Shown here: in pieces, positions 1 to 64,000 of the stretch
How positions within the stretch are numbered: position 1 is the stretch's first letter
Layout: the number at the start of each line of letters is the position of its first letter
Assembly: GCA_963829055.1 (NCBI GenBank)
Contig: CAWHHI010000005.1
Span: 256,001-320,000, forward strand
DNA length: 64,000 bases
Source of the DNA: an uncultured Gemmatimonadaceae bacterium
GTDB taxonomy: Bacteria; Gemmatimonadota; Gemmatimonadetes; Gemmatimonadales; Gemmatimonadaceae
Direction of reading: 5' to 3'
The notes under the pieces: generated by a model
What the model was told of the DNA's origin: nothing
Databases searched by the model: none
What the model saw: the letters and a program-made list of their open reading frames with translations, nothing else
Program-made: the position numbers and the translations under genes

Positions 1-322
1 GGCGGATCGCGTCGGTCGCGCGCGCCAGCCGCTCCAGATAGTCGGCCACGGACTCGTGGTCTTCACGCAGCGGGAGCGCGAAATGCGGGTCATCGGGTTG
101 CGTCGTATGACCACGCGGGCCCTCGTCCACCATGAGATCTCCGCCGTGCGATTCGACCGCCCGCTCGAAGCGCTCGACCGCTTCCACGATCTGCACAATC
201 TCGTCCGAGCGCTCGGTCCCGCTAAGTCGAATACCGAGCCCCGAGAGGCGACCGGCGTATTCGTTCGAGACGCGCCGTACGTCTTCGCTGTCTCCCGCCG
301 GACTGTTGTCTGATCGAGCCAT
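1..322 (-). CDS. Hypothetical protein, runs off the left window edge
   Basis: Not in the ORF track. ATG at 322 with a GAGGAG RBS upstream; open frame MARSDNSPAGDSEDVRRVSNEYAGRLSGLGIRLSGTERSDEIVQIVEAVERFERAVESHGGDLMVDEG... continues to position 1. Confidence 0.7.
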   Translation of the reverse strand, partial: MARSDNSPAGDSEDVRRVSNEYAGRLSGLGIRLSGTERSDEIVQIVEAVERFERAVESHGGDLMVDEGPRGHTTQPDDPHFALPLREDHESVADYLERLARATDAIR

Positions 323-355
323 GGCTGAATTCTCCTCGGAGTTCGGGTGCTGGCC

Positions 356-1183
356 TCACGCTGATGCGCGGGCTGCATGCAGATACTCGGCCGTCACGTC
401 GTCCGCTGGGAAGAAACACTCCAGCGCGATCTCCGCAACCGTGACGTCCACGGGTGTGCCGAACACCGTCGTCGTACCGATGAACGAGAGCACGCCGACA
501 TCCGTCTCGAGCTGCAGCGGCACGAACACGCGGCTGTCCGCGTGCGCGACCTGTGGCGGCGACGGCCGACGGGACTTCGGTACCGCGTAGTCGTTCAACT
601 CGGCCAGTAGGGCCGTCATGGTGGCGTCGCCCGTGATCTCGCACTCGCGCTGCAGCCGTTGCAGCAGGTAGGCGCGCCACTGTGCGAGATTGGCGATCCG
701 CGTCGCCAGGCCTTCTGGGTGAAGGCTGAGCCGCAGCACGTTGACGGGAGGCTCGAGGAGGAACGCGGCCGCGCCGGCGAGCAACGGAGAGAGCGCGCGA
801 TTCGCGGCCACGAGCGTCCAGTGCCGATCGATGGCCAGCGCCGGATAGGGCTCGTGCGCCTCCAGCACTCGCTCGACGGCGTGACGTACGGCGCCGAGCG
901 CGGGGTCGTCGAGCGCGCGTTCCGGGAAGACGGGCGCGAAGCCGGCGGCGACGAGCAGGCGATTCCGCTCGCGGAGCGGCACGTCCAACTGTTCGGCCAG
1001 GTGCAGCACCATGTCCCGGCTCGGCTGCGATCGCCCTGATTCGACGAAGCTGAGATGGCGCTGCGACACGCCGGCCTGGAGCGCGAGCGCCAGCTGGCTC
1101 TGATGGCGGCGTCGACGCCAGTCGCGAAGCAGTGCGCCGAGGGACGCGTGAGGCGGGAGATCGGAGCGGACCGCGGTGGCCAT
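356..1183 (-). CDS. XRE-family HTH transcriptional regulator with MmyB-like ligand-binding domain
   Basis: N-terminal HTH (LGALLRDWRRRRHQSQLALALQAGVSQRHLSFVESGRSQPS); C-terminal HEPYPALAIDRHW...TTTVFGTPVDVTVAEIALECFFPAD typical of MmyB-like proteins. Confidence 0.9.
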   Translation of the reverse strand: MATAVRSDLPPHASLGALLRDWRRRRHQSQLALALQAGVSQRHLSFVESGRSQPSRDMVLHLAEQLDVPLRERNRLLVAAGFAPVFPERALDDPALGAVRHAVERVLEAHEPYPALAIDRHWTLVAANRALSPLLAGAAAFLLEPPVNVLRLSLHPEGLATRIANLAQWRAYLLQRLQRECEITGDATMTALLAELNDYAVPKSRRPSPPQVAHADSRVFVPLQLETDVGVLSFIGTTTVFGTPVDVTVAEIALECFFPADDVTAEYLHAARASA

Positions 1184-1215
1184 TGCCGGAAAGTATCCGC
1201 GCCCCGGACGCCGGC

Positions 1216-1236
1216 CAATTACCTCGGGCGTAATTG
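1216..1236. promoter_or_regulatory. Palindromic operator, probably for the XRE/MmyB regulator
   Basis: CAATTAC-N7-GTAATTG inverted repeat just upstream of the regulator start codon. Confidence 0.55.
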
Positions 1237-1298
1237 AACGTTGGCGGCGGTCAGGGCATCATGGCTTCATGACGCACTGCCTAACGACCACCACGAGC

Positions 1299-1904
1299 CT
1301 AACGCCGATTCGCCCCGCGGCCGCCGGTCTGAGCGCTCCGCGCCGCGATCAGCGCGTCCACGGACCGCATGAGGTGCTCGCCGACACGCTTGAGCCCGAT
1401 GCACTGCACGCACGCCTTGGCGCCCTCGATCATCATGTAGAACTGATCGGCCGCCAGCTCGGGCTCGGGGAAATCGGCCTCGCGGCAGAGTGTGAGCACG
1501 CGGTCGTGCTCCCGCACGCGGTGCTCATCGATCAAGCGGCGCGCCGGGTGGTCGGGCTCGGGGAGATCCGCCAGTGCGTTGCCTAACGTCGACCCGCGTT
1601 CCTCCATCTCGGCGAACTTCGCAGCCACGCGGCGACTCCAGTCCACGAGCTGCGCCTGCGGGTCACCCGGATGCGCGATGGCGATCGCTTCCCAGTCCTC
1701 CTCCTTCTTCTCGATGATGCCGCGCACCCACTCCGTCACGAGCTCGTCCTTCGACGCGAAGTGACGATACAGGGTCATTTTGTTCGTCCCCGCCGCCTCG
1801 GCCAGCGCTTCCACGCCGACACCCCGAATGCCGACGCGACGAAACAAGTCGTCGGCAGCCTCGAGAATGCGTTGGCGTGGAGGGACGCGGGTGGTGTCGG
1901 TCAT
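1299..1904 (-). CDS. TetR/AcrR-family transcriptional regulator
   Basis: RQRILEAADDLFRRVGIRGVGVEALAEAAGTNKMTLYRHFASKDEL HTH; divergent from the efflux operon. Confidence 0.93.
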   Translation of the reverse strand: MTDTTRVPPRQRILEAADDLFRRVGIRGVGVEALAEAAGTNKMTLYRHFASKDELVTEWVRGIIEKKEEDWEAIAIAHPGDPQAQLVDWSRRVAAKFAEMEERGSTLGNALADLPEPDHPARRLIDEHRVREHDRVLTLCREADFPEPELAADQFYMMIEGAKACVQCIGLKRVGEHLMRSVDALIAARSAQTGGRGANRR

Positions 1905-1943
1905 GACAAAAGCGAGTGCGTCGAATTCGGAGACGACTGTGAC

Positions 1944-1994
1944 TTGACTTGTGTGTTACCGATCGGTAACATGCCCAATGTTACCGATCGGTAC
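1944..1994 (+). promoter_or_regulatory. Sigma70-like promoter overlapped by two TetR operators
   Basis: TTGACT (1944-1949) -17 bp- TAACAT (1967-1972); perfect palindrome TGTTACCGATCGGTAACA (1954-1971) and a near-copy TGTTACCGATCGGTAC (1979-1994). Confidence 0.8.
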
Positions 1995-2240
1995 CTCGTT
2001 TGGTAAGGTACCCGTGACTGTTCACTTGGTTCGCGGACGTCGCAATGAAGCTCTTCCAAATCAGCACCACGGACCGACCGCGCACCAGATGGGATTCCCC
2101 GATATCGCGCCGCGCGGGCCCCGCGGTCGAGGTCGGGCTCGGCGGCTCCTGACCGCCGCAACCCCGCCGACTCATCAGGATCCAGTCCATCAATGTCCGA
2201 GCGGCGGAGCACCATAGCGTTACAGAGAGGAATCGCTCCT

Positions 2241-2852
2241 ATGTCTACCAACGCCATTTCTACCCCGGCCCGCCTCGCGGCGGTTGCAGCCTTCACTCTT
2301 TCCAGCGCCTTCGGCGCGGCGAACCTCGACGCGCAGGACATGGCCACGCACACCTCGAATGGTTTCGAGCTCAGGCCCTACGCAGGCGCGTACATCCCCA
2401 CCGGCCAGCAGCGCGACGTGCTGAAGGACGCCGTGCTCATTGGCGGGCAAGCGTCATACCGGATCCTTCCCCAGCTCGCGCTCACCGGCACCCTCGGATG
2501 GTCGCCGAGCAAGGACCGTGTTACCCCGGGCGACCAGACGGTCGACCTGTGGCAGTACGACCTCGGCGCCGAGCTCCGCGCGCCGTCATGGCTCACGTCC
2601 GGCGCGTGGGATTTCACGCCGTTCATCGGACTCGGCGGCGGCGGTCGCACGTACAACTACCGCGATCTCGACGTCGACTCGAAGACCAACGTCGCCGGCT
2701 ACGGCACGCTGGGCGGTGAGATCGGGTTCGGCCGCATCGGACTGCGCATCGAGGGACGTGACTACGTCTCGCAGTTCAAGCCGTTCGACGGCGGCGACTC
2801 CAAGACGCGGAACGACGTGACCGTCGCCGCGGGCCTAACGCTGCGCTTCTGA
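2241..2852 (+). CDS. Outer-membrane beta-barrel protein (OmpA-like transmembrane/porin family)
   Basis: Signal peptide, alternating beta-strand pattern (FELRPYAGAY, FTPFIGLGGG, IGLRIEGRDY), C-terminal Phe (LTLRF). Confidence 0.75.
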   Translation: MSTNAISTPARLAAVAAFTLSSAFGAANLDAQDMATHTSNGFELRPYAGAYIPTGQQRDVLKDAVLIGGQASYRILPQLALTGTLGWSPSKDRVTPGDQTVDLWQYDLGAELRAPSWLTSGAWDFTPFIGLGGGGRTYNYRDLDVDSKTNVAGYGTLGGEIGFGRIGLRIEGRDYVSQFKPFDGGDSKTRNDVTVAAGLTLRF

Positions 2853-2933
2853 TCGCCATCACCAACTAACCTGACGCGCGCCGCCGGCCGACGCTTTCAC
2901 CGGCTTCAACCGGCGGCGCGCATGGGAGAACGA

Positions 2934-4134
2934 ATGCCTTTCATGAAAGACACCACCCGCGCGACCATCGGCACCATGCTGGACACCGCCGCGCGCCGTA
3001 CGCTCGCCGCCGGCATCGTCGCGGCAAGCGTCCTGATCGCCGCGTGCAGCAAGCCGACGCCGCCTCCGCAGCCGTCGCAGGTGACCGTCGCGCCAGCCAT
3101 CGGCCGTCAGGTCGCCGACTGGGATGAGTTCAGCGGACACTTCGAACCGGTGAACGCGGTCGACGTCCGGCCGCGCGTGTCGGGCTTCGTGGATCGCGTC
3201 ACGTTCACCGAAGGGTCGATCGTCAAGCGCGGCGATCCATTGTTTTACATCGACGCTCGCCCGTACCAGGCGGAGGTCGAGCGGGCCGAGGCGCAGCTCG
3301 TGCAGGCGAGGACGCGGGCGCAGCTGGCGCAGGGCGAGCAGGAGCGCGCTCAGCGGCTCGTCGCCACGCAGGCGATCTCACGCGAGGAGCTCGACACGCG
3401 CACGAGCGGACGCGCCGAGGGTGACGCGGCCGTGCGTGCGGCGCAAGCCGCGCTGACGACCGCGCGTCTCAATCTCGAGTGGACGGTCGTGCGCGCACCG
3501 ATCTCCGGTCGCATCAGTCGCGCGGCGATCACGGCCGGCAATCTCGTACAGGCCGGTCCGCCAGCGGCGACGCTGCTGACGACGATCGTCTCGCTCGATC
3601 CCATCTACGTCTACTTCGACAGCGACGAGCACTCGTACCTGCAGTACGTGCGCAGCATGCGCGCGGGCTCGTCGAAGCAGTTGCCGGTCTACATCGGTCT
3701 CGACGAACGAGACCGGTTTCCCGCACGAAGGGAAGCTCGACTTCGTCGACAACCGCCTCGACGCCGGCGCTGGCACGATCCGCGTGCGTGCGCTCGTTCC
3801 GAACCCGAACCAGCAGTTCGCGCCAGGCCTGTTCGCGCGCGTTCGGCTCGTGGGCGCGGAGCAGCACGCGGTCACGCTCATTCAGGATCAGGCTGTCGGC
3901 ACCGATCAGGATCGCAAGTTCGTGCTGATTCTCAAGCCGGACAGCAGTGTCGAGTACCGCCCTGTGTCCCTCGGCCGCCTGGTCGACGGTCTTCGCGTCG
4001 TGAACTCCGGCCTCAAGCCGGGCGAGGACGTCGTCATCAACGGCCTGCTGCGCGTTCGACCGGGCATGAAGGTCCTGGCCAAGCGCGCCACTATGGCCGG
4101 CGACTCGGCCACACTCGCGACCGCGACGCCGTAA
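2934..4134 (+). CDS. RND efflux periplasmic adaptor (MexE/AcrA-like), frameshifted near 3710
   Basis: Lipobox AAC, VDVRPRVSGFV, VRAPISGRISR; continues in the next frame (FVDNRLDAGAGTIRVRA...GLKPGEDVVINGL). Start codon uncertain (2922/2934/2943). Confidence 0.9.
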
Positions 4135-4183
4135 CGCGCCGCCGGTCATAAGCTCTCGCTTACCTCTACTCGGAGTAACTCAC

Positions 4184-7100
4184 GTGCGCTTCTCACGCTT
4201 CTTCATCGACCGCCCGATTTTCGCGGTCGTGTTATCGCTCGTCGTTCTCGCCGCCGGGCTCATCTCGATCTTCGCGCTGCCGGTGAGCGAGTACCCCGAG
4301 GTGGCGCCGCCGACGATCACGGTGCGCGCCGTCTATCCCGGCGCGAACCCGACGGTGCTCGCGCAGACCGTCGGCACGCCGCTCGAGGATGCCATCAACG
4401 GCGTCGAGCAGATGCTCTACATGTCGTCGTCGGCCACCGCCGATGGCGTGTTGAACCTCACCGTCACGTTCGAGATCGGCACCAACGTCGATCTCGCGCA
4501 GGTGCAGGTGCAGAACCGCGTGAGTCAGGCGCTCGCGCGACTTGCCGGAAGAGGTGCGCGCGTTCGGTGTCACGACCGAGAAGCGGTCGCCCGACATCAC
4601 GATGGTCGTGCACCTCGTCTCGCCGGACGGGCGCTACGACCCCGTCTACCTGCGCAACTACGCGTTGCTCAACGTCAGGAACGAGCTCGCGCGTCTCCCG
4701 GGCGCCGGGCAGGTCGTCGTGTTCGGCGCGGGCGACTACGCGATGCGCGTCTGGCTCGACCCGAACAAGGTTGCGGCGCGCAGACTGTCGGCGAGCGACG
4801 TCGTGAACGCGATTCGCGAGCAGAATCTGCAGGTCGCGGCCGGCGTCGTCGGCGCGCCGCCGATGCCGAATCCGCAGGCGTATCAGCTGACCGTCCGCGC
4901 GCGCGGGCGGCTCGTCGACGAGACGGAGTTCGGCAACATCATCGTGAAGACCGGCGAGGACGGCGAGGTCACACGTCTTCGCGACGTCGCGCGCATCGAG
5001 CTCGGCGCCGGCGACTTCGCGCTGCGCGCGCTGCTCAACAACAAGTCGGCGGTCGCGATCGTCGTCTTCCAGGCACCCGGCTCCAACGCGCTCGCGCTCT
5101 CGAGCGGCGTTCGCGAGAAGATGGCCGAGCTCAAGACGCGGTTCCCGCAGGGTGTGGAGTGGGCGGCCGTGTACGACCCGACGGTCTTCGTGCGCGATTC
5201 GATTCACGAAGTCATCCGCACGCTGCTCGAGGCCACGCTCATGGTGGTCCTCGTCGTCGTGCTGTTCCTGCAGACGTGGCGCGCGTCGATCATTCCGCTC
5301 GCCGCCGTCCCGATCTCCATCGTCGGCACGTTCGCGGTGATGCTCGCGGCGGGCTTCTCGATCAACACGCTGTCGCTGTTCGGGCTCGTGCTCGCGATCG
5401 GCATCGTCGTCGACGACGCCATCGTCGTCGTCGAGAACGTCGAACGTCATATCGAGGAAGGGCTGTCGCCGCTCGAGGCGAGCCACAGCGCCATGGAAGA
5501 AGTGAGCGGGCCGATCATCGCGATCGCGCTCGTGCTGTGCGCCGTGTTCGTGCCGGTCGCGTTCATCAGCGGACTGACTGGACAGTTCTACCGGCAGTTC
5601 GCGCTCACGATCGCGTTCTCGACGCTCATCTCGGCGTTCAACTCGCTCACGCTCTCGCCGGCGCTGGCCGCGGTGTTGCTCAAGCCGCGCAACGCAGCCG
5701 GCAGATCGCCCGACGCGCGTGATGAACCGGCTGCTCGGCTGGCTGTTCGTGCCGTTCAACCGCGTGTTCGCCCGAGCGTCCGAGCGCTATCGCAACGTCA
5801 CTGCGCCGCATCATCGGGCGGTCGGCGGTGTCGCTCGCCGTGTACGGCGGCCTCGTCGCGCTCGGCGTGCTCGGCTTCTCGCGCGTGCCGGCCGGCTTCG
5901 TGCCGACGCCAGGACAAGCAGTACCTCGTCGCCATCGCGCAGCTGCCTGACGCGGCGTCGCTCGACCGCACGGAAGCCGTCGTGCGTCGCATGGGCGAGA
6001 TCGCGCTGGCGCAGCCGGGCGTCGAGCACGACGGTGCAGTTCCCCGGTCTGTCGGTGAACGGATTCGCGAACAAGCCTAACGCCGCCGTGATCTTCATCG
6101 GCCTCAAGCCGTTCGAGGAGCGGACGTCGAAGGAGCTGAGCAGCGGCGCGATCGTCGGGGCGCTCAACCAGAAGCTGAGCGTCATCCAGGACGCGTTCGT
6201 CGCCGTCTTCCCGCCGCCGGCCGTGAACGGACTCGGCGCGATCGGCGGATTCAAGCTGCAGCTGGAGGATCGCGCCGGGCTCGGCGATTCCGCGCTCTAC
6301 GCCGCCGCGCAGACGCTGCTCGGCCAAGACGTACCAGACGCCGCAGCTCGCCGGACCGTTCTCGAGCTTCCAGGTGAACGTGCCGCAGCTGTTCGCCGAC
6401 GTCGATCGCGACAAGGCGAAGCAGCTGGACGTTCCGCTGACGGATCTGTTCCAGACGCTCCGCATCTATCTCGGCTCCGCGTACGTGAACGACTTCAACA
6501 AGTTCGGTCGCACGTATCAGGTGATCGCGCAGGCGGACGCGCCGTTCCGCGCGACGGCCGAGAACATCACGCAGCTCAAGGTGCGGAACACGCGCGGCGA
6601 GATGGTGCCGCTCGGCTCGCGTGCTCACCGTGAAGCAGTCGTACGGACCGGACCAGGTCACGCACTACAACGGCTACCCGTCCGCCGACATCAACGGCAG
6701 CGCGGCGCCGGGCGTGAGCTCGGGTGAGGCGGTCGCGACGATGGAGCGGCTCGCGGCGGAGACGCTGCCTAACGGCATCAGCGTGGACTGGACGGAGCTG
6801 ACGTACCAGCAGAAGCTCGCTGGCAACACGGCCATCTTCGTCTTCCCGCTGTGCGTGCTGCTCGTGTTCGTCGTGCTGGCCGCGCAGTACGAGAGCTGGT
6901 CGCTGCCGCTCGTGATCATCCTGATCGTGCCGATGACGCTCTTGTCGGCGATCGCGGGCGTGTGGATCACGCGTGGTGACAACAACGTGTTCACGCAGAT
7001 CGGCCTGCTCGTGCTCGTGGGGCTGGCGTGCAAGAACGCGATATTGATCGTCGAGTTCGCGCGCGATCTCGAGCACCAGGGGCGCGATCGCCTGACCGCG

Positions 7101-7418
7101 GCGCTCGAGGCGAGCCGCATCCGTCTGCGCCCGATTCTCATGACGTCGTTCGCGTTCATCATGGGCGTCGTTCCGCTCGTGATCGCGAAGGGCGCCGGCG
7201 CCGAGATGCGTCGCGTCATGGGCATCGCCGTGTTCTCCGGGATGCTCGGCGTCACGTTCTTCGGCCTGCTGTTCACGCCGGTCTTCTACGTACTCATTCG
7301 CGGTCTCGCCTCGAGAGGCGCAGCAAAGACCGATGCCCCGTCGGATGACGACGTGCGTCCGCTGCGCATTCCCGAGCGCATTCGCGCGGTTGGTGGAGAG
7401 GGAGTGTCCCATGCGTAA
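4184..7418 (+). CDS. RND efflux permease (MexF/BepE-like, HAE1), several frameshifts
   Basis: MRFSRFFIDRPIFAVV, GIVVDDAIVVVENVER, GLACKNAILIVEFA and RLRPILMTSFAFIMGVVPL are spread over ORFs 4184, 4542, 5719, 6374 and 6621. Confidence 0.93.
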
Positions 7419-8920
7419 TTCGTTGCCCCTGTATCTCATGCTCGCCGCGTTCGCAGCCGCCTGTGTCGGCGCGCCGGCGTATCAACCGCCGAGCGTGCGC
7501 GTGGCGCCGGCGTATAGCGCGGTCGCGCGCGAGTCGGCTCGCCCGAGTGCGGCGGATTCGAGCCGGCCGTCGTCGCGGACTTCGGTGACGGCGATCAGCT
7601 CCCAGTCGGGAACGGACGCCGTCGCCCGGTCCGCGCAGTACAGCACCGCCGTCTCGGCAGCACCATTCTGGCGTGACCTCGGTGATCCGACGCTGACTCG
7701 GCTCATCGAGGAGGCGTTGCGCACGAGCACCGATGTGAGCGCGGCCGAGGCGCGCGTCACGAGCGCGCGGGCGACGCGGCGGGTGTCGTCGTTCGACCTC
7801 GCGCCGACCATCACGGCGGTCGGGAGCGCGATGCGGCAGCGGTCGTCCATCGCGCAGCTGCCGGGCCTAACGAGTCAGCTGCCGCAGCAGACCCTGTACG
7901 ACGTCGGCTTCGACGCGTCGTGGGAACTGGACGTGTTCGGGCGGGTGAACCGCACCGTGAATGCGTACCACACGCTCGCGGTGTCGGCGGAGCATGGCTT
8001 GCGCGACGTGCAGGTGACGCTCGCGGCGGAGGTCGCGCGCACGTACTTCGAGCTGCGTGGGGCCGAGCAGCAGCTCGCTGTCGCGCGGCGCAATTCGGAG
8101 AATCAGCGCCGCACTGTCTCGCTCACTGAAGATCGACTGACTGCTGGGCGCGGCACGGCGTTCGACACGGAGCGGGCGAAGAGCTCGTTGAGTCTGACAC
8201 TCGCCGCGATTCCCATCCTCGAGTCGCGGATCGCGGCCGATCGTAATCGTATCGCGACGCTCGTTGGTCGCGCCGCGGGAACGTTGCCGGCTGAGTGGCT
8301 TCCGGCGGGCGATCTTCCGACGCTGCCGGACACCGTGCGTATTGGATCGCCGACGCAGCTCGTGCGTCAACGTCCGGATGTGTTGAGCGCCGAACGCCAG
8401 CTCGCGGCGCAGTCGCAGTTCGTCGGTGCCGCGCAGTCGGAGTATCTGCCTCGACTTTCTCTCGCCGCGAACGCCGGCTATCTCGCCGACCGCGTTCGAC
8501 TCGCTGAGCCGGAATGGGACGTCGCGCTTCGTGGCGGGTCCGGTGCTGTCGTGGCCGTTGCTCGATCTCGGCCGCGTGAAGGCGCGCGTGGACGTCGCGC
8601 ACGCCAACGAGGACGCGGCGAAGGCGCAGTACAGCGCGACTGTGTTGCGCGCAGTGGAGGAGACGGAGACGTCGCTCGTCACGTACGATCGCGCGCATGC
8701 GCGGTTGGCGTTGCTGAACGAGGCGGTGCGTGCCAGCACGCGCGCGTCCGAGCTCGCGCAGCAGCGGTTCGAGGCGGGGCTCACGGACTTCCTGCAGGTG
8801 CTCGACGCGCAGCGTACGCAGCTCGACGCCGAGAACCAGCTGGCGCAGGCGCACACGGCGGCGGCAACGTCGCTGGTGGCGGTCTACAAGGCGGTGGGAG
8901 GAACCTGGCCGATTCGGTGA
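7411..8920 (+). CDS. Outer-membrane efflux factor (NodT/OprN/TolC family lipoprotein), frameshifted near 8485
   Basis: Lipobox AAAC, ASWELDVFGR, RQRPDVLSAERQLAA, C-terminal LVAVYKAVGGTW; start overlaps the permease end. Confidence 0.9.
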
Positions 8921-8948
8921 CCGTGTGTCACGCTGACCCGCACTACGC

Positions 8949-9051
8949 AACGCAGAGCGCTCTGAATGCGCAGAAAGACGCAGAAAAGAACTTGAACGAA
9001 TTGCTATTGCTGTTTTCTGCGACGGTCTGCGCGTTCAGAGCGCTCTGCGTT
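8949..9051. repeat. Long imperfect palindrome (REP-like, CGCAGA-rich)
   Basis: AACGCAGAGCGCTCTGAATGCGCAGA (8949-8974) pairs with TCTGCGCGTTCAGAGCGCTCTGCGTT (9026-9051); inner CGCAGAAAA/TTTTCTGCG arms; AT-rich loop. Confidence 0.8.
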
Positions 9052-9112
9052 CCGCCGTTCCGAGTCCAGATCGCGAACCCCGAGCGAGTACGGGCTACGA
9101 TGACCATCACAG

Positions 9113-9141
9113 AAGATCCCTCGCTGACGCTCGGGATGACA
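9113..9141. repeat. Partial GTCATCC/GGATGAC-type REP-like element end
   Basis: AGATCCCTCGCTGACGCTCGGGATGACA resembles the right end of the element at 14559-14695. Confidence 0.5.
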
Positions 9142-9185
9142 TGGGCGCTTCGCTCGGGAACGGAAGACTCGTGAGGAGAGCTGAC

Positions 9186-9635
9186 ATGAGCATGCAGCAC
9201 GTGACGATCGACGACACGCGCGCCTGGTTTCAGGCCGGCGAGCGCGAGGTGTTCATTGGCGGGGTGCTCGACCTCGCGACGACCGCGACCACGCGCGTCA
9301 GGTTTGCACGGTACGGAAGGGGAGCCACACACGAATGGATGGTCACCGTCGACGAGACGTTGATCGTGACGAAGGGCGCGCTCACGGTGCGTACGGCCAC
9401 GAGCACGCAGACGGCGCGGACCGGCGAGGTGATCTCACTCGCGAAGGGAACGCGTGTGGTATACCGGGGCGAGGAGGACGACACGGAAGTGGTGTTCGTG
9501 ACGCACGTGCAGTCGGCGGACGCGCCGCGGTACGTCGATCGCGCGGCCGCGATCGAGGAACCACGCCTAACGCTGGTTCCGGGAACGATCTCCTCCGCGG
9601 GGGCCGGTGTGACACCGCTCCGACGAGGCGCGTAG
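9186..9635 (+). CDS. Cupin-domain protein (EutQ-like)
   Basis: GAGGAG RBS; FARYGRGATHEWMVTVDETLIVTKGALTV...ARTGEVISLAKGTRVVY cupin pattern. Confidence 0.7.
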   Translation: MSMQHVTIDDTRAWFQAGEREVFIGGVLDLATTATTRVRFARYGRGATHEWMVTVDETLIVTKGALTVRTATSTQTARTGEVISLAKGTRVVYRGEEDDTEVVFVTHVQSADAPRYVDRAAAIEEPRLTLVPGTISSAGAGVTPLRRGA

Positions 9636-9645
9636 CCAGCAGAGG

Positions 9646-11920
9646 TCAGCCGAGGTCGGCCGTCCGAAGCAGCTGCGCGTTGACGGCGACAATGATGGTG
9701 CTCAACGACATGAGCACCGCGCCCACCGCTGGCGACAGCACGATGCCCCACGAGGCGAGCACGCCAGCGGCGAGCGGAATCGCAACGACATTGTAGCCGG
9801 CTGCCCACCACAGGTTCTGTACCATCTTGCGGTAGCTCGCGCGCGAGAGCGTGATGATGCGCGGGATGTCACGCGGGTCACTCCGCACGAGTACCACGTC
9901 GCCGGCCTCCACGGCGACGTCGGTGCCGGCGCCGATCGCGATGCCGACATCGGCCGTCACCAGTGCGGGCGCGTCGTTGACGCCGTCGCCGACCATCGCG
10001 ACGCGCTTCCCCGCTCGTTGCAACTCCTCGATCTTCCCCGCCTTCTGCTCCGGCAACACCCCCGCGAACACGGTGTCGATCCCGAGCTCGGCGGCGACGG
10101 CGTCGGCCACCGGCTTCGCATCACCGGTCATCATCGACAACTTCGACTCCCGCGCGATGCAGTGCGCGGACCGCCTCGAGGGACTCCGGCCGGACCACGT
10201 CCGCGACCGCGAAGGCGGCGAGTGCCTGACGAGTAGTCTCACCGATTTCCTCGACGAGGTATACGACGCTCTGGCCGCGCTGGTCCGCGTCGTCTGCACC
10301 GGCGCGCACGGCCGCGTCGGGGTGTACCCCGAGCTCGCGCAGCAGCGCCGGTCCGCCGACGTAGAGCAGGCGGTCCGCGACACGTGCACGCACGCCGCGG
10401 CCAGGCAGCGCCGTGAACTCGCCCGCGCGCGTGTCGCCCAGCTTCCGCTCGGCGGCGGTGCGGACGATGCCGCGCGCGATCGGATGCTCCGAGTCCGCCT
10501 CGAGGGCCGCGGCGAGCCGCAGCGCGTCGTCGGGGTCGACGCCGCTCGCGGTACTGATCGCGGTGACGCCGAATTCTCCACGCGTGAGCGTTCCAGTCTT
10601 GTCGAACACCACCGTGGTCACGGTGCGCGCCTCCTCCAGGCCGCGGCGGTCGCGCACCAACAGTCCGTTCCGCGCGCCCAGCGTGGTCGAGATCGCGATG
10701 ACGAGCGGCACCGCGAGGCCGAGGGCGTGCGGACAGGCGATCACCAGTACCGTCACGAAACGCTCGATGGCGTAGGAGGATGTCGCGCCAACGAGGAGCC
10801 ACGCGATCAGCGTCACGGCACCCGCGGCCAGCGCGACCCAGGTCAGCCAGAACGCCGCGCGGTCGGCCAGCGCCTGCGCGCGCGAGCGCGAGGTCTGCGC
10901 CTGCTTCGACGAGGCGCATGATGCCGGCCAGCGCCGTACGCTCGCCAGTCCCCACGACACGGATGCGGAGCGATCCCGAGCCGTTCGTCGTCCCGGCGAT
11001 CACTGTGTCGTTAGGTTTCTTGTCGACTGGACGCGATTCCCCAGTGAGGACGGCTTCGTTCACCGCGCTCTCACCGGAGAGGACCACGCCATCCACCGGG
11101 ACGCTCGCGCCTGGGCGCGTGAGGATCACGTCGCCCTCGCGCACCGCGTCGATCGGCACGTCCTCGGTCCGCTCGACGCCGGCGTCGGCCGACGACTCGC
11201 GTGGCGGTGTTCGGCAGGAGCTTGGCGAGCTCGCCCAGTGCGCCCTGCGCCTGCGAGATGGACCGCATCTCGAGCCAGTGCCCGAGCAGCATGATCGTCA
11301 CGAGCGTGGCGAGCTCCTCCCAGAGCGGCATGCCGGGATAGCCTAACGTGACGACCGCGCTGAACACGAACGCGACGGAGATCGCGAGCGCGATCAGCGT
11401 CATCATGCCGGGCAGGCGATCCTGGATCTCCCGCCGGGCGCCCTGAACGAACGGCCATCCGCCGTAGACGAAGACCGCGGTCCCGAAGACGGCGGGAATC
11501 CACGTCGCGCCCGGGAACATTGGCGCGTGATAGCCGAACGCCGTCTGCAGCATGTGTCCCCACACCAGCGTGGGGATCGTGAGCAGCAAGCGAGATCCAG
11601 AACTTGTCGCGGAACATGGCGACGCTGTGGCCGGCGTGCTTGTCATGCCCGGCATGACTACCGGCCGCGTGCTCGGCGGCGCCGTGGTGATGACCATGAG
11701 TGGGCGCGGACGCGGCGTGCCCGGGTGACACAGGAGCCGAGTGGTGGTGATGATCATCGTGCGCCGGAGCGGGCGCGTCACGCTGCGCGACCTCCGGATG
11801 TTCCGGGTATCCGGGTTCCGCCGGTGCGCCGGCAGGCGGGTGGTCGTGGTGCGTCTGCGCGCTGTGCGCGTGCGCGCCGTGGTGGCCGTCAGCCTCGGTG
11901 TCGTGCTCGTCGTTCCGCAT
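9646..11920 (-). CDS. copB: Copper-translocating P1B-type ATPase (CopB-like, His-rich N-terminus), frameshifted
   Basis: His-rich N-terminus, [41 protein letters not shown] (CPH motif), DKTGT, SEHPIA and [10 protein letters not shown] across four frame segments. Confidence 0.88.
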
Positions 11921-12173
11921 AGCGTATCGTTGGTCGAAGGCTTCCGTTCGGCAAGAAACAGGCGTCCGTGGCTCCTACCAGCGCCCAGTTGCTTTCATCC
12001 GCGCGTCGCTGCTCGCCTACTGGCGAGAGGGCGCTTCATGACTTCTTCATGGTGGCAATTGCATGGGATTCAGACCCTAACGACCCGCCCTGGCGTCACT
12101 TCCATAGTGCAAGCTGTGCAGCATCCGGTCCGTTCGCATCGCCCGCCCCCGGGGTCTCGGGTATACTTCAAGC

Positions 12174-12869
12174 GTGCCCGGGCTTACCGTCCTTGTGATC
12201 GATGACGAGCCGCAGATCCGACGCGTTCTTCGGAATGCGCTCGCGGCTGACGACACGCGTGTGCTCGAGGCCGGGTCCGGCCGCGAGGGCATCGACCTCG
12301 CCGCCGCCGAGCGTCCCGACCTGATCGTGCTCGACCTGGGACTGCCGGATGGCCCGGGGATCGACGTCTGTCGCGAGATCCGCTCCTGGTCCACGGCCCC
12401 GGTTCTCGTCCTCTCGGCCCGCCACTCGGATCAGGAAAAGGCCTCGCTGCTCGACGCCGGCGCCGACGACTACGTGACCAAGCCGTTCAGCACCGTCGAG
12501 TTTCTCGCGCGTGTCCGGGCGCAGCTGCGTCGTTCCCGGATGATTTCCACGGATGCCGGAGAAACGGGGATCACCGCCGATGACATCACGATCGACCTCG
12601 TGAAGCGCTCCGTCGTCCGGGACGGGACCGCGATCCACCTAACGCCGATCGAGTGGGAGCTGCTCCGCGTGCTGGCGACGCACGCCGGCCGCACGATGAC
12701 GCACGCTCAGCTGTTCGCGCAGGTGTGGGCGCGCTCGCACGGCGACGCCCAGCAGTACCTCCGCGTCCACGTGGCGAGTCTCCGGCGGAAGCTCGAGCGG
12801 GATCCTGTGCGGCCGCGCCTCATCATCACCGAGCCGGGCGTCGGGTACCGCTTCCAGACGACGGTCTAG
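12174..12869 (+). CDS. kdpE: KdpE-like OmpR-family response regulator
   Basis: VLVIDDEPQIRR, LDLGLPD, DAGADDYVTKPF, YLRVHVASLRRKLERDPVRPRLIITEPGVGYRF. Confidence 0.9.
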   Translation: MPGLTVLVIDDEPQIRRVLRNALAADDTRVLEAGSGREGIDLAAAERPDLIVLDLGLPDGPGIDVCREIRSWSTAPVLVLSARHSDQEKASLLDAGADDYVTKPFSTVEFLARVRAQLRRSRMISTDAGETGITADDITIDLVKRSVVRDGTAIHLTPIEWELLRVLATHAGRTMTHAQLFAQVWARSHGDAQQYLRVHVASLRRKLERDPVRPRLIITEPGVGYRFQTTV

Positions 12870-12872
12870 CTC

Positions 12873-14549
12873 GTGCCGCCCTGGCTGCCACGAGCACGAC
12901 AGCTCTTCACCGGCGAGTCCAATCGCGGCGTCCGGCGCGCGTGGCTCCTCTGGTTCGGGGTCCTCGCGCTCGTCACGGTCGCCATGCTGCAGGTGCAGGA
13001 TTCGCTGCACGAGGCCCATGTCGCGCTCGCGTACCTCCTGGTCGTCCTTGGCGCGAGCGCGTCGGGAGGACGCGTCCTCGGCCTAACGCTGGCGGGCGTC
13101 GCCTTCGGGTGCTTCACTTTTTTCTTCGTCCCGCCCTATCACACGTTCACCGTCACCGAGCCGCTCGACTGGCTCGTGCTGGTCGCGTTCCTGGCGACGA
13201 GTGCCGTTGCCGCGCAACTGCTCGCGCGCGCGCAGAACGAAGCCGCGGCGGCCCGGGAGCGCGCCACCGAGGTCGACCGACTGTCGTCGCTCGGTTCGGA
13301 GGCGCTGAACGCCGGACGCGCCGAGGACGCGCTCGTGGCCATTGCCGACGTGATCCGGGGGACACTGGACACGGTCACGTGCGAGATCTACCTGCGCGAT
13401 GAGCCGCGTCACTCGGTCACACTGGCGGCTCGCAGTAGCATCAAGCCCGCCACCGACGCCACGGACACGGGCTCGTTCAGCCTAACGGGCGACCGTGACA
13501 GGCTCCCTGGCCTGCGCCCGCCCGGCATGCCCGGCGGCGCACGGCTCGTCGAGTGGGTTGCCGAGAGCGGGCGTGCGGTCGCGAGGCGCGCGGACGGAAC
13601 GACGCGGTTCGCCGATGCCGGGCTACGCATCGCCGAGCGCGCCGCGTTCGACCCGACGGGCGCGGGCATACTGCTCCTCCCCTTGCAGGTGCGCGGCCGC
13701 ACGGTGGGCGTGCTGTCCATCGAACACGCCGACGCGCTCACGCTCGACGCGCCGCGGCTCCGCTTCCTCGAGGCACTGGCGTACTACGCGGCGTTAGGCG
13801 TCGAGCGCGTGCGGCTCGTCGCCGAAGCGGAGCACGCCGAAGCGCTTCGCCAGGCGGACCGGCTCAAGGACGCGCTCCTCGCCTCTGTGTCGCACGACCT
13901 GCGCACGCCGCTCACCACGATCAAGGCGCTGGCCCACAGCATTGGTGCCGAGGGGGATGAGCGTGCGGTGACCATCGAGCAGGAAGCCGACCGGCTCAAC
14001 CGCTTCGTCGCTGACCTGCTCGACCTGTCGCGGCTCGCGGGCGGCGCGCTCACGGTGACGCCGGAGCTCACGGCCGCCGACGACCTGCTCGGGGCGGCGT
14101 GGCAGCGGGCGTCCGGCGCGTTAGGCGACCGGGTGCTCGAGGTGTCGCTCGACCCGGACGAGCCGCTCCTCGTCGGCCGCTTCGACTTCGTGCACTCGCT
14201 CAGAGTACTGGTCAATCTGATCGAGAACGCGCTCAAGTATTCGCCGGCGACCGAGCCAGTCGAGGTTGCCGCGCGGCGAGTCGGTGACGTGCTCGAATTC
14301 CTCGTCGAGGACCGCGGCGCGGGGATTCCGGACATCGAGCGGGAGCGCATCTTCGAGCCGTTCTATCGTCCGAGCGACAGCCCGCCGGACACGAGCAGCG
14401 CCGGCCTTGGCCTCTCCATCGCTCGCGGCCTGGCCGAGGCGCAGGGGGGGAGTCTCCGCTACGAGCCGCGTGAAGGGGGCGGGAGCCGTTTCATCTTCTC
14501 CGTCCCGGCGGCTGACCTGACGACACTCGAGGTCACTCCAGGGTCGTAG
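12873..14549 (+). CDS. kdpD: KdpD-like sensor histidine kinase (DUF4118 TM + GAF + HisKA/HATPase; no N-terminal KdpD/Usp domains)
   Basis: Four-TM block ending FFFVPPYHTFTV, SVSHDLRTPLTTI, NLIENALKYS, DRGAGI, GLGLSIA. Confidence 0.82.
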   Translation: MPPWLPRARQLFTGESNRGVRRAWLLWFGVLALVTVAMLQVQDSLHEAHVALAYLLVVLGASASGGRVLGLTLAGVAFGCFTFFFVPPYHTFTVTEPLDWLVLVAFLATSAVAAQLLARAQNEAAAARERATEVDRLSSLGSEALNAGRAEDALVAIADVIRGTLDTVTCEIYLRDEPRHSVTLAARSSIKPATDATDTGSFSLTGDRDRLPGLRPPGMPGGARLVEWVAESGRAVARRADGTTRFADAGLRIAERAAFDPTGAGILLLPLQVRGRTVGVLSIEHADALTLDAPRLRFLEALAYYAALGVERVRLVAEAEHAEALRQADRLKDALLASVSHDLRTPLTTIKALAHSIGAEGDERAVTIEQEADRLNRFVADLLDLSRLAGGALTVTPELTAADDLLGAAWQRASGALGDRVLEVSLDPDEPLLVGRFDFVHSLRVLVNLIENALKYSPATEPVEVAARRVGDVLEFLVEDRGAGIPDIERERIFEPFYRPSDSPPDTSSAGLGLSIARGLAEAQGGSLRYEPREGGGSRFIFSVPAADLTTLEVTPGS

Positions 14550-14558
14550 CGGCGCGTT

Positions 14559-14695
14559 GTCATTCCGAGCGCTCTGTCATTCCGAGTGAGCGAAGCGAGT
14601 CGAGGAATCCCTGGCTTGCAGGGTAGAGAGCCCTCTATCGGGACGATCGCGATTCCTCGACTGCGCGGCCTGACGGCCGCTCCGCTCGGAATGAC
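14559..14695. repeat. REP-like palindromic element (GTCATTCCGAGCG ... CGCTCGGAATGAC)
   Basis: Left arm duplicated (14559-14571 and 14576-14588), inner AGTCGAGGAATC/GATTCCTCGACT pair, right arm 14683-14695. Confidence 0.8.
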
Positions 14696-14704
14696 CACCG
14701 AAGT

Positions 14705-14754
14705 CTTTGTGAAATCTTTATGCCGAACGGCCGCGCCTTTGTGCGGCCTTCACG
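14705..14754 (+). promoter_or_regulatory. Tandem direct-repeat boxes, putative KdpE binding sites
   Basis: CTTTGTG (14705), CTTTATG (14716), CTTTGTG (14737), CTTCACG (14748); 11/21/11-bp spacing typical of OmpR-family sites; located upstream of kup. Confidence 0.6.
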
Positions 14755-14832
14755 TCGCGACCGGTAGCGTAGCGTATCTGTCTGCGCGGAGCGTCGTCTT
14801 CGCTCCGCGAGTCTCACTGCGTCGCGATCACC

Positions 14833-14937
14833 ATGTTCAATTGGATTTTGTTCATCGTACTGGTTGTCTGGATTCTCGACTCCGAGGATGACAAGGCCAC
14901 ACCGCGCCGGCGGCTCCGGCTGATCAAGCCCTCGTGA
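14833..14937 (+). CDS. 34-aa single-TM peptide (KdpF-like position), translationally coupled to kup
   Basis: MFNWILFIVLVVWILDSEDDKATPRRRLRLIKPS*; its TGA overlaps the kup GTG start (GTGA, 14934-14937). Confidence 0.5.
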   Translation: MFNWILFIVLVVWILDSEDDKATPRRRLRLIKPS

Positions 14938-16928
14938 CCGCTCAGCCAGAACAGCTCGAGCAGGTCGGTCTTCCGCAGAATCCACCAGCCACGACCGCCG
15001 GGCCGGCATCCGGGTCGCAACAGCCAGCGGGTGCGCGCCACCATCGCGAGCTTCACCCGACAGGGCGCCGACTGGCCGTCCTGACGCTCGGCGCGCTCGG
15101 TGTCGTGTACGGCGACATCGGCACGAGCCCGCTGTACGCGCTTCGCGAGTGCTTCAGCAACCTGTACGGTCTCACGCCCTCGCCCACGAACGTGTACGGC
15201 GTGCTGTCGCTCATCATCTGGGCGATCCTGCTCGTCGTCGCGGTCAAGTACATCGTCTTCATCCTCCGCGCCGACAACAACGGCGAGGGAGGCATTCTCG
15301 CGCTCATGGCGCTCGTGCTGCAGCGCGAGCACGGGACGGGCGGGCGACGGCGACGCGCCATCGTCATTGGACTCGGTCTCTTCGGGGCCGCACTGCTGTA
15401 CGGCGACGGGATCATCACGCCCCCGGTCTCGGTGTTCGGCGCCATGGAGGGGCTCCTGGTGGCCGCGCCCGCGTTCGAGAAACTGATCGTCCCGGTCACG
15501 TTCGCGATTCTCTTCACGCTCTTCTTCTTCCAGAAGCGCGGGACCGGTGGCATCGGCGCCGTGTTCGGCCCGGTCGTCCTTCTCTGGTTCGGCACGATCG
15601 CCGTGCTCGGTGGGCGTGAGATCCTTCGTTCGCCGAGGATCCTGCTCGCGCTGAACCCGTGGTACGGCGTGCAGTTCTTCGCGACGCATAACGCGCGTGC
15701 GTTCTTCATTCTCGGCTCTGTCGTGCTCGCCATCACGGGAGCCGAAGCGCTGTACGCGGACCTCGGGCATTTCGGCAAGCGCCCGATCCGGCTCGCGTTC
15801 TTCGCCTTCGTTCTTCCGGCGCTGCTGCTGAACTATTTCGGCCAGGGCGCGCTCATCCTCCGCGTCCCGGCGGCGGCGGAGAATCCGTTCTATCTGCTGG
15901 CGCCCAAGTGGTTCCTGTACCCGCTCCTGGGTATCGCGAACGCCGCGGCGATCGTCGCGTCGCAGGCGCTCATCTCGGGCGCGTACTCGCTCACGCAGCA
16001 GGCCGTCCAGCTCGGCTACATCCCGCGGGTGACGATCGTCCACACGTCCAAGCAGGAGGCGGGGCAGATCTACATCCCCGAGGTCAACAGCGCGCTCATG
16101 ATCGGGTGCCTAACGCTGGTGGTGACGTTCCGCTCGGCCGGCGCGCTGGCGGCGGCGTACGGCATCGCGGTCACGGGCACGATGGTGATCACGACGATCC
16201 TGTTCGCGATCGTCGCCCGCAACCGATGGGGATGGTCGAAGAGAAACGTCGCGCTGCTGACGGCTGGCTTCCTGATCGTCGATCTCGCGTTCTTCGCGGC
16301 GAACGCGGTCAAGATCGTCGCCGGCGGGTGGGTGCCGCTCGCACTGGCGGTCGTGTTCTTCACCCTCATGACGACGTGGAAGGCGGGTCGCGAGCTGCTG
16401 GCGGGGATCCTGCGTCAGGGCGCGCTCCCGATGGAGCTGCTGCTCGACGACCTCAAACGGCGCCGCATTCCTCGCGTGCCCGGTACAGCGGTGTTCATGA
16501 CGTCGGGCACGGACGGCGCGCCAGTGGTGTTGCTGCATCATCTCAAGCACAACAAGGTGCTGCACGAGGAAGTGATCCTGCTCTCGGTTCAATCGGCCGA
16601 GGTGCCCGACGTCGATGACGCCGACCGCGTGCGCGTCCAGTCGTTAGGCCAGGGGTTCTTCCAGGTGATCGCGACGTTCGGCTTCATGGAGACGCCGAAT
16701 GTTCCGGCGGTGCTCGAGCGCGCTCGCGCGTCGGGCATTCGCGCGGCCAGCGCGGAGACGAGCTACGTCCTCGGGCGCGAGCGCCTGCTGCCGTATGGGA
16801 CGTCGCAGATGTCGCGCTGGCGGAAGAAGCTGTTCGTGTTCATGTCGCGGAACGCGCGGTCGGCGACGGAGTTCTTCGGCCTGCCGACGAACCGCGTGGT
16901 GGAGCTCGGCGCGCAGATCGAGTTCTGA
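14934..16928 (+). CDS. kup: Potassium transporter Kup (KUP/HAK/KT)
   Basis: LGVVYGDIGTSPLYA, RADNNGEGG, GAEALYADLGHFG, GQIYIPEVN, NRVVELGAQIEF. Confidence 0.97.
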   Translation: MTAQPEQLEQVGLPQNPPATTAGPASGSQQPAGARHHRELHPTGRRLAVLTLGALGVVYGDIGTSPLYALRECFSNLYGLTPSPTNVYGVLSLIIWAILLVVAVKYIVFILRADNNGEGGILALMALVLQREHGTGGRRRRAIVIGLGLFGAALLYGDGIITPPVSVFGAMEGLLVAAPAFEKLIVPVTFAILFTLFFFQKRGTGGIGAVFGPVVLLWFGTIAVLGGREILRSPRILLALNPWYGVQFFATHNARAFFILGSVVLAITGAEALYADLGHFGKRPIRLAFFAFVLPALLLNYFGQGALILRVPAAAENPFYLLAPKWFLYPLLGIANAAAIVASQALISGAYSLTQQAVQLGYIPRVTIVHTSKQEAGQIYIPEVNSALMIGCLTLVVTFRSAGALAAAYGIAVTGTMVITTILFAIVARNRWGWSKRNVALLTAGFLIVDLAFFAANAVKIVAGGWVPLALAVVFFTLMTTWKAGRELLAGILRQGALPMELLLDDLKRRRIPRVPGTAVFMTSGTDGAPVVLLHHLKHNKVLHEEVILLSVQSAEVPDVDDADRVRVQSLGQGFFQVIATFGFMETPNVPAVLERARASGIRAASAETSYVLGRERLLPYGTSQMSRWRKKLFVFMSRNARSATEFFGLPTNRVVELGAQIEF

Positions 16929-16944
16929 TCCGCGCGGCCTGGAG

Positions 16945-17934
16945 TCATCGCCGCGGCCGCCATACCGGGCCTTCGTCTTTAGCGACGTGCCGGGTGATGT
17001 TCACCGGGTTGCTCCCGTCCGCGTTCGCGATGACGATCTCCCAGTTCGTCACGAGTGCGGACTTGGGGTCCGCTGGGTCCGCGCGCGTGTCGAAGAGCTG
17101 TTGGAAGACGATTCGCTTCCCGTCGGGCGACCAGTTCGCTGCTGTGTTCCCGCCGACGGTGTCCGGCGACAGGCGACGTTGCGCAGTCCCGTCGCGGCGA
17201 ATCGAGTACACGGCCAGATCGCCGCGTTGTTGACTCGAGAAGGCGATCGTCTCGCCGTCCGGTGACCATGTCGGCCACCAGGCCGGGGGTGTCGCGGCCA
17301 GCGACGCGACTTCGGCCCCACTCGCGACGTCGACGATGACGAGCGTGAAATCACTGACTCGTTCGGCGATGAGCTGCGTTCCGTCCGGTGACCAGCTCGT
17401 GGGATTCGGTATGTAATCCCGGTTCGCGATCGCGGTCGCCGCGGACCCGTCCGGGGCCATGAGCATCATTCGCCAGCGGCGAGGGTACCCTGGATCGAAG
17501 CCGCCCGGCGCGTTCGCCTGCTCGCCGGAGTAGTACGCAATGTGACGACCGTCAGGGGCCCAGGCAGGGCACGTGTTGAACAACGGACCCTGCGTGATTT
17601 GCGTCTGACTCCCTGCCGCGACGTCGAGTACCAGAATCTGGTCGCGTTTGTCGAGCGTCTCCGCGAACGCGAGTCGTGACCCGTCTGGCGACCATGAGAG
17701 GCAGAATGGGATGTTCTGCGTTTTCGTCAGCAGCGTCACGCGCGTACCCGCGGCATCCGTCAGGTAGATGCCATAGCTCGCGCCGTCGCGATTGCTGGCG
17801 AACGCGATTTCGCCCGTTACCTGGGAGCGCGTACCGGTGGGCCCATCACCGCAGGCGAGGATGGACAGGGTGATGAACAGGGTAGCGAGGGCCACCAGTG
17901 CGGTGGTCCTGGGGGATGTCGGGACCGATTGCAT
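16945..17934 (-). CDS. TolB-like PD40/WD40 beta-propeller lipoprotein
   Basis: Lipobox ILAC after a hydrophobic stretch; repeated WSPDG/WAPDG motifs. The long N-terminal extension of ORF 16945..19689 is antisense to other genes. Confidence 0.82.
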   Translation of the reverse strand: MQSVPTSPRTTALVALATLFITLSILACGDGPTGTRSQVTGEIAFASNRDGASYGIYLTDAAGTRVTLLTKTQNIPFCLSWSPDGSRLAFAETLDKRDQILVLDVAAGSQTQITQGPLFNTCPAWAPDGRHIAYYSGEQANAPGGFDPGYPRRWRMMLMAPDGSAATAIANRDYIPNPTSWSPDGTQLIAERVSDFTLVIVDVASGAEVASLAATPPAWWPTWSPDGETIAFSSQQRGDLAVYSIRRDGTAQRRLSPDTVGGNTAANWSPDGKRIVFQQLFDTRADPADPKSALVTNWEIVIANADGSNPVNITRHVAKDEGPVWRPRR

Positions 17935-18195
17935 TGGAGCCAGTCCTGCAAGACGCGCGCTGCGGGTCGGCACTAGCGAGCTGCGGCTCTCGCCGTCTGA
18001 ACAAGGCCTCCACCGTGACCCACCCGTCTCCCGCCGCACCGAGCTTGCCGGCGGCGCCAAGGCGGCCCAATCGTGGCGGCCCGCGGGCCCGGATTGCGGT
18101 AGTCGCACAGCCGGGGCTCGGACGCGTTTGGGAGCGGTGGCCACGCCTAACGTTCTCCGCCGCCGATCCCGCCACCTCGACTCAATGGAGCGACC

Positions 18196-18846
18196 ATGAC
18201 CAGAGTCCAGCTTCGATGCGCCACGCTGACGATCATCGCCCTCACAGCGGCGTGCTCGGACGACCCGGTGAGTCAGAACGCGCAGGCGTCGGTTGCGACG
18301 TCCATGGGCGCCAGCCTCTCGTCGAACAGGGGTAACGGCAACGAAGGCAATGGGGTGGGCAATGGTGGACCGAAGCGCTATATCGCCGTGAAGGACGATT
18401 GCGACCCCACGGACCCAGCGTGGGCGCCAACGGGAGGTTGTCTGCTGAAGGACGGGGCCGTGACGAACGCGGAGTTCTCCGCGTTTCTGACGTCGCCGCT
18501 GTCTCCGACGACGGTGGTCGGTCATCCGGCGTGGCGGAACGAGCCCTCCTACATCAAGATCGAAGCCGGCCAGAGCGTACGCGTGACGAACGAAGGAGGC
18601 CGGCTGCACACCTTCACGGAGGTCGCGGCCTACGGCGGAGGACGCGTCCCACCACTGAGGGTTGGGCTGATCCCCGCCCCGGAGTGCCTCGCGATGGCGC
18701 CAAGCGCCGAGCTCCCGCCAGGCGCTACCCTCACCGTCGACGCGTTGGCCGTTGGCACGCACCGCTTCCAGTGCTGTATCCACTCGTGGATGCGCGCGGC
18801 CATCAAGGTCCTGCCTGACGAGCAGCACGGGCATTCGAAGACCTGA
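18196..18846 (+). CDS. Cupredoxin-like lipoprotein
   Basis: Lipobox TAAC; VTNEGGRLHTFT and FQCCIHSWM give the H..C..H..M type-1 copper ligand pattern. Confidence 0.7.
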   Translation: MTRVQLRCATLTIIALTAACSDDPVSQNAQASVATSMGASLSSNRGNGNEGNGVGNGGPKRYIAVKDDCDPTDPAWAPTGGCLLKDGAVTNAEFSAFLTSPLSPTTVVGHPAWRNEPSYIKIEAGQSVRVTNEGGRLHTFTEVAAYGGGRVPPLRVGLIPAPECLAMAPSAELPPGATLTVDALAVGTHRFQCCIHSWMRAAIKVLPDEQHGHSKT

Positions 18847-18882
18847 CGGCGCGCTGACCCGATCACCGCGATCGGGTCGCCT

Positions 18883-18919
18883 AACGGTGCGCGCTATCAA
18901 GCGCGCACCGTTTTGTTTG
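18883..18919 (+). terminator. Rho-independent terminator
   Basis: AACGGTGCGCGCT-atca-AGCGCGCACCGTT followed by a TTGTTTG tract, downstream of the cupredoxin gene. Confidence 0.7.
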
Positions 18920-19002
18920 TAACCAACCAGCGTCTCGTGGATACCTGAAGCGGGCGACGCCGCGCAACGTGTGCCGCCCGACCGTCCCGCATAGGGGCTT
19001 CC

Positions 19003-19722
19003 ATGAGCGCCATCGTCATCCCGCCCACGCCCGTTACGTCTCGGCGCCTCGCGCCGGTCGCGTCGTGGACGCACACTGTCGTCGTCGTATCGGTCTTCGC
19101 GGCGCTCGCACTTGCGGGCGTGCTCGGTCACGCGCATGTGAGCGCGAACCGGGCGAGTGTGGCGTCGCGCCCGAACACCATTCTGATCTATGTCGGGCTG
19201 ATCGCGGCCGAGTGGGCGTTGGTCATGTACGTGCGCCGAGGCGTGCGTCGCACCGGAACGACGCTCGTCGACCTCCTCGGCGGTGGCTTGAGCGAGCGCC
19301 GCAACCTGGTGTCCGACCTCGCGCTCGGCGCCAGCCTGTGGGGCATGTGGGCGCTCATCGAACTGGCGTCTGCCCACTGGTGGGGAGCCTCGAGCGGCGC
19401 GACGGTACGGCCATTTCTCGCCCATCGCCCGGTGGAGGTGGTCACCTGGATCGTACTCTCCATGAGTGCCGGCTTCGCCGAGGAGGTCGTGTTCCGCGGG
19501 TACCTGCAGCGGCAGTTCGCCTCGCTCACGGGAAGCGCGGGAGTCGCGCTCGTTATGCAGGCCGCGCTCTTCGGCGTGTCGCACGGCTATCAGGGCCCCG
19601 GCGCCTGCGCGAGAATCATCGCGTTCGGGTGTCTGTTCGGACTCGTCGCACTCTGGCGGCGACGCTTGCGGCCGGGGATCATCGCACACGCGCTCACCGA
19701 CATCATTGCCGGACTTGCTTGA
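19003..19722 (+). CDS. CPBP (CAAX/Abi) family intramembrane metalloprotease
   Basis: EEVVFRGYL, FGVSHGYQG and AHALTD motifs; multiple TM segments. Confidence 0.9.
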   Translation: MSAIVIPPTPVTSRRLAPVASWTHTVVVVSVFAALALAGVLGHAHVSANRASVASRPNTILIYVGLIAAEWALVMYVRRGVRRTGTTLVDLLGGGLSERRNLVSDLALGASLWGMWALIELASAHWWGASSGATVRPFLAHRPVEVVTWIVLSMSAGFAEEVVFRGYLQRQFASLTGSAGVALVMQAALFGVSHGYQGPGACARIIAFGCLFGLVALWRRRLRPGIIAHALTDIIAGLA

Positions 19723-20204
19723 ACACGGACCTGGACGAGCTGTATCGCAAGTACGCCCCGGACGTCTTCCGCTTCGCGCTCTACCTCTCGGGAGAGCGGA
19801 GCGATGCCGAAGACATCACGTCGGAGACGTTCGTCCGTGTCTGGACGTCGGACACGCCGATCGAGCTCGCCACGGTGCGCGGCTATCTCTTCACGATCGC
19901 GCGTAATCTCTTCCTGCAGAGCCGCCGGAACGCCGCTCGCACTGTCGCTCTCGGCGAAAGCCTTCCGGCGACACGCGCGAGCCCGCACGAGGAGACGGAG
20001 CAGCGGGACGAGCTCACGGCCGTGATGGCGTGCCTCCGCACGCTCCCCGAGATCGACCGCGCGGCAGTCGTCATGCGCGCGGAGTACGACATGCCTTACG
20101 AGGAGATCGCCGCTGCCCTCGGCATCTCCGTATCGGCGGCGAAGGTAAAGGTGCATCGGGCGCGGCTCGCGCTCGCTGGCTTTCGCACAGGAGTCTCCCA
20201 ATGA
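19719..20204 (+). CDS. ECF RNA polymerase sigma factor
   Basis: TTG start overlaps the CPBP stop; LYRKYAPDVFRFA, DAEDITSETF, GYLFTIARN, YEEIAAALGISVSAAKVKVHRAR. Confidence 0.9.
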   Translation: MNTDLDELYRKYAPDVFRFALYLSGERSDAEDITSETFVRVWTSDTPIELATVRGYLFTIARNLFLQSRRNAARTVALGESLPATRASPHEETEQRDELTAVMACLRTLPEIDRAAVVMRAEYDMPYEEIAAALGISVSAAKVKVHRARLALAGFRTGVSQ

Positions 20205-20647
20205 CCGAGCAATCGATGCGAGTGTCGCGGGATGTCATCGTCGACCTGCTTCCCCTCTACCTCTCGGGCGAGGCGAGCGGCGACACGCGCTCGCTGGTGG
20301 AACAGTATCTCAGTCGAGACGAGGCCCTGGCGCTGCAGGTGCGGCTGCACCTGACCGACGGCCTCGGCGCCGGCGCAGCGCTGGCGCAGCTCCCACCCGA
20401 GCTCGAGCTGCGTTCGCTCACTCGAACGAGGGCGCTACTGCGCAGGCAGCGGTGGCTCTTCGGTGTCGCGATCGGTCTGTCGCTGCTCACCTTGACGACC
20501 GAGATCTCGTTCGAGGGGAGTCGTGTGACCGGGCTCCGCTTCCTGGTCCGCGACTACCCGCTGGTGTTCGCGCCGATCGCGCTGGCTGCCATCGTGTGCT
20601 GGTTCGCGTATCTGAAGGGGGCGCGGCGGCTGCGGACGCGGTCCTGA
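20201..20647 (+). CDS. Membrane anti-sigma factor (zf-HC2-like N-terminus, 2 TM)
   Basis: ATGA overlap with the sigma gene; RDVIVDLLPLYLSGEASGDTRSLVEQYL followed by two TM helices. Confidence 0.75.
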   Translation: MTEQSMRVSRDVIVDLLPLYLSGEASGDTRSLVEQYLSRDEALALQVRLHLTDGLGAGAALAQLPPELELRSLTRTRALLRRQRWLFGVAIGLSLLTLTTEISFEGSRVTGLRFLVRDYPLVFAPIALAAIVCWFAYLKGARRLRTRS

Positions 20648-21226
20648 GCGTCTGCTCGATCCGAGATGGGTGAGACGGGTGCGACGTTGGCTGCGCTGAA
20701 CAGGAAGCTCGAGCCGCCGCTCAACAGTCCGAAGAGAGCAAGCGCCGCCAGCGCCAGCAAGATCACGATAAGGAGAACGAGCCGGCGCGCGCACCCGACC
20801 GCCGTCGCCAGCCTAACGCTATCCGGCGAGAATGGCGGCTCGATCGACCAGCCGCCACGCGGCTCGATCGGGACGGTCTCGATCTCGCGGATCTCGCCCC
20901 TGCCTCGCACAGGCTCTGGATCGTGCCACACGTCGACGGGGACGGGTTCCGGCTCTGCGCGCGGGATGGGACGTGAGCGAGGCCGGACCGGCGGCTCCAC
21001 GCGTGCGCGAGGAGGAGGCGGCGGCGGGCGGCGGGTTTCGCGTGCGACGCCGTAGCGGGCGCCGCACGTGGAGCACACCGGCCCGTCCAGCCAGAGCCCC
21101 GGCGACGTGGTTCGTGCAGAAGTAGCGTGCGTCGGCCTCGTGGCATGCCTCGCACTCGCCTAACGCGCCCTGCGTCGTGCCACAATTCGGGCAGCGGATG
21201 ATGACATCACTCACGACGTCGCTCAC
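20554..21226 (-). CDS. Zinc-ribbon protein with Pro-rich linker and C-terminal TM helix, frameshifted near 21100
   Basis: CPNCG..CEAC..CTNH..CSTCG pairs, PPPPPP linker, LVLLIVILLALAALALFGLL; GTG start overlaps the phosphatase stop. Confidence 0.68.
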
Positions 21227-22501
21227 ACTGGTGCTCCGTCGGTGTCCGCTTCACGGCCATCGGGCTCGCCGTCGTCCGAATAGACGTCGCGTACCAGCGC
21301 AGCCGGCACGTGCAGTCGGTGCACCTGTGGCAGCGTACCCGGCACCCACCGCGCGATCGTCGGTACGCGCTCGAACGCCCCGAACGCCTCACGTGGCAGG
21401 CGTCGGGAGAGCGCCACGGTCGTGAGGACCGGGTGAGCCGCGTAGGCCGGGTAGATCTCGTAGCGCTCGTCGACGTGGTCGTGCCCGCGCACCATGTGCG
21501 TCACTGGTCGGCCGAGCTCCGCGCTGAGGTCGCAGAAGGCGGCGAAGTCCTCGTGCCCGAACTCGCTGCCGCGCGACGTGCGGTTCGGCATCTTCTTGCG
21601 CGCCCGCGGATGCGCGCGCGTCCACGTGAAGTCGGTGAGGCAGCGGGGGTCGTTCCAGTCGCCCGTCGCTCGCAGATCGGCGTGCAGGTCGACGAGTGGG
21701 AAGCCGCCGTGGGTGACGAGCAGACCGTCCGGGAAGAAGAGCGCCCGCGGCGCCGACGCGAACAGGCGCACCGCGAGCTTGCCGGTCCGGGTGATCCACT
21801 CGTGGGCGAGGTGTGCGTTCAGAAAGTCGGTGAAGTCGGACGGGCTCACGGTCGCCGTGAAGTGCGCGCCGGTGTAGTGCAGCGCCTCGTCGTGGTTCCC
21901 GGCAACGAGGCAGACGGACCCTGGCGCTTCCACGATCAGCTCGAAGACGCGCAGCAGCACTTCCAGCCCGTAGCCTTCGTCATCGAAGAGGTCGCCGAGG
22001 AACACGACGCGCGGCGCGCCGTCTTCGGTGGGCGCGTCTCGGCGGATGAGTGCGAGCGCCGCCTCGAGGGCGAGGAGGTCGCCGTGCAGGTCACCGATGA
22101 ACCAGAGTGGCGCGTTAGGCTCGAGATCGACGACGCGGATCGCGCGATCGTTCGCGTTGGCGCGGTCCGCGTCGAAGAGCAACCCGGGTCCGCCCTCGTG
22201 GTCGAGCAGCGCCTCGAGTTGTTCCACCGTGGTGCGCATGCGCGCGCGAATCCCGGCGGGGTCTACGGCGTCCCGCACGGCGGACCAGTCGAGATCCTCG
22301 ACGTCGAGCGACTGGCGGGACGGGTGGGACGGCGGGCGCGTCGGGCGGAGTAGCGTCGGTGGTTGCATCGGCGACTGCATCCGATGCCGGCACGTTAGGC
22401 GCCGGGGCGGCGGTCGTGGTGGCGTCCGGCTCGCTGGCGTCCGGTATGACGTCGCTCTGCGACGCACCCGGCGGTGTGCCGCCGTTGGGCTCAGACTGCA
22501 T
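21223..22501 (-). CDS. Calcineurin-like (PPP-type) metallophosphoesterase / Ser-Thr phosphatase, frameshifted near 22370
   Basis: GDLHGD, GDLFD, GNHD, THGG and RGHDH motifs; low-complexity acidic/Pro N-terminus in ORF 22115..22501. Confidence 0.85.
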
Positions 22502-22529
22502 CAGACTGCATCAGACGGATCAGACTGCA
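22491..22529. repeat. Short tandem repeat at the kinase/phosphatase junction
   Basis: TCAGACTGCA x2, TCAGACGGA, TCAGACTGCA. Confidence 0.85.
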
Positions 22530-23916
22530 CGAACCGTGAGCGGCAACTTGACGATCCCCGCCGCCTTCCGACCGACCGCGATCACGTCGCCGTCGTGGAG
22601 CGGCTGCGGCGCAGCGAGCACGTCGCCGTTCAACAGCGTTTCGTTCGCCGTGCCGGGCGCGGGGGCAACTTGCCAGCGTCTGTCGGGTCGGCGCTCGAGC
22701 ACGCACTGTCGCACGTCCCAGAACTGGGCGTCGCTCCCGAACTGCTGAGCGAGGTGCTTCCCGACCTCCGTCCGCACGCCGATCTCGAGCGCGCGGCCGC
22801 CGTTCCCCACGAGCTGAACGCGATCCGCGATGAGCGGCGCACCTCGCCTGACTCCGGGCTGCCGGCGCTGCCGGTCAGCCGGTTTCGCGGCCGGAGCAGG
22901 TTTGGGCGCCGCGGTCGCCGATGCGCTCGCGGCAGCGCTCGCGCTAGTGCGCGCGGCGCCTGTTGTCGCGGCGGCAGTGCTGCGCACCTCCGAGCGAGGC
23001 CCGCGGCCACTCAGCACCGCCCGCAGCTCGGCCGCCGTCGGGCGGTCTGCCGCGTTAGGCGCGAGGCAGCGGTGCAGCGCGGCGCTCACCTCGGCGTTGG
23101 TCGCGGGCGCCGGCATCGTCCCGGCGAGCACGGGCGGCTTGGCGGAGTACGCGCGCACGAGACTCGCGTACTCCGCCTGGTCCTCGCGCCAGTACGGATG
23201 CGTCCCGGCGAGCAGCTCGTACAGGATCAGCCCGCACGTGAAGACGTCGGACGCCAGGCCCGGCATCGCGCCGCGCGTGAGGTGTTCTGGCGACCGGTAG
23301 TTGTCCGAACCCACGTACCCCTGGTAGCCGTGCCACGGCGCGCGGTGGTCGGCCAGCACCGAGAAGTCCATGTCGATCAGCTTGAGCTGGTAGCCCGAGC
23401 CGATGGACGGATCACGGATCAGGTAGACGTTAGGCGGCTTGAGGTCGGCGTGGACGATCTTCGACTCGTGCAGCGCCGCGATGCCCGCCATGAACACCTT
23501 GGCCCACGTCACGTGCCGCGCCCACACGGCCGGGTCGCGCAACGGCGACGCGCCCGTGCGCTGGTGCACCTCGCGCTCCGCATCGAGCATCTGCTGCAGG
23601 TCGCTGCCGTGCTCCACGAACTCGTAGGCCTGGAAGTAGCACGGCCCGCCCCACACCTCCTCGAACGCGTCGACCAGTCGGACGGCGTAGTGTGCCGCCT
23701 TGCCGTTCGCGCACCCGGCGCGGCGAGCTCCTGCTGGTAGTCGACGAACGATGGATACCAGATGACCGCCGGCGACGGCGACTTGTACTGCTTGAGGAAG
23801 ATCTTCGTCCCGCCCGGGGCCTCGGCGGCGTACGAGATCGCCATCGCCCCCGGCCCGAAGACCTTCGTGACGCGATACCCGCGGATCGCGTCGCCGACCT
23901 TGAGCTTCTTCGCCAC
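22520..23916 (-). CDS. Ser/Thr protein kinase with C-terminal FHA-like domain, frameshifted near 23720
   Basis: GGGGGAGG RBS; GPGAMA loop, FLKQYK, HADLKPPN, LIDMDFS, YRSPEH, SDVFTCGLILYELL; tail NETLLNG...LHDGDVIAVG resembles FHA. Confidence 0.85.
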
Positions 23917-23931
23917 GCCCGACCTCCCCCG

Positions 23932-24847
23932 TCAGAGCGCGACCGTCTCGGCTGACTTCGACACGCTCGCGGCGAGCTGCTTGAGCGTCGTGCGGAAGTG
24001 TTCCGGATCGGCGGTGAACTTCTGCAGCGCCTCCTGCGGCGAGAGCCCCTCGTACTCGACGACTTCCCACTCCGACTTGTCGATCTGGCTCAGTCGGTCG
24101 TAGCCCTCGAAGTTCGGCGCGAAGAGGCTGAGGATGATGCGGTTCGCCATGACGACGTTCGCCACGTCCTGCAGGCTGCCGCCCTTCGCTTCCGGGATGG
24201 ACATCGTCTCCTTGAAGGAGGCGTCGGTGAAGACGACCACGACGCGCGCCGCGTCGCTGCGGTAGCGCCACTTGTTAGGCTCCTCGCCCTGCGCGCCCTT
24301 GGGAGAGGCCTCCATGGTCGCGACCTTGTAGAGGGCGTCGAGCAGGGACTCGGGCTCGTCGCCGCCTCCCGCCGCGCGCAGGCTGGCGAGCTGCGCCTTG
24401 AGCGCCACGGCGTCGCGCACGAACGGGTTGTCCTCGATCCACGGCAGACCTTCGGCCTCCGCATGCTCGATGTCGCGATACCCGACGACCTTGCCGCGCC
24501 AGTCCTTCACGGGCGCCGCGTTGTTCGCATCACCTCGGCTCAGCGAGTCGATGAACATCTCGATGTTCTTGCGCAGCGCATCGATGATGGGCGTCATGCT
24601 GCCCGATGACGTCGATCAGGAAGACGATGTCGGCGACGCCCTTGGTCTTGGCGCGCGGTGCGACAGGCGGTGCCGCCGCCACGTCCACTGGCCCGTTCGC
24701 GACGTCGGCCGACGGCGTGACCTCGATGTCAGCCGGAGGCGGCGCAGCGGGTGCGGCGCTCCCGGCGGATGCTGACCCCGACGCAGACCCGGACTCGGTC
24801 GGAGGGGATTCGGGCGAGAGGGGCTCGGTGTGCTCGGATGATTCCAT
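23932..24847 (-). CDS. von Willebrand factor A (vWA) domain protein, frameshifted near 24605
   Basis: ADIVFLIDVxGSM (MIDAS, split by the indel), VGYRD, GGGDEPES, WR...VVVVFTDA. Confidence 0.85.
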
Positions 24848-24992
24848 CGCGCGCTCCGCGGTGTTCTGGGTGGTAGGCTCCTTTCACTCTCGTGACGTGG
24901 AGAGGCCCAGACGCACGTTCGTTGCCGCCAGCTCGCGGGACTGCGGTGGTTCGAGCGTCTGGATTTGCGAGCCTGCACCGCAATCAGTGCAA

Positions 24993-25394
24993 TCAGTCCA
25001 GCAGGTCCGCCGGCACCTTGCCGCCGTTCTCCGCCAGCTTCTTCAGCACCTGCTTGTGCAGCCAGATGTTCATGGTGGCGGTGTCGCTCGTGTCGCCGGT
25101 GTACCCGAGCTCGTGTGCGAGCTCACGCCGCTGAGACAGGCTGCTGTCCATCCCGAGGAGCGTCATCAGGTCGACGATCGAGTAACGCCAGTTGACCTTG
25201 TGCGAGTACTTCGAGGCCAGTCCCTCGAGCACGGCCTCCACGTCGACGACGGGCGGCGCGGCGGCAGGGGCCACGGGCGCTGGCGCTGCTGGTTTATTCG
25301 CTGCTGCCGGCGCAGCGGCAGGTGTCGCCGTTGGCGCGGGAGCGTCGTGGCTCCGGCCCATGATCTTGGACATCAGCGTTCCGAAAATGCTCAT
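24993..25394 (-). CDS. DUF3597 domain protein
   Basis: MSIFGTLMSKI, Ala/Pro linker, WRYSIVDLMTLLGMDSSLSQRRELAHELGYTGD...MNIWLHKQVLKKLAENGGKVP. Confidence 0.88.
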   Translation of the reverse strand: MSIFGTLMSKIMGRSHDAPAPTATPAAAPAAANKPAAPAPVAPAAAPPVVDVEAVLEGLASKYSHKVNWRYSIVDLMTLLGMDSSLSQRRELAHELGYTGDTSDTATMNIWLHKQVLKKLAENGGKVPADLLD

Positions 25395-25569
25395 ACTGCG
25401 CCTCGTGGTATGGAGTGCGTCGGGTTTGCCTGTGGCAACGTCGTGCGCGAACGGAGCGGACCCTGCTGAGACATCCTTGGGGGCCTAACGACGTTGCACG
25501 AAGGGGGCCATCCGACCACTCGGCCGCAACGGGCATCGAGGCGATGCAGGCACAACAGCAACTGCGCGT

Positions 25570-26841
25570 TCAGGGATAGAGCAGGTAGGGTTTCCGGCTC
25601 TCGCGGAACTCCGCGGCTTCGCGGTCCCACTCGTCCAGGAGGGCCGGCAGCGTGCCGCCTTCGATGGCGAGTCTCACCTTGTCGGAACCCGTTAGGCGGT
25701 CGATCGTCGTGGTCCACGCGAAGTCGCGCGGGTGCTGCTTCCGGATCTCGTCGATCAGGATCAGCGACGTGCGCACCGGCCGGTACGCCTCCTGGTCGGT
25801 GATCACGAAGTGGATGCCGGGGATCGTCTGGCCTTTGAACTTCGCTGCCGTCGGCGCCACCGCCATCGTGATCGCTTCGAAGCGGATGCCGGGGAGCCGC
25901 TTCTCGTTCATCGTCTTCGCGACTTCCGGCGCGTTGAGCCACGACGCCCCGATCTGCTCGAACGGGCGGTCCGTGCCTCTGCCCTCCGTGAGGGTGGTGC
26001 CTTCGAAGTAGACGGTCCCGGGATAACTCGTTAGGGCAGCCAGGGAGCGGAGATTCGGAGACGGGTTCACCCACGGCAGCCCCGTCTGATTGAGCCACTG
26101 CGAGCGCCGCCAGTTCGCCGCGCGGATCACGGTGAGGTCCGCGCCGATGCCGTACTTCTGATTGAACAGCGTGGCGAGCTCGCCCACCGTCATCCCGTGA
26201 CGCGCCGGGATCGGGTACATGCCGACGAACGACTTGAACTTCGGGTCGAGCAGCGCGCCCTCGACGATCTCTCCACCGATCGGATTCGGTCGGTCGAGCA
26301 CGACGAACGGAATCTTCTGTTTCGCGGCGGCCTGCATCGCCAGCGCCATCGTGGAGACGTAGGTCCACGTGCGTCCCCCGACCTCCTGGAGATCGTAGAT
26401 GATCGCGTCCACGTCCTTGAGCATCTCGGGCGTGGGACCGTGATCCTCCGATTTGTAGAGGGAGTAGACCGGGACGCCCGTCTTGGGATCCTTCTCATCT
26501 CCGATGGTCTCCCCGGCGGGCGCGTCGCCGCGGATGCCATGCTCCGCGGCCAGAAGGGCGACGAGCTTGAGGTCTTTGCGCTGCGCGATGAGATCGATAT
26601 CCAGCGTCTTCGACCGGTCGATCCCGCTGTTGTTCGTGATGAGGGCAACGCGCTTTCCGCGCAGCGCCGCAGGGATATCGGCGAGGAAGACCTCGATGCC
26701 GGGTCGCACGACCGCGCCTGCGTCTGGTGATGACGCGCGTGCGACCGACGCCGAGTCCGCGGCGGGGGCCGGCGTGCGCGCGCAGGAGGCGAGCAGCAAC
26801 AAGGCAGGAACAAGGGCGGCAGCAACGGGCGCTTTCATCAT
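25570..26841 (-). CDS. namZ: Exo-beta-N-acetylmuramidase NamZ (DUF1343/YbbC) lipoprotein
   Basis: GKRVALITNNSG, AEHGIRG, DLQEVGGRTWTY, VLDRPNPIGG, RHGMTVGELA, PSPNL, EGRGTDRPFE. Confidence 0.88.
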   Translation of the reverse strand: MMKAPVAAALVPALLLLASCARTPAPAADSASVARASSPDAGAVVRPGIEVFLADIPAALRGKRVALITNNSGIDRSKTLDIDLIAQRKDLKLVALLAAEHGIRGDAPAGETIGDEKDPKTGVPVYSLYKSEDHGPTPEMLKDVDAIIYDLQEVGGRTWTYVSTMALAMQAAAKQKIPFVVLDRPNPIGGEIVEGALLDPKFKSFVGMYPIPARHGMTVGELATLFNQKYGIGADLTVIRAANWRRSQWLNQTGLPWVNPSPNLRSLAALTSYPGTVYFEGTTLTEGRGTDRPFEQIGASWLNAPEVAKTMNEKRLPGIRFEAITMAVAPTAAKFKGQTIPGIHFVITDQEAYRPVRTSLILIDEIRKQHPRDFAWTTTIDRLTGSDKVRLAIEGGTLPALLDEWDREAAEFRESRKPYLLYP

Positions 26842-28235
26842 CTCTCTCGTGGTGATGAGGACAAGGGTGGGTACCACACAACGCTACCACCACGCATCAC
26901 GAACCGCACGCGCTCGATCGCCGCGAGATCAGCGAGCGGGTCGCCGTCGACGGCTACGAGGTCTGCATACGCCCCTGCTTTCACGACGCCGAGACGCGAG
27001 TCTCCGATGAGCCGGGCGGCATTGATCGTGGTACTCTGCAGCACGGCGGCCGGCTGAAGCCCACCCTTCGCATACGCGAACAGCATGTGCTTCGCGGCCG
27101 TGCCGCGAGGACCACCGACGTCGATGTACAGGTCCGAGCCGGCCGCGAGCGTCACGCCTGCGCGGGACGCCGCGCGGACCCGGTTGTACCCGGGGGCGAG
27201 GAGCGCTTCGATGTTGGCGTCCGATGGCCGCTCGGCCGCCGGCACGTGGGCGAGCTGGCGGTCCACAAGCCACCGGTCCCACTCGGTAGGAACGAGGATG
27301 ACGCCACGTCGTCGCATCAGCTCGAACGTGCTGTCTGCCGCACCCCGTCCATGCTCGATGGCATCGACCCCGGCCTCGACTGCACGGCGGATGGCGAGAT
27401 CGGTCGTGGCGTGCGCCGTCACGCGCACGCCCATGAGATGCGCTTCGTCAACGGCAGCACGCATCTCGGCGACGCTCAGATATGTCGCGTTAGGTGATCC
27501 GTTGGAGTAGAGCTTGATGACGTCAGCGCCGTGGATGACGTTCTCCCGTACCGCCTGTCGCGCGTCGTCGGGGCCGCGCACTACGCGGTACTCGTCGTCC
27601 ACCAGGGTGCGGTACCGCGCGTCGATCCCCTCCATCTGCCCGCCCTCTGGTGCGAGGCCCGGCCCGGAGACGTAGAGCCGAGGTCCCGGCAGGCTCCCCT
27701 CGTCGATCGCTCGTTTCAGCGCCACATCCGCGAACCGGCCGCTGTTGCCCAGGTCGCGCAGCGCGGTAAACCCGGCCTCGAGATAGCTGCGGGCGCGCGC
27801 CGCGCCGCGGAGCGCGCGGAGCACGTCGCCCTCGCGCACGAGCTCGCGCACCGCGGTCTGGCCTGACGTCTCGTTGCCGGGGTGCTCCATGAGGAGGTGG
27901 GTGTGCGCGTCGATGAACCCCGGCAGTACCGAGTACCGCGTGAGGTCGATGACGCGCGCGCCGGCGGGGACCGCCAGGTGCTCGCCGACGGCGGCAATCA
28001 GCCCGCCGCGCACCAGGATATCGCGAGCCGGGAGCAACACGCCGCGCTCGCTGTCGAAGAGACGCCCGGCGCGGATGACGACCGTGGAATCGGATGCCTG
28101 AGTGGCGGAGGCACGCGGAGCCTGCGCCGTGACCGGCGAAATCGCCGCGCACGCGAGGGCGAGTACGCCAGCGCGGCGCAATCGCCTGCAGGCCATCGCG
28201 CCGATCACGAAAACGCCTGCCAGGCTCAGTCGCAT
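26838..28235 (-). CDS. Amidohydrolase family protein (Xaa-Pro dipeptidase-like), exported
   Basis: PGFIDAHTH, GADVIK, VTAHA, IEHG, AGSD, ADLVAVDGDPLADL; start uncertain. Confidence 0.88.
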   Translation of the reverse strand: MRLSLAGVFVIGAMACRRLRRAGVLALACAAISPVTAQAPRASATQASDSTVVIRAGRLFDSERGVLLPARDILVRGGLIAAVGEHLAVPAGARVIDLTRYSVLPGFIDAHTHLLMEHPGNETSGQTAVRELVREGDVLRALRGAARARSYLEAGFTALRDLGNSGRFADVALKRAIDEGSLPGPRLYVSGPGLAPEGGQMEGIDARYRTLVDDEYRVVRGPDDARQAVRENVIHGADVIKLYSNGSPNATYLSVAEMRAAVDEAHLMGVRVTAHATTDLAIRRAVEAGVDAIEHGRGAADSTFELMRRRGVILVPTEWDRWLVDRQLAHVPAAERPSDANIEALLAPGYNRVRAASRAGVTLAAGSDLYIDVGGPRGTAAKHMLFAYAKGGLQPAAVLQSTTINAARLIGDSRLGVVKAGAYADLVAVDGDPLADLAAIERVRFVMRGGSVVWYPPLSSSPRER

Positions 28236-28372
28236 GTTGTGAGCATCCGGTTGGTCGGACCACCCTCGCGGGCCACTACGTTGATACATATGTTCGTCCC
28301 GCGCAGCGGATATCGATCGCGGTGCGGCGATCGGTGGAGATGGTGGCGCTGCGAGCTCTGGGACCCAGGGCA

Positions 28373-29131
28373 ATGGATCCTAGCGCGCTATACCTCGAGC
28401 ATCTCGATCGGATCAACCGTATCGCGGAAGCACTCTGCACACGCCACGGAGTCCGTGGCGCTGATGCCGAGGATTTCACGTCCGAGGTCCGCCTGCGTTT
28501 GCTGCAGGACGACTACGCGGTCCTTCGAAAGTATCGCGGCGCCAGTTCGATGCCCACGTTTCTGACAGTGGTCATCGGAAACCTGTTCCGCGATTACCGC
28601 ATCAAGCGCTGGGGCAAATGGCGCCCGTCGGCCGAGGCGAAACGGCGTGGCGAGGCGGCGGTTCTCCTGGAGACGGCCGTCTATCGCGACGGCCGTTCGT
28701 TCGACGACGCGTGCCGCCTGCTTCAGGGCAACGGACGGGTCGACGTGGACGCCGGAGAGCTGCGTCGAATCATGGCCGAGCTGCCACGTCGCATCCGGGT
28801 TCGCCAGGACGATGACGCCAGCCTGGACTCCGTCGCCACCACCGAGGAGACCGATGACCTCGTGCTCGAGAACGAGCGCCGGGACCGGTTGCTCGCGGCC
28901 GAGAGTGCACTGAGGCGCGCGCTCACGCGTCTCGATCCCGAGGACCGGCTCATCATCACGATGCACTTCTTCGAAGGAATCTCCATCGCCGACATTGCCC
29001 GTGCGCTCGGGCTGCCGGCGAAGCCCTTGTATCCGCGGATCAAGCGACTGCTCGATGCACTGTCCGGCCAGCTCGTGAGTGAAGGAATAGGGCCTGACTA
29101 CCTCCAAGCCGTGAGAGGGGCACTCGTGTGA
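28373..29131 (+). CDS. ECF-type sigma factor (long, about 250 aa, CHAT-locus type)
   Basis: DAEDFTSEVRLRLLQDDYAVLRKYRG..TFLTVVIGNLFRDYRIKRWGKWRPSAEAKRRG; region 4 LDPEDRLIITMHFFEGISIADIARALG. Confidence 0.85.
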   Translation: MDPSALYLEHLDRINRIAEALCTRHGVRGADAEDFTSEVRLRLLQDDYAVLRKYRGASSMPTFLTVVIGNLFRDYRIKRWGKWRPSAEAKRRGEAAVLLETAVYRDGRSFDDACRLLQGNGRVDVDAGELRRIMAELPRRIRVRQDDDASLDSVATTEETDDLVLENERRDRLLAAESALRRALTRLDPEDRLIITMHFFEGISIADIARALGLPAKPLYPRIKRLLDALSGQLVSEGIGPDYLQAVRGALV

Positions 29132-29135
29132 CGAC

Positions 29136-29160
29136 GGAAATGTTCACTCGCGTCCGTCAC
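29136..29160 (+). promoter_or_regulatory. Putative ECF promoter, copy 1
   Basis: GGAAA-N10-CGTCCGTCAC upstream of the anti-sigma-like gene. Confidence 0.65.
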
Positions 29161-29240
29161 TTACTTGTGGGTGCGTCTCACGTCTGTCTCGGGCAGTGCC
29201 CGCGTACGGCGGCGGCAGGCTGAAACACGTCAGGGAGCCA

Positions 29241-30167
29241 ATGCAATCGTCCGAAAACGATATCGATCTCGAGCTGATCGCGGCGCTCATTGACGGCCGT
29301 CTCGCAGGGGCGGAACGCCAGCGTGCGATCGAGCTGGTGAGCTCCTCCGAGGCCGCGCTCGAGATCTATACCGATGCGTTGCGCGTTCAGGCGGACCTTG
29401 CCCCGGAGAAAGTCGTCGCCCTCGTCCCTCGTCGTGAGGCCGGGACTCGCCGGTGGCTCGCAATCGCTCCGTTGGCCGCCGCGGCCGTATTGTTGATCGC
29501 GATCGTTCCGACAGTGAAGGCGCGCCGTGATCAGGCACTATTCTCTTCGACGGCGATGTCGATCGCGCAGCCAGTCATGGGGCGCGCGCAAGTGCCGGGA
29601 GCACTAGGTGCTGGCTGGGAAGAGCGGAACTGGTCGGTGACACGCGGCGCCGCCTCACGCCTGGTCGAGTCCACCGTCGCCTTCCGACTCGGCGTGCGCG
29701 TGGTCGACTTGCAGGTTGCACTGGTGAGAGCGGATACGGTTCCCGCGGTTCGCGTGACAGATGAAATCGTCGAGTCGCTGAAGATGGAGCCGCTTTCCGA
29801 GTCGGTGATGGCGGACTATTCCGCGCTTCGCACGCGGATCACGAGCACTGCGCCGCGAGAGCAGGTCGTCGCAAGTGCGTCCCGATCCGAGGAGGCGATG
29901 GATGCGTTCCTCGGCTCTCGCTGGTTCGACTTCGGGAAGTGGTTCGCCGCCGGGGAGCTCGCGGCTCGCACGCACTCTCCGGATTTCTTTGCGTCGAACA
30001 GAACGACACGATTTCTCGACTGGGCGATCGAGCGCGGAGAGCTCGCGCCGAGTGACGTCGCGTCGCTGCGCCAGATCAGGGGCCTCGCGGCGCAGGGCGT
30101 CTCTGACGGGGACTATGACACGATACAGCAGCTCTTCCTGACGCTCATTCAGCGTCACGGCGGGTAG
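29241..30167 (+). CDS. Putative membrane-anchored anti-sigma factor (Cys-less zf-HC2-like N-terminus, one TM, extracytoplasmic domain)
   Basis: DLELIAALIDGRLAGAERQRAIELVSSSEAALEIY resembles the ZAS helix pair; TM WLAIAPLAAAAVLLIAIVP; directly follows the ECF sigma gene. Confidence 0.65.
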   Translation: MQSSENDIDLELIAALIDGRLAGAERQRAIELVSSSEAALEIYTDALRVQADLAPEKVVALVPRREAGTRRWLAIAPLAAAAVLLIAIVPTVKARRDQALFSSTAMSIAQPVMGRAQVPGALGAGWEERNWSVTRGAASRLVESTVAFRLGVRVVDLQVALVRADTVPAVRVTDEIVESLKMEPLSESVMADYSALRTRITSTAPREQVVASASRSEEAMDAFLGSRWFDFGKWFAAGELAARTHSPDFFASNRTTRFLDWAIERGELAPSDVASLRQIRGLAAQGVSDGDYDTIQQLFLTLIQRHGG

Positions 30168-30203
30168 GCAATTCGACTGCTGTAACCCACGCATGGAGGG
30201 TCC

Positions 30204-33200
30204 ATGCGGGTTGGAAGGTTCGATTCACGTGATCTTCGTGCTGGCCGCGCGCTGGTCGTGCTGCTCTCGACCGCCGCGATCGGTGGCATTGTCGCGTCCG
30301 CGTTCCTCGTACGGCCGACGCCGCGAGGCGGAAACGTCTGGCTGGGTCGCCTCGCCGACGCCGTCGGGGCTCATCGCGTGACGCGAGCCCGCCTCACGAG
30401 CCGATTCACGTACGCGGCCTGCGAGGCGGCGGTGCCTAACGACATGCTGATCGCCGGCCTCGTCTGCGCCGACGCCCGACCTGCCGCCTGGGTCACAGTC
30501 GGGCAAGCTGTCGACGCTCGCAACCGAGATGCGCTCGGCTGGAACAGCCGATTCGACGGACGCCGCCCGCCGGCATGCGTCCGGATCATGGCACATCGTG
30601 TGGGGCGACGCCGACGCGGCAATCCGCGAGTTGGGGGCTGTTGCTCGGATGGATTCGACCAACGCGAACGTACGGAGTGATCTGGCCGCCGCGTTTCTTC
30701 AACGGGCGCAACTCGAGCAGGACCCGCTGTCGATTCTGGACGCCTACGCCGCGATCGACGGCGCGCTCGCGCTCGATCCGCGGCTGCTCGAGGCGCGCTT
30801 CAACCGCGCGCTCGCGCTCGAGTGGCTGTATCTGCGCACTGACGCGACCCAAGCCTGGTTGGACTATCTGAAGCTGGACGCACGCTCGGCGTGGGCGGAC
30901 GAGGCGCGGGCACGATTGCAGGCGCTTCGAACACCGCTCCCGAGTTGGAGCGATGCGCAGGAGCGCCTGCGCCGCGCCGTGCGAACCGGGAATGACACGG
31001 TCGTCGACGAGCTCGTACGGCGGTTTCCTCGGCGTGCGCGCGACGATGTGTGGCGGACCATCACTGCCTGGGCTCACGTCCATCAGGATGGCGCGTCACA
31101 GCCCGACACGCTGCTGCATCGCGCCATGAGCGTCGCGCGATCGGTGGAATCGGTCACGGGGGACGCGCTGCCGGTCGACGTGGTGCGGCCAATCGAACTG
31201 GCGGCGGCGGTGGGCGACCGATCGCGTCTCGACGCGCTGGCGCGCGGTTTGATCGCCTACGAAAACGGACACGGGTTCGCCAACGCTTTCGCCCCCGACT
31301 CCGCCGCGGTCTGGTTAGGCATCGCGCGGAAAGCGTTCGCCGCGAGCGGCAGCCCGGGCGTGTACCTCGTCGCGTACGATTCCGCCATGATCCCCTACTC
31401 CCGCGCCGGGACACGTGGATACGACGAGGCACTCTCGCTGTTTCAAGCGATTCGCGAGACCACGCCCGTGAAGTATCACGTGATCCGTGGGCGTGCGGCT
31501 CGTACGGTGGGACTCATTCACGCCATACGGGCGGACTACGATTCGTCCATCACCGCTTATCAGGCGGCGGTCGTTGAAGGGCGGGGAACCGGAGAACCCG
31601 GCCTCGATCTCCGACCGCGAGGAATTCTCGCGTCCCTCTATGCGGAGATCCGCGGCGAAGACCAGGCCTGGGCAGAGTTGTATGCCGCGTTGCGATCGTT
31701 GCGGGACTACCCCGAGGAGTTGGGCGAAGCACAACGTCTGTTCGTCACCGCCGCTGACCTCAGCCGACGACGATCCCCTGCGGCGGCACTGCTGTTTCAG
31801 GCCGAAGCGGTCCGGCTTGCGCGCCTCGTCGATCGCTCCGGAACGATGGCAGTCACGGCGCTCGCGAAGCAGGCGGAGTTGTTCAGTGACAACGGGATGG
31901 CTGAGAAAGCCTTCGAGAGCGTGCATAACGCGCGTGCTGTCGCGGACAGCATCGTGAGCGACTCGACGCGAGCCCTCATGATCGCCGATGTGGACCTCGT
32001 TGAAGGCAAAGTGTGGCTTCGCGTCCGTCCGGAGTCGGCCGTCGTCGTTCTGAAGAGAGCCGTCGAGCGTTACCGCAACACGCGATACCTGCTCGAAATG
32101 GATCGCGCCGATCTGCTGCTCGCCAACGCGTACGTGTCCTCTGGACAGATGAAGGAGGCGCGAAGCGCGTTCAGTGCATCGCTCGAGGAGACGGAACGGC
32201 GCCGGGCGAAGATCGATGACAAGGAGAACCGGGCGCAGTTCCTCGACAAGGCGCGCCCTGTCATCGACAGAGTGGTCGCGTTCGATCTGGAGCAAGCGGA
32301 TACGGTCGGCGCGCTCGAGTTTCTCGAGCACATGCGCGCCCGTGTCCTGCTCGATCGCGTGGGGCGGCGACTGGCTGCCAGTGCGCAGGCGGCCGTCGCG
32401 ACAGCCGATCGCCGACCTGCAGCGTACCATTCCCGCGGGCACGAGCGTGATCAGCTACGCGGTGCTGGACAGCGAGGTCGTGTCGTGGGTGCTGCACGAC
32501 GACCGTGTGACCATGCACCGGACGCACCTAACGACGTCGCTGGAGGGGCTGATCACTCGCTTCACGGCGTTGATCGAAGCGCGATCGTCGGCGACGGAGG
32601 TGCGCGCACTCTCGGCGCAGCTGTACAGCGTGCTCATCGCGCCGCTGCGAGACGACATCGCCGGGGACACGCGGCTCATCGTCATACCGGACAAGTGGCT
32701 GCATTTTCTTCCGTTTTCGGCGCTGTTCGACGCCCGTGCCGGGCGCTTCCTCGTCGAGTCGTTCGAGATCAGCGTCGCGCCGAGCATCGCGCTGTACCAA
32801 CAGTCGGCGGCGCGGTATGCACAACTCGGCACAGCCACTCCGAGCGTGCTGGCCGTGGGAAATCCGTCGTTCGACGCAGCGACGTTCCGGCTTCCTCGGC
32901 TCCCTGGGGCGGAGCTCGAGGCTGCGCGTGTCGCGCAGGGGTACGACCACGCGCAGCTCATGGTGGGTGCGGCGGCGACGAAGCGCGCTTTTCTTCGCGA
33001 GGCGGCCACGTCGGCGGTGGTTCACTTCGCGGGGCATGGCGTCGTCAACTCGAATGCCCCCCTCCTCTCCTACCTGCTGCTTGCGCCCGAACCTAACGTC
33101 GGCTCCTCCGGAGCGCTCTACGTGCGCGACCTGTTCGACATTGCTCTGCCGCGAACGCGGCTCGCGATTCTCTCGGGATGTCACACCGCCGCCGGACAGC

Positions 33201-33478
33201 TATCGGAGACTGAAGGAGCATCGTCCCTCGCGCGCGCACTGTTCGCCGCTGGTGTGCCGGTGGTGATCGCGAGTCTCTGGGCGGTCGATGACAGGGACGC
33301 CGCGGAGTTCTTCGTGAGCTTCCATCGTGAGCTCGCGAGAGGCACGGACCCGGCGGCCGCCCTGCGAGCCACGCAACTCCAGTGGCTCACGAAGGAGGAG
33401 GGCGGACGACAGACACTGGCGACGTGGGCGGCGTTTCAGCTGTTCGGTGCTACCTCGGGATCAGGCCGTGGCAGGTGA
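30204..33478 (+). CDS. TPR + CHAT (caspase HetF-associated) protease with N-terminal TM/signal, frameshifts near 30520 and 32400
   Basis: N-terminal hydrophobic helix; TPR-like EARFNRALALEWL; CHAT motifs IIPDKWLHFLPF, LPGAELEA, catalytic HFAGHG and LSGCHT, SLWAVDD, WAAF. Confidence 0.88.
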
Positions 33479-33483
33479 GTGAG

Positions 33484-33508
33484 GGAATCGAAGCCGTTCG
33501 TCCGTCTA
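33484..33508 (+). promoter_or_regulatory. Putative ECF promoter, copy 2
   Basis: GGAAT-N10-CGTCCGTCTA upstream of the unknown gene at 33608. Confidence 0.65.
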
Positions 33509-33607
33509 CAGCTATGAGTACGAGGTGTTGGAGTCGTGACTGATCTCGGCACGGCGAGGTGCCAAGCAGCCACTCGCAGTCACGTACGATGACCGAGGAG
33601 GTACGCC

Positions 33608-34636
33608 GTGCCGGTTCGAATCATTTTTCGTGGGCTGGTTCTCTTTAGCATCGAGAACGAGCGCGGCAAGAACGGTCGCATCGTAGCGCAGCTCGTCGAC
33701 TGCAAGCACATGATGGGCGGAGGCAAGAAGCCTAAGAGTCCGCATAAGGATCTCCATACGCACACCCCGGATGATTCAGATCGGACCGGACGGGGATGGT
33801 CGGTGACGGCTCAGCCGACGACGAAGCGATGGCTGGTATGAAGAGCGCCGCTCGGGGCCATCAGCCCGCGAACGTCCTTCCGCCGACCGCGATTACACGG
33901 TGACATCCAGATCGGGGATCCGAGTTCTGGCGCGCCGGTGAAGGTCGCCGACAGCTATCGCGAGCACTGTCCGAACCTTTCTCACATTCTGAACAACAGG
34001 CCCCGCCACATCCTCCCGAAGGCAATGAAGAAGCCAAGCTTGAAGCGCAACAAGTTCGTCTCGCGGACCGTGACGATCTACGGCGGAACGATTCGCGTGA
34101 ACGAGGTCGTGGCGTGGGATGGCGGCGGCGTACCCTCTGGCTAGCTCGCCTAACAACGGAAGCCGATTCACGTCGCCCGCCGAAGTCAGCTTTCTGACTT
34201 CCACGGTCCGCGGCCATATGGCGAGCGAGTGCGTGGTCGAGGTTGATTCGGTGGACATCTCGAACGGGCAGAAGGGGCTACCGAAGCGCGTCGATGAAGG
34301 CGAGATCCTCATCACGAACCTCCCCCCGTGAGCGGCCCAAGCCAGTGCCCTGGAGTCTTCACTTCTTCTGCCTGTTTCAGGCTGCCGGATACCGCACCCG
34401 CAAACATCGACGGGAACGAACTCGATTGGTTCAAGGAATTCGCGCGCGGCGTACGATCCGGGTCGCGTTCGCGGAAGACGAAGCGTTCCTGGGCGAGGAC
34501 GGCGCACACCGGGTTCCCGTTCCCCTACCTCGACCCCGAAACCGCCCTCACGCCGCTCAACCCGATAACGCCACCGCTCACTGACCCCTGGAACCGCCCG
34601 CTCTGCCCACAGGGCGACAATAGCCCACATCACTAG
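33608..34636 (+). CDS. Hypothetical protein (about 330-340 aa) broken by several frameshifts
   Basis: Strong GAGGAGG RBS; consecutive fragments VRIIFRGLVLF..., VKVADSYREHCPNL..., VRGHMASECVVEV..., PVPWSLHFFCLFQAAGY..., GFPFPYLD...RPLCPQG appear to form one gene. Confidence 0.6.
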
Positions 34637-34668
34637 CCGATCCCGCTGAGGCGTTAGGCATCGCGTTC

Positions 34669-35646
34669 GTGTCCACCAGCGTCTTCCGCGAGCTTCCGGG
34701 CCTGAGCGAGGCGTGGACGGTCACGCGAGGTGCCAACGCCGTCGTGGCCGTCGTCGACGAAGCGGTCGACGTCCACCACCATCCGGAGTTCGTCGGCCGA
34801 GTCCTGCCCGGTAACGATGAAGCGCGTCAGGCAGCGGGCGATGGTTCGTACGTCCATCGCCCGCACGGCGCCAAGGTCGCCGGTATCGCGTTGGCCAACG
34901 GTCCGCACGTCACCGGCGTCGCACCGGAAGCGCAGCTCCTCCCCGTCGCCGTGAACGCACTGAGCCGCATCATCGGTCACCCCTCCGAAGCCGATGCGAT
35001 CCGATGGGCGGCGGCCCACGGTGCAGATGTCATCTGCTGCGCGTGGGCACCTCCGGACCTGACGGGAAAACGGGGACGTCTCCCGTCACGGACGCGTGCG
35101 GCGCTGGACTACAGCATCGAGTTCGGACGCGGCGGCAAAGGCTGCGTCATCATCTTCTCCGCTGGAAATGTCGGCCGCGACATCAGGCTGAACGGCTACG
35201 CCAGTCACCCCGGCGTGATCACCGTGGGCGCCTGCAACTGCCACGGTACCCATCCGTCCTATAGCGGCTACGGCGAGGCGCTCTGGTGCGTCTTTCCGAG
35301 CAACGATCCCGGTGATCACGTCGGCGCGTGGATGACCTATCTCACGACGGCGCCCGTAGGATCGCTGTTGAATGGCGACGCCTACTACACCACGCGGTTC
35401 GGCTTCACCTCCGCCGCCTGCGCCGGCATCGCGGGAATCTGCGCGCTCATCGTCAGCGCGAATCCCAACCTCACCGCGCACGAAGTGAAGCAGGTACTCC
35501 GGAGCTCCTGCGAGAAGATCGACGCCTCGAGCGGTACGTACGACGCGCGCGGACACAGCCCGCTCTACGGGTATGGACGTCCGGATGTAGTGCGCGCCGT
35601 GCGCCTCGCACGAGAACATGAGAAAGCGCAAACCGCGTCCGTCTAG
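34669..35646 (+). CDS. S8 family subtilisin-like serine protease, no signal peptide or prodomain visible
   Basis: Catalytic D (VAVVDEAVD), H (HGAKVAG), oxyanion N (SAGN), S (GFTSAAC), YGYGR tail. Confidence 0.88.
   Translation: MSTSVFRELPGLSEAWTVTRGANAVVAVVDEAVDVHHHPEFVGRVLPGNDEARQAAGDGSYVHRPHGAKVAGIALANGPHVTGVAPEAQLLPVAVNALSRIIGHPSEADAIRWAAAHGADVICCAWAPPDLTGKRGRLPSRTRAALDYSIEFGRGGKGCVIIFSAGNVGRDIRLNGYASHPGVITVGACNCHGTHPSYSGYGEALWCVFPSNDPGDHVGAWMTYLTTAPVGSLLNGDAYYTTRFGFTSAACAGIAGICALIVSANPNLTAHEVKQVLRSSCEKIDASSGTYDARGHSPLYGYGRPDVVRAVRLAREHEKAQTASV
35621..35645 (+). promoter_or_regulatory. Putative ECF promoter, copy 3
   Basis: AGAAA-N10-CGTCCGTCTA inside the last codons of the S8 gene, upstream of the kinase. 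Confidence 0.5.
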
Positions 35647-35785
35647 ATCCTATAGATCGGAGTGGTGTTCCGGCGCGATCGCCGTGACGTCCGATCACTG
35701 ACCTCCAGCACGGCACGTCGGCATCCGATGTCCGAATCTCGGACGGTGAGCCGCGCTCGTGGAGCGTCACGGGATGAGGCGACGC

Positions 35786-37129
35786 ATGAGTGATCATTTT
35801 GCCAGTATTGCTGACGCCCTGAGCCTCCGGTACAGGCTCGAACGAACGCTGCAGAGCGGCATGGCCGCTCACGTGTATCTCGCTGAAGAGCGTGCGCTGA
35901 GGCGGCGCGTCGCGGTGAAAGTCTTGCGCGACGAGATGGCCGCGACCGTCAACGCCGAGCGATTCCTCGCCGAGATCCGTGTGTGTGCGCGTCTCCGGCA
36001 TCCGAACATCGTCCCCGTGTATGAATCGGGCGAGGTCGACGGGTTACCGTATTTCGTCATGCCGTTCATTGACGGGGAAACACTGCGCACGCGGCTCGCG
36101 CGCCTCGGCCGCCTCCCGCTGAGCGAAGCGATTTCCATCGCCCAGGACATTGCTCGCGCGCTCGACTTCGCGCACCGTCACCAGATCGTGCACCGCGACA
36201 TCAAGCCCGAGAACGTGATGCTGTACGGTGGGCGGGCCCTCGTCCTCGACTTCGGCATCGCGCTGGCCATGGACACCGTGGAAGCATCCCGTTACACCAT
36301 GCCGGGGCTCACGTTAGGCACGTTGCCCTACATGAGCCCGGAACAGGTCGGCGGCGAATCACCGGTGGACGGGCGCAGCGACATCTACAGCCTTGCGTGC
36401 GTCATCTACGAGATGCTGAGCGGGCGTCCGCCGTTCACCGGATCGCTATCGGCGGTGATCCGGCAACACCTGGGCGCCCAGCCGCGCCCGCTCGCCGAGG
36501 TCTGTCCGGGGCCGTACCCCAAGATCGGGCGTGTACTCTTGCGTGCACTCGGCAAGACGCCTGACGCTCGCTACGACAGCGCCGGTTCGTTCATCTCGGC
36601 GCTCGTCGGCGCCGCGCCACGCGTGCGAGTCATCGGGCAACGTGTGGCGGTGATCTCGTTCACGAACCTCGGTCCGTCGCCGGCGATCGACACGTTCAGC
36701 GACAGCGTCGGTGAGGAGGTCGTCGCGGCACTCCGACCCATAGACGGAATTGCCGTGGTTGCAGGAAGCTCGATCGGCGACACTTCAGTCGACGTGCACC
36801 CCGCGGAGATCGCACGACGTCTCGGTGCCGACGTGTTGCTGTTCGGCAGCGTACGCAACGACGAGGCTGTCGGTCACGTCCACCTGTGCGCGGTTCTCCT
36901 CGACGGCCGAAGCGGTCGGACACTATGGGCCGGCGCGTTCGCCGGGCCGTGTCACGGTGGACCGTACCGGGAGTGGCAGTCGGTCATGCAGTTGGCCGAT
37001 GCGGTAGCCACCACGCTCGGAGTCAAGCGCAACGGGTCACCATGCGAGCGCAGATTCTGCGACGCAACGCGGCGCGGTGACCAGAATGAATCGAACCCAG
37101 GGTCCACGGGGCGGACGGCAGCGCGTTGA
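35786..37129 (+). CDS. Ser/Thr protein kinase with TolB-N-like C-terminal domain
   Basis: VAVKVL, HPNIV, HRDIKPEN, DFG, YMSPEQ, SDIYSL; then VAVISFTNL...EIARRLGADVLLFGSVR; no TPR tail. Confidence 0.92.
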   Translation: MSDHFASIADALSLRYRLERTLQSGMAAHVYLAEERALRRRVAVKVLRDEMAATVNAERFLAEIRVCARLRHPNIVPVYESGEVDGLPYFVMPFIDGETLRTRLARLGRLPLSEAISIAQDIARALDFAHRHQIVHRDIKPENVMLYGGRALVLDFGIALAMDTVEASRYTMPGLTLGTLPYMSPEQVGGESPVDGRSDIYSLACVIYEMLSGRPPFTGSLSAVIRQHLGAQPRPLAEVCPGPYPKIGRVLLRALGKTPDARYDSAGSFISALVGAAPRVRVIGQRVAVISFTNLGPSPAIDTFSDSVGEEVVAALRPIDGIAVVAGSSIGDTSVDVHPAEIARRLGADVLLFGSVRNDEAVGHVHLCAVLLDGRSGRTLWAGAFAGPCHGGPYREWQSVMQLADAVATTLGVKRNGSPCERRFCDATRRGDQNESNPGSTGRTAAR

Positions 37130-37188
37130 GAGAATCGGTAGCCGGCACATGTCTCGCTCTTGAATCGAACGGAACTGTCCGAGCGGAG

Positions 37189-38181
37189 ATGAGCATGCTG
37201 GCACCGACGAACCCATCCGTTGTCCGTGTAACCGCGCTCGCGTTGGCGATCACGTCATTTGGACCCGGCTGCTCGCGCGGCCGCGAACGCGACCGGTCCG
37301 CGGCCAGCAGCGTCAACGCTGGCGAGTCCAGCGTGCGAATGGTCGGCCGTCTCGAGGGGCTCCACAGCCCCGAGTCCGTGAAGTACGACCCCGAACAGGA
37401 CGTCTACTTCATCTCCAACATGTACGGCTACGGCTCGGCCAAGGACGGCAATGGCTACATCGTTCGCGCCAAAGCCGCCGACATGTCGAGCCCGGTCGTC
37501 TTCGTGCAGGGCGGTCGGAACGGCGTGACCCTCGACGCACCGAAAGGGATCACGCTGCACGGCGACACGCTCTGGGTGACGGACATCGACGTCCTCCGCG
37601 CCTTCGACCGTCACACCGGCGCGCCGCTCGGCACCATCGACTTCCGCCCGAACGGCGCCGTGCTGCTCAACGACGTGACCGTGGGCGCCGACGGGTCGCT
37701 CTACGTGACCGACACCGGCATCCTCATGACCGACAAGGGTGTGCTTCATCCCGGCGGCGACAAGATCTTCGTCGTCGGGCCGAACCGGGCGATCTCCGTC
37801 ATGGCGTCGGGGAATGCGTTAGGCAGGCCCAATGGTATTGCGTGGGATTCGGCTGGTCGGCGCGTGATCGTCGTCTCGTTCGACCCGTTCGATAGCCGAG
37901 TGTATGCGTTCCGCGCCGGTGACACGACGCGGACGATGCTCGCGAAAGGGTTGGGCAAATTCGACGGCATTGAACTGCTGCCCGGTGGTCGCATGCTCGT
38001 GACGTCGTGGGCGGATTCGAGCGTGCACCTGTTCAGCGGGCAGAGCGACGTGAAGCTCGTGCGCGATCTCTGGCAGCCCGCGGATCTCGGACTCGACACT
38101 CGGCGCAATCGCGTCGCCGTGCCGGTCGGCGTGCGAGAGCGGGTCGAGCTGTGGTCGCTCCCTTCCGTGGAGGCGAAATAG
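37189..38181 (+). CDS. SMP-30/gluconolactonase-like beta-propeller, probably exported
   Basis: PESVKYD, APKGI, LNDVTV, PNGI, DGI and PADLG repeats. Confidence 0.8.
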   Translation: MSMLAPTNPSVVRVTALALAITSFGPGCSRGRERDRSAASSVNAGESSVRMVGRLEGLHSPESVKYDPEQDVYFISNMYGYGSAKDGNGYIVRAKAADMSSPVVFVQGGRNGVTLDAPKGITLHGDTLWVTDIDVLRAFDRHTGAPLGTIDFRPNGAVLLNDVTVGADGSLYVTDTGILMTDKGVLHPGGDKIFVVGPNRAISVMASGNALGRPNGIAWDSAGRRVIVVSFDPFDSRVYAFRAGDTTRTMLAKGLGKFDGIELLPGGRMLVTSWADSSVHLFSGQSDVKLVRDLWQPADLGLDTRRNRVAVPVGVRERVELWSLPSVEAK

Positions 38182-38440
38182 TCCGGGAGTAGGAAATCTC
38201 CGGACAGGAGCGTATCTCGGGCTCGACAGCGCGCTACCACCCGCGCGGATATCGTGCGTTCAGGATCGCAAGGTCATGAGTGACCGCTGGGTGGAGCATG
38301 ACGGCTGGCTTCACGACCCGCGCCTCGAGCGCATGCACGCTCATGACGATGCCATATACCTCGGACAGCGCTGCGCCGGCCGCAGTCTCACAGAGTCCCG
38401 CAACGTTAGGCGGGCCGGTGGGCCGAAGGCCGCCAGGCGT

Positions 38441-39149
38441 ATGCGTCGCCGCCCGGTAGTGCTCCTCCTTGCTCGTCGCACTCGTACTCGCGCCGGCAGT
38501 CGGTTGGGGCACCTACGCCGCCGTGACCTGGCTGACGTTCGCCGACACACGATCGGGCACCGCCTCTGATCCGTTGATGGCGCGGTACCTGCCGCGCTAT
38601 GACATCGCCGAGGTGCATCAGACGCGGGTATCCGCGCGCCCGTCTACCGCCTACGCGGCCGCTCGCCGGATGGACCTGCAGCGATCGCGCGTAGTGCACG
38701 CGATCTTCCGCGGCCGCGAGCTCATGCTGCGCGCGACGCCTCCAGCGCGGGAGCGGAACCTGGCGCTGGTCGACGAAATGCTGTCGATCGGATGGGGCGT
38801 GCTGGAGGAGATACCGGGGCGGCAGATCGTACTCGGGGCCGTCACCCAGCCGTGGCAGGCGAACGTTGTGTTTCGCGCGTTGCCGCCCGCCTCGTACGCC
38901 GCCTTCGACTCTGCCGGCTACGTCAAACTCGTCGTGACCCTCGCCGTCGACTCGTTAGGCCCGCGCGAGTCCGTCTTCCGGACGGAGACACGGGCGCTCG
39001 CGACCGATCCGGCGGCGCGTGCGAAGTTCCGCCGCTACTGGTCGATATTCTCGCCGGGCATCCTGCTGATCCGGTCGGAAGGACTGAAGCTGGTCCGTCG
39101 CGACGCCGAACGGGTGGAGCGAGAGATCAGCCAGCGGTCACCCCGCTAA
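38441..39149 (+). CDS. Hypothetical membrane-anchored protein (DUF2867-like); possible indel near the start
   Basis: ORF 38469..39149: YLPRYDIAEVH...IVLGAVTQPW...TETRALATDPAARAKFRRYWSIFSPG; upstream ATG at 38441 is in another frame. Confidence 0.65.
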
Positions 39150-39730
39150 GGCGCTCGCCGGCGAGACTTTCATCGCGCGCCACGACGGGATGCACACGGC
39201 GATCACCGACACGACGAGCAGCAGCGCCGTCACCGCGAGCAGCGTCGTCAGGTCTCCCGGCGCCACGCCGTACAGCTGATCGCGAAGCAGGCGCGCGGTC
39301 GGCAGCGACGTGCGCACCAGCTCGTCCATCGACGCGACGCTCGCGATGGGCAGACTCGGGTCGACCGCGTCCACGGCCTGACGCACCGCCCGAGCCATCG
39401 TCAACGGCTCCGACGTCGTTCGCGCGACGACGATCATTCGACGCCTGAATGCCGTCCCAGAGCGCCGCGGGCATCTGCTCGAATCGGGATATAGTACTCG
39501 GGCGCCGGCGATTGCTCGAGGCTGATGGGGGTCGGCGATCACGCCGACGACTTCCATGAAATGCTGATGGCTCGGGTCCATACCCTCGATGCGCTTGCCG
39601 ATGGCGCTTTCGCCGGGCCAGAACCGTTTCGCGAGCGTCTCGTTAGATGATCGCGACGTTAGGCGCGCTCGCGTCGTCGCCAGTCGTGAAGTCGCGCCCC
39701 GCGAGCATGCGGATCCGGGCGGCGCGTCTC
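39138..39730 (-). pseudogene. Remnant of an ADOP/MacB-like ABC permease
   Basis: GRDFT...AII...RFWPGESAIGKRI...EVVGVIAD, AVDPSLPIASVASMDE then jumps directly to LYGVAPGDLTT...IPSWRAMKVSP; the N-terminal part and the intervening TM segment are missing. Confidence 0.75.
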
Positions 39731-39761
39731 AGGTGCATGCCGCACGAATCGATGAGGCGAT

Positions 39762-40547
39762 TCAGCGCGATTCGAGGAACCGCACGAGCGCCGCGTTGAA
39801 CACTTCCGGCTGCTCGACGTTCGAGAGGTGCGCGGCATCGGGTATCATGACGAGCTCACTGCCGTCGATCGCTGCGTGGAGCTCGCGCGCGAGCGCGGGC
39901 GGCGTGGACTGGTCGAGCTCACTGCCAACGATCATTGCCGGCACGCGAACCGTCGTCGCCGCCTCTCGAAGATCGGCACCGCGAAGCGCCTCGCAAGCGG
40001 CGATGTAGCCGTCGGCGTTCGTCGCCTCGATCATCCCCGCGATGAGCGCGGTGGTCGCCGGATCACGCGATCGGAACTCCGCCGTCAGGAACCGCGCGAC
40101 AACCTGATCACGAACCGCGGCGGTACCGCCCGCGCGAACCGCCGCGATCCGTGCGTCCCAGCTCTCGTTCGTCCCCACCTTCGCGCCGGTGTTCGCGAGC
40201 ACCACGCCGGTGACCCGCTCCGGTTGATTCGCCGACAGCCATAACGCGATCACGCCGCCGAGCGAGCAGCCGCACACGACGGCCCGATCGATCTCGAGGT
40301 GATCCAGCAGCGCGATGAGGTCCCGCGCGAGACGTTCGATGGTGACGGGTCCGCGGGGCGGAGCCGAGACCCCGTGTCCGCACGCTTCGTATCGAACGAC
40401 GCGGAAGCGATTCTCGACCGCCGGCATTTGCCGATTCCACAGCCGGTGGTCCGTGCCGAGCGAGTTGCTGAACACGACCGCGGGAGCATCGGTTGGCCCG
40501 TCTACCCGGTACGCGATACCGGTGTCTCCGATCGCGCCGCGGATCAT
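39762..40547 (-). CDS. pcaD: 3-oxoadipate enol-lactonase
   Basis: VVFSNSLGTD, GCSLGG nucleophile elbow, AAHLSNVEQP; ATGA overlap with pcaB. Confidence 0.9.
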   Translation of the reverse strand: MIRGAIGDTGIAYRVDGPTDAPAVVFSNSLGTDHRLWNRQMPAVENRFRVVRYEACGHGVSAPPRGPVTIERLARDLIALLDHLEIDRAVVCGCSLGGVIALWLSANQPERVTGVVLANTGAKVGTNESWDARIAAVRAGGTAAVRDQVVARFLTAEFRSRDPATTALIAGMIEATNADGYIAACEALRGADLREAATTVRVPAMIVGSELDQSTPPALARELHAAIDGSELVMIPDAAHLSNVEQPEVFNAALVRFLESR

Positions 40548-41881
40548 ACCGCGTCGGCCTGTCGCATGTCGCGCCACGAGCGGAGCGCGCGATCGATGAG
40601 CTCCTGTGTGCCGCCGAGGTACGACGCGGCGTCGAATGCCCGAATGAGCTCGCCCGACGTGAGCAATCCCGACACCCGCGTGTCGAGGCGGGTGGCCTCC
40701 TGCAGCGAGATCCGGTCACGAAACGCCCGCTCGACGAGCCCAGACGTTAGGCGCATGGCCTCGGGACGACCGACATGTGGTGCCAGCGTCGTCGCCAGCG
40801 ACTCGGCCATCAGCGCACCGGACGCGTCGTCGAGGTGCATGCGCATGCGGTCGGTGTACACGTCGAGCGACGCCACGGCGGAGCGGAGGTGCACGGCGGC
40901 GCGCATCGTGTGCCGAAACGCGTCCGGGATGACCGTCCATTCCGTCTGCCATCCGCCCGCACCACGCTCGTGCTCCTGCGACATCGCGGAGAGCATGACC
41001 GGAACTGCTCCGATCGCGAGGTTGGCGGCAGCGATGGCGTTCGTCGCCTCGACAGGGTTCCGCTTCTGCGGCATTGCCGACGACGTCCCCTTCCCGGCCA
41101 CGAAACCTTCGGCGACCTCGGCGACCTCCGTCTGCGACAGGAGCACGAGGTCATGCGCGATCTTCGCGATGACGCCGGCGGTCACGCCTAACGCCGCGAC
41201 GACGCTCGCCGGCCGGTCACGCTCTGCGTGCCACGGCAGATCCGGCAGCGTCAGATCCAGCTCGGCGGCCAGGAACCCCGCGACCGCCGACCCGCGCTCT
41301 CCCAGCGCCGCCAGTGTCCCCGCGGCGCCCCCGAATTGAAGCACGAGCGCGTCGTCGCGAACCCGCCGGAGTGTGGATATCTGTCGCGCAATACTGCCCA
41401 GCCAACGCGCGGCTTTCAGACCGAACGTGATGGGAACCGCCTGCTGCAACAGCGTTCGTCCGGGCATCACCGACATCCGGTGCGACTCGGCCAGCGTCGC
41501 GAGCGTGTCGGCAGCGTCGGCGAGGTCATCCGCGAGTTGCGTGAGGCCGTCGCGCATCTGGAGGACGAGCGCTGTATCGATCACGTCCTGACTCGTCGCG
41601 CCCCAGTGCACGTAGGGGCGCGCCGCGATCGGCACGTGCGCGATGAGATGCTGGACCAGTGGGATGGCCAGCGTGCCCGCGTGAAGCGCGTCGCGCTCGA
41701 GCGTCGGCACGTCGACCAGTTCCGCGCGACACGACTCGGCGATCGCGGTCGCCGCCTCGTGCGGGATGATCCCGGCGCGCGCCTCCGCCCGCGCGAGCGC
41801 AGCCTCGAAGCGGAGCATGAACGCGACGTGCGTGGCTACCGAGAAGATCCGGTCCGCGTCGCTCACCGTGGGCGCGTTCAC
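40544..41881 (-). CDS. pcaB: 3-carboxy-cis,cis-muconate cycloisomerase
   Basis: HWGATSQDVIDT, GRTLLQQAVP, SSAMPQKRNPV, QEHERGAGGWQTEW. Confidence 0.93.
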   Translation of the reverse strand: MNAPTVSDADRIFSVATHVAFMLRFEAALARAEARAGIIPHEAATAIAESCRAELVDVPTLERDALHAGTLAIPLVQHLIAHVPIAARPYVHWGATSQDVIDTALVLQMRDGLTQLADDLADAADTLATLAESHRMSVMPGRTLLQQAVPITFGLKAARWLGSIARQISTLRRVRDDALVLQFGGAAGTLAALGERGSAVAGFLAAELDLTLPDLPWHAERDRPASVVAALGVTAGVIAKIAHDLVLLSQTEVAEVAEGFVAGKGTSSAMPQKRNPVEATNAIAAANLAIGAVPVMLSAMSQEHERGAGGWQTEWTVIPDAFRHTMRAAVHLRSAVASLDVYTDRMRMHLDDASGALMAESLATTLAPHVGRPEAMRLTSGLVERAFRDRISLQEATRLDTRVSGLLTSGELIRAFDAASYLGGTQELIDRALRSWRDMRQADAV

Positions 41882-42411
41882 GGGCGCGATGACGTGAAAT
41901 CGAAGAACACGGTCTCCGCGTCACCCTGCAGGACGATGTCGAACCGATACGCGGGCGTTAGGCTCGCCCCGGGCTCCAGTGTGGCCACCAGCGTCCGACG
42001 ACGGCCTTCGGGAACGCGGCCGAGGATGGGGTCGGCGTTGGTCGCGGGCTCGTCCTGGAAGTAGATGCGGGTGAACAGGTGGTTCAGAAGTCCGCGCGCG
42101 AACACGGCGACCGACAGGTGCGGTGCCTGTGTCGTCGTGTGGTCGAACGGGATCGGCCGCGGCCTCACGGTCGTGAACGAGAACCGTCCGTGTTCGTCTG
42201 TCCCCACGCGCGCAAAGCCCGCCGCCTGCCATACCTCGATCACCGCGTCCGGCACGCCAACACCGTCGCCATCCAGGACGCGGCCGTCCACGCGGATGAG
42301 CGGACCAGCTGCGTCGCCCGCGATGACGTCACGGCGGACGTCGTCGCGCAGCATGCAGTCGTGAAAGAATGGGCCCACGGTCTGGGACGGGGTCACGAGG
42401 TGCGAGCTCAC
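41878..42411 (-). CDS. pcaG: Protocatechuate 3,4-dioxygenase alpha subunit
   Basis: TPSQTVGPFFH, EVWQA, QAPHLSVAVFARGLLNHLFTRIYF, YRFDIVLQGDAETVFF; GTG overlaps the pcaH stop. Confidence 0.92.
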   Translation of the reverse strand: MSSHLVTPSQTVGPFFHDCMLRDDVRRDVIAGDAAGPLIRVDGRVLDGDGVGVPDAVIEVWQAAGFARVGTDEHGRFSFTTVRPRPIPFDHTTTQAPHLSVAVFARGLLNHLFTRIYFQDEPATNADPILGRVPEGRRRTLVATLEPGASLTPAYRFDIVLQGDAETVFFDFTSSRP

Positions 42412-43157
42412 GCCGCGTCCTGGGAGCGCGTTTCGAACACCGTGGCGCTCGGGCCCGCGAGGACGATGTCCCAGCGCCATCCGAGCGCCCAGTGCGCCTC
42501 GGTCACGTCGTGCGCGTAGGCCGCGACGAGGCGCGGGCGCGCGCGCTCCGGTACCGCGTTGAAGATGGGATCGAGCGGAAGCAGCGGATCGTCCGGGAAG
42601 TACATCTGCGTTACGAGCCGCTGATGCCACGACGGCGCGAGCACCGAGAAGTGAATGTGCGCCGGCCGCCACGCGTTGTGATGGTTGCCCCACGGGTACG
42701 CGCCCGGGCGGACAGTGAGGAAGCGGTATTCGCCGCTGTCGGCCGTTAGGCACCGGCCCACGCCCAGGAAATGGGGATCGAGCGGACCCGGCCAGTCATC
42801 GCGCTTGTGGATGTAGCGGCCGGCCGCGTTCGCCTGCCACACTTCCAGCAGCGCGCCATCGACTGGCACGCCGTTCTCATCGATGACTCGGCCGGTGACG
42901 ATGATCCGCTGACCTAACGCCTCGCCGCCCGTCCCCGCGTTGCGGGTGAGGTCGGCGTCCTCGGGCGTCACGAGCGCGGTGTCGTGCCGCGGCGTGATCA
43001 GCTCGGATGCCGTCAGCGGGACGTCGACGAGCGGCAACCGCGGCGCGCGCCGAATCGTCGAGCGGTAGGCCTCGTAGAGGTACGGCGGAAACACGGCCGC
43101 GTCTCCGCGCACGATCTCGCCGATGGTCGTGATCACCGGGGGATCACCGGGGCTCAT
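42408..43157 (-). CDS. pcaH: Protocatechuate 3,4-dioxygenase beta subunit
   Basis: EVWQANAAGRY, PGAYPWGNHHNAWRPAHIHFS, LVTQMYF (Fe ligands Y, Y, H, H). Confidence 0.93.
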   Translation of the reverse strand: MSPGDPPVITTIGEIVRGDAAVFPPYLYEAYRSTIRRAPRLPLVDVPLTASELITPRHDTALVTPEDADLTRNAGTGGEALGQRIIVTGRVIDENGVPVDGALLEVWQANAAGRYIHKRDDWPGPLDPHFLGVGRCLTADSGEYRFLTVRPGAYPWGNHHNAWRPAHIHFSVLAPSWHQRLVTQMYFPDDPLLPLDPIFNAVPERARPRLVAAYAHDVTEAHWALGWRWDIVLAGPSATVFETRSQDAA

Positions 43158-43561
43158 CGCCGGTCGGAAGGACCGTTCTCGCCAGGGCGAACGCGCTGTT
43201 GGCCGCCGGGATGCCGGCGTACACGGCGACGTGCAACAGCGCCTCACGAATCTCCTCCGGCGTCGCGCCCGTGTTCCGCGTCGCCCGGAGATGCAGTTCC
43301 AGCTCCTCACGCCTGCCTAACGCAGCCAGCAGCGCGATCGTGATGAGGCTGCGGGTTTTCACGTCGATCCCCTCGCGCGCCCACACCGAGCCCCACGCGA
43401 CCTCGGTGATGAACTGCTGGAACGGCGCGTCGAACGCCGTCTGCGCCGCGGTCGCGCGATCGACGTGCTCGGGACCGAGCACCGAGCGACGCACGCGCAG
43501 GCCGTCCTGAAAGCGCGTGCTGTCGAGGCGCGGTACCGGCGTCCGGCTCGTCGTTAGGCAT
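43144..43561 (-). CDS. pcaC: 4-carboxymuconolactone decarboxylase; probable indel near 43525
   Basis: GLRVRRSVLG, FQQFITEVAWGSVWAR, EIREALLHVAVYAGIPAANSAF. Confidence 0.88.
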
Positions 43562-44747
43562 GCTCGTACCCCACATAGTTTTCGGCCAGGCTGGTCGCCG
43601 CCGCCCGCGATCCCACGACGTACCGCAACTGCGCGAGCTGCAGCTTATGGTGAAAGGCGTCGCCGTCGGGAACGCGGTGCAGCATCGACGTCATCCACCA
43701 GGAGAAGTGTTCCGCCCGCCACACCCGCCGGAGGCAGGTCCGTGAATACGCGTCGAGCAGCGCTCTGTCGCCCGTACGATACCACTCCGCGACGGCGGCG
43801 CCGAGTACCCGGACGTCCGCAATGGCGAGGTTCATCCCTTTGGCACCGGTGGGCGGGACGACGTGAGCCGCGTCGCCGGCGAGGAACAGCCGCCCCCACT
43901 GCATCGGTTCCATCACCGAGCTGCGCATGGTAGTCACGCTCTTCTCGAGCACTGGTCCCGCCTCGAGGCGCCAGCCGTCAGCCGTCTCGAGTCGCGCGCG
44001 CAACTCGTCCCAGATGCGATCGTCGGGCCAGGCATCGAGCGCGTCGTCCGGTGCGCACTGTACGTACAGGCGCGTGATCGACGGCGTCCGCATGCTGTGC
44101 AGCGCGAACCCGCGGTCGTGATAGGCGTAGATCAGCTCATCGAGTGACGGCGGCACCGCGGCGAGGATGCCAAGCCACGCGAACGGGTAGGTCCGCTCGA
44201 ACACGCGATAGGCGTCGTCGGGAATCGATCCGCGCGAGATGCCATGCGACCCATCGCATCCTGCGATGATGTCGCATTCGATCTCGCGCACAGCATCACC
44301 AGAACGAAAGCGGACGCGCGGCCGGTCGGAGTCGACGTCGTGCAGGCTGACGTCGTTCGCTTCGAAGCAGATGTCCCGGCCGGTCGCGAGCCGCGCCCCG
44401 ATGAGGTCCTTCACGACCTCGTGCTGGCCATACACGGTGATGGAGCGACCGCCGCTGAGCTCCGTGAGCGGAATGCGGTGCCGTTCTCCCTCGAACTGCA
44501 GATGAATGCCGTGATGGACGAGTCCTTCGCGATCCATCCGGTCGCCGACGCCGAGCGCGCGGAACAGGTCGACGGTTCCCTGCTCCAGCACGCCCGCGCG
44601 CAGTCGTCGCTCGACGTACGCGCGATCACGCCGCTCGATGATCACGGAGTCGATCCCGTGATGGTGCAGCAGATGCCCCAGCGTGAGCCCCGCCGGCCCG
44701 GCTCCGATGATCGCGACCTGTGTGCGGGTCGACTCGTGTCCCGTCAT
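43554..44747 (-). CDS. pobA: 4-hydroxybenzoate 3-monooxygenase
   Basis: TQVAIIGAGPAGL, RAGVLEQG, YPFAWLGIL, GDAAHVVPPTGAKGMNLA, LAENYVG; alternative start at 44774. Confidence 0.95.
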   Translation of the reverse strand: MTGHESTRTQVAIIGAGPAGLTLGHLLHHHGIDSVIIERRDRAYVERRLRAGVLEQGTVDLFRALGVGDRMDREGLVHHGIHLQFEGERHRIPLTELSGGRSITVYGQHEVVKDLIGARLATGRDICFEANDVSLHDVDSDRPRVRFRSGDAVREIECDIIAGCDGSHGISRGSIPDDAYRVFERTYPFAWLGILAAVPPSLDELIYAYHDRGFALHSMRTPSITRLYVQCAPDDALDAWPDDRIWDELRARLETADGWRLEAGPVLEKSVTTMRSSVMEPMQWGRLFLAGDAAHVVPPTGAKGMNLAIADVRVLGAAVAEWYRTGDRALLDAYSRTCLRRVWRAEHFSWWMTSMLHRVPDGDAFHHKLQLAQLRYVVGSRAAATSLAENYVGYEHA

Positions 44748-44808
44748 GCCGGCGGCGCCTAACGTGCCGACCATCTAGTGGATTGCGAGCAAGTGGATTG
44801 CGAGCGAG

Positions 44809-44935
44809 ATGTTGAGAGCAGGCGAGGCGGGCCGTATTGCCGGATTTGGCAAACGGGCGACGTGCTGTGACGGCCGCGTTGCGCTGCGCCTTTGCCAAAT
44901 CCGGCAATGAGGCCAGAATCGCCTGCTCTCAACAT
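44809..44935. repeat. 127-bp imperfect palindrome (MITE/REP-like)
   Basis: ATGTTGAGAGCAGGCGA (44809-44825) / TCGCCTGCTCTCAACAT (44919-44935) and ATTGCCGGATTTGGCAAA (44836-44853) / TTTGCCAAATCCGGCAAT (44891-44908). Confidence 0.85.
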
Positions 44936-44954
44936 TCTTCACACGCCCGCTCCA

Positions 44955-45761
44955 CTAGCGGGCCTCGAACGTGAGCGTCGCCCACTTCGATTCGTAGTTC
45001 ACGCTGTCGCCCGTGACGGGCACCATGTGAATGAACTTGATGTACCAGTACCCTCGAGCGCTGAGCCGCACGCGTGCCACGCCGCTGGTGTCCGACCGAA
45101 CGTTCTGCACCGCCAGCCGTTCCCCGTCAGGGTCGCGTCCACCGGCAACGACGAGCTGATTGCGGACCGGACGCCCGTCCACGAGCGTTCGAACGCGAAC
45201 GGTCTGCCCGACCTTCAACGCGTACGGGTTGTCGAGCGGCACCACCTCCGCCGGGTAGCCGAGGGCCATGTCGAAGCCCGGCGTTCGCGCATTGCCGGCC
45301 TGCAACATCGTCTTCACGTGCTTGGAGTACCGCTCGTGCGACGATTTCTGGAGATCACCGGACTTGCGGCGAGCCTCGAGAACGTCCGGCAGGCCGTCCG
45401 ACGCGAGGTACTCGTTGAACGCTTTCGCGTCGAGCTTCAGTGTACGTGGGAGCGTCAATGCACCCACGACGTAGGTGCCCGGTCCCCCAACGCGAACGCT
45501 GACGACACTCGTGTCACCGGTATCGAGCCACCCGGCCGTATCGGCGCGCTGGCGCCCCGTCGGCCCGACGACGCTCAGGTCACTCACTCGATTCCTCGTG
45601 ACGGCGTTCTCGCTCTTCTCGAACGTCCCGTTGAGCACCCTGACGCGCGCCTGGCTTTGCGGTTCGACGAAGAATCGGAACGGCTTGAGGAAGAGGTCGT
45701 GCGCGGCGACCGAACGCGCGATGGCGAGGATGAGAAGCACGACCACGGCAATGCGTCGCAT
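44955..45761 (-). CDS. DUF4198 domain exported protein
   Basis: Signal peptide ending AAH-DLFL, FNEYLASDGL, ERYSKHVKT, EVVPLDNPY, YESKWATLTF. Confidence 0.82.
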   Translation of the reverse strand: MRRIAVVVLLILAIARSVAAHDLFLKPFRFFVEPQSQARVRVLNGTFEKSENAVTRNRVSDLSVVGPTGRQRADTAGWLDTGDTSVVSVRVGGPGTYVVGALTLPRTLKLDAKAFNEYLASDGLPDVLEARRKSGDLQKSSHERYSKHVKTMLQAGNARTPGFDMALGYPAEVVPLDNPYALKVGQTVRVRTLVDGRPVRNQLVVAGGRDPDGERLAVQNVRSDTSGVARVRLSARGYWYIKFIHMVPVTGDSVNYESKWATLTFEAR

Positions 45762-45913
45762 GAGCGAACCTCGATTGGGTTGAGCGATGCCGGCTCCGAC
45801 ATTGGCAGCGCGACAACTAACAAGGGTTCGCCAACTGGTCTTGTCAATTCTCCGGCAAGCCTTGCTGCCACTGCACCTCGGAGTGATCGTCGATCAGCCC
45901 TCTCCCTCTCGAT

Positions 45914-47452
45914 ATGCAACGCCGCGACTTCCTGATCGATCTCACGCGCTACGCCGCGCTTGCCGCCATCGTTCCTAACGACTGGCGTGTGCTCCACCAT
46001 CCGCGCTTCGCGGACGACCCCTTCACGTTGGGGCTCGCGTCGGGCGATCCGACTCCGACCACGATCATGCTGTGGACGCGTCTCGCGCCCAAGCCGCTCG
46101 AGCCGTCCGGCGGGATGGAGGGACTCAGGGCGATGGTCGGCTGGGAGGTCGCCGAAGACGAGAAGTTCACGCAGATCGTGAAACGCGGCACCGCCACGGC
46201 CGCGCCGGAGCTCGGCTACAGCGTACACGTCGATGTCGACGGCCTTGCTCCGAACCGCTGGTACTTCTACCGGTTCCGCTCAGGACAGGCGGAGAGCGTC
46301 GTCGGACGTACGCGCACCGCGCCGGCCGCGGGAACGATGGCCCCGCTCGCACTGGCCCTCGCCTCCTGCCAGCATTACGAGCAGGGCTACTACACGGCGT
46401 ACGAGCACATGGCGCGCGAGGAGCTGGACGCTGTCGCGTTCCTCGGCGACTACATCTACGAGTCCGGCCCGAACCGCGCCAACCCGCGTCAGCACTCGAA
46501 CGCCGAGCCGTCGACGATCGAGGGATATCGGACCCGTTATGCGCAGTACAAGTCGGATCCCGCGCTGCAGGCGATGCACGCGCGCTGCCCGTGGATGCTG
46601 ATCACCGACGATCACGAGGTCGACAACAACTACGCCGGGCTCGTGAGTGAGAACGAGATGGAATCAGTGGACCAGGTACACGCGCGTCGCGCCGCCGCGT
46701 ATCAGGCGTGGTGGGAACACCAACCGGTGCGAGTGCCGCGCGCCAACTCGTGGGCCGATCTCGTGCAGATGCGGCGCGTCGACTGGGGCGACCTCGCGCG
46801 CATTCATCTGCTCGACGGACGACAGTACCGCGACGACCAGGCGTGCGGCGACGGCGACCGCGAGGTTCCCTGCGGCAACTGGGCCGACGTGAAACGCACG
46901 ATGCTCGGCGACGCGCAGGAAAAATGGCTGAGCGAGGGCCTGCGCACGTCGAAGCATCGCTGGCAGGTGCTCGCCAATCAGGTGATGCTCGCACCGTTCG
47001 ATCGCGCGGTGGGCCCGAAGCGCCAAACGAGCATGGACAAGTGGAGCGGGTATCCCGCGGCGACCGAGCGCCTGCTTGGATCGATCGCCAGGTATGCGCC
47101 TAACAGGACCGTCACGATCACGGGCGACATCCACTCCAACTGGGTGAACGAGCTTCACGACGGATTCGCGCGCGACGACCGCCCGATCGTGGGTGCGGAG
47201 TTCGTCACCACCAGCATCTCGTCAGGCGGAGACGGGAGCGACCGCAGCTTCCTCTCGGAGGAACAGCAGGGCGAGAACCGGCACGTGAAGTGGCAGAACA
47301 GCCGGCGCGGCTACGTCGTGTGCCGAGCCGACCGCGACGCCTGGCACGCGGAGTACAGGACGGTCTCCTATGTCATGAAGCCGGGGGCGCCGGTGGAGAC
47401 GCCGACGAAGTGGCGCGTCGAACACGGGCGGCCGGGAATTCTCCCCGGCTGA
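45914..47452 (+). CDS. phoD: Alkaline phosphatase D family protein, Tat-exported
   Basis: MQRRDFL Tat motif, FTLGLASGDP, LGDYIYE, DDHEVDNN, LDGRQYR, GDIH. Confidence 0.93.
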   Translation: MQRRDFLIDLTRYAALAAIVPNDWRVLHHPRFADDPFTLGLASGDPTPTTIMLWTRLAPKPLEPSGGMEGLRAMVGWEVAEDEKFTQIVKRGTATAAPELGYSVHVDVDGLAPNRWYFYRFRSGQAESVVGRTRTAPAAGTMAPLALALASCQHYEQGYYTAYEHMAREELDAVAFLGDYIYESGPNRANPRQHSNAEPSTIEGYRTRYAQYKSDPALQAMHARCPWMLITDDHEVDNNYAGLVSENEMESVDQVHARRAAAYQAWWEHQPVRVPRANSWADLVQMRRVDWGDLARIHLLDGRQYRDDQACGDGDREVPCGNWADVKRTMLGDAQEKWLSEGLRTSKHRWQVLANQVMLAPFDRAVGPKRQTSMDKWSGYPAATERLLGSIARYAPNRTVTITGDIHSNWVNELHDGFARDDRPIVGAEFVTTSISSGGDGSDRSFLSEEQQGENRHVKWQNSRRGYVVCRADRDAWHAEYRTVSYVMKPGAPVETPTKWRVEHGRPGILPG

Positions 47453-47523
47453 CGGCACCAACGCGATCTCCGGCCGTCTATCCGCCTAACGGCGCCGCGG
47501 CTTCAGGATGTCCCTCACCGTCC

Positions 47524-50500
47524 TCACTGCTTCGTCGGCTGCACCGTCTGCACGCCCTCCGTGGCCCAGAAAAACTTCCGGAACGGCTTCGACTCTGGCC
47601 ACACCTGGTCCAGCGTGTCGCCATCGTACAGGACACCGCTCTTCATCACGTAACGAATGTCGGTCGAGTTGCGGATGTTGACCAGTGGATCGCTGTTGAG
47701 CACCACGAGGTCTGCGAGCTTCCCGACGACGATTGAGCCGATGTCCTGGTCGACGCCGATGAATTTGGCCGGGAACAGCGTGGCGGTGCGGAGCGCCTGC
47801 ATCGGTGTCATGGCGCTCGCCATCTGCCAGAGCTCGAAGTGTGAGTCGATCCCCTGCAGTTGACCATGCGCGCCGATCGCGCCGTAGCCGCCGGCGGCGA
47901 CGATGTCGGCCACGCCCTGGGCCGTGATAGGGAACGGATAGGAGGTGACCGGCCGAAGCGTTCGACGCTGCGTGTGCGGATAGAGCCAGCGCCAGGGGAT
48001 GAACCGCTGCAGCTTCGGATTCTTCCAGAGGTCCGATTCCTGGTAGAAATAGTCCTCGCCCCAGGGTCCGGCACCACCGACGTTCAGCGTCGGCGAGTAG
48101 AAGAATCCCGCCTGCCCCAGGAATTGCGTCACGTCGCGGTACAGCGGAAGGGTAAGGATCGGGTGCTCGCACCCCGTATGGCCGTCCATGGCGATGGCCA
48201 GGTACTCCAGGTGATCGGCGTCGCCCTCGCAGGTCACCATCAGCCCAGCCTCCCGTGCTGCCTCGACGGTCTTCTGTCGCTGATCCCGCCGACGCTGCTG
48301 GTACTCCTTGATCGATCGAGCACCGTAGGTCTTCAACCGATTCACTTCGTGCTGCGCGTCCTCGAAGCTCTCGATGATCCCTTGTCGTGCGGTGGTGCGA
48401 CTCGAGAGTGAAGGGCCGGTGCTGTACATGCGCGGTCCGACCTGCGTTCCGGCTTCCACGTCTTCGGCCATCGTGAAAATCGCTTCGGCCGTACCGGAGG
48501 GCTCGAGCGCGGTCGTGATGCCGTGCGCCAGGTTCGACGCCATCTCCCAGCTTTGCTGGGACAGGATCTCGCGGGCCTCTCTGGTGGTGTGCTTGTGGGT
48601 GTCGACGAGTCCAGGGATGATGGTCTTGCCCGTCGCCTCGATCCGCCGCGCCCCCTCGGGGATCGTGATCCTCCCGCTTTCACCCACGGCGGTGATGCGG
48701 CCGTCCTGGACCACGATGTCGCCGCGCGCGATCACGCGATCGCCGTCCATGGTCACTATGCGCGCACCGGTGAGCGCGACTGTACCCTTGCCGAGCGCGC
48801 GCGGTACTTGGAGCGCAACGCGGACGGTGTCCGTGGATCGGCTGTCCACGCGATGCCGGAAGTACCGGTTGGCGCTCCCCCACTCGAGGATTTTGGCGCC
48901 GACCCAATTCGGAAAATTGCCACCCTCGACGCTCAGGCGTCGCGCGAGAATGGCCGGCTGCGCGACGGTCATCGCCACCGGCTCGCCCGCCATGCCCGCC
49001 CAGGCGAATGGGGCCAGGAACATGTTGTCGCCGCGCTGAAACGCGAGCCATTGACCGTCGGGGGAAGGCGCCGCCTCATCGACCGCCTCGAGCGTCATGT
49101 GCGTGCGCGTGTCGAGGCCGTCGAGCTGTACCGATTTCAACGCCGCCCGCGCTCCCTGTCCTCCTCCCCCTCCTCCCTGTGCGGTCTCGAGGTAGAAGAT
49201 TCGTCCGTCGGGCCCGAACTTCGGAGCGACGATTTTCCCCCCTCGGCTCACGACGTCGGTGATGGTCTGGGCGGCGCCTCCAGCCGCCGGCACCCACTCC
49301 AGCGTGAACGAGGCCTCGTCCGATGGCATGCGCCCGCGCAGCATCTCCCCCGACCCTCGGGCCACAACCACCCGCTGCCCGTCGGGTGACCACGCCGGGT
49401 TAGCGTACATCCCCGGAACCTGCGTCAGGCGCTGCGGCGCGCCGCCGGCTTTCTGCACCTTCCACACGTGACCGTACGCGGTGTCCGACCAGCTGGTGAA
49501 GACCAGCCAGTTCCCATCGGGCGACCATGCCGGGGCGTATTCCTGGGCCGTGAACGTCGCGTCGGTGAGCCGGCGCGGCTTCCCGTTAGGCAGGTCCATC
49601 ACCCAGATCTTGTCCACTGCGACGAACGCCAGCACGCGACCGTCGGGCGAGGCCGTGTGATAGCGGATCATGTGGATGTCCAGGGGACCGTCGGGGATCC
49701 GAATCGGCGTGTAGACCTTCTGGGAGATGGTCTTCTCGACGCGGGCCGTGAACGGGATGGTCGTGACGCCGCCGGTCGCGACGTCGAGGCGTCGAAGCTT
49801 CCCTCCTTCGGGGATCACGATCGACTTGCCGTCCGGCGTCCAGCTGTACCGGGGCAGCGCGCCATTGTTGTTCCGCTCCTGCACGTCCGTCGTGATCGGA
49901 TCCATGACCATCCGCTCGGCCCCTGTCTGGAGGTCGCGCAGCCAGAGCGCCGTGCGCGGGCCGTACTCGTGCCCGGCGATCATCTGCGTGCCGTCGGCGA
50001 TGCGGCGGCCGAACGCGAGCCACCGCCCGTCGGGCGAGAGGGCTGGTGCTATGGCACCGCCGCTGGAACGTCGCCCCCCTCCGCCGTCCTGCAGCGGGCC
50101 GACACCACTGGTGATCTCGGCGATCGTTCCCGTCCTCCGGTCCAGGCGCCTGAGCTGATACAGCCCGCGCGCCGGATTGCGGTCTCCGGGGATGTTGCCC
50201 ACGTCCTCATAGTAGATGTACCGGCCGTCCGGTGAGACTTCGGGCCAGGATGCGCTGACGTTTTCGCCGGTGACGCGCACGCCGGCGCCACCATCGATGT
50301 GCCACATCCAGAGCTCGCCGCGGCCGTCGTTGTTCGAGTCTCCGCCCAGTCGCGCGATGATGTAGTTGCCGTCCGGGGTCCAGGCCGGCAACGCCATGCG
50401 CTTCTCGCGCTGATTCGAGACCTTCCGGGGGTTGGAGCCATCCGCGTTCATCACCCAGACGTTCTCCTGGCCATCGCGGTCGGAGATGAACGCGATCTTC

Positions 50501-50835
50501 GAACCGTTAGGCGAGAAGACGGCGTGGTAGTTGAGCGCGATGCCGCTCGCTCGGGTGAGCGGTCGAGCCTCGCCGCCCTCGATCGGCAGGACCCAGATGT
50601 CGCCGACCATGTCGAAGACGATGGTCCGGCCGTCCGGAGACACGTCGGGCGAGAGCCACGTCCCCTCGTCCGTGGTGAAGCTGATCTTGCGCGTCACTCC
50701 GCGCGCCCGGGTTACATCCCAGGGAGGATCCTGGGCCGGGGTTGGGGCCTGAGCCCGGAGCGGAGCCGCTTCGGCGCCGAGGGCCACGATCGCGGCCGCC
50801 ATGCCGGACGCCAAAAGGCGATGCAGGACTGGCAT
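47524..50835 (-). CDS. Exported PD40/TolB-repeat protein fused to an amidohydrolase domain
   Basis: TDEGTWLSPDVSPDG, many SPDG repeats, PGLVDTHKH, GAHGQLQG, GKLADLVVLNSDPL. Confidence 0.9.
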   Translation of the reverse strand: MPVLHRLLASGMAAAIVALGAEAAPLRAQAPTPAQDPPWDVTRARGVTRKISFTTDEGTWLSPDVSPDGRTIVFDMVGDIWVLPIEGGEARPLTRASGIALNYHAVFSPNGSKIAFISDRDGQENVWVMNADGSNPRKVSNQREKRMALPAWTPDGNYIIARLGGDSNNDGRGELWMWHIDGGAGVRVTGENVSASWPEVSPDGRYIYYEDVGNIPGDRNPARGLYQLRRLDRRTGTIAEITSGVGPLQDGGGGRRSSGGAIAPALSPDGRWLAFGRRIADGTQMIAGHEYGPRTALWLRDLQTGAERMVMDPITTDVQERNNNGALPRYSWTPDGKSIVIPEGGKLRRLDVATGGVTTIPFTARVEKTISQKVYTPIRIPDGPLDIHMIRYHTASPDGRVLAFVAVDKIWVMDLPNGKPRRLTDATFTAQEYAPAWSPDGNWLVFTSWSDTAYGHVWKVQKAGGAPQRLTQVPGMYANPAWSPDGQRVVVARGSGEMLRGRMPSDEASFTLEWVPAAGGAAQTITDVVSRGGKIVAPKFGPDGRIFYLETAQGGGGGGQGARAALKSVQLDGLDTRTHMTLEAVDEAAPSPDGQWLAFQRGDNMFLAPFAWAGMAGEPVAMTVAQPAILARRLSVEGGNFPNWVGAKILEWGSANRYFRHRVDSRSTDTVRVALQVPRALGKGTVALTGARIVTMDGDRVIARGDIVVQDGRITAVGESGRITIPEGARRIEATGKTIIPGLVDTHKHTTREAREILSQQSWEMASNLAHGITTALEPSGTAEAIFTMAEDVEAGTQVGPRMYSTGPSLSSRTTARQGIIESFEDAQHEVNRLKTYGARSIKEYQQRRRDQRQKTVEAAREAGLMVTCEGDADHLEYLAIAMDGHTGCEHPILTLPLYRDVTQFLGQAGFFYSPTLNVGGAGPWGEDYFYQESDLWKNPKLQRFIPWRWLYPHTQRRTLRPVTSYPFPITAQGVADIVAAGGYGAIGAHGQLQGIDSHFELWQMASAMTPMQALRTATLFPAKFIGVDQDIGSIVVGKLADLVVLNSDPLVNIRNSTDIRYVMKSGVLYDGDTLDQVWPESKPFRKFFWATEGVQTVQPTKQ

Positions 50836-51218
50836 TCGTGTGCTCCTGGGGAACCTCTGCGCAGGCTACCAGAGGCGGAGACAATCGCCGCGTGCCGCTC
50901 GATCGTTAGGCGTTAGGCGATCGATGGGCGCTCGTGTGCAGAGGATCCCTGAGTCTTGGGGTGAAGTTGAGAGCTCGCCCCGACCGTACGGTCGAGTCGA
51001 GTGCCTGTCAAGGAAGTGGCCCCAAGGGATGCCAGCTGAGCCGCTGACCCATTGACAAGTGTTCCTACCATCACACTCTTTGTCGCCTGGTCCCGGCCGA
51101 ATGGTGGGTGATCCCATGGCGATTGACCTGGAAGGATGTCGTGATGTGTGCGGGCCCGTCCTCCATTGGCGCCGCCTCTCGACTGTGCCTCTTCCCCCCC
51201 CCGAGAAAGGAGCCGCCT

Positions 51219-54200
51219 ATGTTCTCACGCGTACTTTCCTCTCGCTCGGTCCGCTCGATCGCCATCCTCTCGTCGGTTCTCTCGTCCCCGCTCTTCGCGC
51301 AGGCCGGGACCATTGTCGGGAAGGTGACCGATGCGGCCACGCAGCGGCCCCTCGCTGATGTTCGACTCTCGGTTGCCGGCACCCAACTCTCGACGGTGAC
51401 GAACGCGCAGGGCGACTACCGCTTCGTCAACCTGCGGCCGGGCCCGACGACGGTTACCGCGTCTCGCCTCGGCTACAAGGCGGCGGGGGACACAGTGCGC
51501 CTCGCCGTGGGCCAGACCGACACTCTCAATTTCCGGCTGACGGCGTCGCTCGTCACTCTCTCCGAGCTCGTCATCACAGGAACGGCCGGCAACCAGGAGC
51601 GCCGAGCGCAGTCCGCGCAGGTCGCCTCGCTCAGCGCCGCGCAGATCTTGAAGGAGGCGCCGGTGAGCAACGTCGGCGAGTTGCTCCAGTCGCGCATCCC
51701 CAGTGTCGCCGTGAACTCGAACTCGGGTGTTGTCGGCTCGGCCAAGACGATCCGCATTCGTGGTGCGTCGTCGATCAACCTCTCCAACCAGCCGCTGCTC
51801 TACATCGACGGCGTGCGGATCAACGAGGGGCACCTCGACGGGAACGTGCAGGGCCAGGCGTATGACCGGATGAACGATCTCAACCCCGATGAGATCGAGA
51901 GCATCGAAGTGGTGAAGGGGCCCGCGGCTGCCACCCTGTACGGCGCCGACGCTTCGGCCGGCGTGATCCAGATCATCACGAAGAAGGGACGTCCGGGCGC
52001 CAACCGGTTCGTGCAGAGCGTGCGCCTCGAGGCTGGCCGCACCGACCAGGATTACATGCCATACGACAACTATGGCAACTGCACGGAAGCGCTCGTCGCC
52101 CCCACGAGCACCAATCCTCTCTGCCGCGGGCAGGCGGTCGGCACGCTGGTCCACGACAACCCGCTCAAACGCGCTGACATCTTCCGCATCGGCAACGACT
52201 TCTCGTTAGGTTGGAACGCCACCGGCGGCGGCCAGAACTACGGGTACAACCTCACGTTCGGCAAGGAGAGTGTGAACGGCACCCTGCCGAACAGCGGCCT
52301 GGACAAGCTCAACGCCCGCGTGAACTTCAACTTCGTTCCCGATCCCCGCCTAACGATCGATGCCGGGATTGGGCTCGTGCGGAACATGACGCAGCTGCCC
52401 AACCTGGACAACTCCGTCACCGGCTGGATCGCCGGAGGGATGCTCGGCTCCCCCCTGACGCGCACTGACCGGCCCGAAAACAGCAACGATGGTTGGTTCG
52501 GCTACAACCGCCAGTACAACGCGATCCGATCGGTCGACAACCGGTTGCGCACGAACCGGTCGATGCCGAGCCTGACGGCGAACTATGGGCCGGTGTCCTG
52601 GTTCACCAACCGGTTTGTGCTGGGCGCCGACATCGCGACCGACCGTCAGGACGAGTACTACCCGAAGAACGACAGCTCGTGGTACACACCTGCGCTGCAG
52701 AACTCGGGTCAGGCGACCGAGGCGGCCCGCACCGCCGAACGGTACACGTTGGACTACCTCGGCAACATCCGCCGCACGTTTGGAAAGGGGGACCAGTGGG
52801 AGGGCAACCTCTCCTTCGGGCTGCAGGCGGTGGCTACCAAGAACACGACCACCAACTCGCAGGGTGTCGGGTTCGTGACGAACTCCAACAATACGATCAC
52901 GTCCGCGGCAACGACCACCGGGGGTAGTCAGTTCACCGAGCAGACGCAGTACGGCTACCTCAGCCAGTTGCAGGTGGGCCTCAACAACCGTGCGTTCCTC
53001 CAGGTCGCGGTGCGCGTCGACAAGAACTCTGCGTTCGGTGAGACGGCGCCGGCGTTCGTGCTCCCCAAGGTGGGCGCCACATGGACGCTCTCCGAGGAAC
53101 CGTTCTTCGAGGGCCTGACGAAATACGTGAATACGCTGCGAGTGCGCGGCTCGTGGGGCACGACGGGCCGTTCGCCGGCCCCCGGCGCGGCACTCTCCAC
53201 GCTCATCGCCGCGCCGTACAACATCACGGGCACGACCGTCGCCGGGGCCAACCCCGGCAACCCTGGCAACGCGGACTTGAGACCGGAGCGCGGCACCGAG
53301 TTCGAGGCCGGCTTCGACGCGAGCTTCTGGAAGGACCGGGTCACCGCTGAGCTCACGTACTTCGACAAGAAGACGACCGACCTGATCATCGCCAGGCCAA
53401 TCCCGCCGTCGCTGGGCTTCAACACCAATCCGCTGGCGAACATTGGCGAGGTGATCAACCGAGGCATGGAGGCGGCGCTGAACGTGACCGCGGTCCAGAC
53501 CACGAACTTCAGCTGGGACATCCGCGGCGGCCTCAACACGCTGCATAACGAGTTGACGGACCTGGGCGGCGTCGCGCCGTTCTCGCCCAGCACCAACGGC
53601 CGCACCCGCGCAATGAAGGGAGAGCAGATCGGCGTGTACGTGTCGAAGAAGATCCTGTCGATCGACGATGCTTCGGGCGTAGTCACTGTCAGCGATACGC
53701 TCACGCCGATCGGTAACCTGTACCCGACGCTCGAGTGGAACCTCACGAACGGCGTCACGCTGATGAAGAACTTCCGGATTACCGGGTCGTTCGACGCGAA
53801 GAAGGACTTCGTCGTCGACAACCTGCGGGATTGGTACACCGAGACGCTGCTCATTCACAGCCAGCGACGTCTCGATCCGAACTACTTGTCGCGCCACGAG
53901 CGACTGCGCCGCTACGGCAACGACGCGCCGGGCAAGCCGGCCTTCGTAACGCAGAAAGGTCTCTCGGCCACGACGAGCGACGTCTACGAGGCCTTCGTTC
54001 AGCCGGGTGATTTCGTTCGATTCCGCGAGCTCTCGGCAACCTTCACGTTTCCGCAGAAGCTCGTGCGCAACCTGGGCGCCAGAGTGCAAAACGTGTCAGT
54101 CGCCTTCGCGATGCAGAACATCAAGCTCTGGACCGACTACGAGGGCCCCGATCCGGAAGTCATCGCCCAGAACGGGACCTTCGATCGGCAGGATTTCTTC

Positions 54201-54251
54201 TCGCTGCCGCAACCGAAGCGGGCTCTCCTTCGGTTGAACTTCACCTTCTGA
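51219..54251 (+). CDS. SusC/RagA family TonB-dependent transporter
   Basis: AAGGAG RBS; IRIRGASS, PLLYIDGV, DLNPDEIESIEVVKGPAAATLYGADASAGVIQIITKKG, GNADLRPE, C-terminal F. Confidence 0.93.
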   Translation: MFSRVLSSRSVRSIAILSSVLSSPLFAQAGTIVGKVTDAATQRPLADVRLSVAGTQLSTVTNAQGDYRFVNLRPGPTTVTASRLGYKAAGDTVRLAVGQTDTLNFRLTASLVTLSELVITGTAGNQERRAQSAQVASLSAAQILKEAPVSNVGELLQSRIPSVAVNSNSGVVGSAKTIRIRGASSINLSNQPLLYIDGVRINEGHLDGNVQGQAYDRMNDLNPDEIESIEVVKGPAAATLYGADASAGVIQIITKKGRPGANRFVQSVRLEAGRTDQDYMPYDNYGNCTEALVAPTSTNPLCRGQAVGTLVHDNPLKRADIFRIGNDFSLGWNATGGGQNYGYNLTFGKESVNGTLPNSGLDKLNARVNFNFVPDPRLTIDAGIGLVRNMTQLPNLDNSVTGWIAGGMLGSPLTRTDRPENSNDGWFGYNRQYNAIRSVDNRLRTNRSMPSLTANYGPVSWFTNRFVLGADIATDRQDEYYPKNDSSWYTPALQNSGQATEAARTAERYTLDYLGNIRRTFGKGDQWEGNLSFGLQAVATKNTTTNSQGVGFVTNSNNTITSAATTTGGSQFTEQTQYGYLSQLQVGLNNRAFLQVAVRVDKNSAFGETAPAFVLPKVGATWTLSEEPFFEGLTKYVNTLRVRGSWGTTGRSPAPGAALSTLIAAPYNITGTTVAGANPGNPGNADLRPERGTEFEAGFDASFWKDRVTAELTYFDKKTTDLIIARPIPPSLGFNTNPLANIGEVINRGMEAALNVTAVQTTNFSWDIRGGLNTLHNELTDLGGVAPFSPSTNGRTRAMKGEQIGVYVSKKILSIDDASGVVTVSDTLTPIGNLYPTLEWNLTNGVTLMKNFRITGSFDAKKDFVVDNLRDWYTETLLIHSQRRLDPNYLSRHERLRRYGNDAPGKPAFVTQKGLSATTSDVYEAFVQPGDFVRFRELSATFTFPQKLVRNLGARVQNVSVAFAMQNIKLWTDYEGPDPEVIAQNGTFDRQDFFSLPQPKRALLRLNFTF

Positions 54252-54267
54252 CCCGCCGAGGACCGTC

Positions 54268-55515
54268 ATGCGAACCATCCGACGCGCGGTCTCGCGCACG
54301 CTGATCGCCACGGCCTTCGTCGTGGGCGCTTCCGCCTGTTCCGACAAATTTCTCGAAGTCGACAACCCTAACGTCATCGACGCCTCCACGGTCGATCCGA
54401 AGGAGGCTGCTGCCACTCTCGCCGCCTCCACGGAGCAGAACTTCAAAACGGCGGTTGGCACGTTCATTCAGTTCAGCTCGCACTTCACCGGCGAGACCTA
54501 CATCATGGAGACCAGCGGAGCCCAGAACGAGTTCGGCCGCCGCGAGGTGTCCGAGCTGAACGGCCAGGCGTTGATCCAGTGGCGAGAGATGTCTCTGGCC
54601 GCGGCATCGGGCAAGCTGCTGCTGGACCTCACGCTGCCCGAGCCGACGACCAACATCAACATCGCGCGCGGCGCGACGTTCCGAGCCTACGCGATACTCT
54701 TTCTGGCGACCGATTTCTGCAGCGGTGCGCTCTCGTCGGGGCCCGAGCTCAACACCAACCAGATGCTCGACACGGCGATCGTCTGGTTCACCAAGGCGAT
54801 CGACGTGGGCAAGGCGAACGGCACCGCGACCGCGGTGAGCCTCGCCAATGCGTCGCTCGTCGGACGCGCTCGCGCGAAGCTGCAGAAGGGCGACAAGACC
54901 GGCGCGCTGGCCGATGCGAGTGCGGTGCCGGCGGGCTTTACCTTCATGATGACGTATCAGGACGACCTGGCGAATCGAACGCGCCTGTCGAACGCGCTCT
55001 GGCGCGGTACGGTCGACCGCAGTGTGATCAGCGTCCCGCCGTACTATCAAACCACCGATCCGCGCGTGACGTGGCTCCCGCCGGGCAAGCACCCGTACAA
55101 CGCGTGGGACGCGGCTGCGGGTCCGTACTTCATCCAGCAGAAGTACCCGGGGTACGCCTCGTCGATCCGGCTCGCCTCGAAGCTCGAGGCCGAGTACATC
55201 GCCGCCGAAGCGTCGGGCGACGTCACGGCGCAGCTCGCGCTGATCAACCGGCAACGTGCTGCCGCCCAGCTTCCGGCGTACAGCGGTCCCCAGGATGCCA
55301 CGAGCGTGCTCACGGAACTGTTCAACCAGAAAGGCTTCGACTTCTGGCTCGAGGGGAAGCGGCTGGCCGACTTCCGCCGCCAGCCGGTCGCCGCCGCGCG
55401 CTACGTGCCGGTCGCCGGAACTCCGTACTGGAGGCCGAACCTCGGGAATATTGGGGCGCAGACCTGCTATCCGATGCCGTTCGCCGAGCGCGACAACAAC
55501 CCGAACATTCCGTAG
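54268..55515 (+). CDS. SusD/RagB family surface lipoprotein
   Basis: Lipobox ASAC-SDKFLEVDNP, FWLEGKRLADFRR, C-terminal ERDNNPNI; follows the SusC gene. Confidence 0.85.
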   Translation: MRTIRRAVSRTLIATAFVVGASACSDKFLEVDNPNVIDASTVDPKEAAATLAASTEQNFKTAVGTFIQFSSHFTGETYIMETSGAQNEFGRREVSELNGQALIQWREMSLAAASGKLLLDLTLPEPTTNINIARGATFRAYAILFLATDFCSGALSSGPELNTNQMLDTAIVWFTKAIDVGKANGTATAVSLANASLVGRARAKLQKGDKTGALADASAVPAGFTFMMTYQDDLANRTRLSNALWRGTVDRSVISVPPYYQTTDPRVTWLPPGKHPYNAWDAAAGPYFIQQKYPGYASSIRLASKLEAEYIAAEASGDVTAQLALINRQRAAAQLPAYSGPQDATSVLTELFNQKGFDFWLEGKRLADFRRQPVAAARYVPVAGTPYWRPNLGNIGAQTCYPMPFAERDNNPNIP

Positions 55516-55539
55516 TAACCCCGGCCACTTGGAGGCCCC

Positions 55540-57627
55540 GTGAACCACTCCCGAACGTCCTCGAGCGCGGCGTCCTGTCTCGTCCTTCTTTGCGCGGCGT
55601 CTGCACTCCCGGCGCAGCCGCAGCAGCCGCCGCTGTCGAACAAGATCGTGCTCGAGCAGTACCTAGACTGGGAGGAAGTCCAGGCTCCGCAGCTCTCGCC
55701 CGATGGGACCCAGATCCTGTTCACGCGCCGGTGGGTGGACAAGATGAATGACCGGTGGGAAACCAGCGTCTGGCAGATGAACGCCGACGGGTCTCATCCC
55801 CGGTTCCTGGTGCAGGGGTCTAACGTCCAATGGTCGCCCGATGGCAAGCGGATCGCCTACATCGCTAAAGGCGAGCCGACCGGATCGCAGATCTGGGTAC
55901 GGTGGATGGACGCCGAAGGCGCGGCGTCGCAGATCTCACACCTCACCGAAGCTCCGGCCGATCTCGAGTGGGCGCCCGATGGAAAGTCCATCGCGTTCAC
56001 GATGATGGTACCGGTGCCGCAGCAGGGGTTCAAGATCCCGATGCCCACGCCGCCGAAGGGCGCGAAGTGGATCGAGCCGCCGAAGATTGTCACGCAACTC
56101 ACCTTTCGAGCCGACCGGATCGGTTTCACCGACGAAGGATTCCGCCACATCTTCGTGATCCCGGCCGACGGGGGCATGCCACGGCAGATCACCAACGGCA
56201 ACTGGAGCCACAACTCGCCGAGCTTCTCGGCCGACGGCAAGTGGGTCGCGTTCTCTTCATACCGAGTCCCCGACGCGGAGCACGCGTTTGTCGGGCGCGG
56301 GCTCGAGACGGAGATCTATGTCGCGAGCACCGAGAATGGTGAGATCAAGCGGATCACGAACCATCCGGGCTCGGACGTCAATCCGACCTTCTCCCCGGAC
56401 GGTCGGTACATCGCTTTCATGTCCGCCGACTCGATCGACCATTCCGCGTGGCCTGACACGAAGCTCATGCTGATGAACGCCGACGGGTCCGGCCGTCGCG
56501 TGATCTCGGGCGCCCTCGACCGCCCGATGTCCGACGTACGCTGGGCCCACGATGCCAGCGGCGTTTATTTCAACGTCGCGAGTGAGGGCTCGCAGAACCT
56601 CTACTTCGCGTCGGTCGGCGGCCAGGTGCGGGCGGTGACTACCGGAACGCACATGCTCGCGGTCAGCGACATCAGCCGGAACGGCGTCGCCGTGGGCGTG
56701 CGCTCGACATCGCTCAAGCCTAACGACGTGGTGACGTTCACGATACCCAGGACGGGAACGGTGAGTACGTTCACGCAGGTCTCCGCCGTGAACGACGACG
56801 TGCTCGCCGGCAAGGCACTCGCGCAGACCGAGGAGGTGTGGTACACGTCGACGGACGGGCTCAAGATCCAGGGGTGGATTGTGAAGCCCGCTGATTTCGA
56901 CGCGCGGAAGAAGTACCCGCTCATTCTCGAGATCCATGGCGGGCCACAGTCGATGTTCAATGTTGGGTTCAACTACGCCCGCCAGCACCACGCGGCTAAC
57001 GGCTATGTGGTGTTGTACACGAACCCGCGCGGCAGCACCGGCTACGGCAACAAGTTCACGGACCTGATCAAGAACGCATACCCCGGCAAGGACTTCGATG
57101 ACCTGATGGCGGGCGTGGACACGGTGATCGGCCGCGGCTACATCGACACGAAGAACATGTTCGTCTACGGTTGCTCCGGCGGTGGTGTACTCACGGCGTG
57201 GGTGGTGGGCCACACGGACCGCTTCGCCGCAGCCGCTTCGCTCTGCCCGGTGATCAACTGGATAAGCTTTGTCGGCCAGACGGACGGGTCAGGCTGGTAT
57301 CAGACGTTCGACAAGCCGTTCTGGGAGGACCCGAGCGAGCACCTGCGCCGGTCGCCGATCATGTATGTGGGGCACGTGAAGACCCCGACGATCCTGATGA
57401 CGGGGATCCTCGACCTGCGCACGCCGATGCCTCAGTCCGAGGAGTTCTACCGCGCGCTCGCCCTTCGCGGCATCCCGACAGCGCTCATCCGATTCAACAA
57501 CGAGTACCACGGCACATCGAGCACGCCGTCGAACTATCTGCGCACGCAGCTCTATCTGCATAACTGGTTCGACAAGTACAGCACGAAGCCTGCGGCCCGC
57601 GCCACAACGTCGGGGGGCACGCCGTAG
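55540..57627 (+). CDS. S9 family peptidase (dipeptidyl/acylaminoacyl peptidase), exported
   Basis: SPDG propeller, IHGGP, NPRGSTGYG, GCSGGG nucleophile, DLRTP, EYHG. Confidence 0.93.
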   Translation: MNHSRTSSSAASCLVLLCAASALPAQPQQPPLSNKIVLEQYLDWEEVQAPQLSPDGTQILFTRRWVDKMNDRWETSVWQMNADGSHPRFLVQGSNVQWSPDGKRIAYIAKGEPTGSQIWVRWMDAEGAASQISHLTEAPADLEWAPDGKSIAFTMMVPVPQQGFKIPMPTPPKGAKWIEPPKIVTQLTFRADRIGFTDEGFRHIFVIPADGGMPRQITNGNWSHNSPSFSADGKWVAFSSYRVPDAEHAFVGRGLETEIYVASTENGEIKRITNHPGSDVNPTFSPDGRYIAFMSADSIDHSAWPDTKLMLMNADGSGRRVISGALDRPMSDVRWAHDASGVYFNVASEGSQNLYFASVGGQVRAVTTGTHMLAVSDISRNGVAVGVRSTSLKPNDVVTFTIPRTGTVSTFTQVSAVNDDVLAGKALAQTEEVWYTSTDGLKIQGWIVKPADFDARKKYPLILEIHGGPQSMFNVGFNYARQHHAANGYVVLYTNPRGSTGYGNKFTDLIKNAYPGKDFDDLMAGVDTVIGRGYIDTKNMFVYGCSGGGVLTAWVVGHTDRFAAAASLCPVINWISFVGQTDGSGWYQTFDKPFWEDPSEHLRRSPIMYVGHVKTPTILMTGILDLRTPMPQSEEFYRALALRGIPTALIRFNNEYHGTSSTPSNYLRTQLYLHNWFDKYSTKPAARATTSGGTP

Positions 57628-57868
57628 CACGGTAGCACGGGTACTCATGGCGAGATTCGAGCGCGGGCGTCTCGACGCGAAGCGGCTGCTGTCCGCCGTC
57701 GCCGAGCGCCCGCGTCTCACTAGTCGGCCGGCTTGGCTGGTTTCGCCGCCGCCGATCCATCGAAGTTGCGCGCGTTCTGCCTGGTGATCTCTCACCGGTT
57801 GGTTGAGTAGTGCTACGAGTGCCGGCTGGACACATGCACTGATCGAACATCCCCCACGCGCGAATTCA

Positions 57869-58115
57869 ATGACTCGGGCACTGCTGCTCCTGACGGCCGT
57901 GATGACCACGGCAAGCCTAACGACGTCACTCGGTGCTCAAGGTGACGACGTCATCCTCGTTCGTGGCGCGACGATCTACACCGCGACTGGTGCACCCATC
58001 AGCAAGGGCAGCGTCCTGATCCGAGCCGGCGACTAACGTGGCGCCGCCCGCAGGGGCCAGGATCGTCGAAGCAGCCGGTCATGGCTTAGAAGGGCGCGTC
58101 ACACACGTCCGTTGC
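57869..58115 (+). pseudogene. Truncated amidohydrolase remnant
   Basis: Signal peptide + ILVRGATIYTATGAPISKGSVLIRAG then a stop; next frame PAGARIVEAAG; no catalytic domain follows. Confidence 0.6.
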
Positions 58116-58228
58116 TCGAGCCAGCCTGGAACTCGCCTACGACCACGCCGGCGATGGGTAGTGCGAGCGACGGCGTCCTGCGAAGATTGGATCTACAAAA
58201 TGCGTCTGAACCGCGAGGAGGGACCAAC

Positions 58229-59903
58229 ATGCGCGCGCGATTCCTGAGCACGGCCGTGATCGCGTTAGGCCTGGCCGCTCGTCAGGCACCGACTCAACAG
58301 CCCGCACCGACGCGGCGACCCGTCGCCCAGCCGGCCAGTTCCGACACCGCAAGCCCAACGCGAAGCCCGCGATGACCCGCGCGTCGCACCGAAGCGCCGC
58401 GAGGGTGAAGGCCCGTTCCCGCGACTCATCATCAGGGGCACGACGCTGATCGACGGCACCGGCGCTCCACCCCGCGGGCCCGTCGACATCGTGATCGAGA
58501 ACAATCGCATCACGAACATCGCGAGCGTCGGGTACCCCGGCGTGCGGATCGACACAGCGGGACGCCCGCGCAATGCCACGCGCGAGATCGACGGGACAGG
58601 CATGTACGTGCTGCCCGGACTGGTGGACCTCCACGTCCATCAGGGCACCAAGCAGAAGGCGCCGGAGTCCGAGTACTACAACAAGCTCTGGCTCGCTCAC
58701 GGTATCACGTCGGTGCGCGGCGTGCCGTTCGCGAGCTATGCCTATTCCATTGGCGAGAAGCGGCGGAGCGAGACGAACGAGATCACCGCACCGCGCTACT
58801 GGGTGTACCAGCGACCCGGCACCGGATGGCCGAAAGGCCAGGTCCAGAATCCGGAACAGGCGCGGGAGTGGGTTCGCTGGCTCGCGCAGAACGGAGGCGA
58901 CGGCATCAAGCTCGGCGCCGAGAGACCCGACATCATGGCGGCGCTGCTCGACGAGGCGAAGAAACTCGGTCTGGGCAGCACCGCCCATCTGCAGCAGACC
59001 GGCGTCGCCCAGATGAACGCCGACGAGGCAACGCGACTCGGCCTCCAGACCGTGACGCACTTCTACGGGCTGTTCGAGAGCATGTACGAGAACAACTCCG
59101 TGCAGCCGTGGCCCGTCGACATGAACTACAACAACGAGCAGGACCGCTTCAGCCAGGTGGCTCGGCAATGGTCGCTCGTAAAGCCGGGCGGCGAGAAGTG
59201 GAACGCGCTGCTCAACAAGTTCAAGGAACGCGACGTCACACTCGACCCGACCATGGTCGCGTACCTGACGGGGCGTGACATGTTCCATCACATGAACGCG
59301 CCGTGGCATCAGAAATACACACTCCCCACGCTCTGGGCGTACTACCAGCCGAACCGTACGAATCACGGATCGTACTGGTACTATTGGACCACCTGGGATG
59401 AGGTGGCGTGGCGCAACTTCTACCGGGTGTGGATGCAGTTCCTGAACGACTACAAGAACATGGGCGGGCGCGTCACGGCGAGCTCGGACGCCGGCTTCAT
59501 CTACAACACGCCCGGATTCTCCACGATCCAGGAGATGGAACTGCTGCAGGAAGCGGGCTTTCACCCGCTCGAGGTCATTCGCGGCGCCACGCTCCACGCG
59601 GCCGAGACGCTGTTCAAGCCGAAGGGCCGCGAGGTCGAGCTGGGTGTCGTTAGGCGGGGCGCACTGGCCGACATCCTGATCGTCGATCAGAATCCGGTCG
59701 CGAACCTGAAGGTTCTCTATGGCATCGGGGCCCTCAAGCTCAACGACGAGACGGGGAAGCCGGAATGGGTGGGAGGCGTGAAATACACGATCAAGGACGG
59801 AATCGTCTACGACGCGAAGCAGCTGCTCGCCGACGTGGCCGCCATGGTCGACGAGCAGCGTAAGAAGACGCCCGCGACGAACGAAGAAAGCGCGAAGCGT
59901 TAG
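58229..59903 (+). CDS. Amidohydrolase family protein, exported, frameshift near 58360
   Basis: GAGGAGG RBS; PFPRLIIRGTTLIDGTG, LPGLVDLHVH, SSDAGFIY, ADILIVDQNPVANLK. Confidence 0.88.
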
Positions 59904-59908
59904 GGCCG

Positions 59909-61270
59909 GTGGATCGGCGTGCGTTCCTCAGGACGGGCGCTCTCACCCTCTCGAGCGCCGCGCTTGTCGCGTGCGGGCGCGATCTGCCGCTGGCGCCGCG
60001 AGGCCCGGACCGCGAAGGCCGGCGCCTCTTCTTCGCCAGCGGCATCGAGAACAGCTATCCGCTGCTCCCGAATGGGCGGCGCGTCGACGAGATGGAGAAG
60101 TGCGACCACTACCGCCGGTGGCGCGAGGACTTCGGCCTGGCGCGAGAGCTCGGCCTCGACGCGCTCCGGTATGGGCCGGCCTACTACCGAACCAATCCCG
60201 CGCCGGGGCGCTACGACTGGTCGAGCGTGGATGATCAGATGGCATGGCTGCGCTCATCCGGCATCACGGTGATCGCGGACCTCTGTCATTTCGGGGTACC
60301 CTCGTGGTTAGGCGGCTTCCAGGATGTCGCGTTCCCAGCGCAGTTCGCCGCGTACGCTCGCGAGTTCGCCCGACGCTATCCGTGGGTGCGCTACTACACG
60401 CCCATCAACGAGATCTACGTAGCAGCCACCTTCTCGGCCTGGTTCGGGTGGTGGAACGAGAGCCTAACGAGCGAGGGCGCGTTCGCGACCGCGCTGCGGA
60501 ACCTCTGCCTTGCCCACGAGCTCGCAGTGCTCGCGATTCTCGCGGAGCGGCCGGATGCGATCTTCGTGCAGGCCGAGTCGATCGAGCGCTACGAGCCGGC
60601 GGACGACAGCGCGGACGCGGCGCGTCAGGCAGCGTTCTGGAATGACGCGCGGTACGCCTCGCTCGACCTCACGCTCGGACGGCCGCCGTCACCCACCTCG
60701 ATCGATCTCCTTCGCCGAGGGGCGACGAGCGACAGCGACCTCGCGTTTTTCCGTGAGCGGCGTGCGATGGGACAGCGCTGGCTCGGTGTCGACTACTACG
60801 TGACGTGCGAGCAGGTCGTCTACGGCGACGGGAGGCGGGCGCCGGCGCCGCGGCGCACCGGGCTGGCCACGCTGGCGCGGGACTACCATCGTCGCTACGG
60901 GATCCCGCTCTTCGTGTCGGAGACCAACCGCGTCGACATGCTCGCCGTGGAATGGCTCGACGAGCAGTGGCGGGAGACACAGCTCCTGGATCGCGCGGGC
61001 GTCCCGGTGAACGGATTCACCTGGTATCCACTGACCGACGTGGTGGACTGGCGGCACGCGCTGCGCATCGAGCGGAATGACGTCGACCCGATCGGCCTCT
61101 GCGACCTCGGGCGCGCCGTGCGCCCGGTGGGAAGAGCCTACGCAGCGCTCATCGCGAGCGCCGAACCCGTGCTCGCTGTGCAACGCATTGACGATAGGAC
61201 CTCGCCTAACGCGAGCCGACTTGCGCCCGGCGGCACGGCGCCCGCCGCCGTCCCCTCTCGCTCCGGTTGA
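59909..61270 (+). CDS. Glycoside hydrolase family 1-like beta-glycosidase with Tat/lipoprotein signal
   Basis: MDRRAFL...LVAC; DHYRRWREDF, DLCHFG, TPINE (acid/base), VSETN (nucleophile). Confidence 0.8.
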   Translation: MDRRAFLRTGALTLSSAALVACGRDLPLAPRGPDREGRRLFFASGIENSYPLLPNGRRVDEMEKCDHYRRWREDFGLARELGLDALRYGPAYYRTNPAPGRYDWSSVDDQMAWLRSSGITVIADLCHFGVPSWLGGFQDVAFPAQFAAYAREFARRYPWVRYYTPINEIYVAATFSAWFGWWNESLTSEGAFATALRNLCLAHELAVLAILAERPDAIFVQAESIERYEPADDSADAARQAAFWNDARYASLDLTLGRPPSPTSIDLLRRGATSDSDLAFFRERRAMGQRWLGVDYYVTCEQVVYGDGRRAPAPRRTGLATLARDYHRRYGIPLFVSETNRVDMLAVEWLDEQWRETQLLDRAGVPVNGFTWYPLTDVVDWRHALRIERNDVDPIGLCDLGRAVRPVGRAYAALIASAEPVLAVQRIDDRTSPNASRLAPGGTAPAAVPSRSG

Positions 61271-62713
61271 TCCGCCTGGCGCAGGCAATCGGTGTTCAGC
61301 GACTCTGACTCGGCGGATGCGGTTGGGCTGCCCGGTTTGGGCAGCACTTGCAGCAGCGGCGTTGGCTTCACCGCAGTCGGCCCAACGAATGGCCGATCGT
61401 TGGCAAGGATCAGGACGATCGAGACGGCGATCGCCGTCGAGAACAGGCCTAACGCGATGCGCGCCGTCGCGCGACTGTCCGAGTGCACCATCGCGACGCC
61501 CACCAGCATGCAGACGGCCTGCAGGAGGAGCGCTGTCCACTTCACGCCGTTCACCTGCGTCTCGCTCACGAGAATCCGCTGTCGTCGCGCGTCCAGCGCA
61601 TTCTCCAGCGCCGACACGATTTCCCGCTGCGCGGCGACCTGCCCGGCCCCCTCCACCGGTGCGCCGAACGTGACCCGGAGCGCCTGGGCGAGCGCCATCG
61701 GGATCATCGCCAGCGTCACCTCGCGGCGCGCCATCGCGGGCCACTCCTGACGTTCCACTTGCTGGATGTGCTGGCGTATCAGATCGCGAAGCTGTCCCGC
61801 CGCATCCGCCGGGAGCGCCTCCGAGAGCAGAACCGCCGCGCGGAGCGACGATGCCTCTCGATTCACGGCGGCGTTCGCTCGCTCGACGTCGCCCCACGCC
61901 TGCGACGCCAGGAACGCGACGAGCGTTCCGTGCGGGCTGAATGCCCGCTGCAGCGCGGCGGTCACGTCGAGACCCGTCAGCCCGACGAACCGGCCGATCT
62001 CCTGCACGGTGACGCCGCCGCCGACCAGGAAGCGCTGGCCGCGACTCCACTCACGCCCGGTCGTACCCCACGCGACAGCGAATGAGGGAGTGGCGAAGGG
62101 AACGACCCGGATGCTCTGCCCCACAGCGAGCGAGAGCGGGACGGTGATGTCCGCCGTCCAGTGCTGCCTCTCGCCGAACGCGGCGTCCGCCCACCCCGCG
62201 CCGAACTCCAGCGTCGCCGTTCCGGTCGCGTCGTTCTCCGTGAAGAACGGGACGCGAAGGAAAGGGCGTGTGGTGACCAGGTAGTTGCTGTAGCGGATGC
62301 CCGCCATCAGCCGGTTCGTGTCGCACGAGGATTCAATGCAGAACTCCCCGTCGCCGCGCTGATACCCCACGGTGCCCGAGAGCAGCGGGCCGCCCTCGAT
62401 CTGCAGGTTGCTGACGAGGCCGTATGACGTCAGGCTTCGCCCCGCATCCAGCGCGCGCGAGCCGTACTGCAGACGAAACCCGAACGAGCAGTCTGTCATC
62501 ACGGCTCGTCGGCATCACTGGGCCGACCGGCGTCAGGGCGCCTAACGGCGTGCTCGCGATCGCCGCCAGCGTGCGGGAAAGTCCCGTCTCCGATTCCGTC
62601 GACTGAGCCCCGAGCATCCGGGACACGAGTAGCGCCAGCGACACCGATCCCGCGATGACGTGCGACCGGCCAATGGTCCAGCGGGTCCAGCGGGCGCGCG
62701 GTATGGTTCGCAT
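61138..62713 (-). CDS. Apparent fusion: exported beta-strand-rich hypothetical (N) + DUF4239/bestrophin-like membrane domain (C); frameshift near 62500
   Basis: Signal peptide and beta-barrel-like strands to RAFSPHGT, then LVAFLASQAWGDVERANAAVNREASSLR...ILANDRPFVG typical of DUF4239. Confidence 0.55.
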
Positions 62714-62716
62714 CGG

Positions 62717-63872
62717 CTATCTCCGCCCGCGCAGCCACCGTGAATACACTTCACCGTGCACGTGAGCGTCATAGCGATACACGCGCAGCAGTACACTGTC
62801 GCCCGCGGCGAAATCGAGACGCATGAAGCCGCTCGTCGCCTGACCTACGTACAGGCTCTGACGGAGCCGCGCCGCGCATTCGCCCTTGCCGATCGATCCG
62901 GCTCCGCTCACGAGCACGTAGCTCGACGTCCGCCCTTGCAGGACCTGGAGACTGTGGTCGTGACCCGCGGCAAAGATCGAGCGGAGGGCGCGTCGCGAGC
63001 GCGGCATTCACGGAGTCCCGCATCATCGTGTAGTTCTTGCCGAACAGATCCTGGCTCGTGTTCGCCCAGCGCCGGAACAGCGCGAACGCGCCACAGTAGC
63101 CTCCGTGCGGACCGCCTGTCATCAACGGATGGTGCGCGGCGACGATCACCGCTTGACCCGGGCGGGTCGTGCGCAGGGAATCGCGAATGGCTTGCGTGAT
63201 CTCGCCGATGGTGTGCGTCGTGCAGCCGGTCGCGCGATCATCCGAGGCGGAGTCGCGGACGATGTAGTTGTGCAGCCACCATTGCGTGTCGAGCAGCACG
63301 AGACGTACGCGCTCCCTGTCCACGACGACGGGCCCGGGGCAACCGTTAGGCGGCACCACCATGACTGTCGCGCCCGGGTTCTTCGGTCGCTGTGGAACCA
63401 GCGCGCCCTGGCGTCTGATGATGAACAGACCGTCGGCCGCGGTGGCGGCACCGAAGAATCCGCCCTGGCCGCCGTCGGCCCAGTCATGGTTCCCGGGCAC
63501 GAAGATGCCGGTGGCGCCACTGGGCACTGCCCGGATCTGCGCGTCCAGGCGACGCAACACGTCCGCATAGTTCGTGGCGATCTCCGGAGCGGTTCCGGCG
63601 GGGTACACGTTGTCGCCGAGGAAGAGGATCGTCGCGCGAGGCCCGACCGCCGCCGCATGCATTGCGAGCGAGTCCAGCACGGTCGCGGGCAAACGCGGGT
63701 CAGGCTCTCCGGCATCCCCAATGAGGAAGATGGTCTCGACGATCTCTTGAGGGGTCGGCGTCGGTACTCGCGCGCTTCGACAGCCAGCAATCGCGCCGAT
63801 CGCGCCGAGCATCAGCGCGAGTCGGCCGACGCGACGTGCGCGTCGATGGACTTGAGACGTCCACTTCGACAC
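62717..63872 (-). CDS. Calcineurin-like metallophosphoesterase lipoprotein, frameshift near 62985
   Basis: Lipobox IAGC, IGDAG, LGDNVYP, PGNHDW, AHHP, AGHDHSLQ, VSGAGS. Confidence 0.85.
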
Positions 63873-63907
63873 TCGAGCCTCGTGTCTTTCAGGTTGCGGA
63901 TGACGTA

Positions 63908-64000
63908 TCAGAACAATCCGGCCTTCAGGTAAAAACGGTGCTGATCGCCCCTGGCGTAGGCCATGCTGATCGTCGTGCCTAACGCCTCGACCCACGCGCC
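63908..64000 (-). CDS. C-terminus of an outer-membrane beta-barrel protein (possibly BamA/TamA-like), truncated by the window edge
   Basis: ...GAWVEALGTTISMAYARGDQHRFYLKAGLF* ends in a beta-signal-like Phe. Confidence 0.5.
   Translation of the reverse strand, partial: GAWVEALGTTISMAYARGDQHRFYLKAGLF

Follow-up and report, generated by a model that had tools for sequence, protein, structure and literature searches.

A dispersed CCTAACG word in Gemmatimonadales genomes and a candidate AP2-like reader

Results

The word in the window and across the genome

The window analysed here is a 64,000-nt stretch from the genome of a soil Gemmatimonadaceae bacterium (G000) that holds 37 CCTAACG and 30 CGTTAGG copies of one asymmetric heptamer, 67 by exact count (Table 1). 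The extended form GCCTAACG accounts for 55 of these copies, and the variants CATAACG and CCTAACA add six and three further sites, respectively. By comparison, 2.1 copies are expected from an order-2 Markov model and 9.1 from an order-3 model, and Rfam returned no match in the window. The count of about 67 in the earlier note and all of the coordinates quoted there are reproduced, while its estimate of about 69% GC is corrected to 67%. Its description of a word that falls into varied reading frames, brings in rare codons and supplies TAG stops also agrees with the sites in Table 1, among which the GCG TTA GGC context is the most frequent coding context of the word genome-wide (1,717 sites).

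Table 1. Positions of word copies in the window and of the candidate reader gene
Feature	Position	Strand	Remark
Dispersed CCTAACG family	1280..63984	37 on +, 30 on -	67 copies, exact count
Copy pair, 18 bp apart	1280..1304	+	ORF 1299-1904 ends in the TAG (1299-1301, minus strand) supplied by the second copy
Copy read as GGC CTA ACG	2834..2840	+	Rare Leu codon CTA, ORF 2193-2852
Copy read as GCG TTA GGC	13792..13798	-	ORF 12873-14549
Tandem pair, head-to-tail	50904..50917	-	Rare breach of self-avoidance in G000
Copy giving a TAG stop	59898..59904	-	Stop 59901-59903 of ORF 58491-59903 (ORF list)
Candidate reader gene	G000:C3:271467-271769 = L714:5467-5766	+	Outside the window

Genome-wide, CCTAACG occurs 6,391 times, where the order-2 and order-3 models predict 248 and 720 copies; its density is 0.64-1.09 per kb on all 20 contigs, and it lies on both strands and in each of the reading frames open to it. 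A codon-aware null applied to 6,200 called genes gives 4,111 observed versus 209 expected copies, a 20-fold excess. The enriched family is described by (G)CMTAACR, with 7,706 CMTAACR sites, and its imprint extends to the proteome, in which Pro-Asn-[ADEVG] tripeptides are doubled (1.97 vs 1.11). All six other members of the genus are rich in CCTAACG, and named Gemmatirosa plasmid records hold 29 copies in 40 kb, as compared with 1.3 expected. Across Gemmatimonadales the occurrence is patchy, and the word recurs at shared rpoC codons or columns in different genera. The excess over chance claimed earlier is therefore confirmed under both Markov orders and the codon-aware null, and neither the loss of enrichment under such models nor the absence from relatives that had been feared there occurred; assembly or basecalling error does not account for the enrichment. 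We found no description of the word or of the candidate reader described below in the open-access papers searched.

Self-avoidance and selection at the DNA level

Neighbouring copies keep their distance from one another. In the window, three of 66 spacings are shorter than 150 bp, as compared with 9.6 expected, and genome-wide the pair correlation is 0.28 at <75 bp and is back near 1 at 350-600 bp for every orientation class, whereas eight control words show no comparable short-range dip. The avoidance is shared only by the enriched variants CATAACG (0.52) and CCTAACA (0.37, both at 12-100 bp); CCGAACG, CCTCACG and CCTGACG do not avoid CCTAACG. Convergent pairs within 150 bp are depleted genome-wide, and close inverted neighbours (<45 bp) amount to eight convergent and eight divergent pairs among 6,371 spacings, with no excess. 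A further copy at less than about 350 bp adds little. Neither helical phasing nor an extended flank was found around the sites. The two arms of contig C16 carry 161/203 and 246/244 copies in the two orientations, and opposite-orientation copies avoid each other as strongly as same-orientation copies. The word, an asymmetric over-represented 7-8-mer as Chi and KOPS are, has no replichore polarity, and the earlier argument against a KOPS/Chi-like polarity is supported.

Between G000 and G005, 70 of 103 copies are kept versus 862 of 1,906 for control words, with two control words equally conserved; no dip in divergence appeared near the sites in 52 kb of alignment. The codon-aware excess and the self-avoidance support the earlier reading that the word is under selection at the DNA level. 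Plain mutational bias, the alternative offered with it, is unsupported, because it would not keep the copies and their enriched variants apart. Sites and the 150 bp to either side of them take in only 28% of the host genome, so coverage by the word cannot be essential.

A small AP2-like protein as candidate reader

A candidate reader newly identified in this analysis is a 100-aa AP2-like protein with Lys/Ala/Arg-rich tails, encoded by one gene per genome. It was chosen by its appearance among 22 small basic proteins before the upstream DNA was inspected. Its promoter holds five copies and is the sole 250-bp stretch of the genome with at least four of the 7,706 sites, a cluster with a Poisson chance of 6e-6 per stretch of that length. 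The cluster is kept in all seven genus members (4-7 copies), and all 33 close metagenomic homologs whose upstream DNA is long enough are preceded by clusters of 3-6 copies. Upstream of the 19 strong homologs from outside the genus there are only 0-3 copies.

The AlphaFold model (core pLDDT about 89) predicts a beta-beta-beta-alpha core (E20-25, E30-41, E47-56 and H63-86), the three-stranded sheet plus helix of AP2/ERF and ApiAP2 domains, here as a stand-alone domain with basic tails. Its top DNA-bound structural match is the PfSIP2 AP2 repeat (6sy0; Z 6.3, rmsd 3.3 over 61 residues), and the GCC-box domain is also among the matches; with Z below 8 for DNA-bound chains, support for the fold is middling. 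The candidate falls below detection with Pfam AP2 (PF00847), which is assigned to 10% of the members of the nearest named Atlas cluster (score 0.92), and neither Foldseek at E 0.001 nor a PDB sequence search returned a match. Contigs from four of four soil metatranscriptome runs, themselves selected using the same stretch, cover the candidate gene, which is a hint of transcription only, as contigs show neither level nor start.

Gene and word co-occur in most lineages. In a panel of 37 word-rich and 42 word-poor genomes set in advance, a strong match is present in 26 and 0 genomes, respectively. An even draw of 300 genomes gave 13 of 17 at 80 or more copies per Mb and 20 of 283 below that density, and within the family the candidate occurs in 9/9 genomes at that density and 4/61 below it, contrasts whose p-values overstate the association because related genomes are not independent. 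No candidate homolog was found in genomes G036, G038, G040, G116, G125, G205 and G216, nor in the very word-rich G240, G297 and G304 (96-100% complete), where neither profile and Pfam AP2 searches nor 14 tandem clusters yielded a reader. G304 and G240 are rich in tandem pairs (104 and 65), unlike G000. The plasmids of Gemmatirosa kalamazoonensis use the strict dialect of genomes that yielded no candidate homolog, and a second reader may act there. Conversely, homologs whose sheet residues are similar occur in 19 word-poor genomes of another family, f2 (5-35 copies per Mb); the upstream cluster is absent from the 14 f2 loci read.

Word-dense phages

Two phages related to a Gemmatimonadaceae prophage, found through word-pair searches and with hosts inferred, carry 2.3-3.4 copies per kb (39 on a 17-kb contig and 24 on one of 7.1 kb), and on the 7.1-kb contig the copies are evenly spaced (CV 0.52, p 0.001). 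Portal or terminase-region proteins link both to a prophage-like contig of G156, which has one copy in 30 kb. In phage L666, 89% of the sequence lies within 150 bp of a site. By comparison, 19 copies were counted in the 895 kb of 79 portal relatives, and three pair scans, with 211 loci between them, turned up few dense phages. A distant homolog of the candidate lies on one viral contig, which has a single word copy in 8.7 kb. For these lineages, the word is also a flag of phage host range and of foreign DNA within assemblies.

Discussion

Judged from sequence and predicted structure, (G)CMTAACR is probably the double-stranded binding site of the small basic AP2-like protein, acting as a sequence-directed nucleoid protein, which gives the nucleoid-protein analogy of the earlier note a concrete candidate. 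The three-stranded sheet would read the word, and the protein would repress its own gene through the promoter cluster. A single bound protein may serve a few hundred surrounding bases by compaction, protection or a self mark, so that sites would be fixed wherever the code permits, and phages of these hosts would copy the word to near saturation. The expected preference is GCCTAACG over GCATAACG and GCCTAACA, with all three far above GCCGAACG and GCCTGACG.

The main rival to the nucleoid-protein reading is a DNA-uptake signal, in which a competence receptor prefers the word and biased transformation spreads it, as for the DUS of Neisseriaceae and the USS of Pasteurellaceae, perhaps first for attC-bearing cassettes; we consider it unlikely. 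PMC2817400 and PMC7811141 describe DUS/USS features that match a density near 1 per kb, doubled tripeptides and close-range saturation, and PMC13756078 ties HIP1 to transformation. Like DUS/USS, the word is non-palindromic, present in thousands of copies in genes in several frames, imprinted on the proteome and split into lineage dialects. ComEC and type IV pilins are encoded, as is a ComEA-like gene adjoining pilB; however, ComEC and ComEA-like matches occur in 5/5 genomes tested, rich and poor alike. A comparison limited to the pilins of G000 and of parts of four other genomes brought up neither a receptor pilin nor a rich-specific pilin cluster. The word also differs in its length of 7-8 bp without extended flank, and it lacks the frequent close inverted pairs, including those at terminators. 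Uptake leaves unexplained both a promoter cluster before an apparently cytoplasmic DNA-binding protein and phages with three to four times the word density of G000.

Rather less likely is a self tag for defence or end protection, in which a bound protein, AP2-like or other, blocks a nuclease or silencer in any orientation, with selection weak on the chromosome and strong on incoming phage DNA. The phage saturation, its contrast with host and portal relatives, and the orientation independence fit this reading; the small number of dense phages and the lack of an identified nuclease or silencer partner weigh against it. It overlaps the nucleoid-protein reading and differs solely in downstream function.

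It is improbable that the word is half an attC site bound or written by an integron integrase or other tyrosine recombinase. The attC-like sites by intI (C20:165-209 kb) start with GCCTAACG and end with ACGTTAGGC, and IntI recombines with genomic sites, for which bioRxiv 2022.09.11.507474 reports a consensus of GWT only. IntI occurs in 8/11 of the densest genomes and in 26/37 word-poor ones, and neither it nor its N-terminal domain tracks the word. One-strand arrays hold the word in word-poor genomes, the attC variants GTCTAAC (48) and ATCTAAC (35) are rare genome-wide, and the dif site (C16:560.8 kb) lacks the word, which also removes a XerC/D arm from consideration. Topoisomerase IB, found in 11/11 densest, 8/26 intermediate and 15/42 poor genomes, is by this distribution neither needed nor sufficient.

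Least probable of all is that the word marks a methylation site or spreads by a neutral mutational ratchet, the type of explanation put forward for HIP1 (PMC4390886). A split Dam-like gene in G000 is consistent with it. However, a neutral process would not give self-avoidance, no tested methyltransferase family tracks the word (five genomes each), C5 and beta-class enzymes are absent from G000 and G304, and the published Gemmatirosa methylome, obtained by a method that detects m5C poorly, comprises RGATCY, ATGCAC and CCAGN7TCA only. m6A methylation of the word is largely refuted, and the methyltransferase-site analogue suggested earlier is unsupported.

HIP1 of cyanobacteria, as described in PMC5861425 and PMC13756078, resembles CCTAACG in being a hyper-abundant short word, conserved beyond codon needs (here with the two equally conserved control words noted above), patchy in its phylum and tolerant of single mismatches. 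By comparison, HIP1 is a palindrome with reported 10-kb-scale periodicity, whereas CCTAACG is not palindromic, avoids itself at short range, lacks a matching methyltransferase and has a candidate reader with a promoter cluster. The nucleoid-protein reading would also depart from MatP, SlmA and Noc, sequence-specific nucleoid proteins with tens to hundreds of regional sites, in its thousands of strict sites inside genes.

To our knowledge, after three decades HIP1 still lacks a full explanation, and no more than a prediction exists for the USS receptor. CCTAACG is now paired with a 100-aa candidate reader, a predicted site spectrum (CMTAACR), a length scale of about 350 bp, presence/absence contrasts and phage mimics, so that one binding assay can test the nucleoid-protein reading. 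If true, it would amount to bacterial sequence-directed chromatin that shapes codon and amino-acid choice, a new way to mark and organise a bacterial chromosome. A fuller account, which we hold tentatively and at slightly less than an even chance, is a chromatin system of some soil Gemmatimonadales built on a stand-alone AP2-like protein with H1-like tails. This protein would recognise the attC core as a strict 7-8-bp word and control its own gene through it, and it would have pushed thousands of sites, evenly spread, into genes even where amino acids had to change. Phages would imitate the mark so as to pass for self, and other lineages would read the same word with a different reader. Seeking the sole cluster of a self-avoiding word is an approach usable for other orphan words.

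Integron attC sites have the core consensus RYYYAAC / GTTRRRY. Paired inverse core and core with a hairpin are confined to a handful of sites near intI, whereas the dispersed word sites are single and unpaired, with a narrower spectrum and no correlation with intI. Sheltering or controlling integron cassettes may have been the original role of the word. The resident attC sites have CCTAACG, letter for letter, as their outer ends, an identity that the earlier note had missed.

Enrichment of the word in the window and the genome

The earlier note had counted 37 CCTAACG and 30 CGTTAGG copies in the window; both counts are exact, against 2.1 copies expected under an order-2 model or 9.1 under order 3. 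The source genome (G000), a 7.78-Mb assembly of 20 contigs placed among the Gemmatimonadaceae by a 48-row RpoC tree, holds 6,391 copies of the word, which are present on 20 of the 20 contigs and take the form GCCTAACG in 5,004 cases. Genes were predicted with a caller of our own, which marks 83% of the sequence as coding; frameshifts occur in the assembly, for example in rpoB. Within the called genes the word occupies all four open frames (1,717, 1,357, 857 and 622 sites); it supplies 1,717 of the 3,140 TTA codons and 683 stop codons in the genome. The enrichment survives a codon-aware null that keeps the proteins (4,111 observed versus 209 expected in genes), and 1,207 of 1,963 Pro-Asn-x opportunities are encoded with the word. 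The word also alters proteins, since Pro-Asn-[ADEVG] is raised in the source genome (observed/expected 1.97, versus 1.11 in 23 loci of word-poor relatives) while Pro-Asn-other is unchanged (0.96 and 0.99, respectively).

As GC at four-fold sites goes up, word density in genes climbs from 0.59 to 0.86 per kb, and genome-wide, within the same gene, four-fold-site GC is about one point higher at up to 100 bp from a word. Three stretches of 31–50 kb at contig ends are word-free, and the housekeeping genes on them (trp/aro, FtsK, Gln synthetase) come as numerous short fragments; these ends are probably chimeric, from other organisms. A REP-like repeat with the core GTCATTCCGA has 719 copies in the genome, three of them in the window.

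Coordinates of features in the source genome and the window
Feature	Location	Strand
Candidate reader gene	C3:271467-271769	+
Word-free contig end	C6:5440-55038	
Word-free contig end	C11:1-44055	
Word-free contig end	C6:591808-623330	
REP-like repeat, three copies	window 14559-14695	
Chromosomal integron, intI and attC-like sites	C20:165000-209000	
Chromosomal integron, further coordinates	C9:93484; C20:119250-119520	
Second IntI N-terminal piece	C4:2922-3170	
dif-like site	C16, ~560.8 kb	
Topoisomerase IB genes	C4:50478-51122; C19:85120-85710	

Conservation, self-avoidance and site spectrum

Three of the five word-bearing rpoC columns are common to different genera, and the rpoC word columns are mostly separated from word-poor relatives by silent changes alone. 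Over 52 kb aligned between the source genome and the comparison genome G005, 70 of 103 word occurrences are retained, compared with 862 of 1,906 for control words, two of which are equally conserved. Copies of the word also avoid each other: the pair correlation in the source genome falls to 0.28 below 75 bp, stands near 0.5 at 100–175 bp and reaches about 1 from 300–600 bp, saturating within about 350 bp. The close-range dip is independent of orientation, being seen in same, convergent and divergent pairs, and is absent from eight control words in this genome. The same avoidance below 100 bp is found in G005 (3 pairs versus 26.3 expected) and in another comparison genome, G014 (8 versus 22.6). 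The named Gemmatirosa plasmid records, with 256 copies in 390 kb, have 18 pairs at 50–300 bp versus 41.9 expected, and no deficit below 50 bp (9 versus 7.1 expected). The word is under selection at the DNA level, one of the two possibilities (selection or biased mutation) put forward from the sequence alone; the proposed lack of Chi/KOPS-like polarity is likewise borne out, the word having no replichore polarity in the source genome.

The spectrum of the site is defined. Among 21 one-letter variants, enrichment is highest for CCTAACA (6.6-fold) and CATAACG (2.2-fold), and both keep away from the main word; CCTGACG, enriched 1.5-fold in the source genome, shows no such avoidance. The working site is (G)CMTAACR, and the Gemmatirosa plasmid records carry the stricter GCCTAACR.

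CCTGACG is enriched in loci L034–L035 of genome G021 (30 versus 10.5 in 40 kb), with 16 copies in 24 kb of locus L057, possibly as a second dialect. Short tandem word arrays of 3–5 copies with a 9–16-bp period, a pattern rare in the source genome, occur in G304 and G240 (L748–L761), either inside coding sequence of low complexity or immediately next to genes.

Distribution across the phylum and in phages

The word is dense in all six other genus members and in G014. In an even draw of 300 genomes across the phylum, 17 reach 80 copies per Mb, all from the order Gemmatimonadales, and most of the remainder have 5–25 per Mb. Four unpublished genomes (G013, G085, G124, G203) are counted in the 300-genome denominators for word density and reader profile, with no claim resting on them alone; G013 also enters the genus-member density comparison and the trees.

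Most of the 211 viral loci, gathered by three word-pair scans in a search that itself favours dense contigs, have word counts at chance level. IMGVR_UViG_3300049057_000028, which carries a portal and a terminase, contains the word 39 times in 16,975 bp, where the reversed control occurs 3 times; six of the 39 copies lie within the portal gene and between them use all three frames. IMGVR_UViG_3300050501_000125 has 24 copies in 7,109 bp, with no pair closer than 90 bp versus 6.1 expected. The portal of the former matches 3 of 401 Gemmatimonadales genomes, the best at 44% in G156, on a contig with 1 word copy in 30 kb that also matches the latter (46%); the hosts of these two word-dense phages are inferred. 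A further 79 portal relatives hold 19 copies across 895 kb. Viral contigs L405/L406, L398, L411 and L381 carry 8–14 CCTAACG on one strand, mostly 200–800 bp apart, in series that by analogy look like cassette arrays or repeated phage regulatory units.

A candidate reader with a unique promoter cluster

The 100-aa candidate reader was chosen from 22 small basic proteins of the source genome by its AP2-domain look and Lys/Ala tail. A Pfam search returned no match for it. Its AlphaFold model consists of three strands and a helix, and the highest-ranking structural matches include chains of the Toxoplasma mitoribosome (Z 7.3–8.2), which are AP2-type proteins; the model also matches the DNA-bound AP2 repeat of PfSIP2 (Z 6.3). 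Among named Atlas clusters, the nearest is drawn mainly from Verrucomicrobiota and has AP2 on 10% of its members.

Sites lie at –236, –150, –57, –49 and –31 upstream of the gene, and this upstream DNA is the genome's single 250-bp stretch holding at least four of its 7,706 CMTAACR sites. The cluster is kept in 7/7 genus members with 4–7 copies each, and 19 other strong homologs have 0–3 upstream copies. In metagenomes, 3–6 copies precede every one of the 33 close homologs for which enough upstream DNA was available, and the flanks of close homologs hold 145 words versus 15 controls in 229 kb, near-identical strains being included in both counts; 37 more distant metagenomic homologs average 0.40 words per kb, some having none.

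The co-occurrence of gene and word is strong but imperfect. In a 79-genome panel set before the gene was known, strong matches are found in 26 of 37 word-rich versus 0 of 42 word-poor genomes, and profile matches in the 300-genome draw, with only 16 candidates scored per genome, number 13/17 among rich genomes versus 20/283 among the others. Gene-plus-word genomes occupy several separate places in the RpoC tree (the source-genome group, G014 with G021, G010, G018). Three of the densest genomes (G240, G297 and G304) and seven of intermediate density yielded no homolog; G304 and G240 hold many tandem word pairs. Conversely, 19 word-poor genomes of another family, f2, carry homologs that group in separate subclades, with no upstream cluster at the 14 loci read. 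The candidate reader is therefore neither strictly necessary nor sufficient, and the exceptions could each be accounted for by a second reader, by recent loss, or by a shift in specificity or expression.

A second class of proteins of about 139 aa, in which a related N-terminal domain is joined to a longer second half, is present at L746, L747 and L744 (G165, G121 and G130); two of these loci have one CGTTATG site upstream.

Possible role of the word and alternatives

The word is a genuine genome-wide signal under selection, and its candidate reader can be tested. This protein may bind the word directly and repress its own gene, and the bound word would serve a nucleoid or self-marking role, a mark that phages would mimic; we lean towards this combined reading. 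The word would be categorically new if the reader holds; should the reader fail, it would join the highly iterated words as a new member. Neither it nor the protein was found described in a search of the open-access literature. As a pattern, it is similar to DUS/USS (PMC2817400, PMC2397512, PMC7811141) and to HIP1 (PMC5861425, PMC13756078), but it fails one defining feature each of DUS/USS, HIP1, Chi and attC.

In the source genome an intI gene is accompanied by attC-like sites bounded by GCCTAACG and ACGTTAGGC; the match of the word to attC ends is real. An integron integrase is unlikely to be the writer of the word, intI being present in 8 of the 11 densest and in 26 of 37 word-poor genomes; the consensus of IntI genomic sites is only GWT (bioRxiv 2022.09.11.507474). 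The methyltransferase site suggested in the earlier note is unsupported, as the methylome reported for G. kalamazoonensis KBS708 lists three motifs, none of them the word (PMC3974934), and four methyltransferase families, each tested in five genomes, do not follow its presence.

The chromosomal integron has scattered attC-like sites and a divergent IntI, barely over the family cut-off, with a second N-terminal piece elsewhere. This IntI has Arg directly before LRHS, where His is the usual residue. The dif-like site coincides with the GC-skew maximum; the best-scoring gene for an Xer-type recombinase is 19 kb away. Two bacterial topoisomerase IB genes are found in 7/7 genus genomes.

Follow-up and report, generated by a model that had tools for sequence, protein, structure and literature searches.

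The locus examined here raises the question of whether a cassette of vWA, kinase, and phosphatase genes can do the job of TerY-P with other parts. It also bears on how TerY-P-type modules sense and which substrates they act on. The first-pass annotation of the window (the whole 64,000-nucleotide stretch of uncultured Gemmatimonadaceae DNA that was analysed) read four adjacent genes as a TerY-P-like conflict or stress module with swapped parts. We evaluated this reading using gene order, neighbouring genes, protein features, and comparison with known systems.

Locus organization and frame breaks

The four genes form an operon on the minus strand, with gaps of 15 and 18 nt followed by a 4-nt overlap, and the tight coupling originally called for them was confirmed. 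They encode a vWA protein (23932..24847) with a disordered N-tail, a MIDAS, and a Ser-rich C-terminal helix; a kinase with an FHA-fold tail (22520..23916); a PPP-family metallophosphoesterase (21223..22501); and a double zinc ribbon/TM protein (20554..21226, starting at 21226 or 21214), whose gene overlaps a convergent gene by 94 nt at its 3' end. The nearest neighbours are DUF3597 and an ECF sigma/anti-sigma pair, the latter called by eye. Promoter and terminator scans gave signal at chance level. RNA contigs from four soil metatranscriptomes covered stretches of three of the genes (vWA, kinase, and phosphatase) with a small word share, from which neither transcription nor strand can be deduced.

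None of the four genes has an intact reading frame in the window; the breaks lie near 24607 in the vWA gene, at 23709 and 23719 in the kinase gene, near 22310 in the phosphatase gene, and near 21103 in the zinc-ribbon gene. Contigs from four independent short-read runs of near-identical strains lack a base at 24607, 23709, 23719, and 21103/21104, and the same contigs differ from the window by a frame-changing indel at position 22309. In the assembly that contains the window, rpoB and one dnaE are split as well, with rpoC whole. Because the additional bases are missing from the short-read contigs, and because rpoB and dnaE are interrupted as well, the indels suspected in the first-pass annotation are most likely assembly errors. 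Cassettes of congeners have intact frames, and an intact phosphatase relative (P0001, 428 aa) is 96% identical to the window copy.

Conservation of gene order and distribution

The four genes are conserved together. Among the 121 loci examined, the vWA gene was directly 5' of the kinase gene at all 100 loci with room for it, and the phosphatase gene was 3' of the kinase gene at 84 of 84. A zinc ribbon of the window type followed the phosphatase at 58 of 71 loci; the 13 misses were all PVC-group loci, several of which have other zinc-ribbon genes at that place. Two duplicates (L134 and L135) were dropped from the synteny count, and the N-terminal part of the kinase was absent in seven of the 121 loci, two of them truncated and five with the phosphatase outside the cassette. 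The cassette thus keeps one fixed order across several bacterial phyla, where it is rare and patchy: it was found in two of six other genomes of the genus, in 4 of 401 genomes of the phylum, and in 11 of 401 Verrucomicrobiota genomes, with only the seed copy recovered from Planctomycetota (351 genomes) and from Alphaproteobacteria (401 genomes). Nine Rhizobium and Microvirga plasmids (rhizobial megaplasmids) carry vWA proteins that are 83–85% identical; one of the three plasmid copies examined (L142) is in pieces. The GC content of the cassette was within 0.04 of its flanks in 19 of 19 loci. No copy was found among 50,697 phage records; a search of IMG/VR turned up four vWA loci, all of them distant (24–29%).

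Neighbouring genes differ between long and four-gene forms

Longer versions of the cassette carry an extra gene, encoding a RanBP2-type zinc finger and an FHA domain in the 11 long loci aligned, which is absent as a separate gene from the window. Five of the 16 PVC loci have a conflict-type module co-oriented with the cassette: a McrB-like AAA with DUF2357 (L030), a McrB-like AAA (L033), dynamin with DUF697 (L126), GAP1-N2 with a caspase (L127), and a SpoVK-like double AAA (L133). The other 11 have no clear one. At L127, FtsK and a canonical TerY-P triad (a TerY-type vWA, a PP2C, and a YegI-like kinase) also lie upstream of the cassette and are oriented as it is. The TerY-P-like role put forward in the first-pass annotation is supported for these Verrucomicrobiota loci. 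Closeness to defence islands was not supported for the four-gene type seen in the window, whose flanks included a defence-type system at only 1 of 37 loci (AbiEi/AbiEii at L013; a raw count over the 129 of 166 candidate ORFs scanned). The other PADLOC matches in those flanks were an ABC ATPase, a group II intron reverse transcriptase, and a generic kinase.

Searches of the four intact proteins with PADLOC and NCBIfam returned only a generic kinase and weak vWA and phosphoesterase matches under the cut-off. Because E. coli YegI, PphC, and YegL, used as a TerY-P control, were also without a PADLOC match, this silence is uninformative on TerY-P membership or novelty.

The vWA protein

The initial assignment of a MIDAS vWA protein was borne out. 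Its MIDAS is intact (DxSxS, PE, and TD) and of the integrin-beta I-like type; the window pieces matched VWA_4 from Pfam under the cut-off (E 9e-5), and an intact relative passed the VWA cut-off. By profile matching against the PDB, the core is closer to integrin beta-8 than to TerY. The hhalign probability was 46% against YegL (E 2e-4) and 88.5% against the TerY of L138, the latter over 53 columns only. A Ser-rich C-terminal helix is common to the cassette vWA, YegL, and the L138 TerY, and 67 of 68 cassette proteins have a serine or threonine at each of three positions in it. Median identity is higher for the vWA (82%) than for the kinase (67%). The predicted vWA–kinase complex scored 0.48 against 0.00 for the best control, a weak pass of a mark that is reached by 116 of 157 solved pairs and 2 of 215 mismatched pairs. 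Of the pairs that reach it, just 18 of the solved ones score 0.60 or below, as do both of the mismatched ones. At least 77% of contacts agreed between model runs, with a partner pLDDT of at least 80.

The kinase and its FHA-fold tail

The kinase is of the soluble Hanks type and, even in the pieces encoded by the window, exceeds the Pkinase cut-off (E 9e-24). It has the Lys and a non-RD HxDLKPxN loop, with catalytic residues kept in 68 of 68 sequences, and an Ala/Pro linker leads to the C-terminal FHA fold. The non-canonical DMDFS reported in place of DFG is present at 23374-23360 on the minus strand and fits the pattern DxDFS. Calling the tail FHA-like was correct as to the predicted fold (Pfam FHA E 0.0025, under the cut-off), and not as to the canonical GR and SxxH phospho-Thr motifs, which are absent. 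After the FHA Gly, 45 of 68 sequences have Lys and 11 have Arg; at the Ser position, 49 of 68 have Asp; and NG is kept in 59–61 of 68.

The IDMDF of the cassette kinase aligns with IDSDS of YegI, which is active with the same DxD change (10.1101/819920). A special kinship to YegI was considered and rejected as unshown: a quick tree, subject to a long-branch warning, placed 17 cassette kinases together, separate from both YegI and the kinase of L138, and YegI scored 4 bits on the cassette kinase profile. The shared DxD may be convergent.

A PP1-like phosphatase with an altered arginine clamp

The third protein had been described as a calcineurin-like phosphoesterase of the PPP rather than the PP2C type, and this assignment stands. 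The window pieces match Metallophos over the cut-off (E 6e-13) and contain GDLHG, GNHD, HGG, and RGHDH. The metal ligands and catalytic His motif (GDxHG, GDxxD, GNH, HGG, and RGH) were invariant in an alignment of 15 sequences, with a census of 150 in support. The predicted fold is much nearer PP5, PP1, and calcineurin (Z 22.5–25.5) than lambda phosphatase (16.1) or ApaH (14.2), and the N-tail is acidic and Pro-rich. The family comprises 433 clusters at 50% identity (E <1e-30). Some members are long, with an N-terminal domain that had no Pfam match in the 65 of 150 proteins scanned.

As described in a survey of prokaryotic PPPs (PMC8249667), the motif-2 Arg, corresponding to PP1 Arg96, is conserved in all aligned PPPs. 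The window has Asp there, as do 119 of 120 close homologues, whereas among 150 diverse members of the family 63 keep the Arg. The position of PP1 Asp208, aligned with the Asp of WSD, is Arg instead. Two arginines near the active site, in WxR and in a loop NR, are each kept in 118 of 120 homologues and could form a new phosphate clamp. The family shares with eukaryote-like prokaryotic PPPs the six PPP motifs, a PP1-length loop after the conserved Trp, and the PP1/PP5-like predicted fold, but it combines that eukaryote-type loop with a bacterial trait, the Arg at the Asp208 position, and has lost the motif-2 Arg in the clade of the window. Verrucomicrobiota and Gemmatimonadota go unmentioned in the main text of that survey. 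The family thus mixes bacterial and eukaryotic clamp features, which bears on the origin of PP1-type enzymes.

The zinc-ribbon membrane protein

The multi-CxxC, membrane-anchored character first ascribed to the fourth protein was verified. It has a double zinc ribbon with three CxxC and one CxxH (in the order CxxC, CxxC, CxxH, CxxC), a Pro/Arg-rich linker, a GC motif, and one C-terminal hydrophobic helix at about 20781-20719. No catalytic domain was seen in it, and it looks like a tail-anchored scaffold. An Atlas search placed it with an unnamed cluster at 0.91 and with double-zinc-ribbon clusters below 0.9, a lead only. Five tandem copies of the membrane-anchor gene occur at L021.

Comparison with known systems

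The literature searched, which lay outside the original TerY-P paper (Anantharaman et al., 2012), yielded no description of the cassette. The cassette and TerY-P (E. coli yegL-pphC-yegI, after the summaries in PMC11090510 and PMC4978471) share a stand-alone vWA, a kinase, and a phosphatase. They further share DxD for DFG, the Ser-rich vWA C-terminal helix, and duplicated vWA genes. The TerY-P phosphatase is a PP2C, and a true PP2C, at L138, scores PP2C_2, whereas that of the cassette is a PPP. TerY-P is ordered vWA, phosphatase, kinase, but the cassette is ordered vWA, kinase, phosphatase at all loci with room. TerY-P has a YegI-type kinase with a C-terminal zinc ribbon or OB fold; the cassette kinase ends in an FHA-fold tail, and its HxDLKPxN loop is canonical. 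The integrin-beta I-like vWA core, the additional tail-anchored double zinc ribbon, and, for the four-gene type, a location outside defence islands also set the cassette apart.

Because of its PP1/PP5 fold instead of PP2C, and because its kinase forms a clade of its own with an FHA-fold tail, the cassette is not a member of TerY-P. The original notion of TerY-P with swapped parts is therefore right for the phosphatase and too narrow otherwise, the kinase also being a separate clade and the vWA only weakly TerY-like. The cassette probably works like TerY-P, however, since its long versions in Verrucomicrobiota are linked to genes of the McrB-like, GAP1-N2, dynamin, and SpoVK-like kinds. Known TerY-P partners include McrBC, FtsK/WXG100, and SpoVK (PMC11090510; PMC4978471), and GAP1-N2 is a partner of a vWA/PP2C/kinase trio (PMC7159879); for the long versions of the cassette, McrB/DUF2357, SpoVK-like AAA, and GAP1-N2 are partners of the same kinds.

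Four other systems have overlapping part lists, and the first two below are close analogues that the first-pass annotation did not mention. The Sulfolobus archaellum regulatory network, ArnA/ArnB/ArnC/PP2A (PMC7472852), likewise has a vWA, an FHA, a Hanks kinase, and a eukaryote-type PPP, and the extra gene of the long versions resembles ArnA (5a8i, E 4e-4, over the finger only). Unlike Arn, the cassette is bacterial, is one mobile operon, and has a membrane anchor and an FHA that is fused to the kinase and degenerate in its motifs; ArnB was not among the PDB matches listed for the vWA profile to E 0.1 or E 10. Compared by description only, Deinococcus radiodurans DRA0331-DRA0334 (bioRxiv 10.64898/2026.01.23.701218) has the order of the long versions (vWA, Ser/Thr kinase, FHA protein, phosphatase), but with a PP2C with KI-FHA, a membrane-bound kinase with three TM helices, and canonical FHA. 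KKP (PMC11341870) shares a kinase-FHA fusion restrained by a phosphatase, yet it is prophage-borne and has two kinases, a PP2C, and no vWA, where the cassette has one kinase and a PPP. Esr (bioRxiv 10.64898/2026.09.08.750141), a tested defence pathway, shares the vWA, kinase, phosphatase, and zinc-finger/FHA outputs; its MoxR and surface beta-propeller sensor were not seen in the cassette.

Proposed function and alternatives

Because the longer versions elsewhere share one operon with defence-type genes, we think there is an even chance that the cassette is a portable switch, working by phosphorylation, that senses a threat and fills the role of TerY-P with components that are largely unrelated. 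At rest, the phosphatase would hold the switch off. The vWA, which is weakly modelled to bind the kinase, would sense an acidic ligand at the MIDAS metal, and the activated kinase would phosphorylate either the disordered linkers or conserved serines in the C-terminal helix of the vWA. The FHA-fold domains could then dock and amplify, as in ArnA/ArnB, with the zinc-ribbon protein keeping the complex at the inner membrane face. Long versions would hand the signal to the attached nuclease or GTPase modules. The four-gene form of the window has no effector domain; there, the kinase itself would be the output, phosphorylating host proteins and arresting growth. With an FHA that has no GR or SxxH and a phosphatase that has no motif-2 Arg, the standard write-read-erase logic may fail. 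A bolder version, which we regard as rather unlikely, makes the cassette a twin of TerY-P that arose by independent assembly and is new to the literature, a plug-in switch for immune signalling in which the integrin-type vWA senses an invader, the DxD kinase provides the toxic output, and the phosphatase stands between bacterial and eukaryotic PPPs with an arginine clamp re-wired after loss of Arg96.

Several observations speak against a defence switch: the ordinary flanks of the four-gene form and its want of an effector, the 11 PVC loci with no clear co-oriented module, vWA conservation unlike that of an arms-race sensor, GC content like the flanks, absence from phage records, PADLOC models that fit only generic kinases, and the altered FHA and phosphatase motifs. 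The cassette could instead serve general stress or envelope signalling with no defence role, as a vWA/FHA complex like that of Arn or DRA0331-0334 that the kinase assembles and the phosphatase disassembles, tuning a membrane process. We find this possible though somewhat improbable. The part list is that of Arn, the extra gene of the long versions has the ArnA layout, their gene order matches DRA0331-0334 by description, and the flanks, the vWA conservation, and the absence of an effector domain fit as well; however, the cassette is present in about 1–3% or fewer of the genomes per group and in a minority of congeners, occupies no constant place on the chromosome, lacks a conserved regulated gene in its vicinity, and in PVC loci is repeatedly coupled to conflict-type modules of four different kinds.

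Two further alternatives concern the parts rather than the role. That in the clade of the window the phosphoesterase does not work as a protein phosphatase, being a phospho-binding scaffold or a small-molecule or nucleotide enzyme in a switch that uses a non-standard phospho-mark, would suit the near-universal Arg-to-Asp change, the altered FHA motifs and DFG of the same clade, and weak NCBIfam matches that include ApaH and Pnkp. The invariant metal ligands and catalytic His motif, the predicted fold, the candidate replacement clamp, the Arg retained in diverse members, and the intact kinase that always precedes make this quite improbable. Decay of the window copy into a pseudogene cluster, or a chance grouping, is suggested by the four broken genes and the fragmented plasmid copy, but is very hard to credit given the independent short-read contigs, the split rpoB and dnaE, the intact congeners, and the fixed gene order.

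As a second module with different parts and the same partner systems, the threat-sensing switch would highlight the features common to both, the DxD kinase and the Ser-rich vWA tail helix, which are now testable. Culturable Rhizobium, Bradyrhizobium, and Microvirga carry copies, making direct genetics possible.

Organization and distribution of the cassette

The four cassette genes lie adjacent on the minus strand of the window, as tightly coupled as the first-pass annotation had described. Our ORF reading places the vWA gene at 24847-23932, the kinase gene at 23916-22520, the phosphoesterase gene at 22501-21223, and the gene for the Cys-rich membrane protein at 21226-20554, with junctions of 15, 18, and -4 nt. 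Each gene contains an internal frame change. Among contigs from four short-read soil/rhizosphere runs, those of two runs had one base fewer at 24607, those of three runs at 23709 and 23719, and those of three runs at 21103/21104; frame-altering indels at 22309 appeared in two runs. Because these contigs differ at the breaks, an unbroken phosphatase 96% identical to the window copy was found, and rpoB and one dnaE are also split in the window's assembly (rpoC is whole), the frame breaks are most likely assembly errors. The cassette is intact in two same-genus loci, one of which (L008) served as a stand-in wherever whole proteins were required. Over its last 94 nt (20554-20647), the final gene runs into a convergent anti-sigma-like gene; this overlap appears real in near-identical strains because one short-read contig crosses 20550-20874 without a gap.

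Conservation of gene order was evaluated in 30 loci from a phosphatase query of GTDB, the best 80 of 514 from a kinase alignment in metagenomes, and 13 regions from vWA profile matches. Dropping two duplicates left 121 loci, a set weighted to close relatives that includes near-copies, and 114 of these held the kinase. Where the locus had room, the vWA gene was immediately upstream of the kinase (100/100) and the phosphatase downstream (84/84). A zinc ribbon of the window type came next in 58 of 71 loci, all 13 misses being PVC-group loci. The expectation that the four genes are conserved together was thus borne out, in a fixed order. Named hosts from the GTDB query included Rhizobium, Bradyrhizobium, Vicinamibacterales, Binatia, Longimicrobium, Singulisphaera, Akkermansia, and Victivallis.

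The cassette is rare. Counting seed genomes, strong matches were found in 4 of 61 relatives, 4 of 401 genomes phylum-wide, and 11 of 401 genomes around the Verrucomicrobiota seed; the seed stood alone among 351 genomes around Singulisphaera and 401 around Rhizobium. The vWA was also found, at 83-85% identity, on nine Rhizobium/Microvirga plasmids of >1 Mb each, and the three plasmid copies inspected all had the four genes, one of them in pieces. None of 50,697 phage records matched the cassette.

Features of the four proteins

All 68 kinase sequences have the beta-3 Lys, HxDLKPxN, and the two Asp residues of DxD, in agreement with the earlier call of a non-canonical motif in place of DFG. Across this set, Arg never precedes the catalytic Asp and no membrane helix was found. 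Structural matches of the kinase model (pLDDT 88.5) were CaMKII and PknB. The tail, annotated earlier as FHA-like, retains that description in its strand pattern but not in its canonical motifs: FHA matches were weak, GR is mostly replaced by GK, and SxxH is absent (68 sequences), so phospho-Thr reading by this tail is uncertain.

The vWA protein is better conserved than the kinase (median identity 82% versus 67%), and all 68 sequences keep the D and S of its MIDAS together with the PE glutamate and the TD aspartate. Its top single-domain PDB match was the I-like domain of integrin beta-8, with GGGDEPE aligned to GNIDTPE (E 4e-5); in beta integrins, the Glu of this PE motif serves the MIDAS metal. 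A complex model of the vWA with kinase-FHA was a weak pass (0.48 versus 0.00 for the best control); in the calibration, 157 solved pairs yielded 18 passes at or below 0.60, a range that also took in the only two of 215 mismatched pairs to pass. Run-to-run contact agreement was at least 77% and partner pLDDT at least 80. At one locus (L037:3390-4640), a second vWA carries a 170-residue C-terminal extension, which has no Pfam match and may resemble YfaP/TerD-like domains.

The phosphatase is PPP-type rather than PP2C, as first proposed. Its profile matched calcineurin, PP5, PP1, and PP2A best in the PDB, PP1 was the first Foldseek match of its model (pLDDT 88.9), and a wide structure search gave PP5 at Z 25.5 (rmsd 3.3, 280 aligned), lambda phosphatase at 16.1, and ApaH at 14.2. 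The PPP clamp described by Kerk et al. (PMC8249667) pairs the motif-2 Arg with a second arginine, which lies at the PP1-Asp208 position in the bacterial form and in a loop in the eukaryotic one. Among 120 close homologues, 118 have the Arg at the Asp208 position and 118 a long loop with conserved NR; at the motif-2 position, the window sequence and 119 of the 120 have Asp instead of Arg, and 63 of 150 diverse family members keep the Arg. From these alignments, we infer that the phosphate clamp may be re-wired.

The phosphatase family (433 clusters, E <1e-30) also occurs outside the cassette. In Opitutaceae loci (L034:3696-11635, L035:4560-12451, L036), the PPP gene comes with neither vWA nor kinase; it follows genes for Hsp70 and a small helical protein and precedes one for a Clp/FtsH-like AAA protease. 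Long family members frequently share a helical N-terminal domain (residues ~1-200 in relatives P0126, P0130, P0140, P0178, and others) with no Pfam match and a motif that may resemble TerB. By eye, an FHA domain is apparently fused ahead of the phosphatase in P0180.

The fourth protein has two zinc sites, a Pro/Arg-rich linker, and usually a GC motif. Of 62 complete copies, 61 have a hydrophobic helix, mostly near the C-terminus. Pfam/Atlas comparison revealed no catalytic domain. One Longimicrobium locus (L021:9095-12684) encodes five diverged zinc-ribbon/membrane copies in tandem; in Longimicrobium loci, two further FHA genes sit between kinase and phosphatase.

Relationship to known systems and possible function

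The cassette was first described as a TerY-P-like module with swapped parts. It is not a member of TerY-P (vWA, PP2C phosphatase, and kinase) but probably works like it. Profile comparison showed weak similarity between the vWA and TerY/YegL; these proteins share a Ser-rich C-terminal helix in which three positions are each S or T in 67/68 sequences and match YegL and the TerY of a Verrucomicrobiota locus (L138). These serines are candidate kinase substrates, judging by sequence. YegI has the same DxD change as the cassette kinase and is active, preferring Mn (10.1101/819920). In a quick tree, the 17 cassette kinases formed a single group (98) that left out both TerY-P kinases and all eleven others, a placement subject to a long-branch warning. 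No description of an operon combining vWA, kinase-FHA, PPP, and zinc-ribbon/TM genes was found in the available portions of the literature, including PMC8195603, 10.64898/2026.10.19.760177, PMC10542128, PMC12599244, PMC10214084, PMC12839542, and, via citing papers, Anantharaman 2012 and Gao 2020; the Anantharaman/Bell/Kerk supplements could list members.

We give even chances to the cassette being a portable, threat-sensing phospho-switch. Every step of its action is our inference: the vWA would gate the kinase, the phosphatase would reset the switch, FHA-fold domains would dock, and the membrane protein would tether the complex. Output would pass through attached effectors in the long versions, and the kinase itself would be the output in the four-gene form. 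Tested precedents for defence by similar parts are KKP (PMC11341870) and Esr (10.64898/2026.09.08.750141). A close rival, somewhat less probable and drawn by analogy, is a non-defensive signalling role like that of the Sulfolobus Arn network (PMC7472852) or the Deinococcus DRA0331-DRA0334 operon (bioRxiv 10.64898/2026.01.23.701218). Long PVC loci, which often have two vWA genes, also often carry an ArnA-like zinc finger-FHA gene. The suggested closeness to defence islands did not hold for the four-gene type, whose flanks (129 ORFs, 37 loci; raw count) contained one defence-type system (AbiE, L013) and otherwise unrelated genes.

As for the threat-sensing switch, 5 of 16 PVC loci have a conflict-type module co-oriented with the cassette: McrB-like AAA with DUF2357 (L030), McrB-like AAA (L033), dynamin with DUF697 (L126), GAP1-N2 with caspase (L127), and SpoVK-like double AAA (L133). 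A type I restriction gene lies near L129 on the opposite strand. L127 is preceded on its own strand by FtsK and TerY-type vWA genes (two of each), PP2C, a YegI-like kinase, and two short genes of WXG100 size (by eye; no Pfam match). McrBC, FtsK/WXG100, and SpoVK are reported partner types of TerY-P (PMC11090510; PMC4978471), and GAP1-N2 has a related vWA/PP2C/kinase trio as partner (PMC7159879).

L138:1985-12863 and L127:2513-17180 form a single Verrucomicrobiota stretch with every module on one strand. FtsK genes and a canonical TerY-P triad are aligned there with a radical SAM gene and the cassette, which has three vWA genes and three additional FHA genes at this site; a caspase gene and a GAP1-N2 system complete the series. 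In the window, a DUF3597 gene (24993-25394, minus strand; Pfam E 8e-52) adjoins the cassette upstream on the same strand; none was found beside the cassette in L007-L039, and it was therefore ruled out as a member. By eye, the plus-strand ORF list further contains a cluster of ECF sigma, anti-sigma, and large TPR-like genes (28322-33096), together with genes for a KdpD-like sensor and a Kup potassium transporter (12873-16928).

What the first reader, a model, noticed from the sequence alone, without database searches (positions are those of the whole stretch)
28373..37129. CRISPR-less ECF sigma / anti-sigma / TPR-CHAT protease locus with unknown protein, S8 protease and kinase
Seen: six co-oriented genes - long ECF sigma, single-TM anti-sigma-like protein, membrane-anchored TPR-CHAT protease with intact His (HFAGHG) and Cys (LSGCHT), an unknown ~335-aa protein, a signal-less S8 subtilase and a Ser/Thr kinase. 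Known: in type III-E CRISPR (Craspase) the TPR-CHAT protease Csx29 cleaves Csx30, which controls a linked sigma factor; CHAT and S8 proteases also activate bacterial gasdermins and other death effectors. Inference: this is a stand-alone protease-triggered transcriptional switch. A TPR sensor would activate CHAT, cleave the anti-sigma and release sigma, which then induces an effector/protease/kinase output. I know of no characterised system with this layout.
Basis: partly seen in the sequence, partly recalled or inferred. Interest (0 to 1): 0.88.

Follow-up and report, generated by a model that had tools for sequence, protein, structure and literature searches.

The report
Split protease-gated sigma switch, new-fold output
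This is a real, conserved gene cassette of soil Gemmatimonadota in which an exported caspase-like protease probably cuts a membrane inhibitor to switch on a sigma factor, whose readable promoters drive a subtilisin-like protease and a predicted partner protein with no match among solved structures.

Summary
All six genes are real; the cassette is conserved, with intact ORFs, in other Gemmatimonadota. The window's frameshifts are probably assembly errors (rpoB is split too). The switch is not Craspase-like: the TPR-CHAT is exported. It resembles a split form of Myxococcus DdvA/DdvS, and ECF+CHAT+subtilase neighbourhoods are already catalogued (ECF54). This scan noted similar cassettes on other DNA.

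New here:
(1) An ECF-type motif (GGAAW-N10-CGTCCGTC) precedes the anti-sigma, the unknown gene and the kinase.
(2) An invariant Arg-Gly in the anti-sigma's periplasmic linker (R135) is a candidate CHAT cut site; 29 of 32 other CHAT-linked anti-sigmas carry a similar motif, against 5 of 14 controls.
(3) The unknown protein belongs to a leaderless superfamily (two His, C-terminal Cys) tied to one CHAT clade; two confident models match nothing in the PDB.
(4) It is predicted to bind the propeptide-less S8 beside its active site (ipSAE 0.82, best control 0.00).

Cleavage, sigma binding, the signal and the biological role are inferred, not shown. No CRISPR was found in the genome, nor defence genes beside the locus. 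Verdict: new variant of a known kind, with a new-looking output module.

The parts
28373..29131 (+). Long ECF sigma factor (252 aa), sigma2 + sigma4 with a long linker; DAED motif intact
   Evidence: Pfam r2/r4_2; TIGR02937 62.7 bits over cut-off 42.9; DAED in 11 of 13 relative ORFs, EADE in 1, 1 truncated
29136..29158 (+). Promoter-like motif P1, GGAAA-N10-CGTCCGTC, just after the sigma stop, upstream of anti-sigma and CHAT
   Evidence: Conserved at this spot in 9 of 9 aligned loci; 2 exact matches in the window, 0 in 100 shuffles
29241..30167 (+). Single-pass anti-sigma: zinc-less zf-HC2-like N-terminus, TM residues 74-92 (nt 29460-29516), helical periplasmic domain
   Evidence: zf-HC2 weakly in 7 of 13 family members, best E 0.0014; Atlas look-alike cluster 79% zf-HC2; no Cys/His in the first 55 aa in 13 of 13
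29631..29648 (+). Invariant W-x-x-x-R-G (R135 = 29643-29645) in the periplasmic linker: candidate CHAT cleavage site (inferred)
   Evidence: W131, R135, G136 invariant in 13 of 13; analogous linker Arg in other CHAT-linked anti-sigmas
30204..33478 (+). Exported TPR-CHAT protease (~1,090 aa; N-terminal anchor nt 30255-30311; His 33035, Cys 33179); two frameshifts in this assembly (~30495, ~32400)
   Evidence: PF12770; intact ~1,100-aa orthologues; frame changes; CHAT clade of 33 rows linked to the unknown family, SH-aLRT 98
33484..33506 (+). Promoter-like motif P2 upstream of the unknown gene and S8
   Evidence: Exact match; a variant at the same place in L026, L056, L057, L058, L063, L065, L067-L069
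33608..34636 (+). Unknown leaderless beta-rich protein (UNK1, ~335 aa; invariant His, near-invariant second His, Asn and C-terminal Cys); at least five frameshifts in this assembly
   Evidence: 77 and 129 homologues; model of an intact orthologue pLDDT 85; no structural match; no Pfam/NCBIfam/PADLOC hit
34669..35646 (+). Bare S8 catalytic domain (no signal peptide, no propeptide); D30/H66/N167/S248 intact, aromatic residue in place of the Gly before Thr-Ser; predicted to bind UNK1
   Evidence: Triad and oxyanion Asn invariant in 23 of 23; complex score 0.82 vs best control 0.00
35621..35643 (+). Degenerate promoter-like motif P3 over the S8 3' end, upstream of the kinase
   Evidence: 22.4 bits with a matrix trained on relatives only; same position in L026, L047, L049, L050, L056, L060, L064, L068
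35759..37129 (+). Ser/Thr kinase (VAVK, HRDIKPEN, DFG; degenerate Gly loop) of a family much expanded in this genome; the least constant member
   Evidence: PF00069; 97 tblastn hits at E<1e-20 in G000; downstream in 14 of 18 informative loci

Best explanation
A split DdvA/DdvS-type envelope switch with a cytoplasmic two-subunit protease output. The ECF sigma is held by the zinc-less N-terminal domain of a single-pass anti-sigma (inferred). A signal bound by the TPRs of the separately encoded, exported TPR-CHAT activates its His-Cys dyad (inferred). CHAT cuts the anti-sigma's periplasmic linker after the invariant Arg135 (site conservation shown, cleavage inferred). RseP and cytoplasmic proteases then free sigma (by analogy with DdvA; an RseP gene is present). 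Sigma reads GGAAW-N10-CGTCCGTC promoters (motif shown, assignment to this sigma inferred) in front of anti-sigma/CHAT (feedback), the unknown gene/S8, and the kinase. The leaderless unknown protein and the propeptide-less S8 form a heterodimer (predicted), the unknown protein docking beside the S8 active site as its regulatory subunit or dedicated substrate. The most likely role is a response to envelope attack by a phage, predator or competitor; that last step is the weakest.
For: Synteny in 48 loci, several near-duplicates: CHAT directly upstream of the unknown gene in 31 of 32, S8 downstream in 34 of 37, anti-sigma in 14 of 16, sigma in 13 of 15 informative loci. Export signals on CHAT and lipoboxes on paralogues put it in the compartment of the anti-sigma's C-terminal domain. 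Linker Arg: invariant in 13 of 13 type-A anti-sigmas; one column 27 of 32 in the zf-HC2 anti-sigmas beside CHAT genes; motif in 29 of 32 vs 5 of 14 controls and a mean of 12.4 (max 21) in 1,000 linker shuffles. Separases cut after Arg, and DdvA's loop nearest the dyad is V129-P140 after a TM at 71-92, the same distance as R135 after TM 74-92 (PMC11506125). Promoter motif; a strict pattern gave 8 hits in 5 genomes, 5 of them in the cassette, and 0 for the reversed control. RseP-like gene in G000. Complex of orthologues from G004: ipSAE 0.82 vs best of 3 controls 0.00, a mark reached by 116 of 157 solved and 2 of 215 mismatched pairs (roughly, as my own alignments were used); runs agree in at least 60% of contacts, partner pLDDT at least 78; contacts include S8 N167, 245-246 and the 230-243 hairpin.
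Against: No cleavage or sigma/anti-sigma binding was tested. In DdvA itself CHAT autoproteolysis has not been shown and the dyad mutants behaved like wild type. Bacterial CHAT specificity varies: after Met or Leu in craspases, after Leu for Runella gasdermin, so Arg need not be P1. The Arg motif was defined on the test set and kin are not independent; one control (L168) is itself of the CHAT-linked type. The promoter spacing is 2-3 bp shorter than textbook ECF promoters (recalled comparison), and genome-wide matrix hits (7) equal shuffles (6-9); only their placement is informative. Sigma-less CHAT-unknown-S8 cassettes exist. The second protease varies across the superfamily: S8, C14, sedolisin or none adjacent. 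No defence genes lie next to the locus.
Confidence: 0.55

Rival explanations
1. The unknown protein is CHAT's own partner. It is a leaderless ligand (or substrate) released when a kin cell lyses, perhaps after S8 processing, and sensed by the TPRs of the exported CHAT on neighbouring cells, making a self-amplifying danger signal.
For: The unknown superfamily (UNK1/2/3) was next to a TPR-CHAT gene in every locus with enough flank but one. Those CHATs form one clade (33 rows, SH-aLRT 98), while the second protease changes. In G005 CHAT and UNK1 lie in one open frame of 1,488 codons. Subfamilies pair with CHAT subclades.
Against: Co-inheritance in an operon explains the pairing equally well. UNK has no signal peptide and CHAT is exported. 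CHAT-UNK binding was not modelled. The fused frame is a single case and keeps the internal ribosome-binding site.
Confidence: 0.18
2. CHAT is not the site-1 protease. It is a sigma-induced periplasmic output, or a protective binding partner, and the anti-sigma is inactivated otherwise (another periplasmic protease, or phosphorylation of the anti-sigma by a linked kinase).
For: CHAT lies downstream of promoter P1. DdvA dyad mutants show no phenotype. A second, membrane-bound kinase flanks the cassette in G001, G002, G004 and G005. Sigma-less CHAT cassettes exist.
Against: The only conserved residue of an otherwise variable linker is an Arg across anti-sigmas with at least four different C-terminal domains, all next to CHAT genes. 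The dyad is conserved. Sigma keeps DAED, unlike ECF43-type phosphorylation-activated sigmas.
Confidence: 0.15
3. One reading: a cytoplasmic Craspase- or gasdermin-like cascade in which CHAT or S8 cleaves the unknown protein to release a death effector.
For: Protease, sigma, inhibitor and kinase sets occur in Haliangium type III-B loci. UNK ends in a conserved Cys followed by a strand in both models, loosely like a removable C-terminal peptide. The distribution is patchy: UNK1 in 2 of 401 phylum genomes, own included.
Against: CHAT is exported. Neither UNK model has a structural match. No PADLOC model fits UNK or CHAT. No Cas1 or arrays. No relatives in viral contigs. An S8-activated effector role for UNK remains possible and is compatible with the best explanation.
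Confidence: 0.08
4. In this genome the cassette is a decaying pseudogene cluster, although functional in relatives.
For: At least five frameshifts in the 1-kb unknown gene, against 0.55 expected (Poisson P about 3e-4).
Against: rpoB is split in G000 and whole in G004. 22 of 46 orthologous genes carry frameshifts, 37 in 69.5 kb. The frame-aware alignments needed no in-frame stop. Catalytic residues and three promoter copies are kept. This bears only on this strain, not on the mechanism.
Confidence: 0.12

Closest known systems
DdvS/DdvA of Myxococcus xanthus (PMC6061681; PMC11506125)
   Same: ECF sigma; single-pass anti-sigma with a class I N-terminal domain; periplasmic TPR-CHAT with a His-Cys dyad proposed as site-1 protease; several sigma-dependent promoters; operon continues with an unknown gene and a second peptidase (C25 there, S8 here).
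   Different: CHAT is a separate exported protein, not fused. The anti-sigma lacks the CHCC zinc ligands and has its own helical periplasmic domain. No CBASS/CRISPR regulon nearby. No sequence hit to a solved DdvA or DdvS chain. The paper found fused DdvA-like proteins only in Myxococcota and one Comamonas.
ECF54 gene context (Huang et al. 2015, not read; Casas-Pastor et al. 2021, PMC7826278 supplement; PMC8999054)
   Same: ECF sigma encoded with a subtilase and a TPR-CHAT protein; proteolytic control proposed, untested.
   Different: ECF54 is actinobacterial, described as lacking an anti-sigma, has a carboxypeptidase-regulatory-like gene at +1 and a GTATCAG/CTCC promoter. None of these holds here.
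Type III-E Craspase (Csx29/Csx30/CASP-sigma), Haliangium SAVED-CHAT/PCaspase/PCi/PCk, and CalpL/T/S (10.1101/2023.06.23.546230 passages; PMC10028731 listing only)
   Same: A CHAT-family protease upstream of sigma release; a second protease with a dedicated partner and a kinase in the same cluster.
   Different: Those are cytoplasmic and CRISPR/cOA-triggered. Here CHAT is exported, has no SAVED domain, and no cas genes were found.
Bacterial gasdermin-protease pairs (10.1101/2021.06.07.447441 passages)
   Same: A ~300-aa beta-rich protein beside a CHAT or subtilase gene, with a conserved Cys and a short C-terminal element.
   Different: No fold similarity; the Cys is C-terminal; CHAT is in another compartment.
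DUF8256 cassettes of Acidobacteriota (name from earlier scan notes only; unverified)
   Same: Sigma, anti-sigma, a soluble all-beta unknown protein and an exported TPR-CHAT under one promoter motif.
   Different: Homology to UNK could not be tested: the Pfam copy gave no hit for 11 intact members. The gene order differs, and the S8 partner is not part of those notes.

Membership tests
DdvA/DdvS | ECF sigma with sigma2 and sigma4 only | tested here: met
DdvA/DdvS | Single-pass anti-sigma with N-terminal class I anti-sigma domain | tested here: inconclusive
   One TM in 13 of 13; zf-HC2 only weak, 7 of 13, best E 0.0014; binding to sigma not modelled
DdvA/DdvS | CHCC zinc ligands | tested here: not met
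   No Cys or His in the first 55 residues of 13 of 13
DdvA/DdvS | TPR-CHAT fused to the anti-sigma | tested here: not met
   Separate genes in the window and relatives
DdvA/DdvS | Extracytoplasmic CHAT with His-Cys dyad | tested here: met
   Dyad; location predicted from the N-terminal anchor and lipoboxes, not measured
DdvA/DdvS | Controls a CBASS/CRISPR island | tested here: not met
   No Cas1, no arrays in G000, 86% complete; promoter copies lie before cassette genes; CBASS genes were not searched genome-wide
DdvA/DdvS | RseP-dependent release of sigma | not testable with these tools
   An RseP-like gene is present in pieces at C16:381937-383125
ECF54 | Subtilase and TPR-CHAT in the gene context | tested here: met
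ECF54 | Actinobacterial, no anti-sigma, carboxypeptidase-regulatory-like gene at +1, GTATCAG/CTCC promoter | tested here: not met
   Relatives are Gemmatimonadota; TM anti-sigma at +1; different motif
ECF54 | Sigma falls in the ECF54 phylogenetic group | not testable with these tools
   No ECF group HMMs on hand
Type III-E Craspase | CRISPR array and Cas effector linked to a cytoplasmic TPR-CHAT | tested here: not met
   Cas7-11 was not searched separately
Bacterial gasdermin | Gasdermin fold of the protease-linked protein | tested here: not met
   No Z>=2 among 48,161 chains and no Foldseek E<=0.001 for either model; no positive control was run
Phosphorylation-activated ECF (ECF43 type) | DAED motif replaced by a Ser/Thr motif | tested here: not met
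   DAED in the window and in 11 of 13 relative ORFs
S8 subtilase | Asp/His/Ser triad and oxyanion Asn | tested here: met
   Invariant in 23 of 23
S8 subtilase | Gly-Thr-Ser nucleophile motif, signal peptide and propeptide (recalled family features) | tested here: not met
   Phe/Tyr before Thr-Ser in 23 of 23; the protein starts at most about 30 residues before the catalytic Asp
DUF8256 | Match to the family profile | not testable with these tools
   No Pfam hit at E<=0.05 for 11 members; whether the model is in this Pfam copy is unknown

The most novel reading that the evidence does not exclude
The unknown superfamily is a new fold: a leaderless, His/His/Cys protein that is processed by its bound S8 (or C14) partner and, once released from a damaged cell, is the ligand that switches on the exported TPR-CHAT of neighbouring cells. 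The cassette would then be a self-contained bacterial danger-signal circuit, with caspase-like receptor, sigma switch, ligand and maturase all under one promoter, supplying the missing trigger for DdvA-like systems.
Probability: 0.15. Interest if true: 0.9.

Novelty: new variant of a known kind. Interest (0 to 1): 0.62.

Why it matters
TPR-CHAT proteins are widespread (46 of 151 genomes of this class) and mostly unexplained. The idea that a periplasmic CHAT acts as a site-1 protease was proposed for DdvA but could not be tested because the signal is unknown. A split system with enzyme and substrate on separate genes, a predicted cut site (R135) and a readable promoter makes that idea testable with point mutants and a reporter. 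Separately, a conserved superfamily of several hundred sequences with no structural match, predicted to complete a propeptide-less subtilase, is a good structural target and may be a new way of controlling an S8 protease. A named strain, Gemmatirosa kalamazoonensis KBS708, carries a CHAT-unknown pair behind a copy of the motif on plasmid 1.

Tried and rejected
No family for the unknown protein: Pfam, NCBIfam, PADLOC, PDB sequences, ESM Atlas, Foldseek and VIA-align on two models. A blank is not proof of a new fold, and no positive control was run. No relatives in viral contigs; UNK1 and the anti-sigma had none in plasmids. No fused UNK1-S8 protein among 129 representative hits, all at most 420 aa; longer forms of UNK2/3 were not searched. 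No sequence link of CHAT, sigma or anti-sigma to DdvA/DdvS chains. UNK1-UNK2 homology is weak (hhalign probability 58, E 1e-4) and rests partly on shared motifs; UNK2-UNK3 is firmer (95 and 97). Extra-locus promoter hits precede different genes in G000, G001 and G005, so no conserved distant regulon was found. PADLOC hits of the kinase (PD-T4-6 and others) and the S8 are generic domain matches and were not taken as evidence of defence. Eight public runs hold half or more of the sampled words, but no read-level check of the frameshifts was obtained, so error versus decay in the unknown gene stays open. Three database fragments 98-100% identical to pieces of the window's unknown gene are probably calls on this same assembly and give no intact copy. 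The tree is the quick one; row L025 is misplaced because its last 310 residues are the fused unknown protein. Sigma/anti-sigma, CHAT/anti-sigma and CHAT/unknown complexes were not modelled (one job available).
Full report
OBSERVATION. The window is G000:C5:256001-320000; relatives are labelled Gemmatimonadota. CHAT has two frameshifts and the unknown gene at least five. These are probably assembly errors: rpoB is split in G000 but whole in G004, and of 46 genes compared with G004 orthologues (77 queries from 14 of 20 fetched regions, 69 with hits, 46 passing filters) 22 had frame changes, 37 in 69.5 kb. Two in CHAT is expected (P 0.52). Five in the unknown gene is an excess (P about 3e-4), so local decay is not excluded; no read-level check was obtained.

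CONSERVATION. The anti-sigma has matches in 7 of 61 related genomes, own included. G004 and G005 carry all six genes in order with open frames; G001 carries five and then an inverted second cassette; G002's contig ends inside CHAT. Among 48 loci that hold the unknown gene (several are near-duplicates, one contig appears twice), CHAT is directly upstream in 31 of 32 with enough flank, S8 downstream in 34 of 37, anti-sigma in 14 of 16, sigma in 13 of 15, kinase in 14 of 18. The family is rare: 2 of 401 phylum genomes, own included. The sigma/anti-sigma/CHAT core is common: CHAT occurs in 46 of 151 class genomes. In 40 loci fetched from those 69 matches (chosen for flank length) my few queries found both sigma and anti-sigma in 25. 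G000 itself has four more such cassettes, plus a sigma-less CHAT-unknown-S8 paralogue at C5:324758-329987.

TOPOLOGY. CHAT begins with a basic n-region and a hydrophobic stretch (residues 18-36), and many paralogues have lipoboxes. The anti-sigma has one TM in 13 of 13, a zf-HC2-like N-terminus without zinc ligands and a helical C-terminal domain. UNK and S8 have no signal peptide by inspection and hydropathy. So CHAT can reach the anti-sigma's periplasmic part but not, by default, UNK or S8. This points away from Craspase and towards DdvA.

CANDIDATE CUT SITE. W131, R135 and G136 are invariant in 13 of 13 type-A anti-sigmas. In 32 zf-HC2 anti-sigmas beside other CHAT genes, the only conserved linker column is Arg (27 of 32); the other five have LRG, IRG or VRT just before their different C-terminal domains. 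A loose motif occurs in 29 of 32 linkers, 5 of 14 control anti-sigmas (from 30 loci; one control is itself of the CHAT-linked type) and on average 12.4 (max 21) of shuffled linkers. The motif was read from the test set and kin are not independent, so this is a lead. Separases cut after Arg, and DdvA's loop nearest the dyad is V129-P140 after a TM at 71-92, matching R135 after TM 74-92. Against: craspases cut after Met or Leu, the Runella CHAT after Leu, and DdvA self-cleavage is unproven.

PROMOTER. GGAAA...CGTCCGTC follows the sigma stop in 9 of 9 aligned loci. The window has two exact copies, 29136 and 33484, with none in 100 shuffles, and a degenerate third before the kinase. Relatives have copies before UNK and before the kinase. 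A matrix trained on 20 sites from relatives gave 7 hits in 7.8 Mb, no more than shuffles (6-9), but 3 lie in this locus. A strict pattern gave 8 hits in 5 genomes, 5 in the cassette, 0 for the reversed control; the other 3 precede unrelated genes. Other sigma clades beside CHAT show GCAA-N13/14-TCCGT at the same place. No copy was seen upstream of sigma, so sigma appears to drive its inhibitor, the protease and the outputs but not itself. The spacing is short for an ECF promoter (14-17 bp quoted in PMC6061681). DAED is kept, unlike kinase-activated ECF43 sigmas.

THE UNKNOWN PROTEIN. UNK1 has 77 and 129 homologues; H57 is in 77 of 77, H55 in 69, N234 in 73, C326 in 76. A second subfamily (UNK2, 78 hits) sits in the CHAT2-UNK2-S8b cassette, and a third (UNK3, 188 hits) in Longimicrobium and others. 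UNK2-UNK3 probability is 95-97; UNK1-UNK2 only 58, with shared N-terminal FxGL strand, His pair, aromatic helix and C-terminal Cys. Models are confident (pLDDT 85, pTM 0.81; pLDDT 86, pTM 0.89) yet have no match with Z>=2 among 48,161 chains and no Foldseek hit at E<=0.001; this does not prove a new fold. UNK2/3 occur in 8 of 401 phylum genomes, and all nine further loci fetched had a TPR-CHAT gene next door or across the sigma/anti-sigma pair. UNK-linked CHATs form one clade. The second protease varies: S8, C14 caspase, sedolisin or none.

THE S8 AND ITS PARTNER. The S8 is a bare catalytic domain with D30, H66, N167 and S248 invariant in 23 of 23, but Phe/Tyr where the family has Gly before Thr-Ser. 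Folding the G004 orthologues together gave ipSAE 0.80, 0.82 and 0.83 against 0.00 for three controls; the mark was reached by 116 of 157 solved and 2 of 215 mismatched pairs, counts that hold only roughly with my alignments; runs agree in at least 60% of contacts and partner pLDDT is at least 78. Contacts include the oxyanion Asn, residues 245-246 and the 230-243 hairpin of S8, and UNK strands 53-64, 72-77 and 229-240; H55 and H57 are not among the listed contacts. UNK has no solved relative, so a pass from memory is unlikely. I read UNK as a regulatory subunit or dedicated substrate standing in for the missing propeptide; the model supports binding and does not show it.

MECHANISM. Shown: gene set, order, motifs, catalytic residues. 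Predicted: topology and the UNK-S8 complex. Inferred: sigma sequestration, CHAT cleavage at R135, RseP step (gene present), promoter use. Unknown: signal and role; envelope attack is my guess from DdvA. Confidence 0.55. Rivals: UNK as CHAT ligand (0.18), CHAT as output rather than trigger (0.15), cytoplasmic death cascade (0.08), local pseudogene (0.12, about this strain only).

WHAT IS KNOWN. PMC11506125 (read: parts 1-3 of 10, first part of the Discussion, passages) describes DdvA/DdvS, its operon with an unknown gene and a C25 peptidase, and the untested site-1 proposal. PMC6061681 (passages). PMC7826278 supplement (passages; the file was cut when stored, so later ECF groups may bear on this) and PMC8999054 (passages) describe the ECF54 context; Huang et al. 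2015 was not read. bioRxiv 2023.06.23.546230 and 2021.06.07.447441 (passages; supplements not seen). PMC10028731 was seen as a listing only. Seven searches returned no paper describing the split Gemmatimonadota cassette, the linker Arg or the unknown family; the library misses most subscription papers. The system works like DdvA/DdvS but fails membership on fusion, zinc ligands and regulon, and fails ECF54 on phylum, anti-sigma and promoter. Earlier scan notes report similar split cassettes in other genomes, several with an all-beta DUF8256 protein; sequence look-ups with UNK1 and UNK3 and a look-up in this genome found nothing.

VERDICT. Interest 0.62.

Noticed in passing
G000:C5:324758-329987 (-), just beyond the window (L071): Second cassette without sigma: lipoprotein TPR-CHAT, UNK2, S8b. 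It lies next to or inside the first cassette in L024, L026, L032, L040 and L047. S8b has Ser/Gln at the oxyanion Asn position and may be a weak or pseudo-protease.
   Followed up: partly
G000 C12:483383-489239, C9:159098-164600, C8:44165-50137, C20:570004-574362: Four more sigma / zf-HC2 anti-sigma / exported TPR-CHAT cassettes, three followed by secreted proteins; a GCAA-N13/14-TCCGT motif follows the sigma stop in C12, C9 and C8.
   Followed up: partly
L010:4901-9364: In G005 CHAT and UNK1 lie in one open frame of 1,488 codons, with the internal ribosome-binding site kept.
   Followed up: no
L011:8848-10068; L013:2882-4084; L032:4989-6206: Some UNK1 proteins end in a Lys/Ala-rich, histone-H1-like tail after the conserved Cys; the window's copy has none.
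   Followed up: no
L109:124-1950; L139:6259-8051; L143:2829-8663; L144:3175-9054; L145:5306-7912: UNK2/3-type genes paired with a C14 caspase-like peptidase, a sedolisin behind the same promoter motif, or a longer S8, showing that the second protease is exchangeable.
   Followed up: partly
L138:4349-9864 (NZ_CP007129.1, Gemmatirosa kalamazoonensis KBS708 plasmid 1): A named strain carries the promoter motif, a TPR-CHAT and a UNK homologue in a row, with no sigma found by my queries in the 18.7-kb stretch.
   Followed up: partly
window 20819-25394 (-): Co-oriented DUF3597, vWA protein, Ser/Thr kinase with FHA domain (frameshifted) and calcineurin-like phosphoesterase; recalls TerY-phosphorylation-triad stress modules (recalled, untested).
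   Followed up: no
window 19003-20647 (+): CAAX protease, a second ECF sigma and a small membrane anti-sigma-like gene.
   Followed up: no
G000:C16:738696 (L185): Best genome-wide copy of the promoter motif, upstream of a ~600-aa secreted protein that looks like a multicopper oxidase (by eye); not seen at an orthologous gene in the relatives searched.
   Followed up: partly
window 35621-35646: The recurring C-terminal TASV/TVSV of the S8 appears to be the shadow of the overlapping promoter motif rather than a protein signal.
   Followed up: partly
G000 genome-wide: About 0.5 frameshifts per kb of coding sequence, rpoB included: broken genes reported from this assembly should be distrusted.
   Followed up: yes
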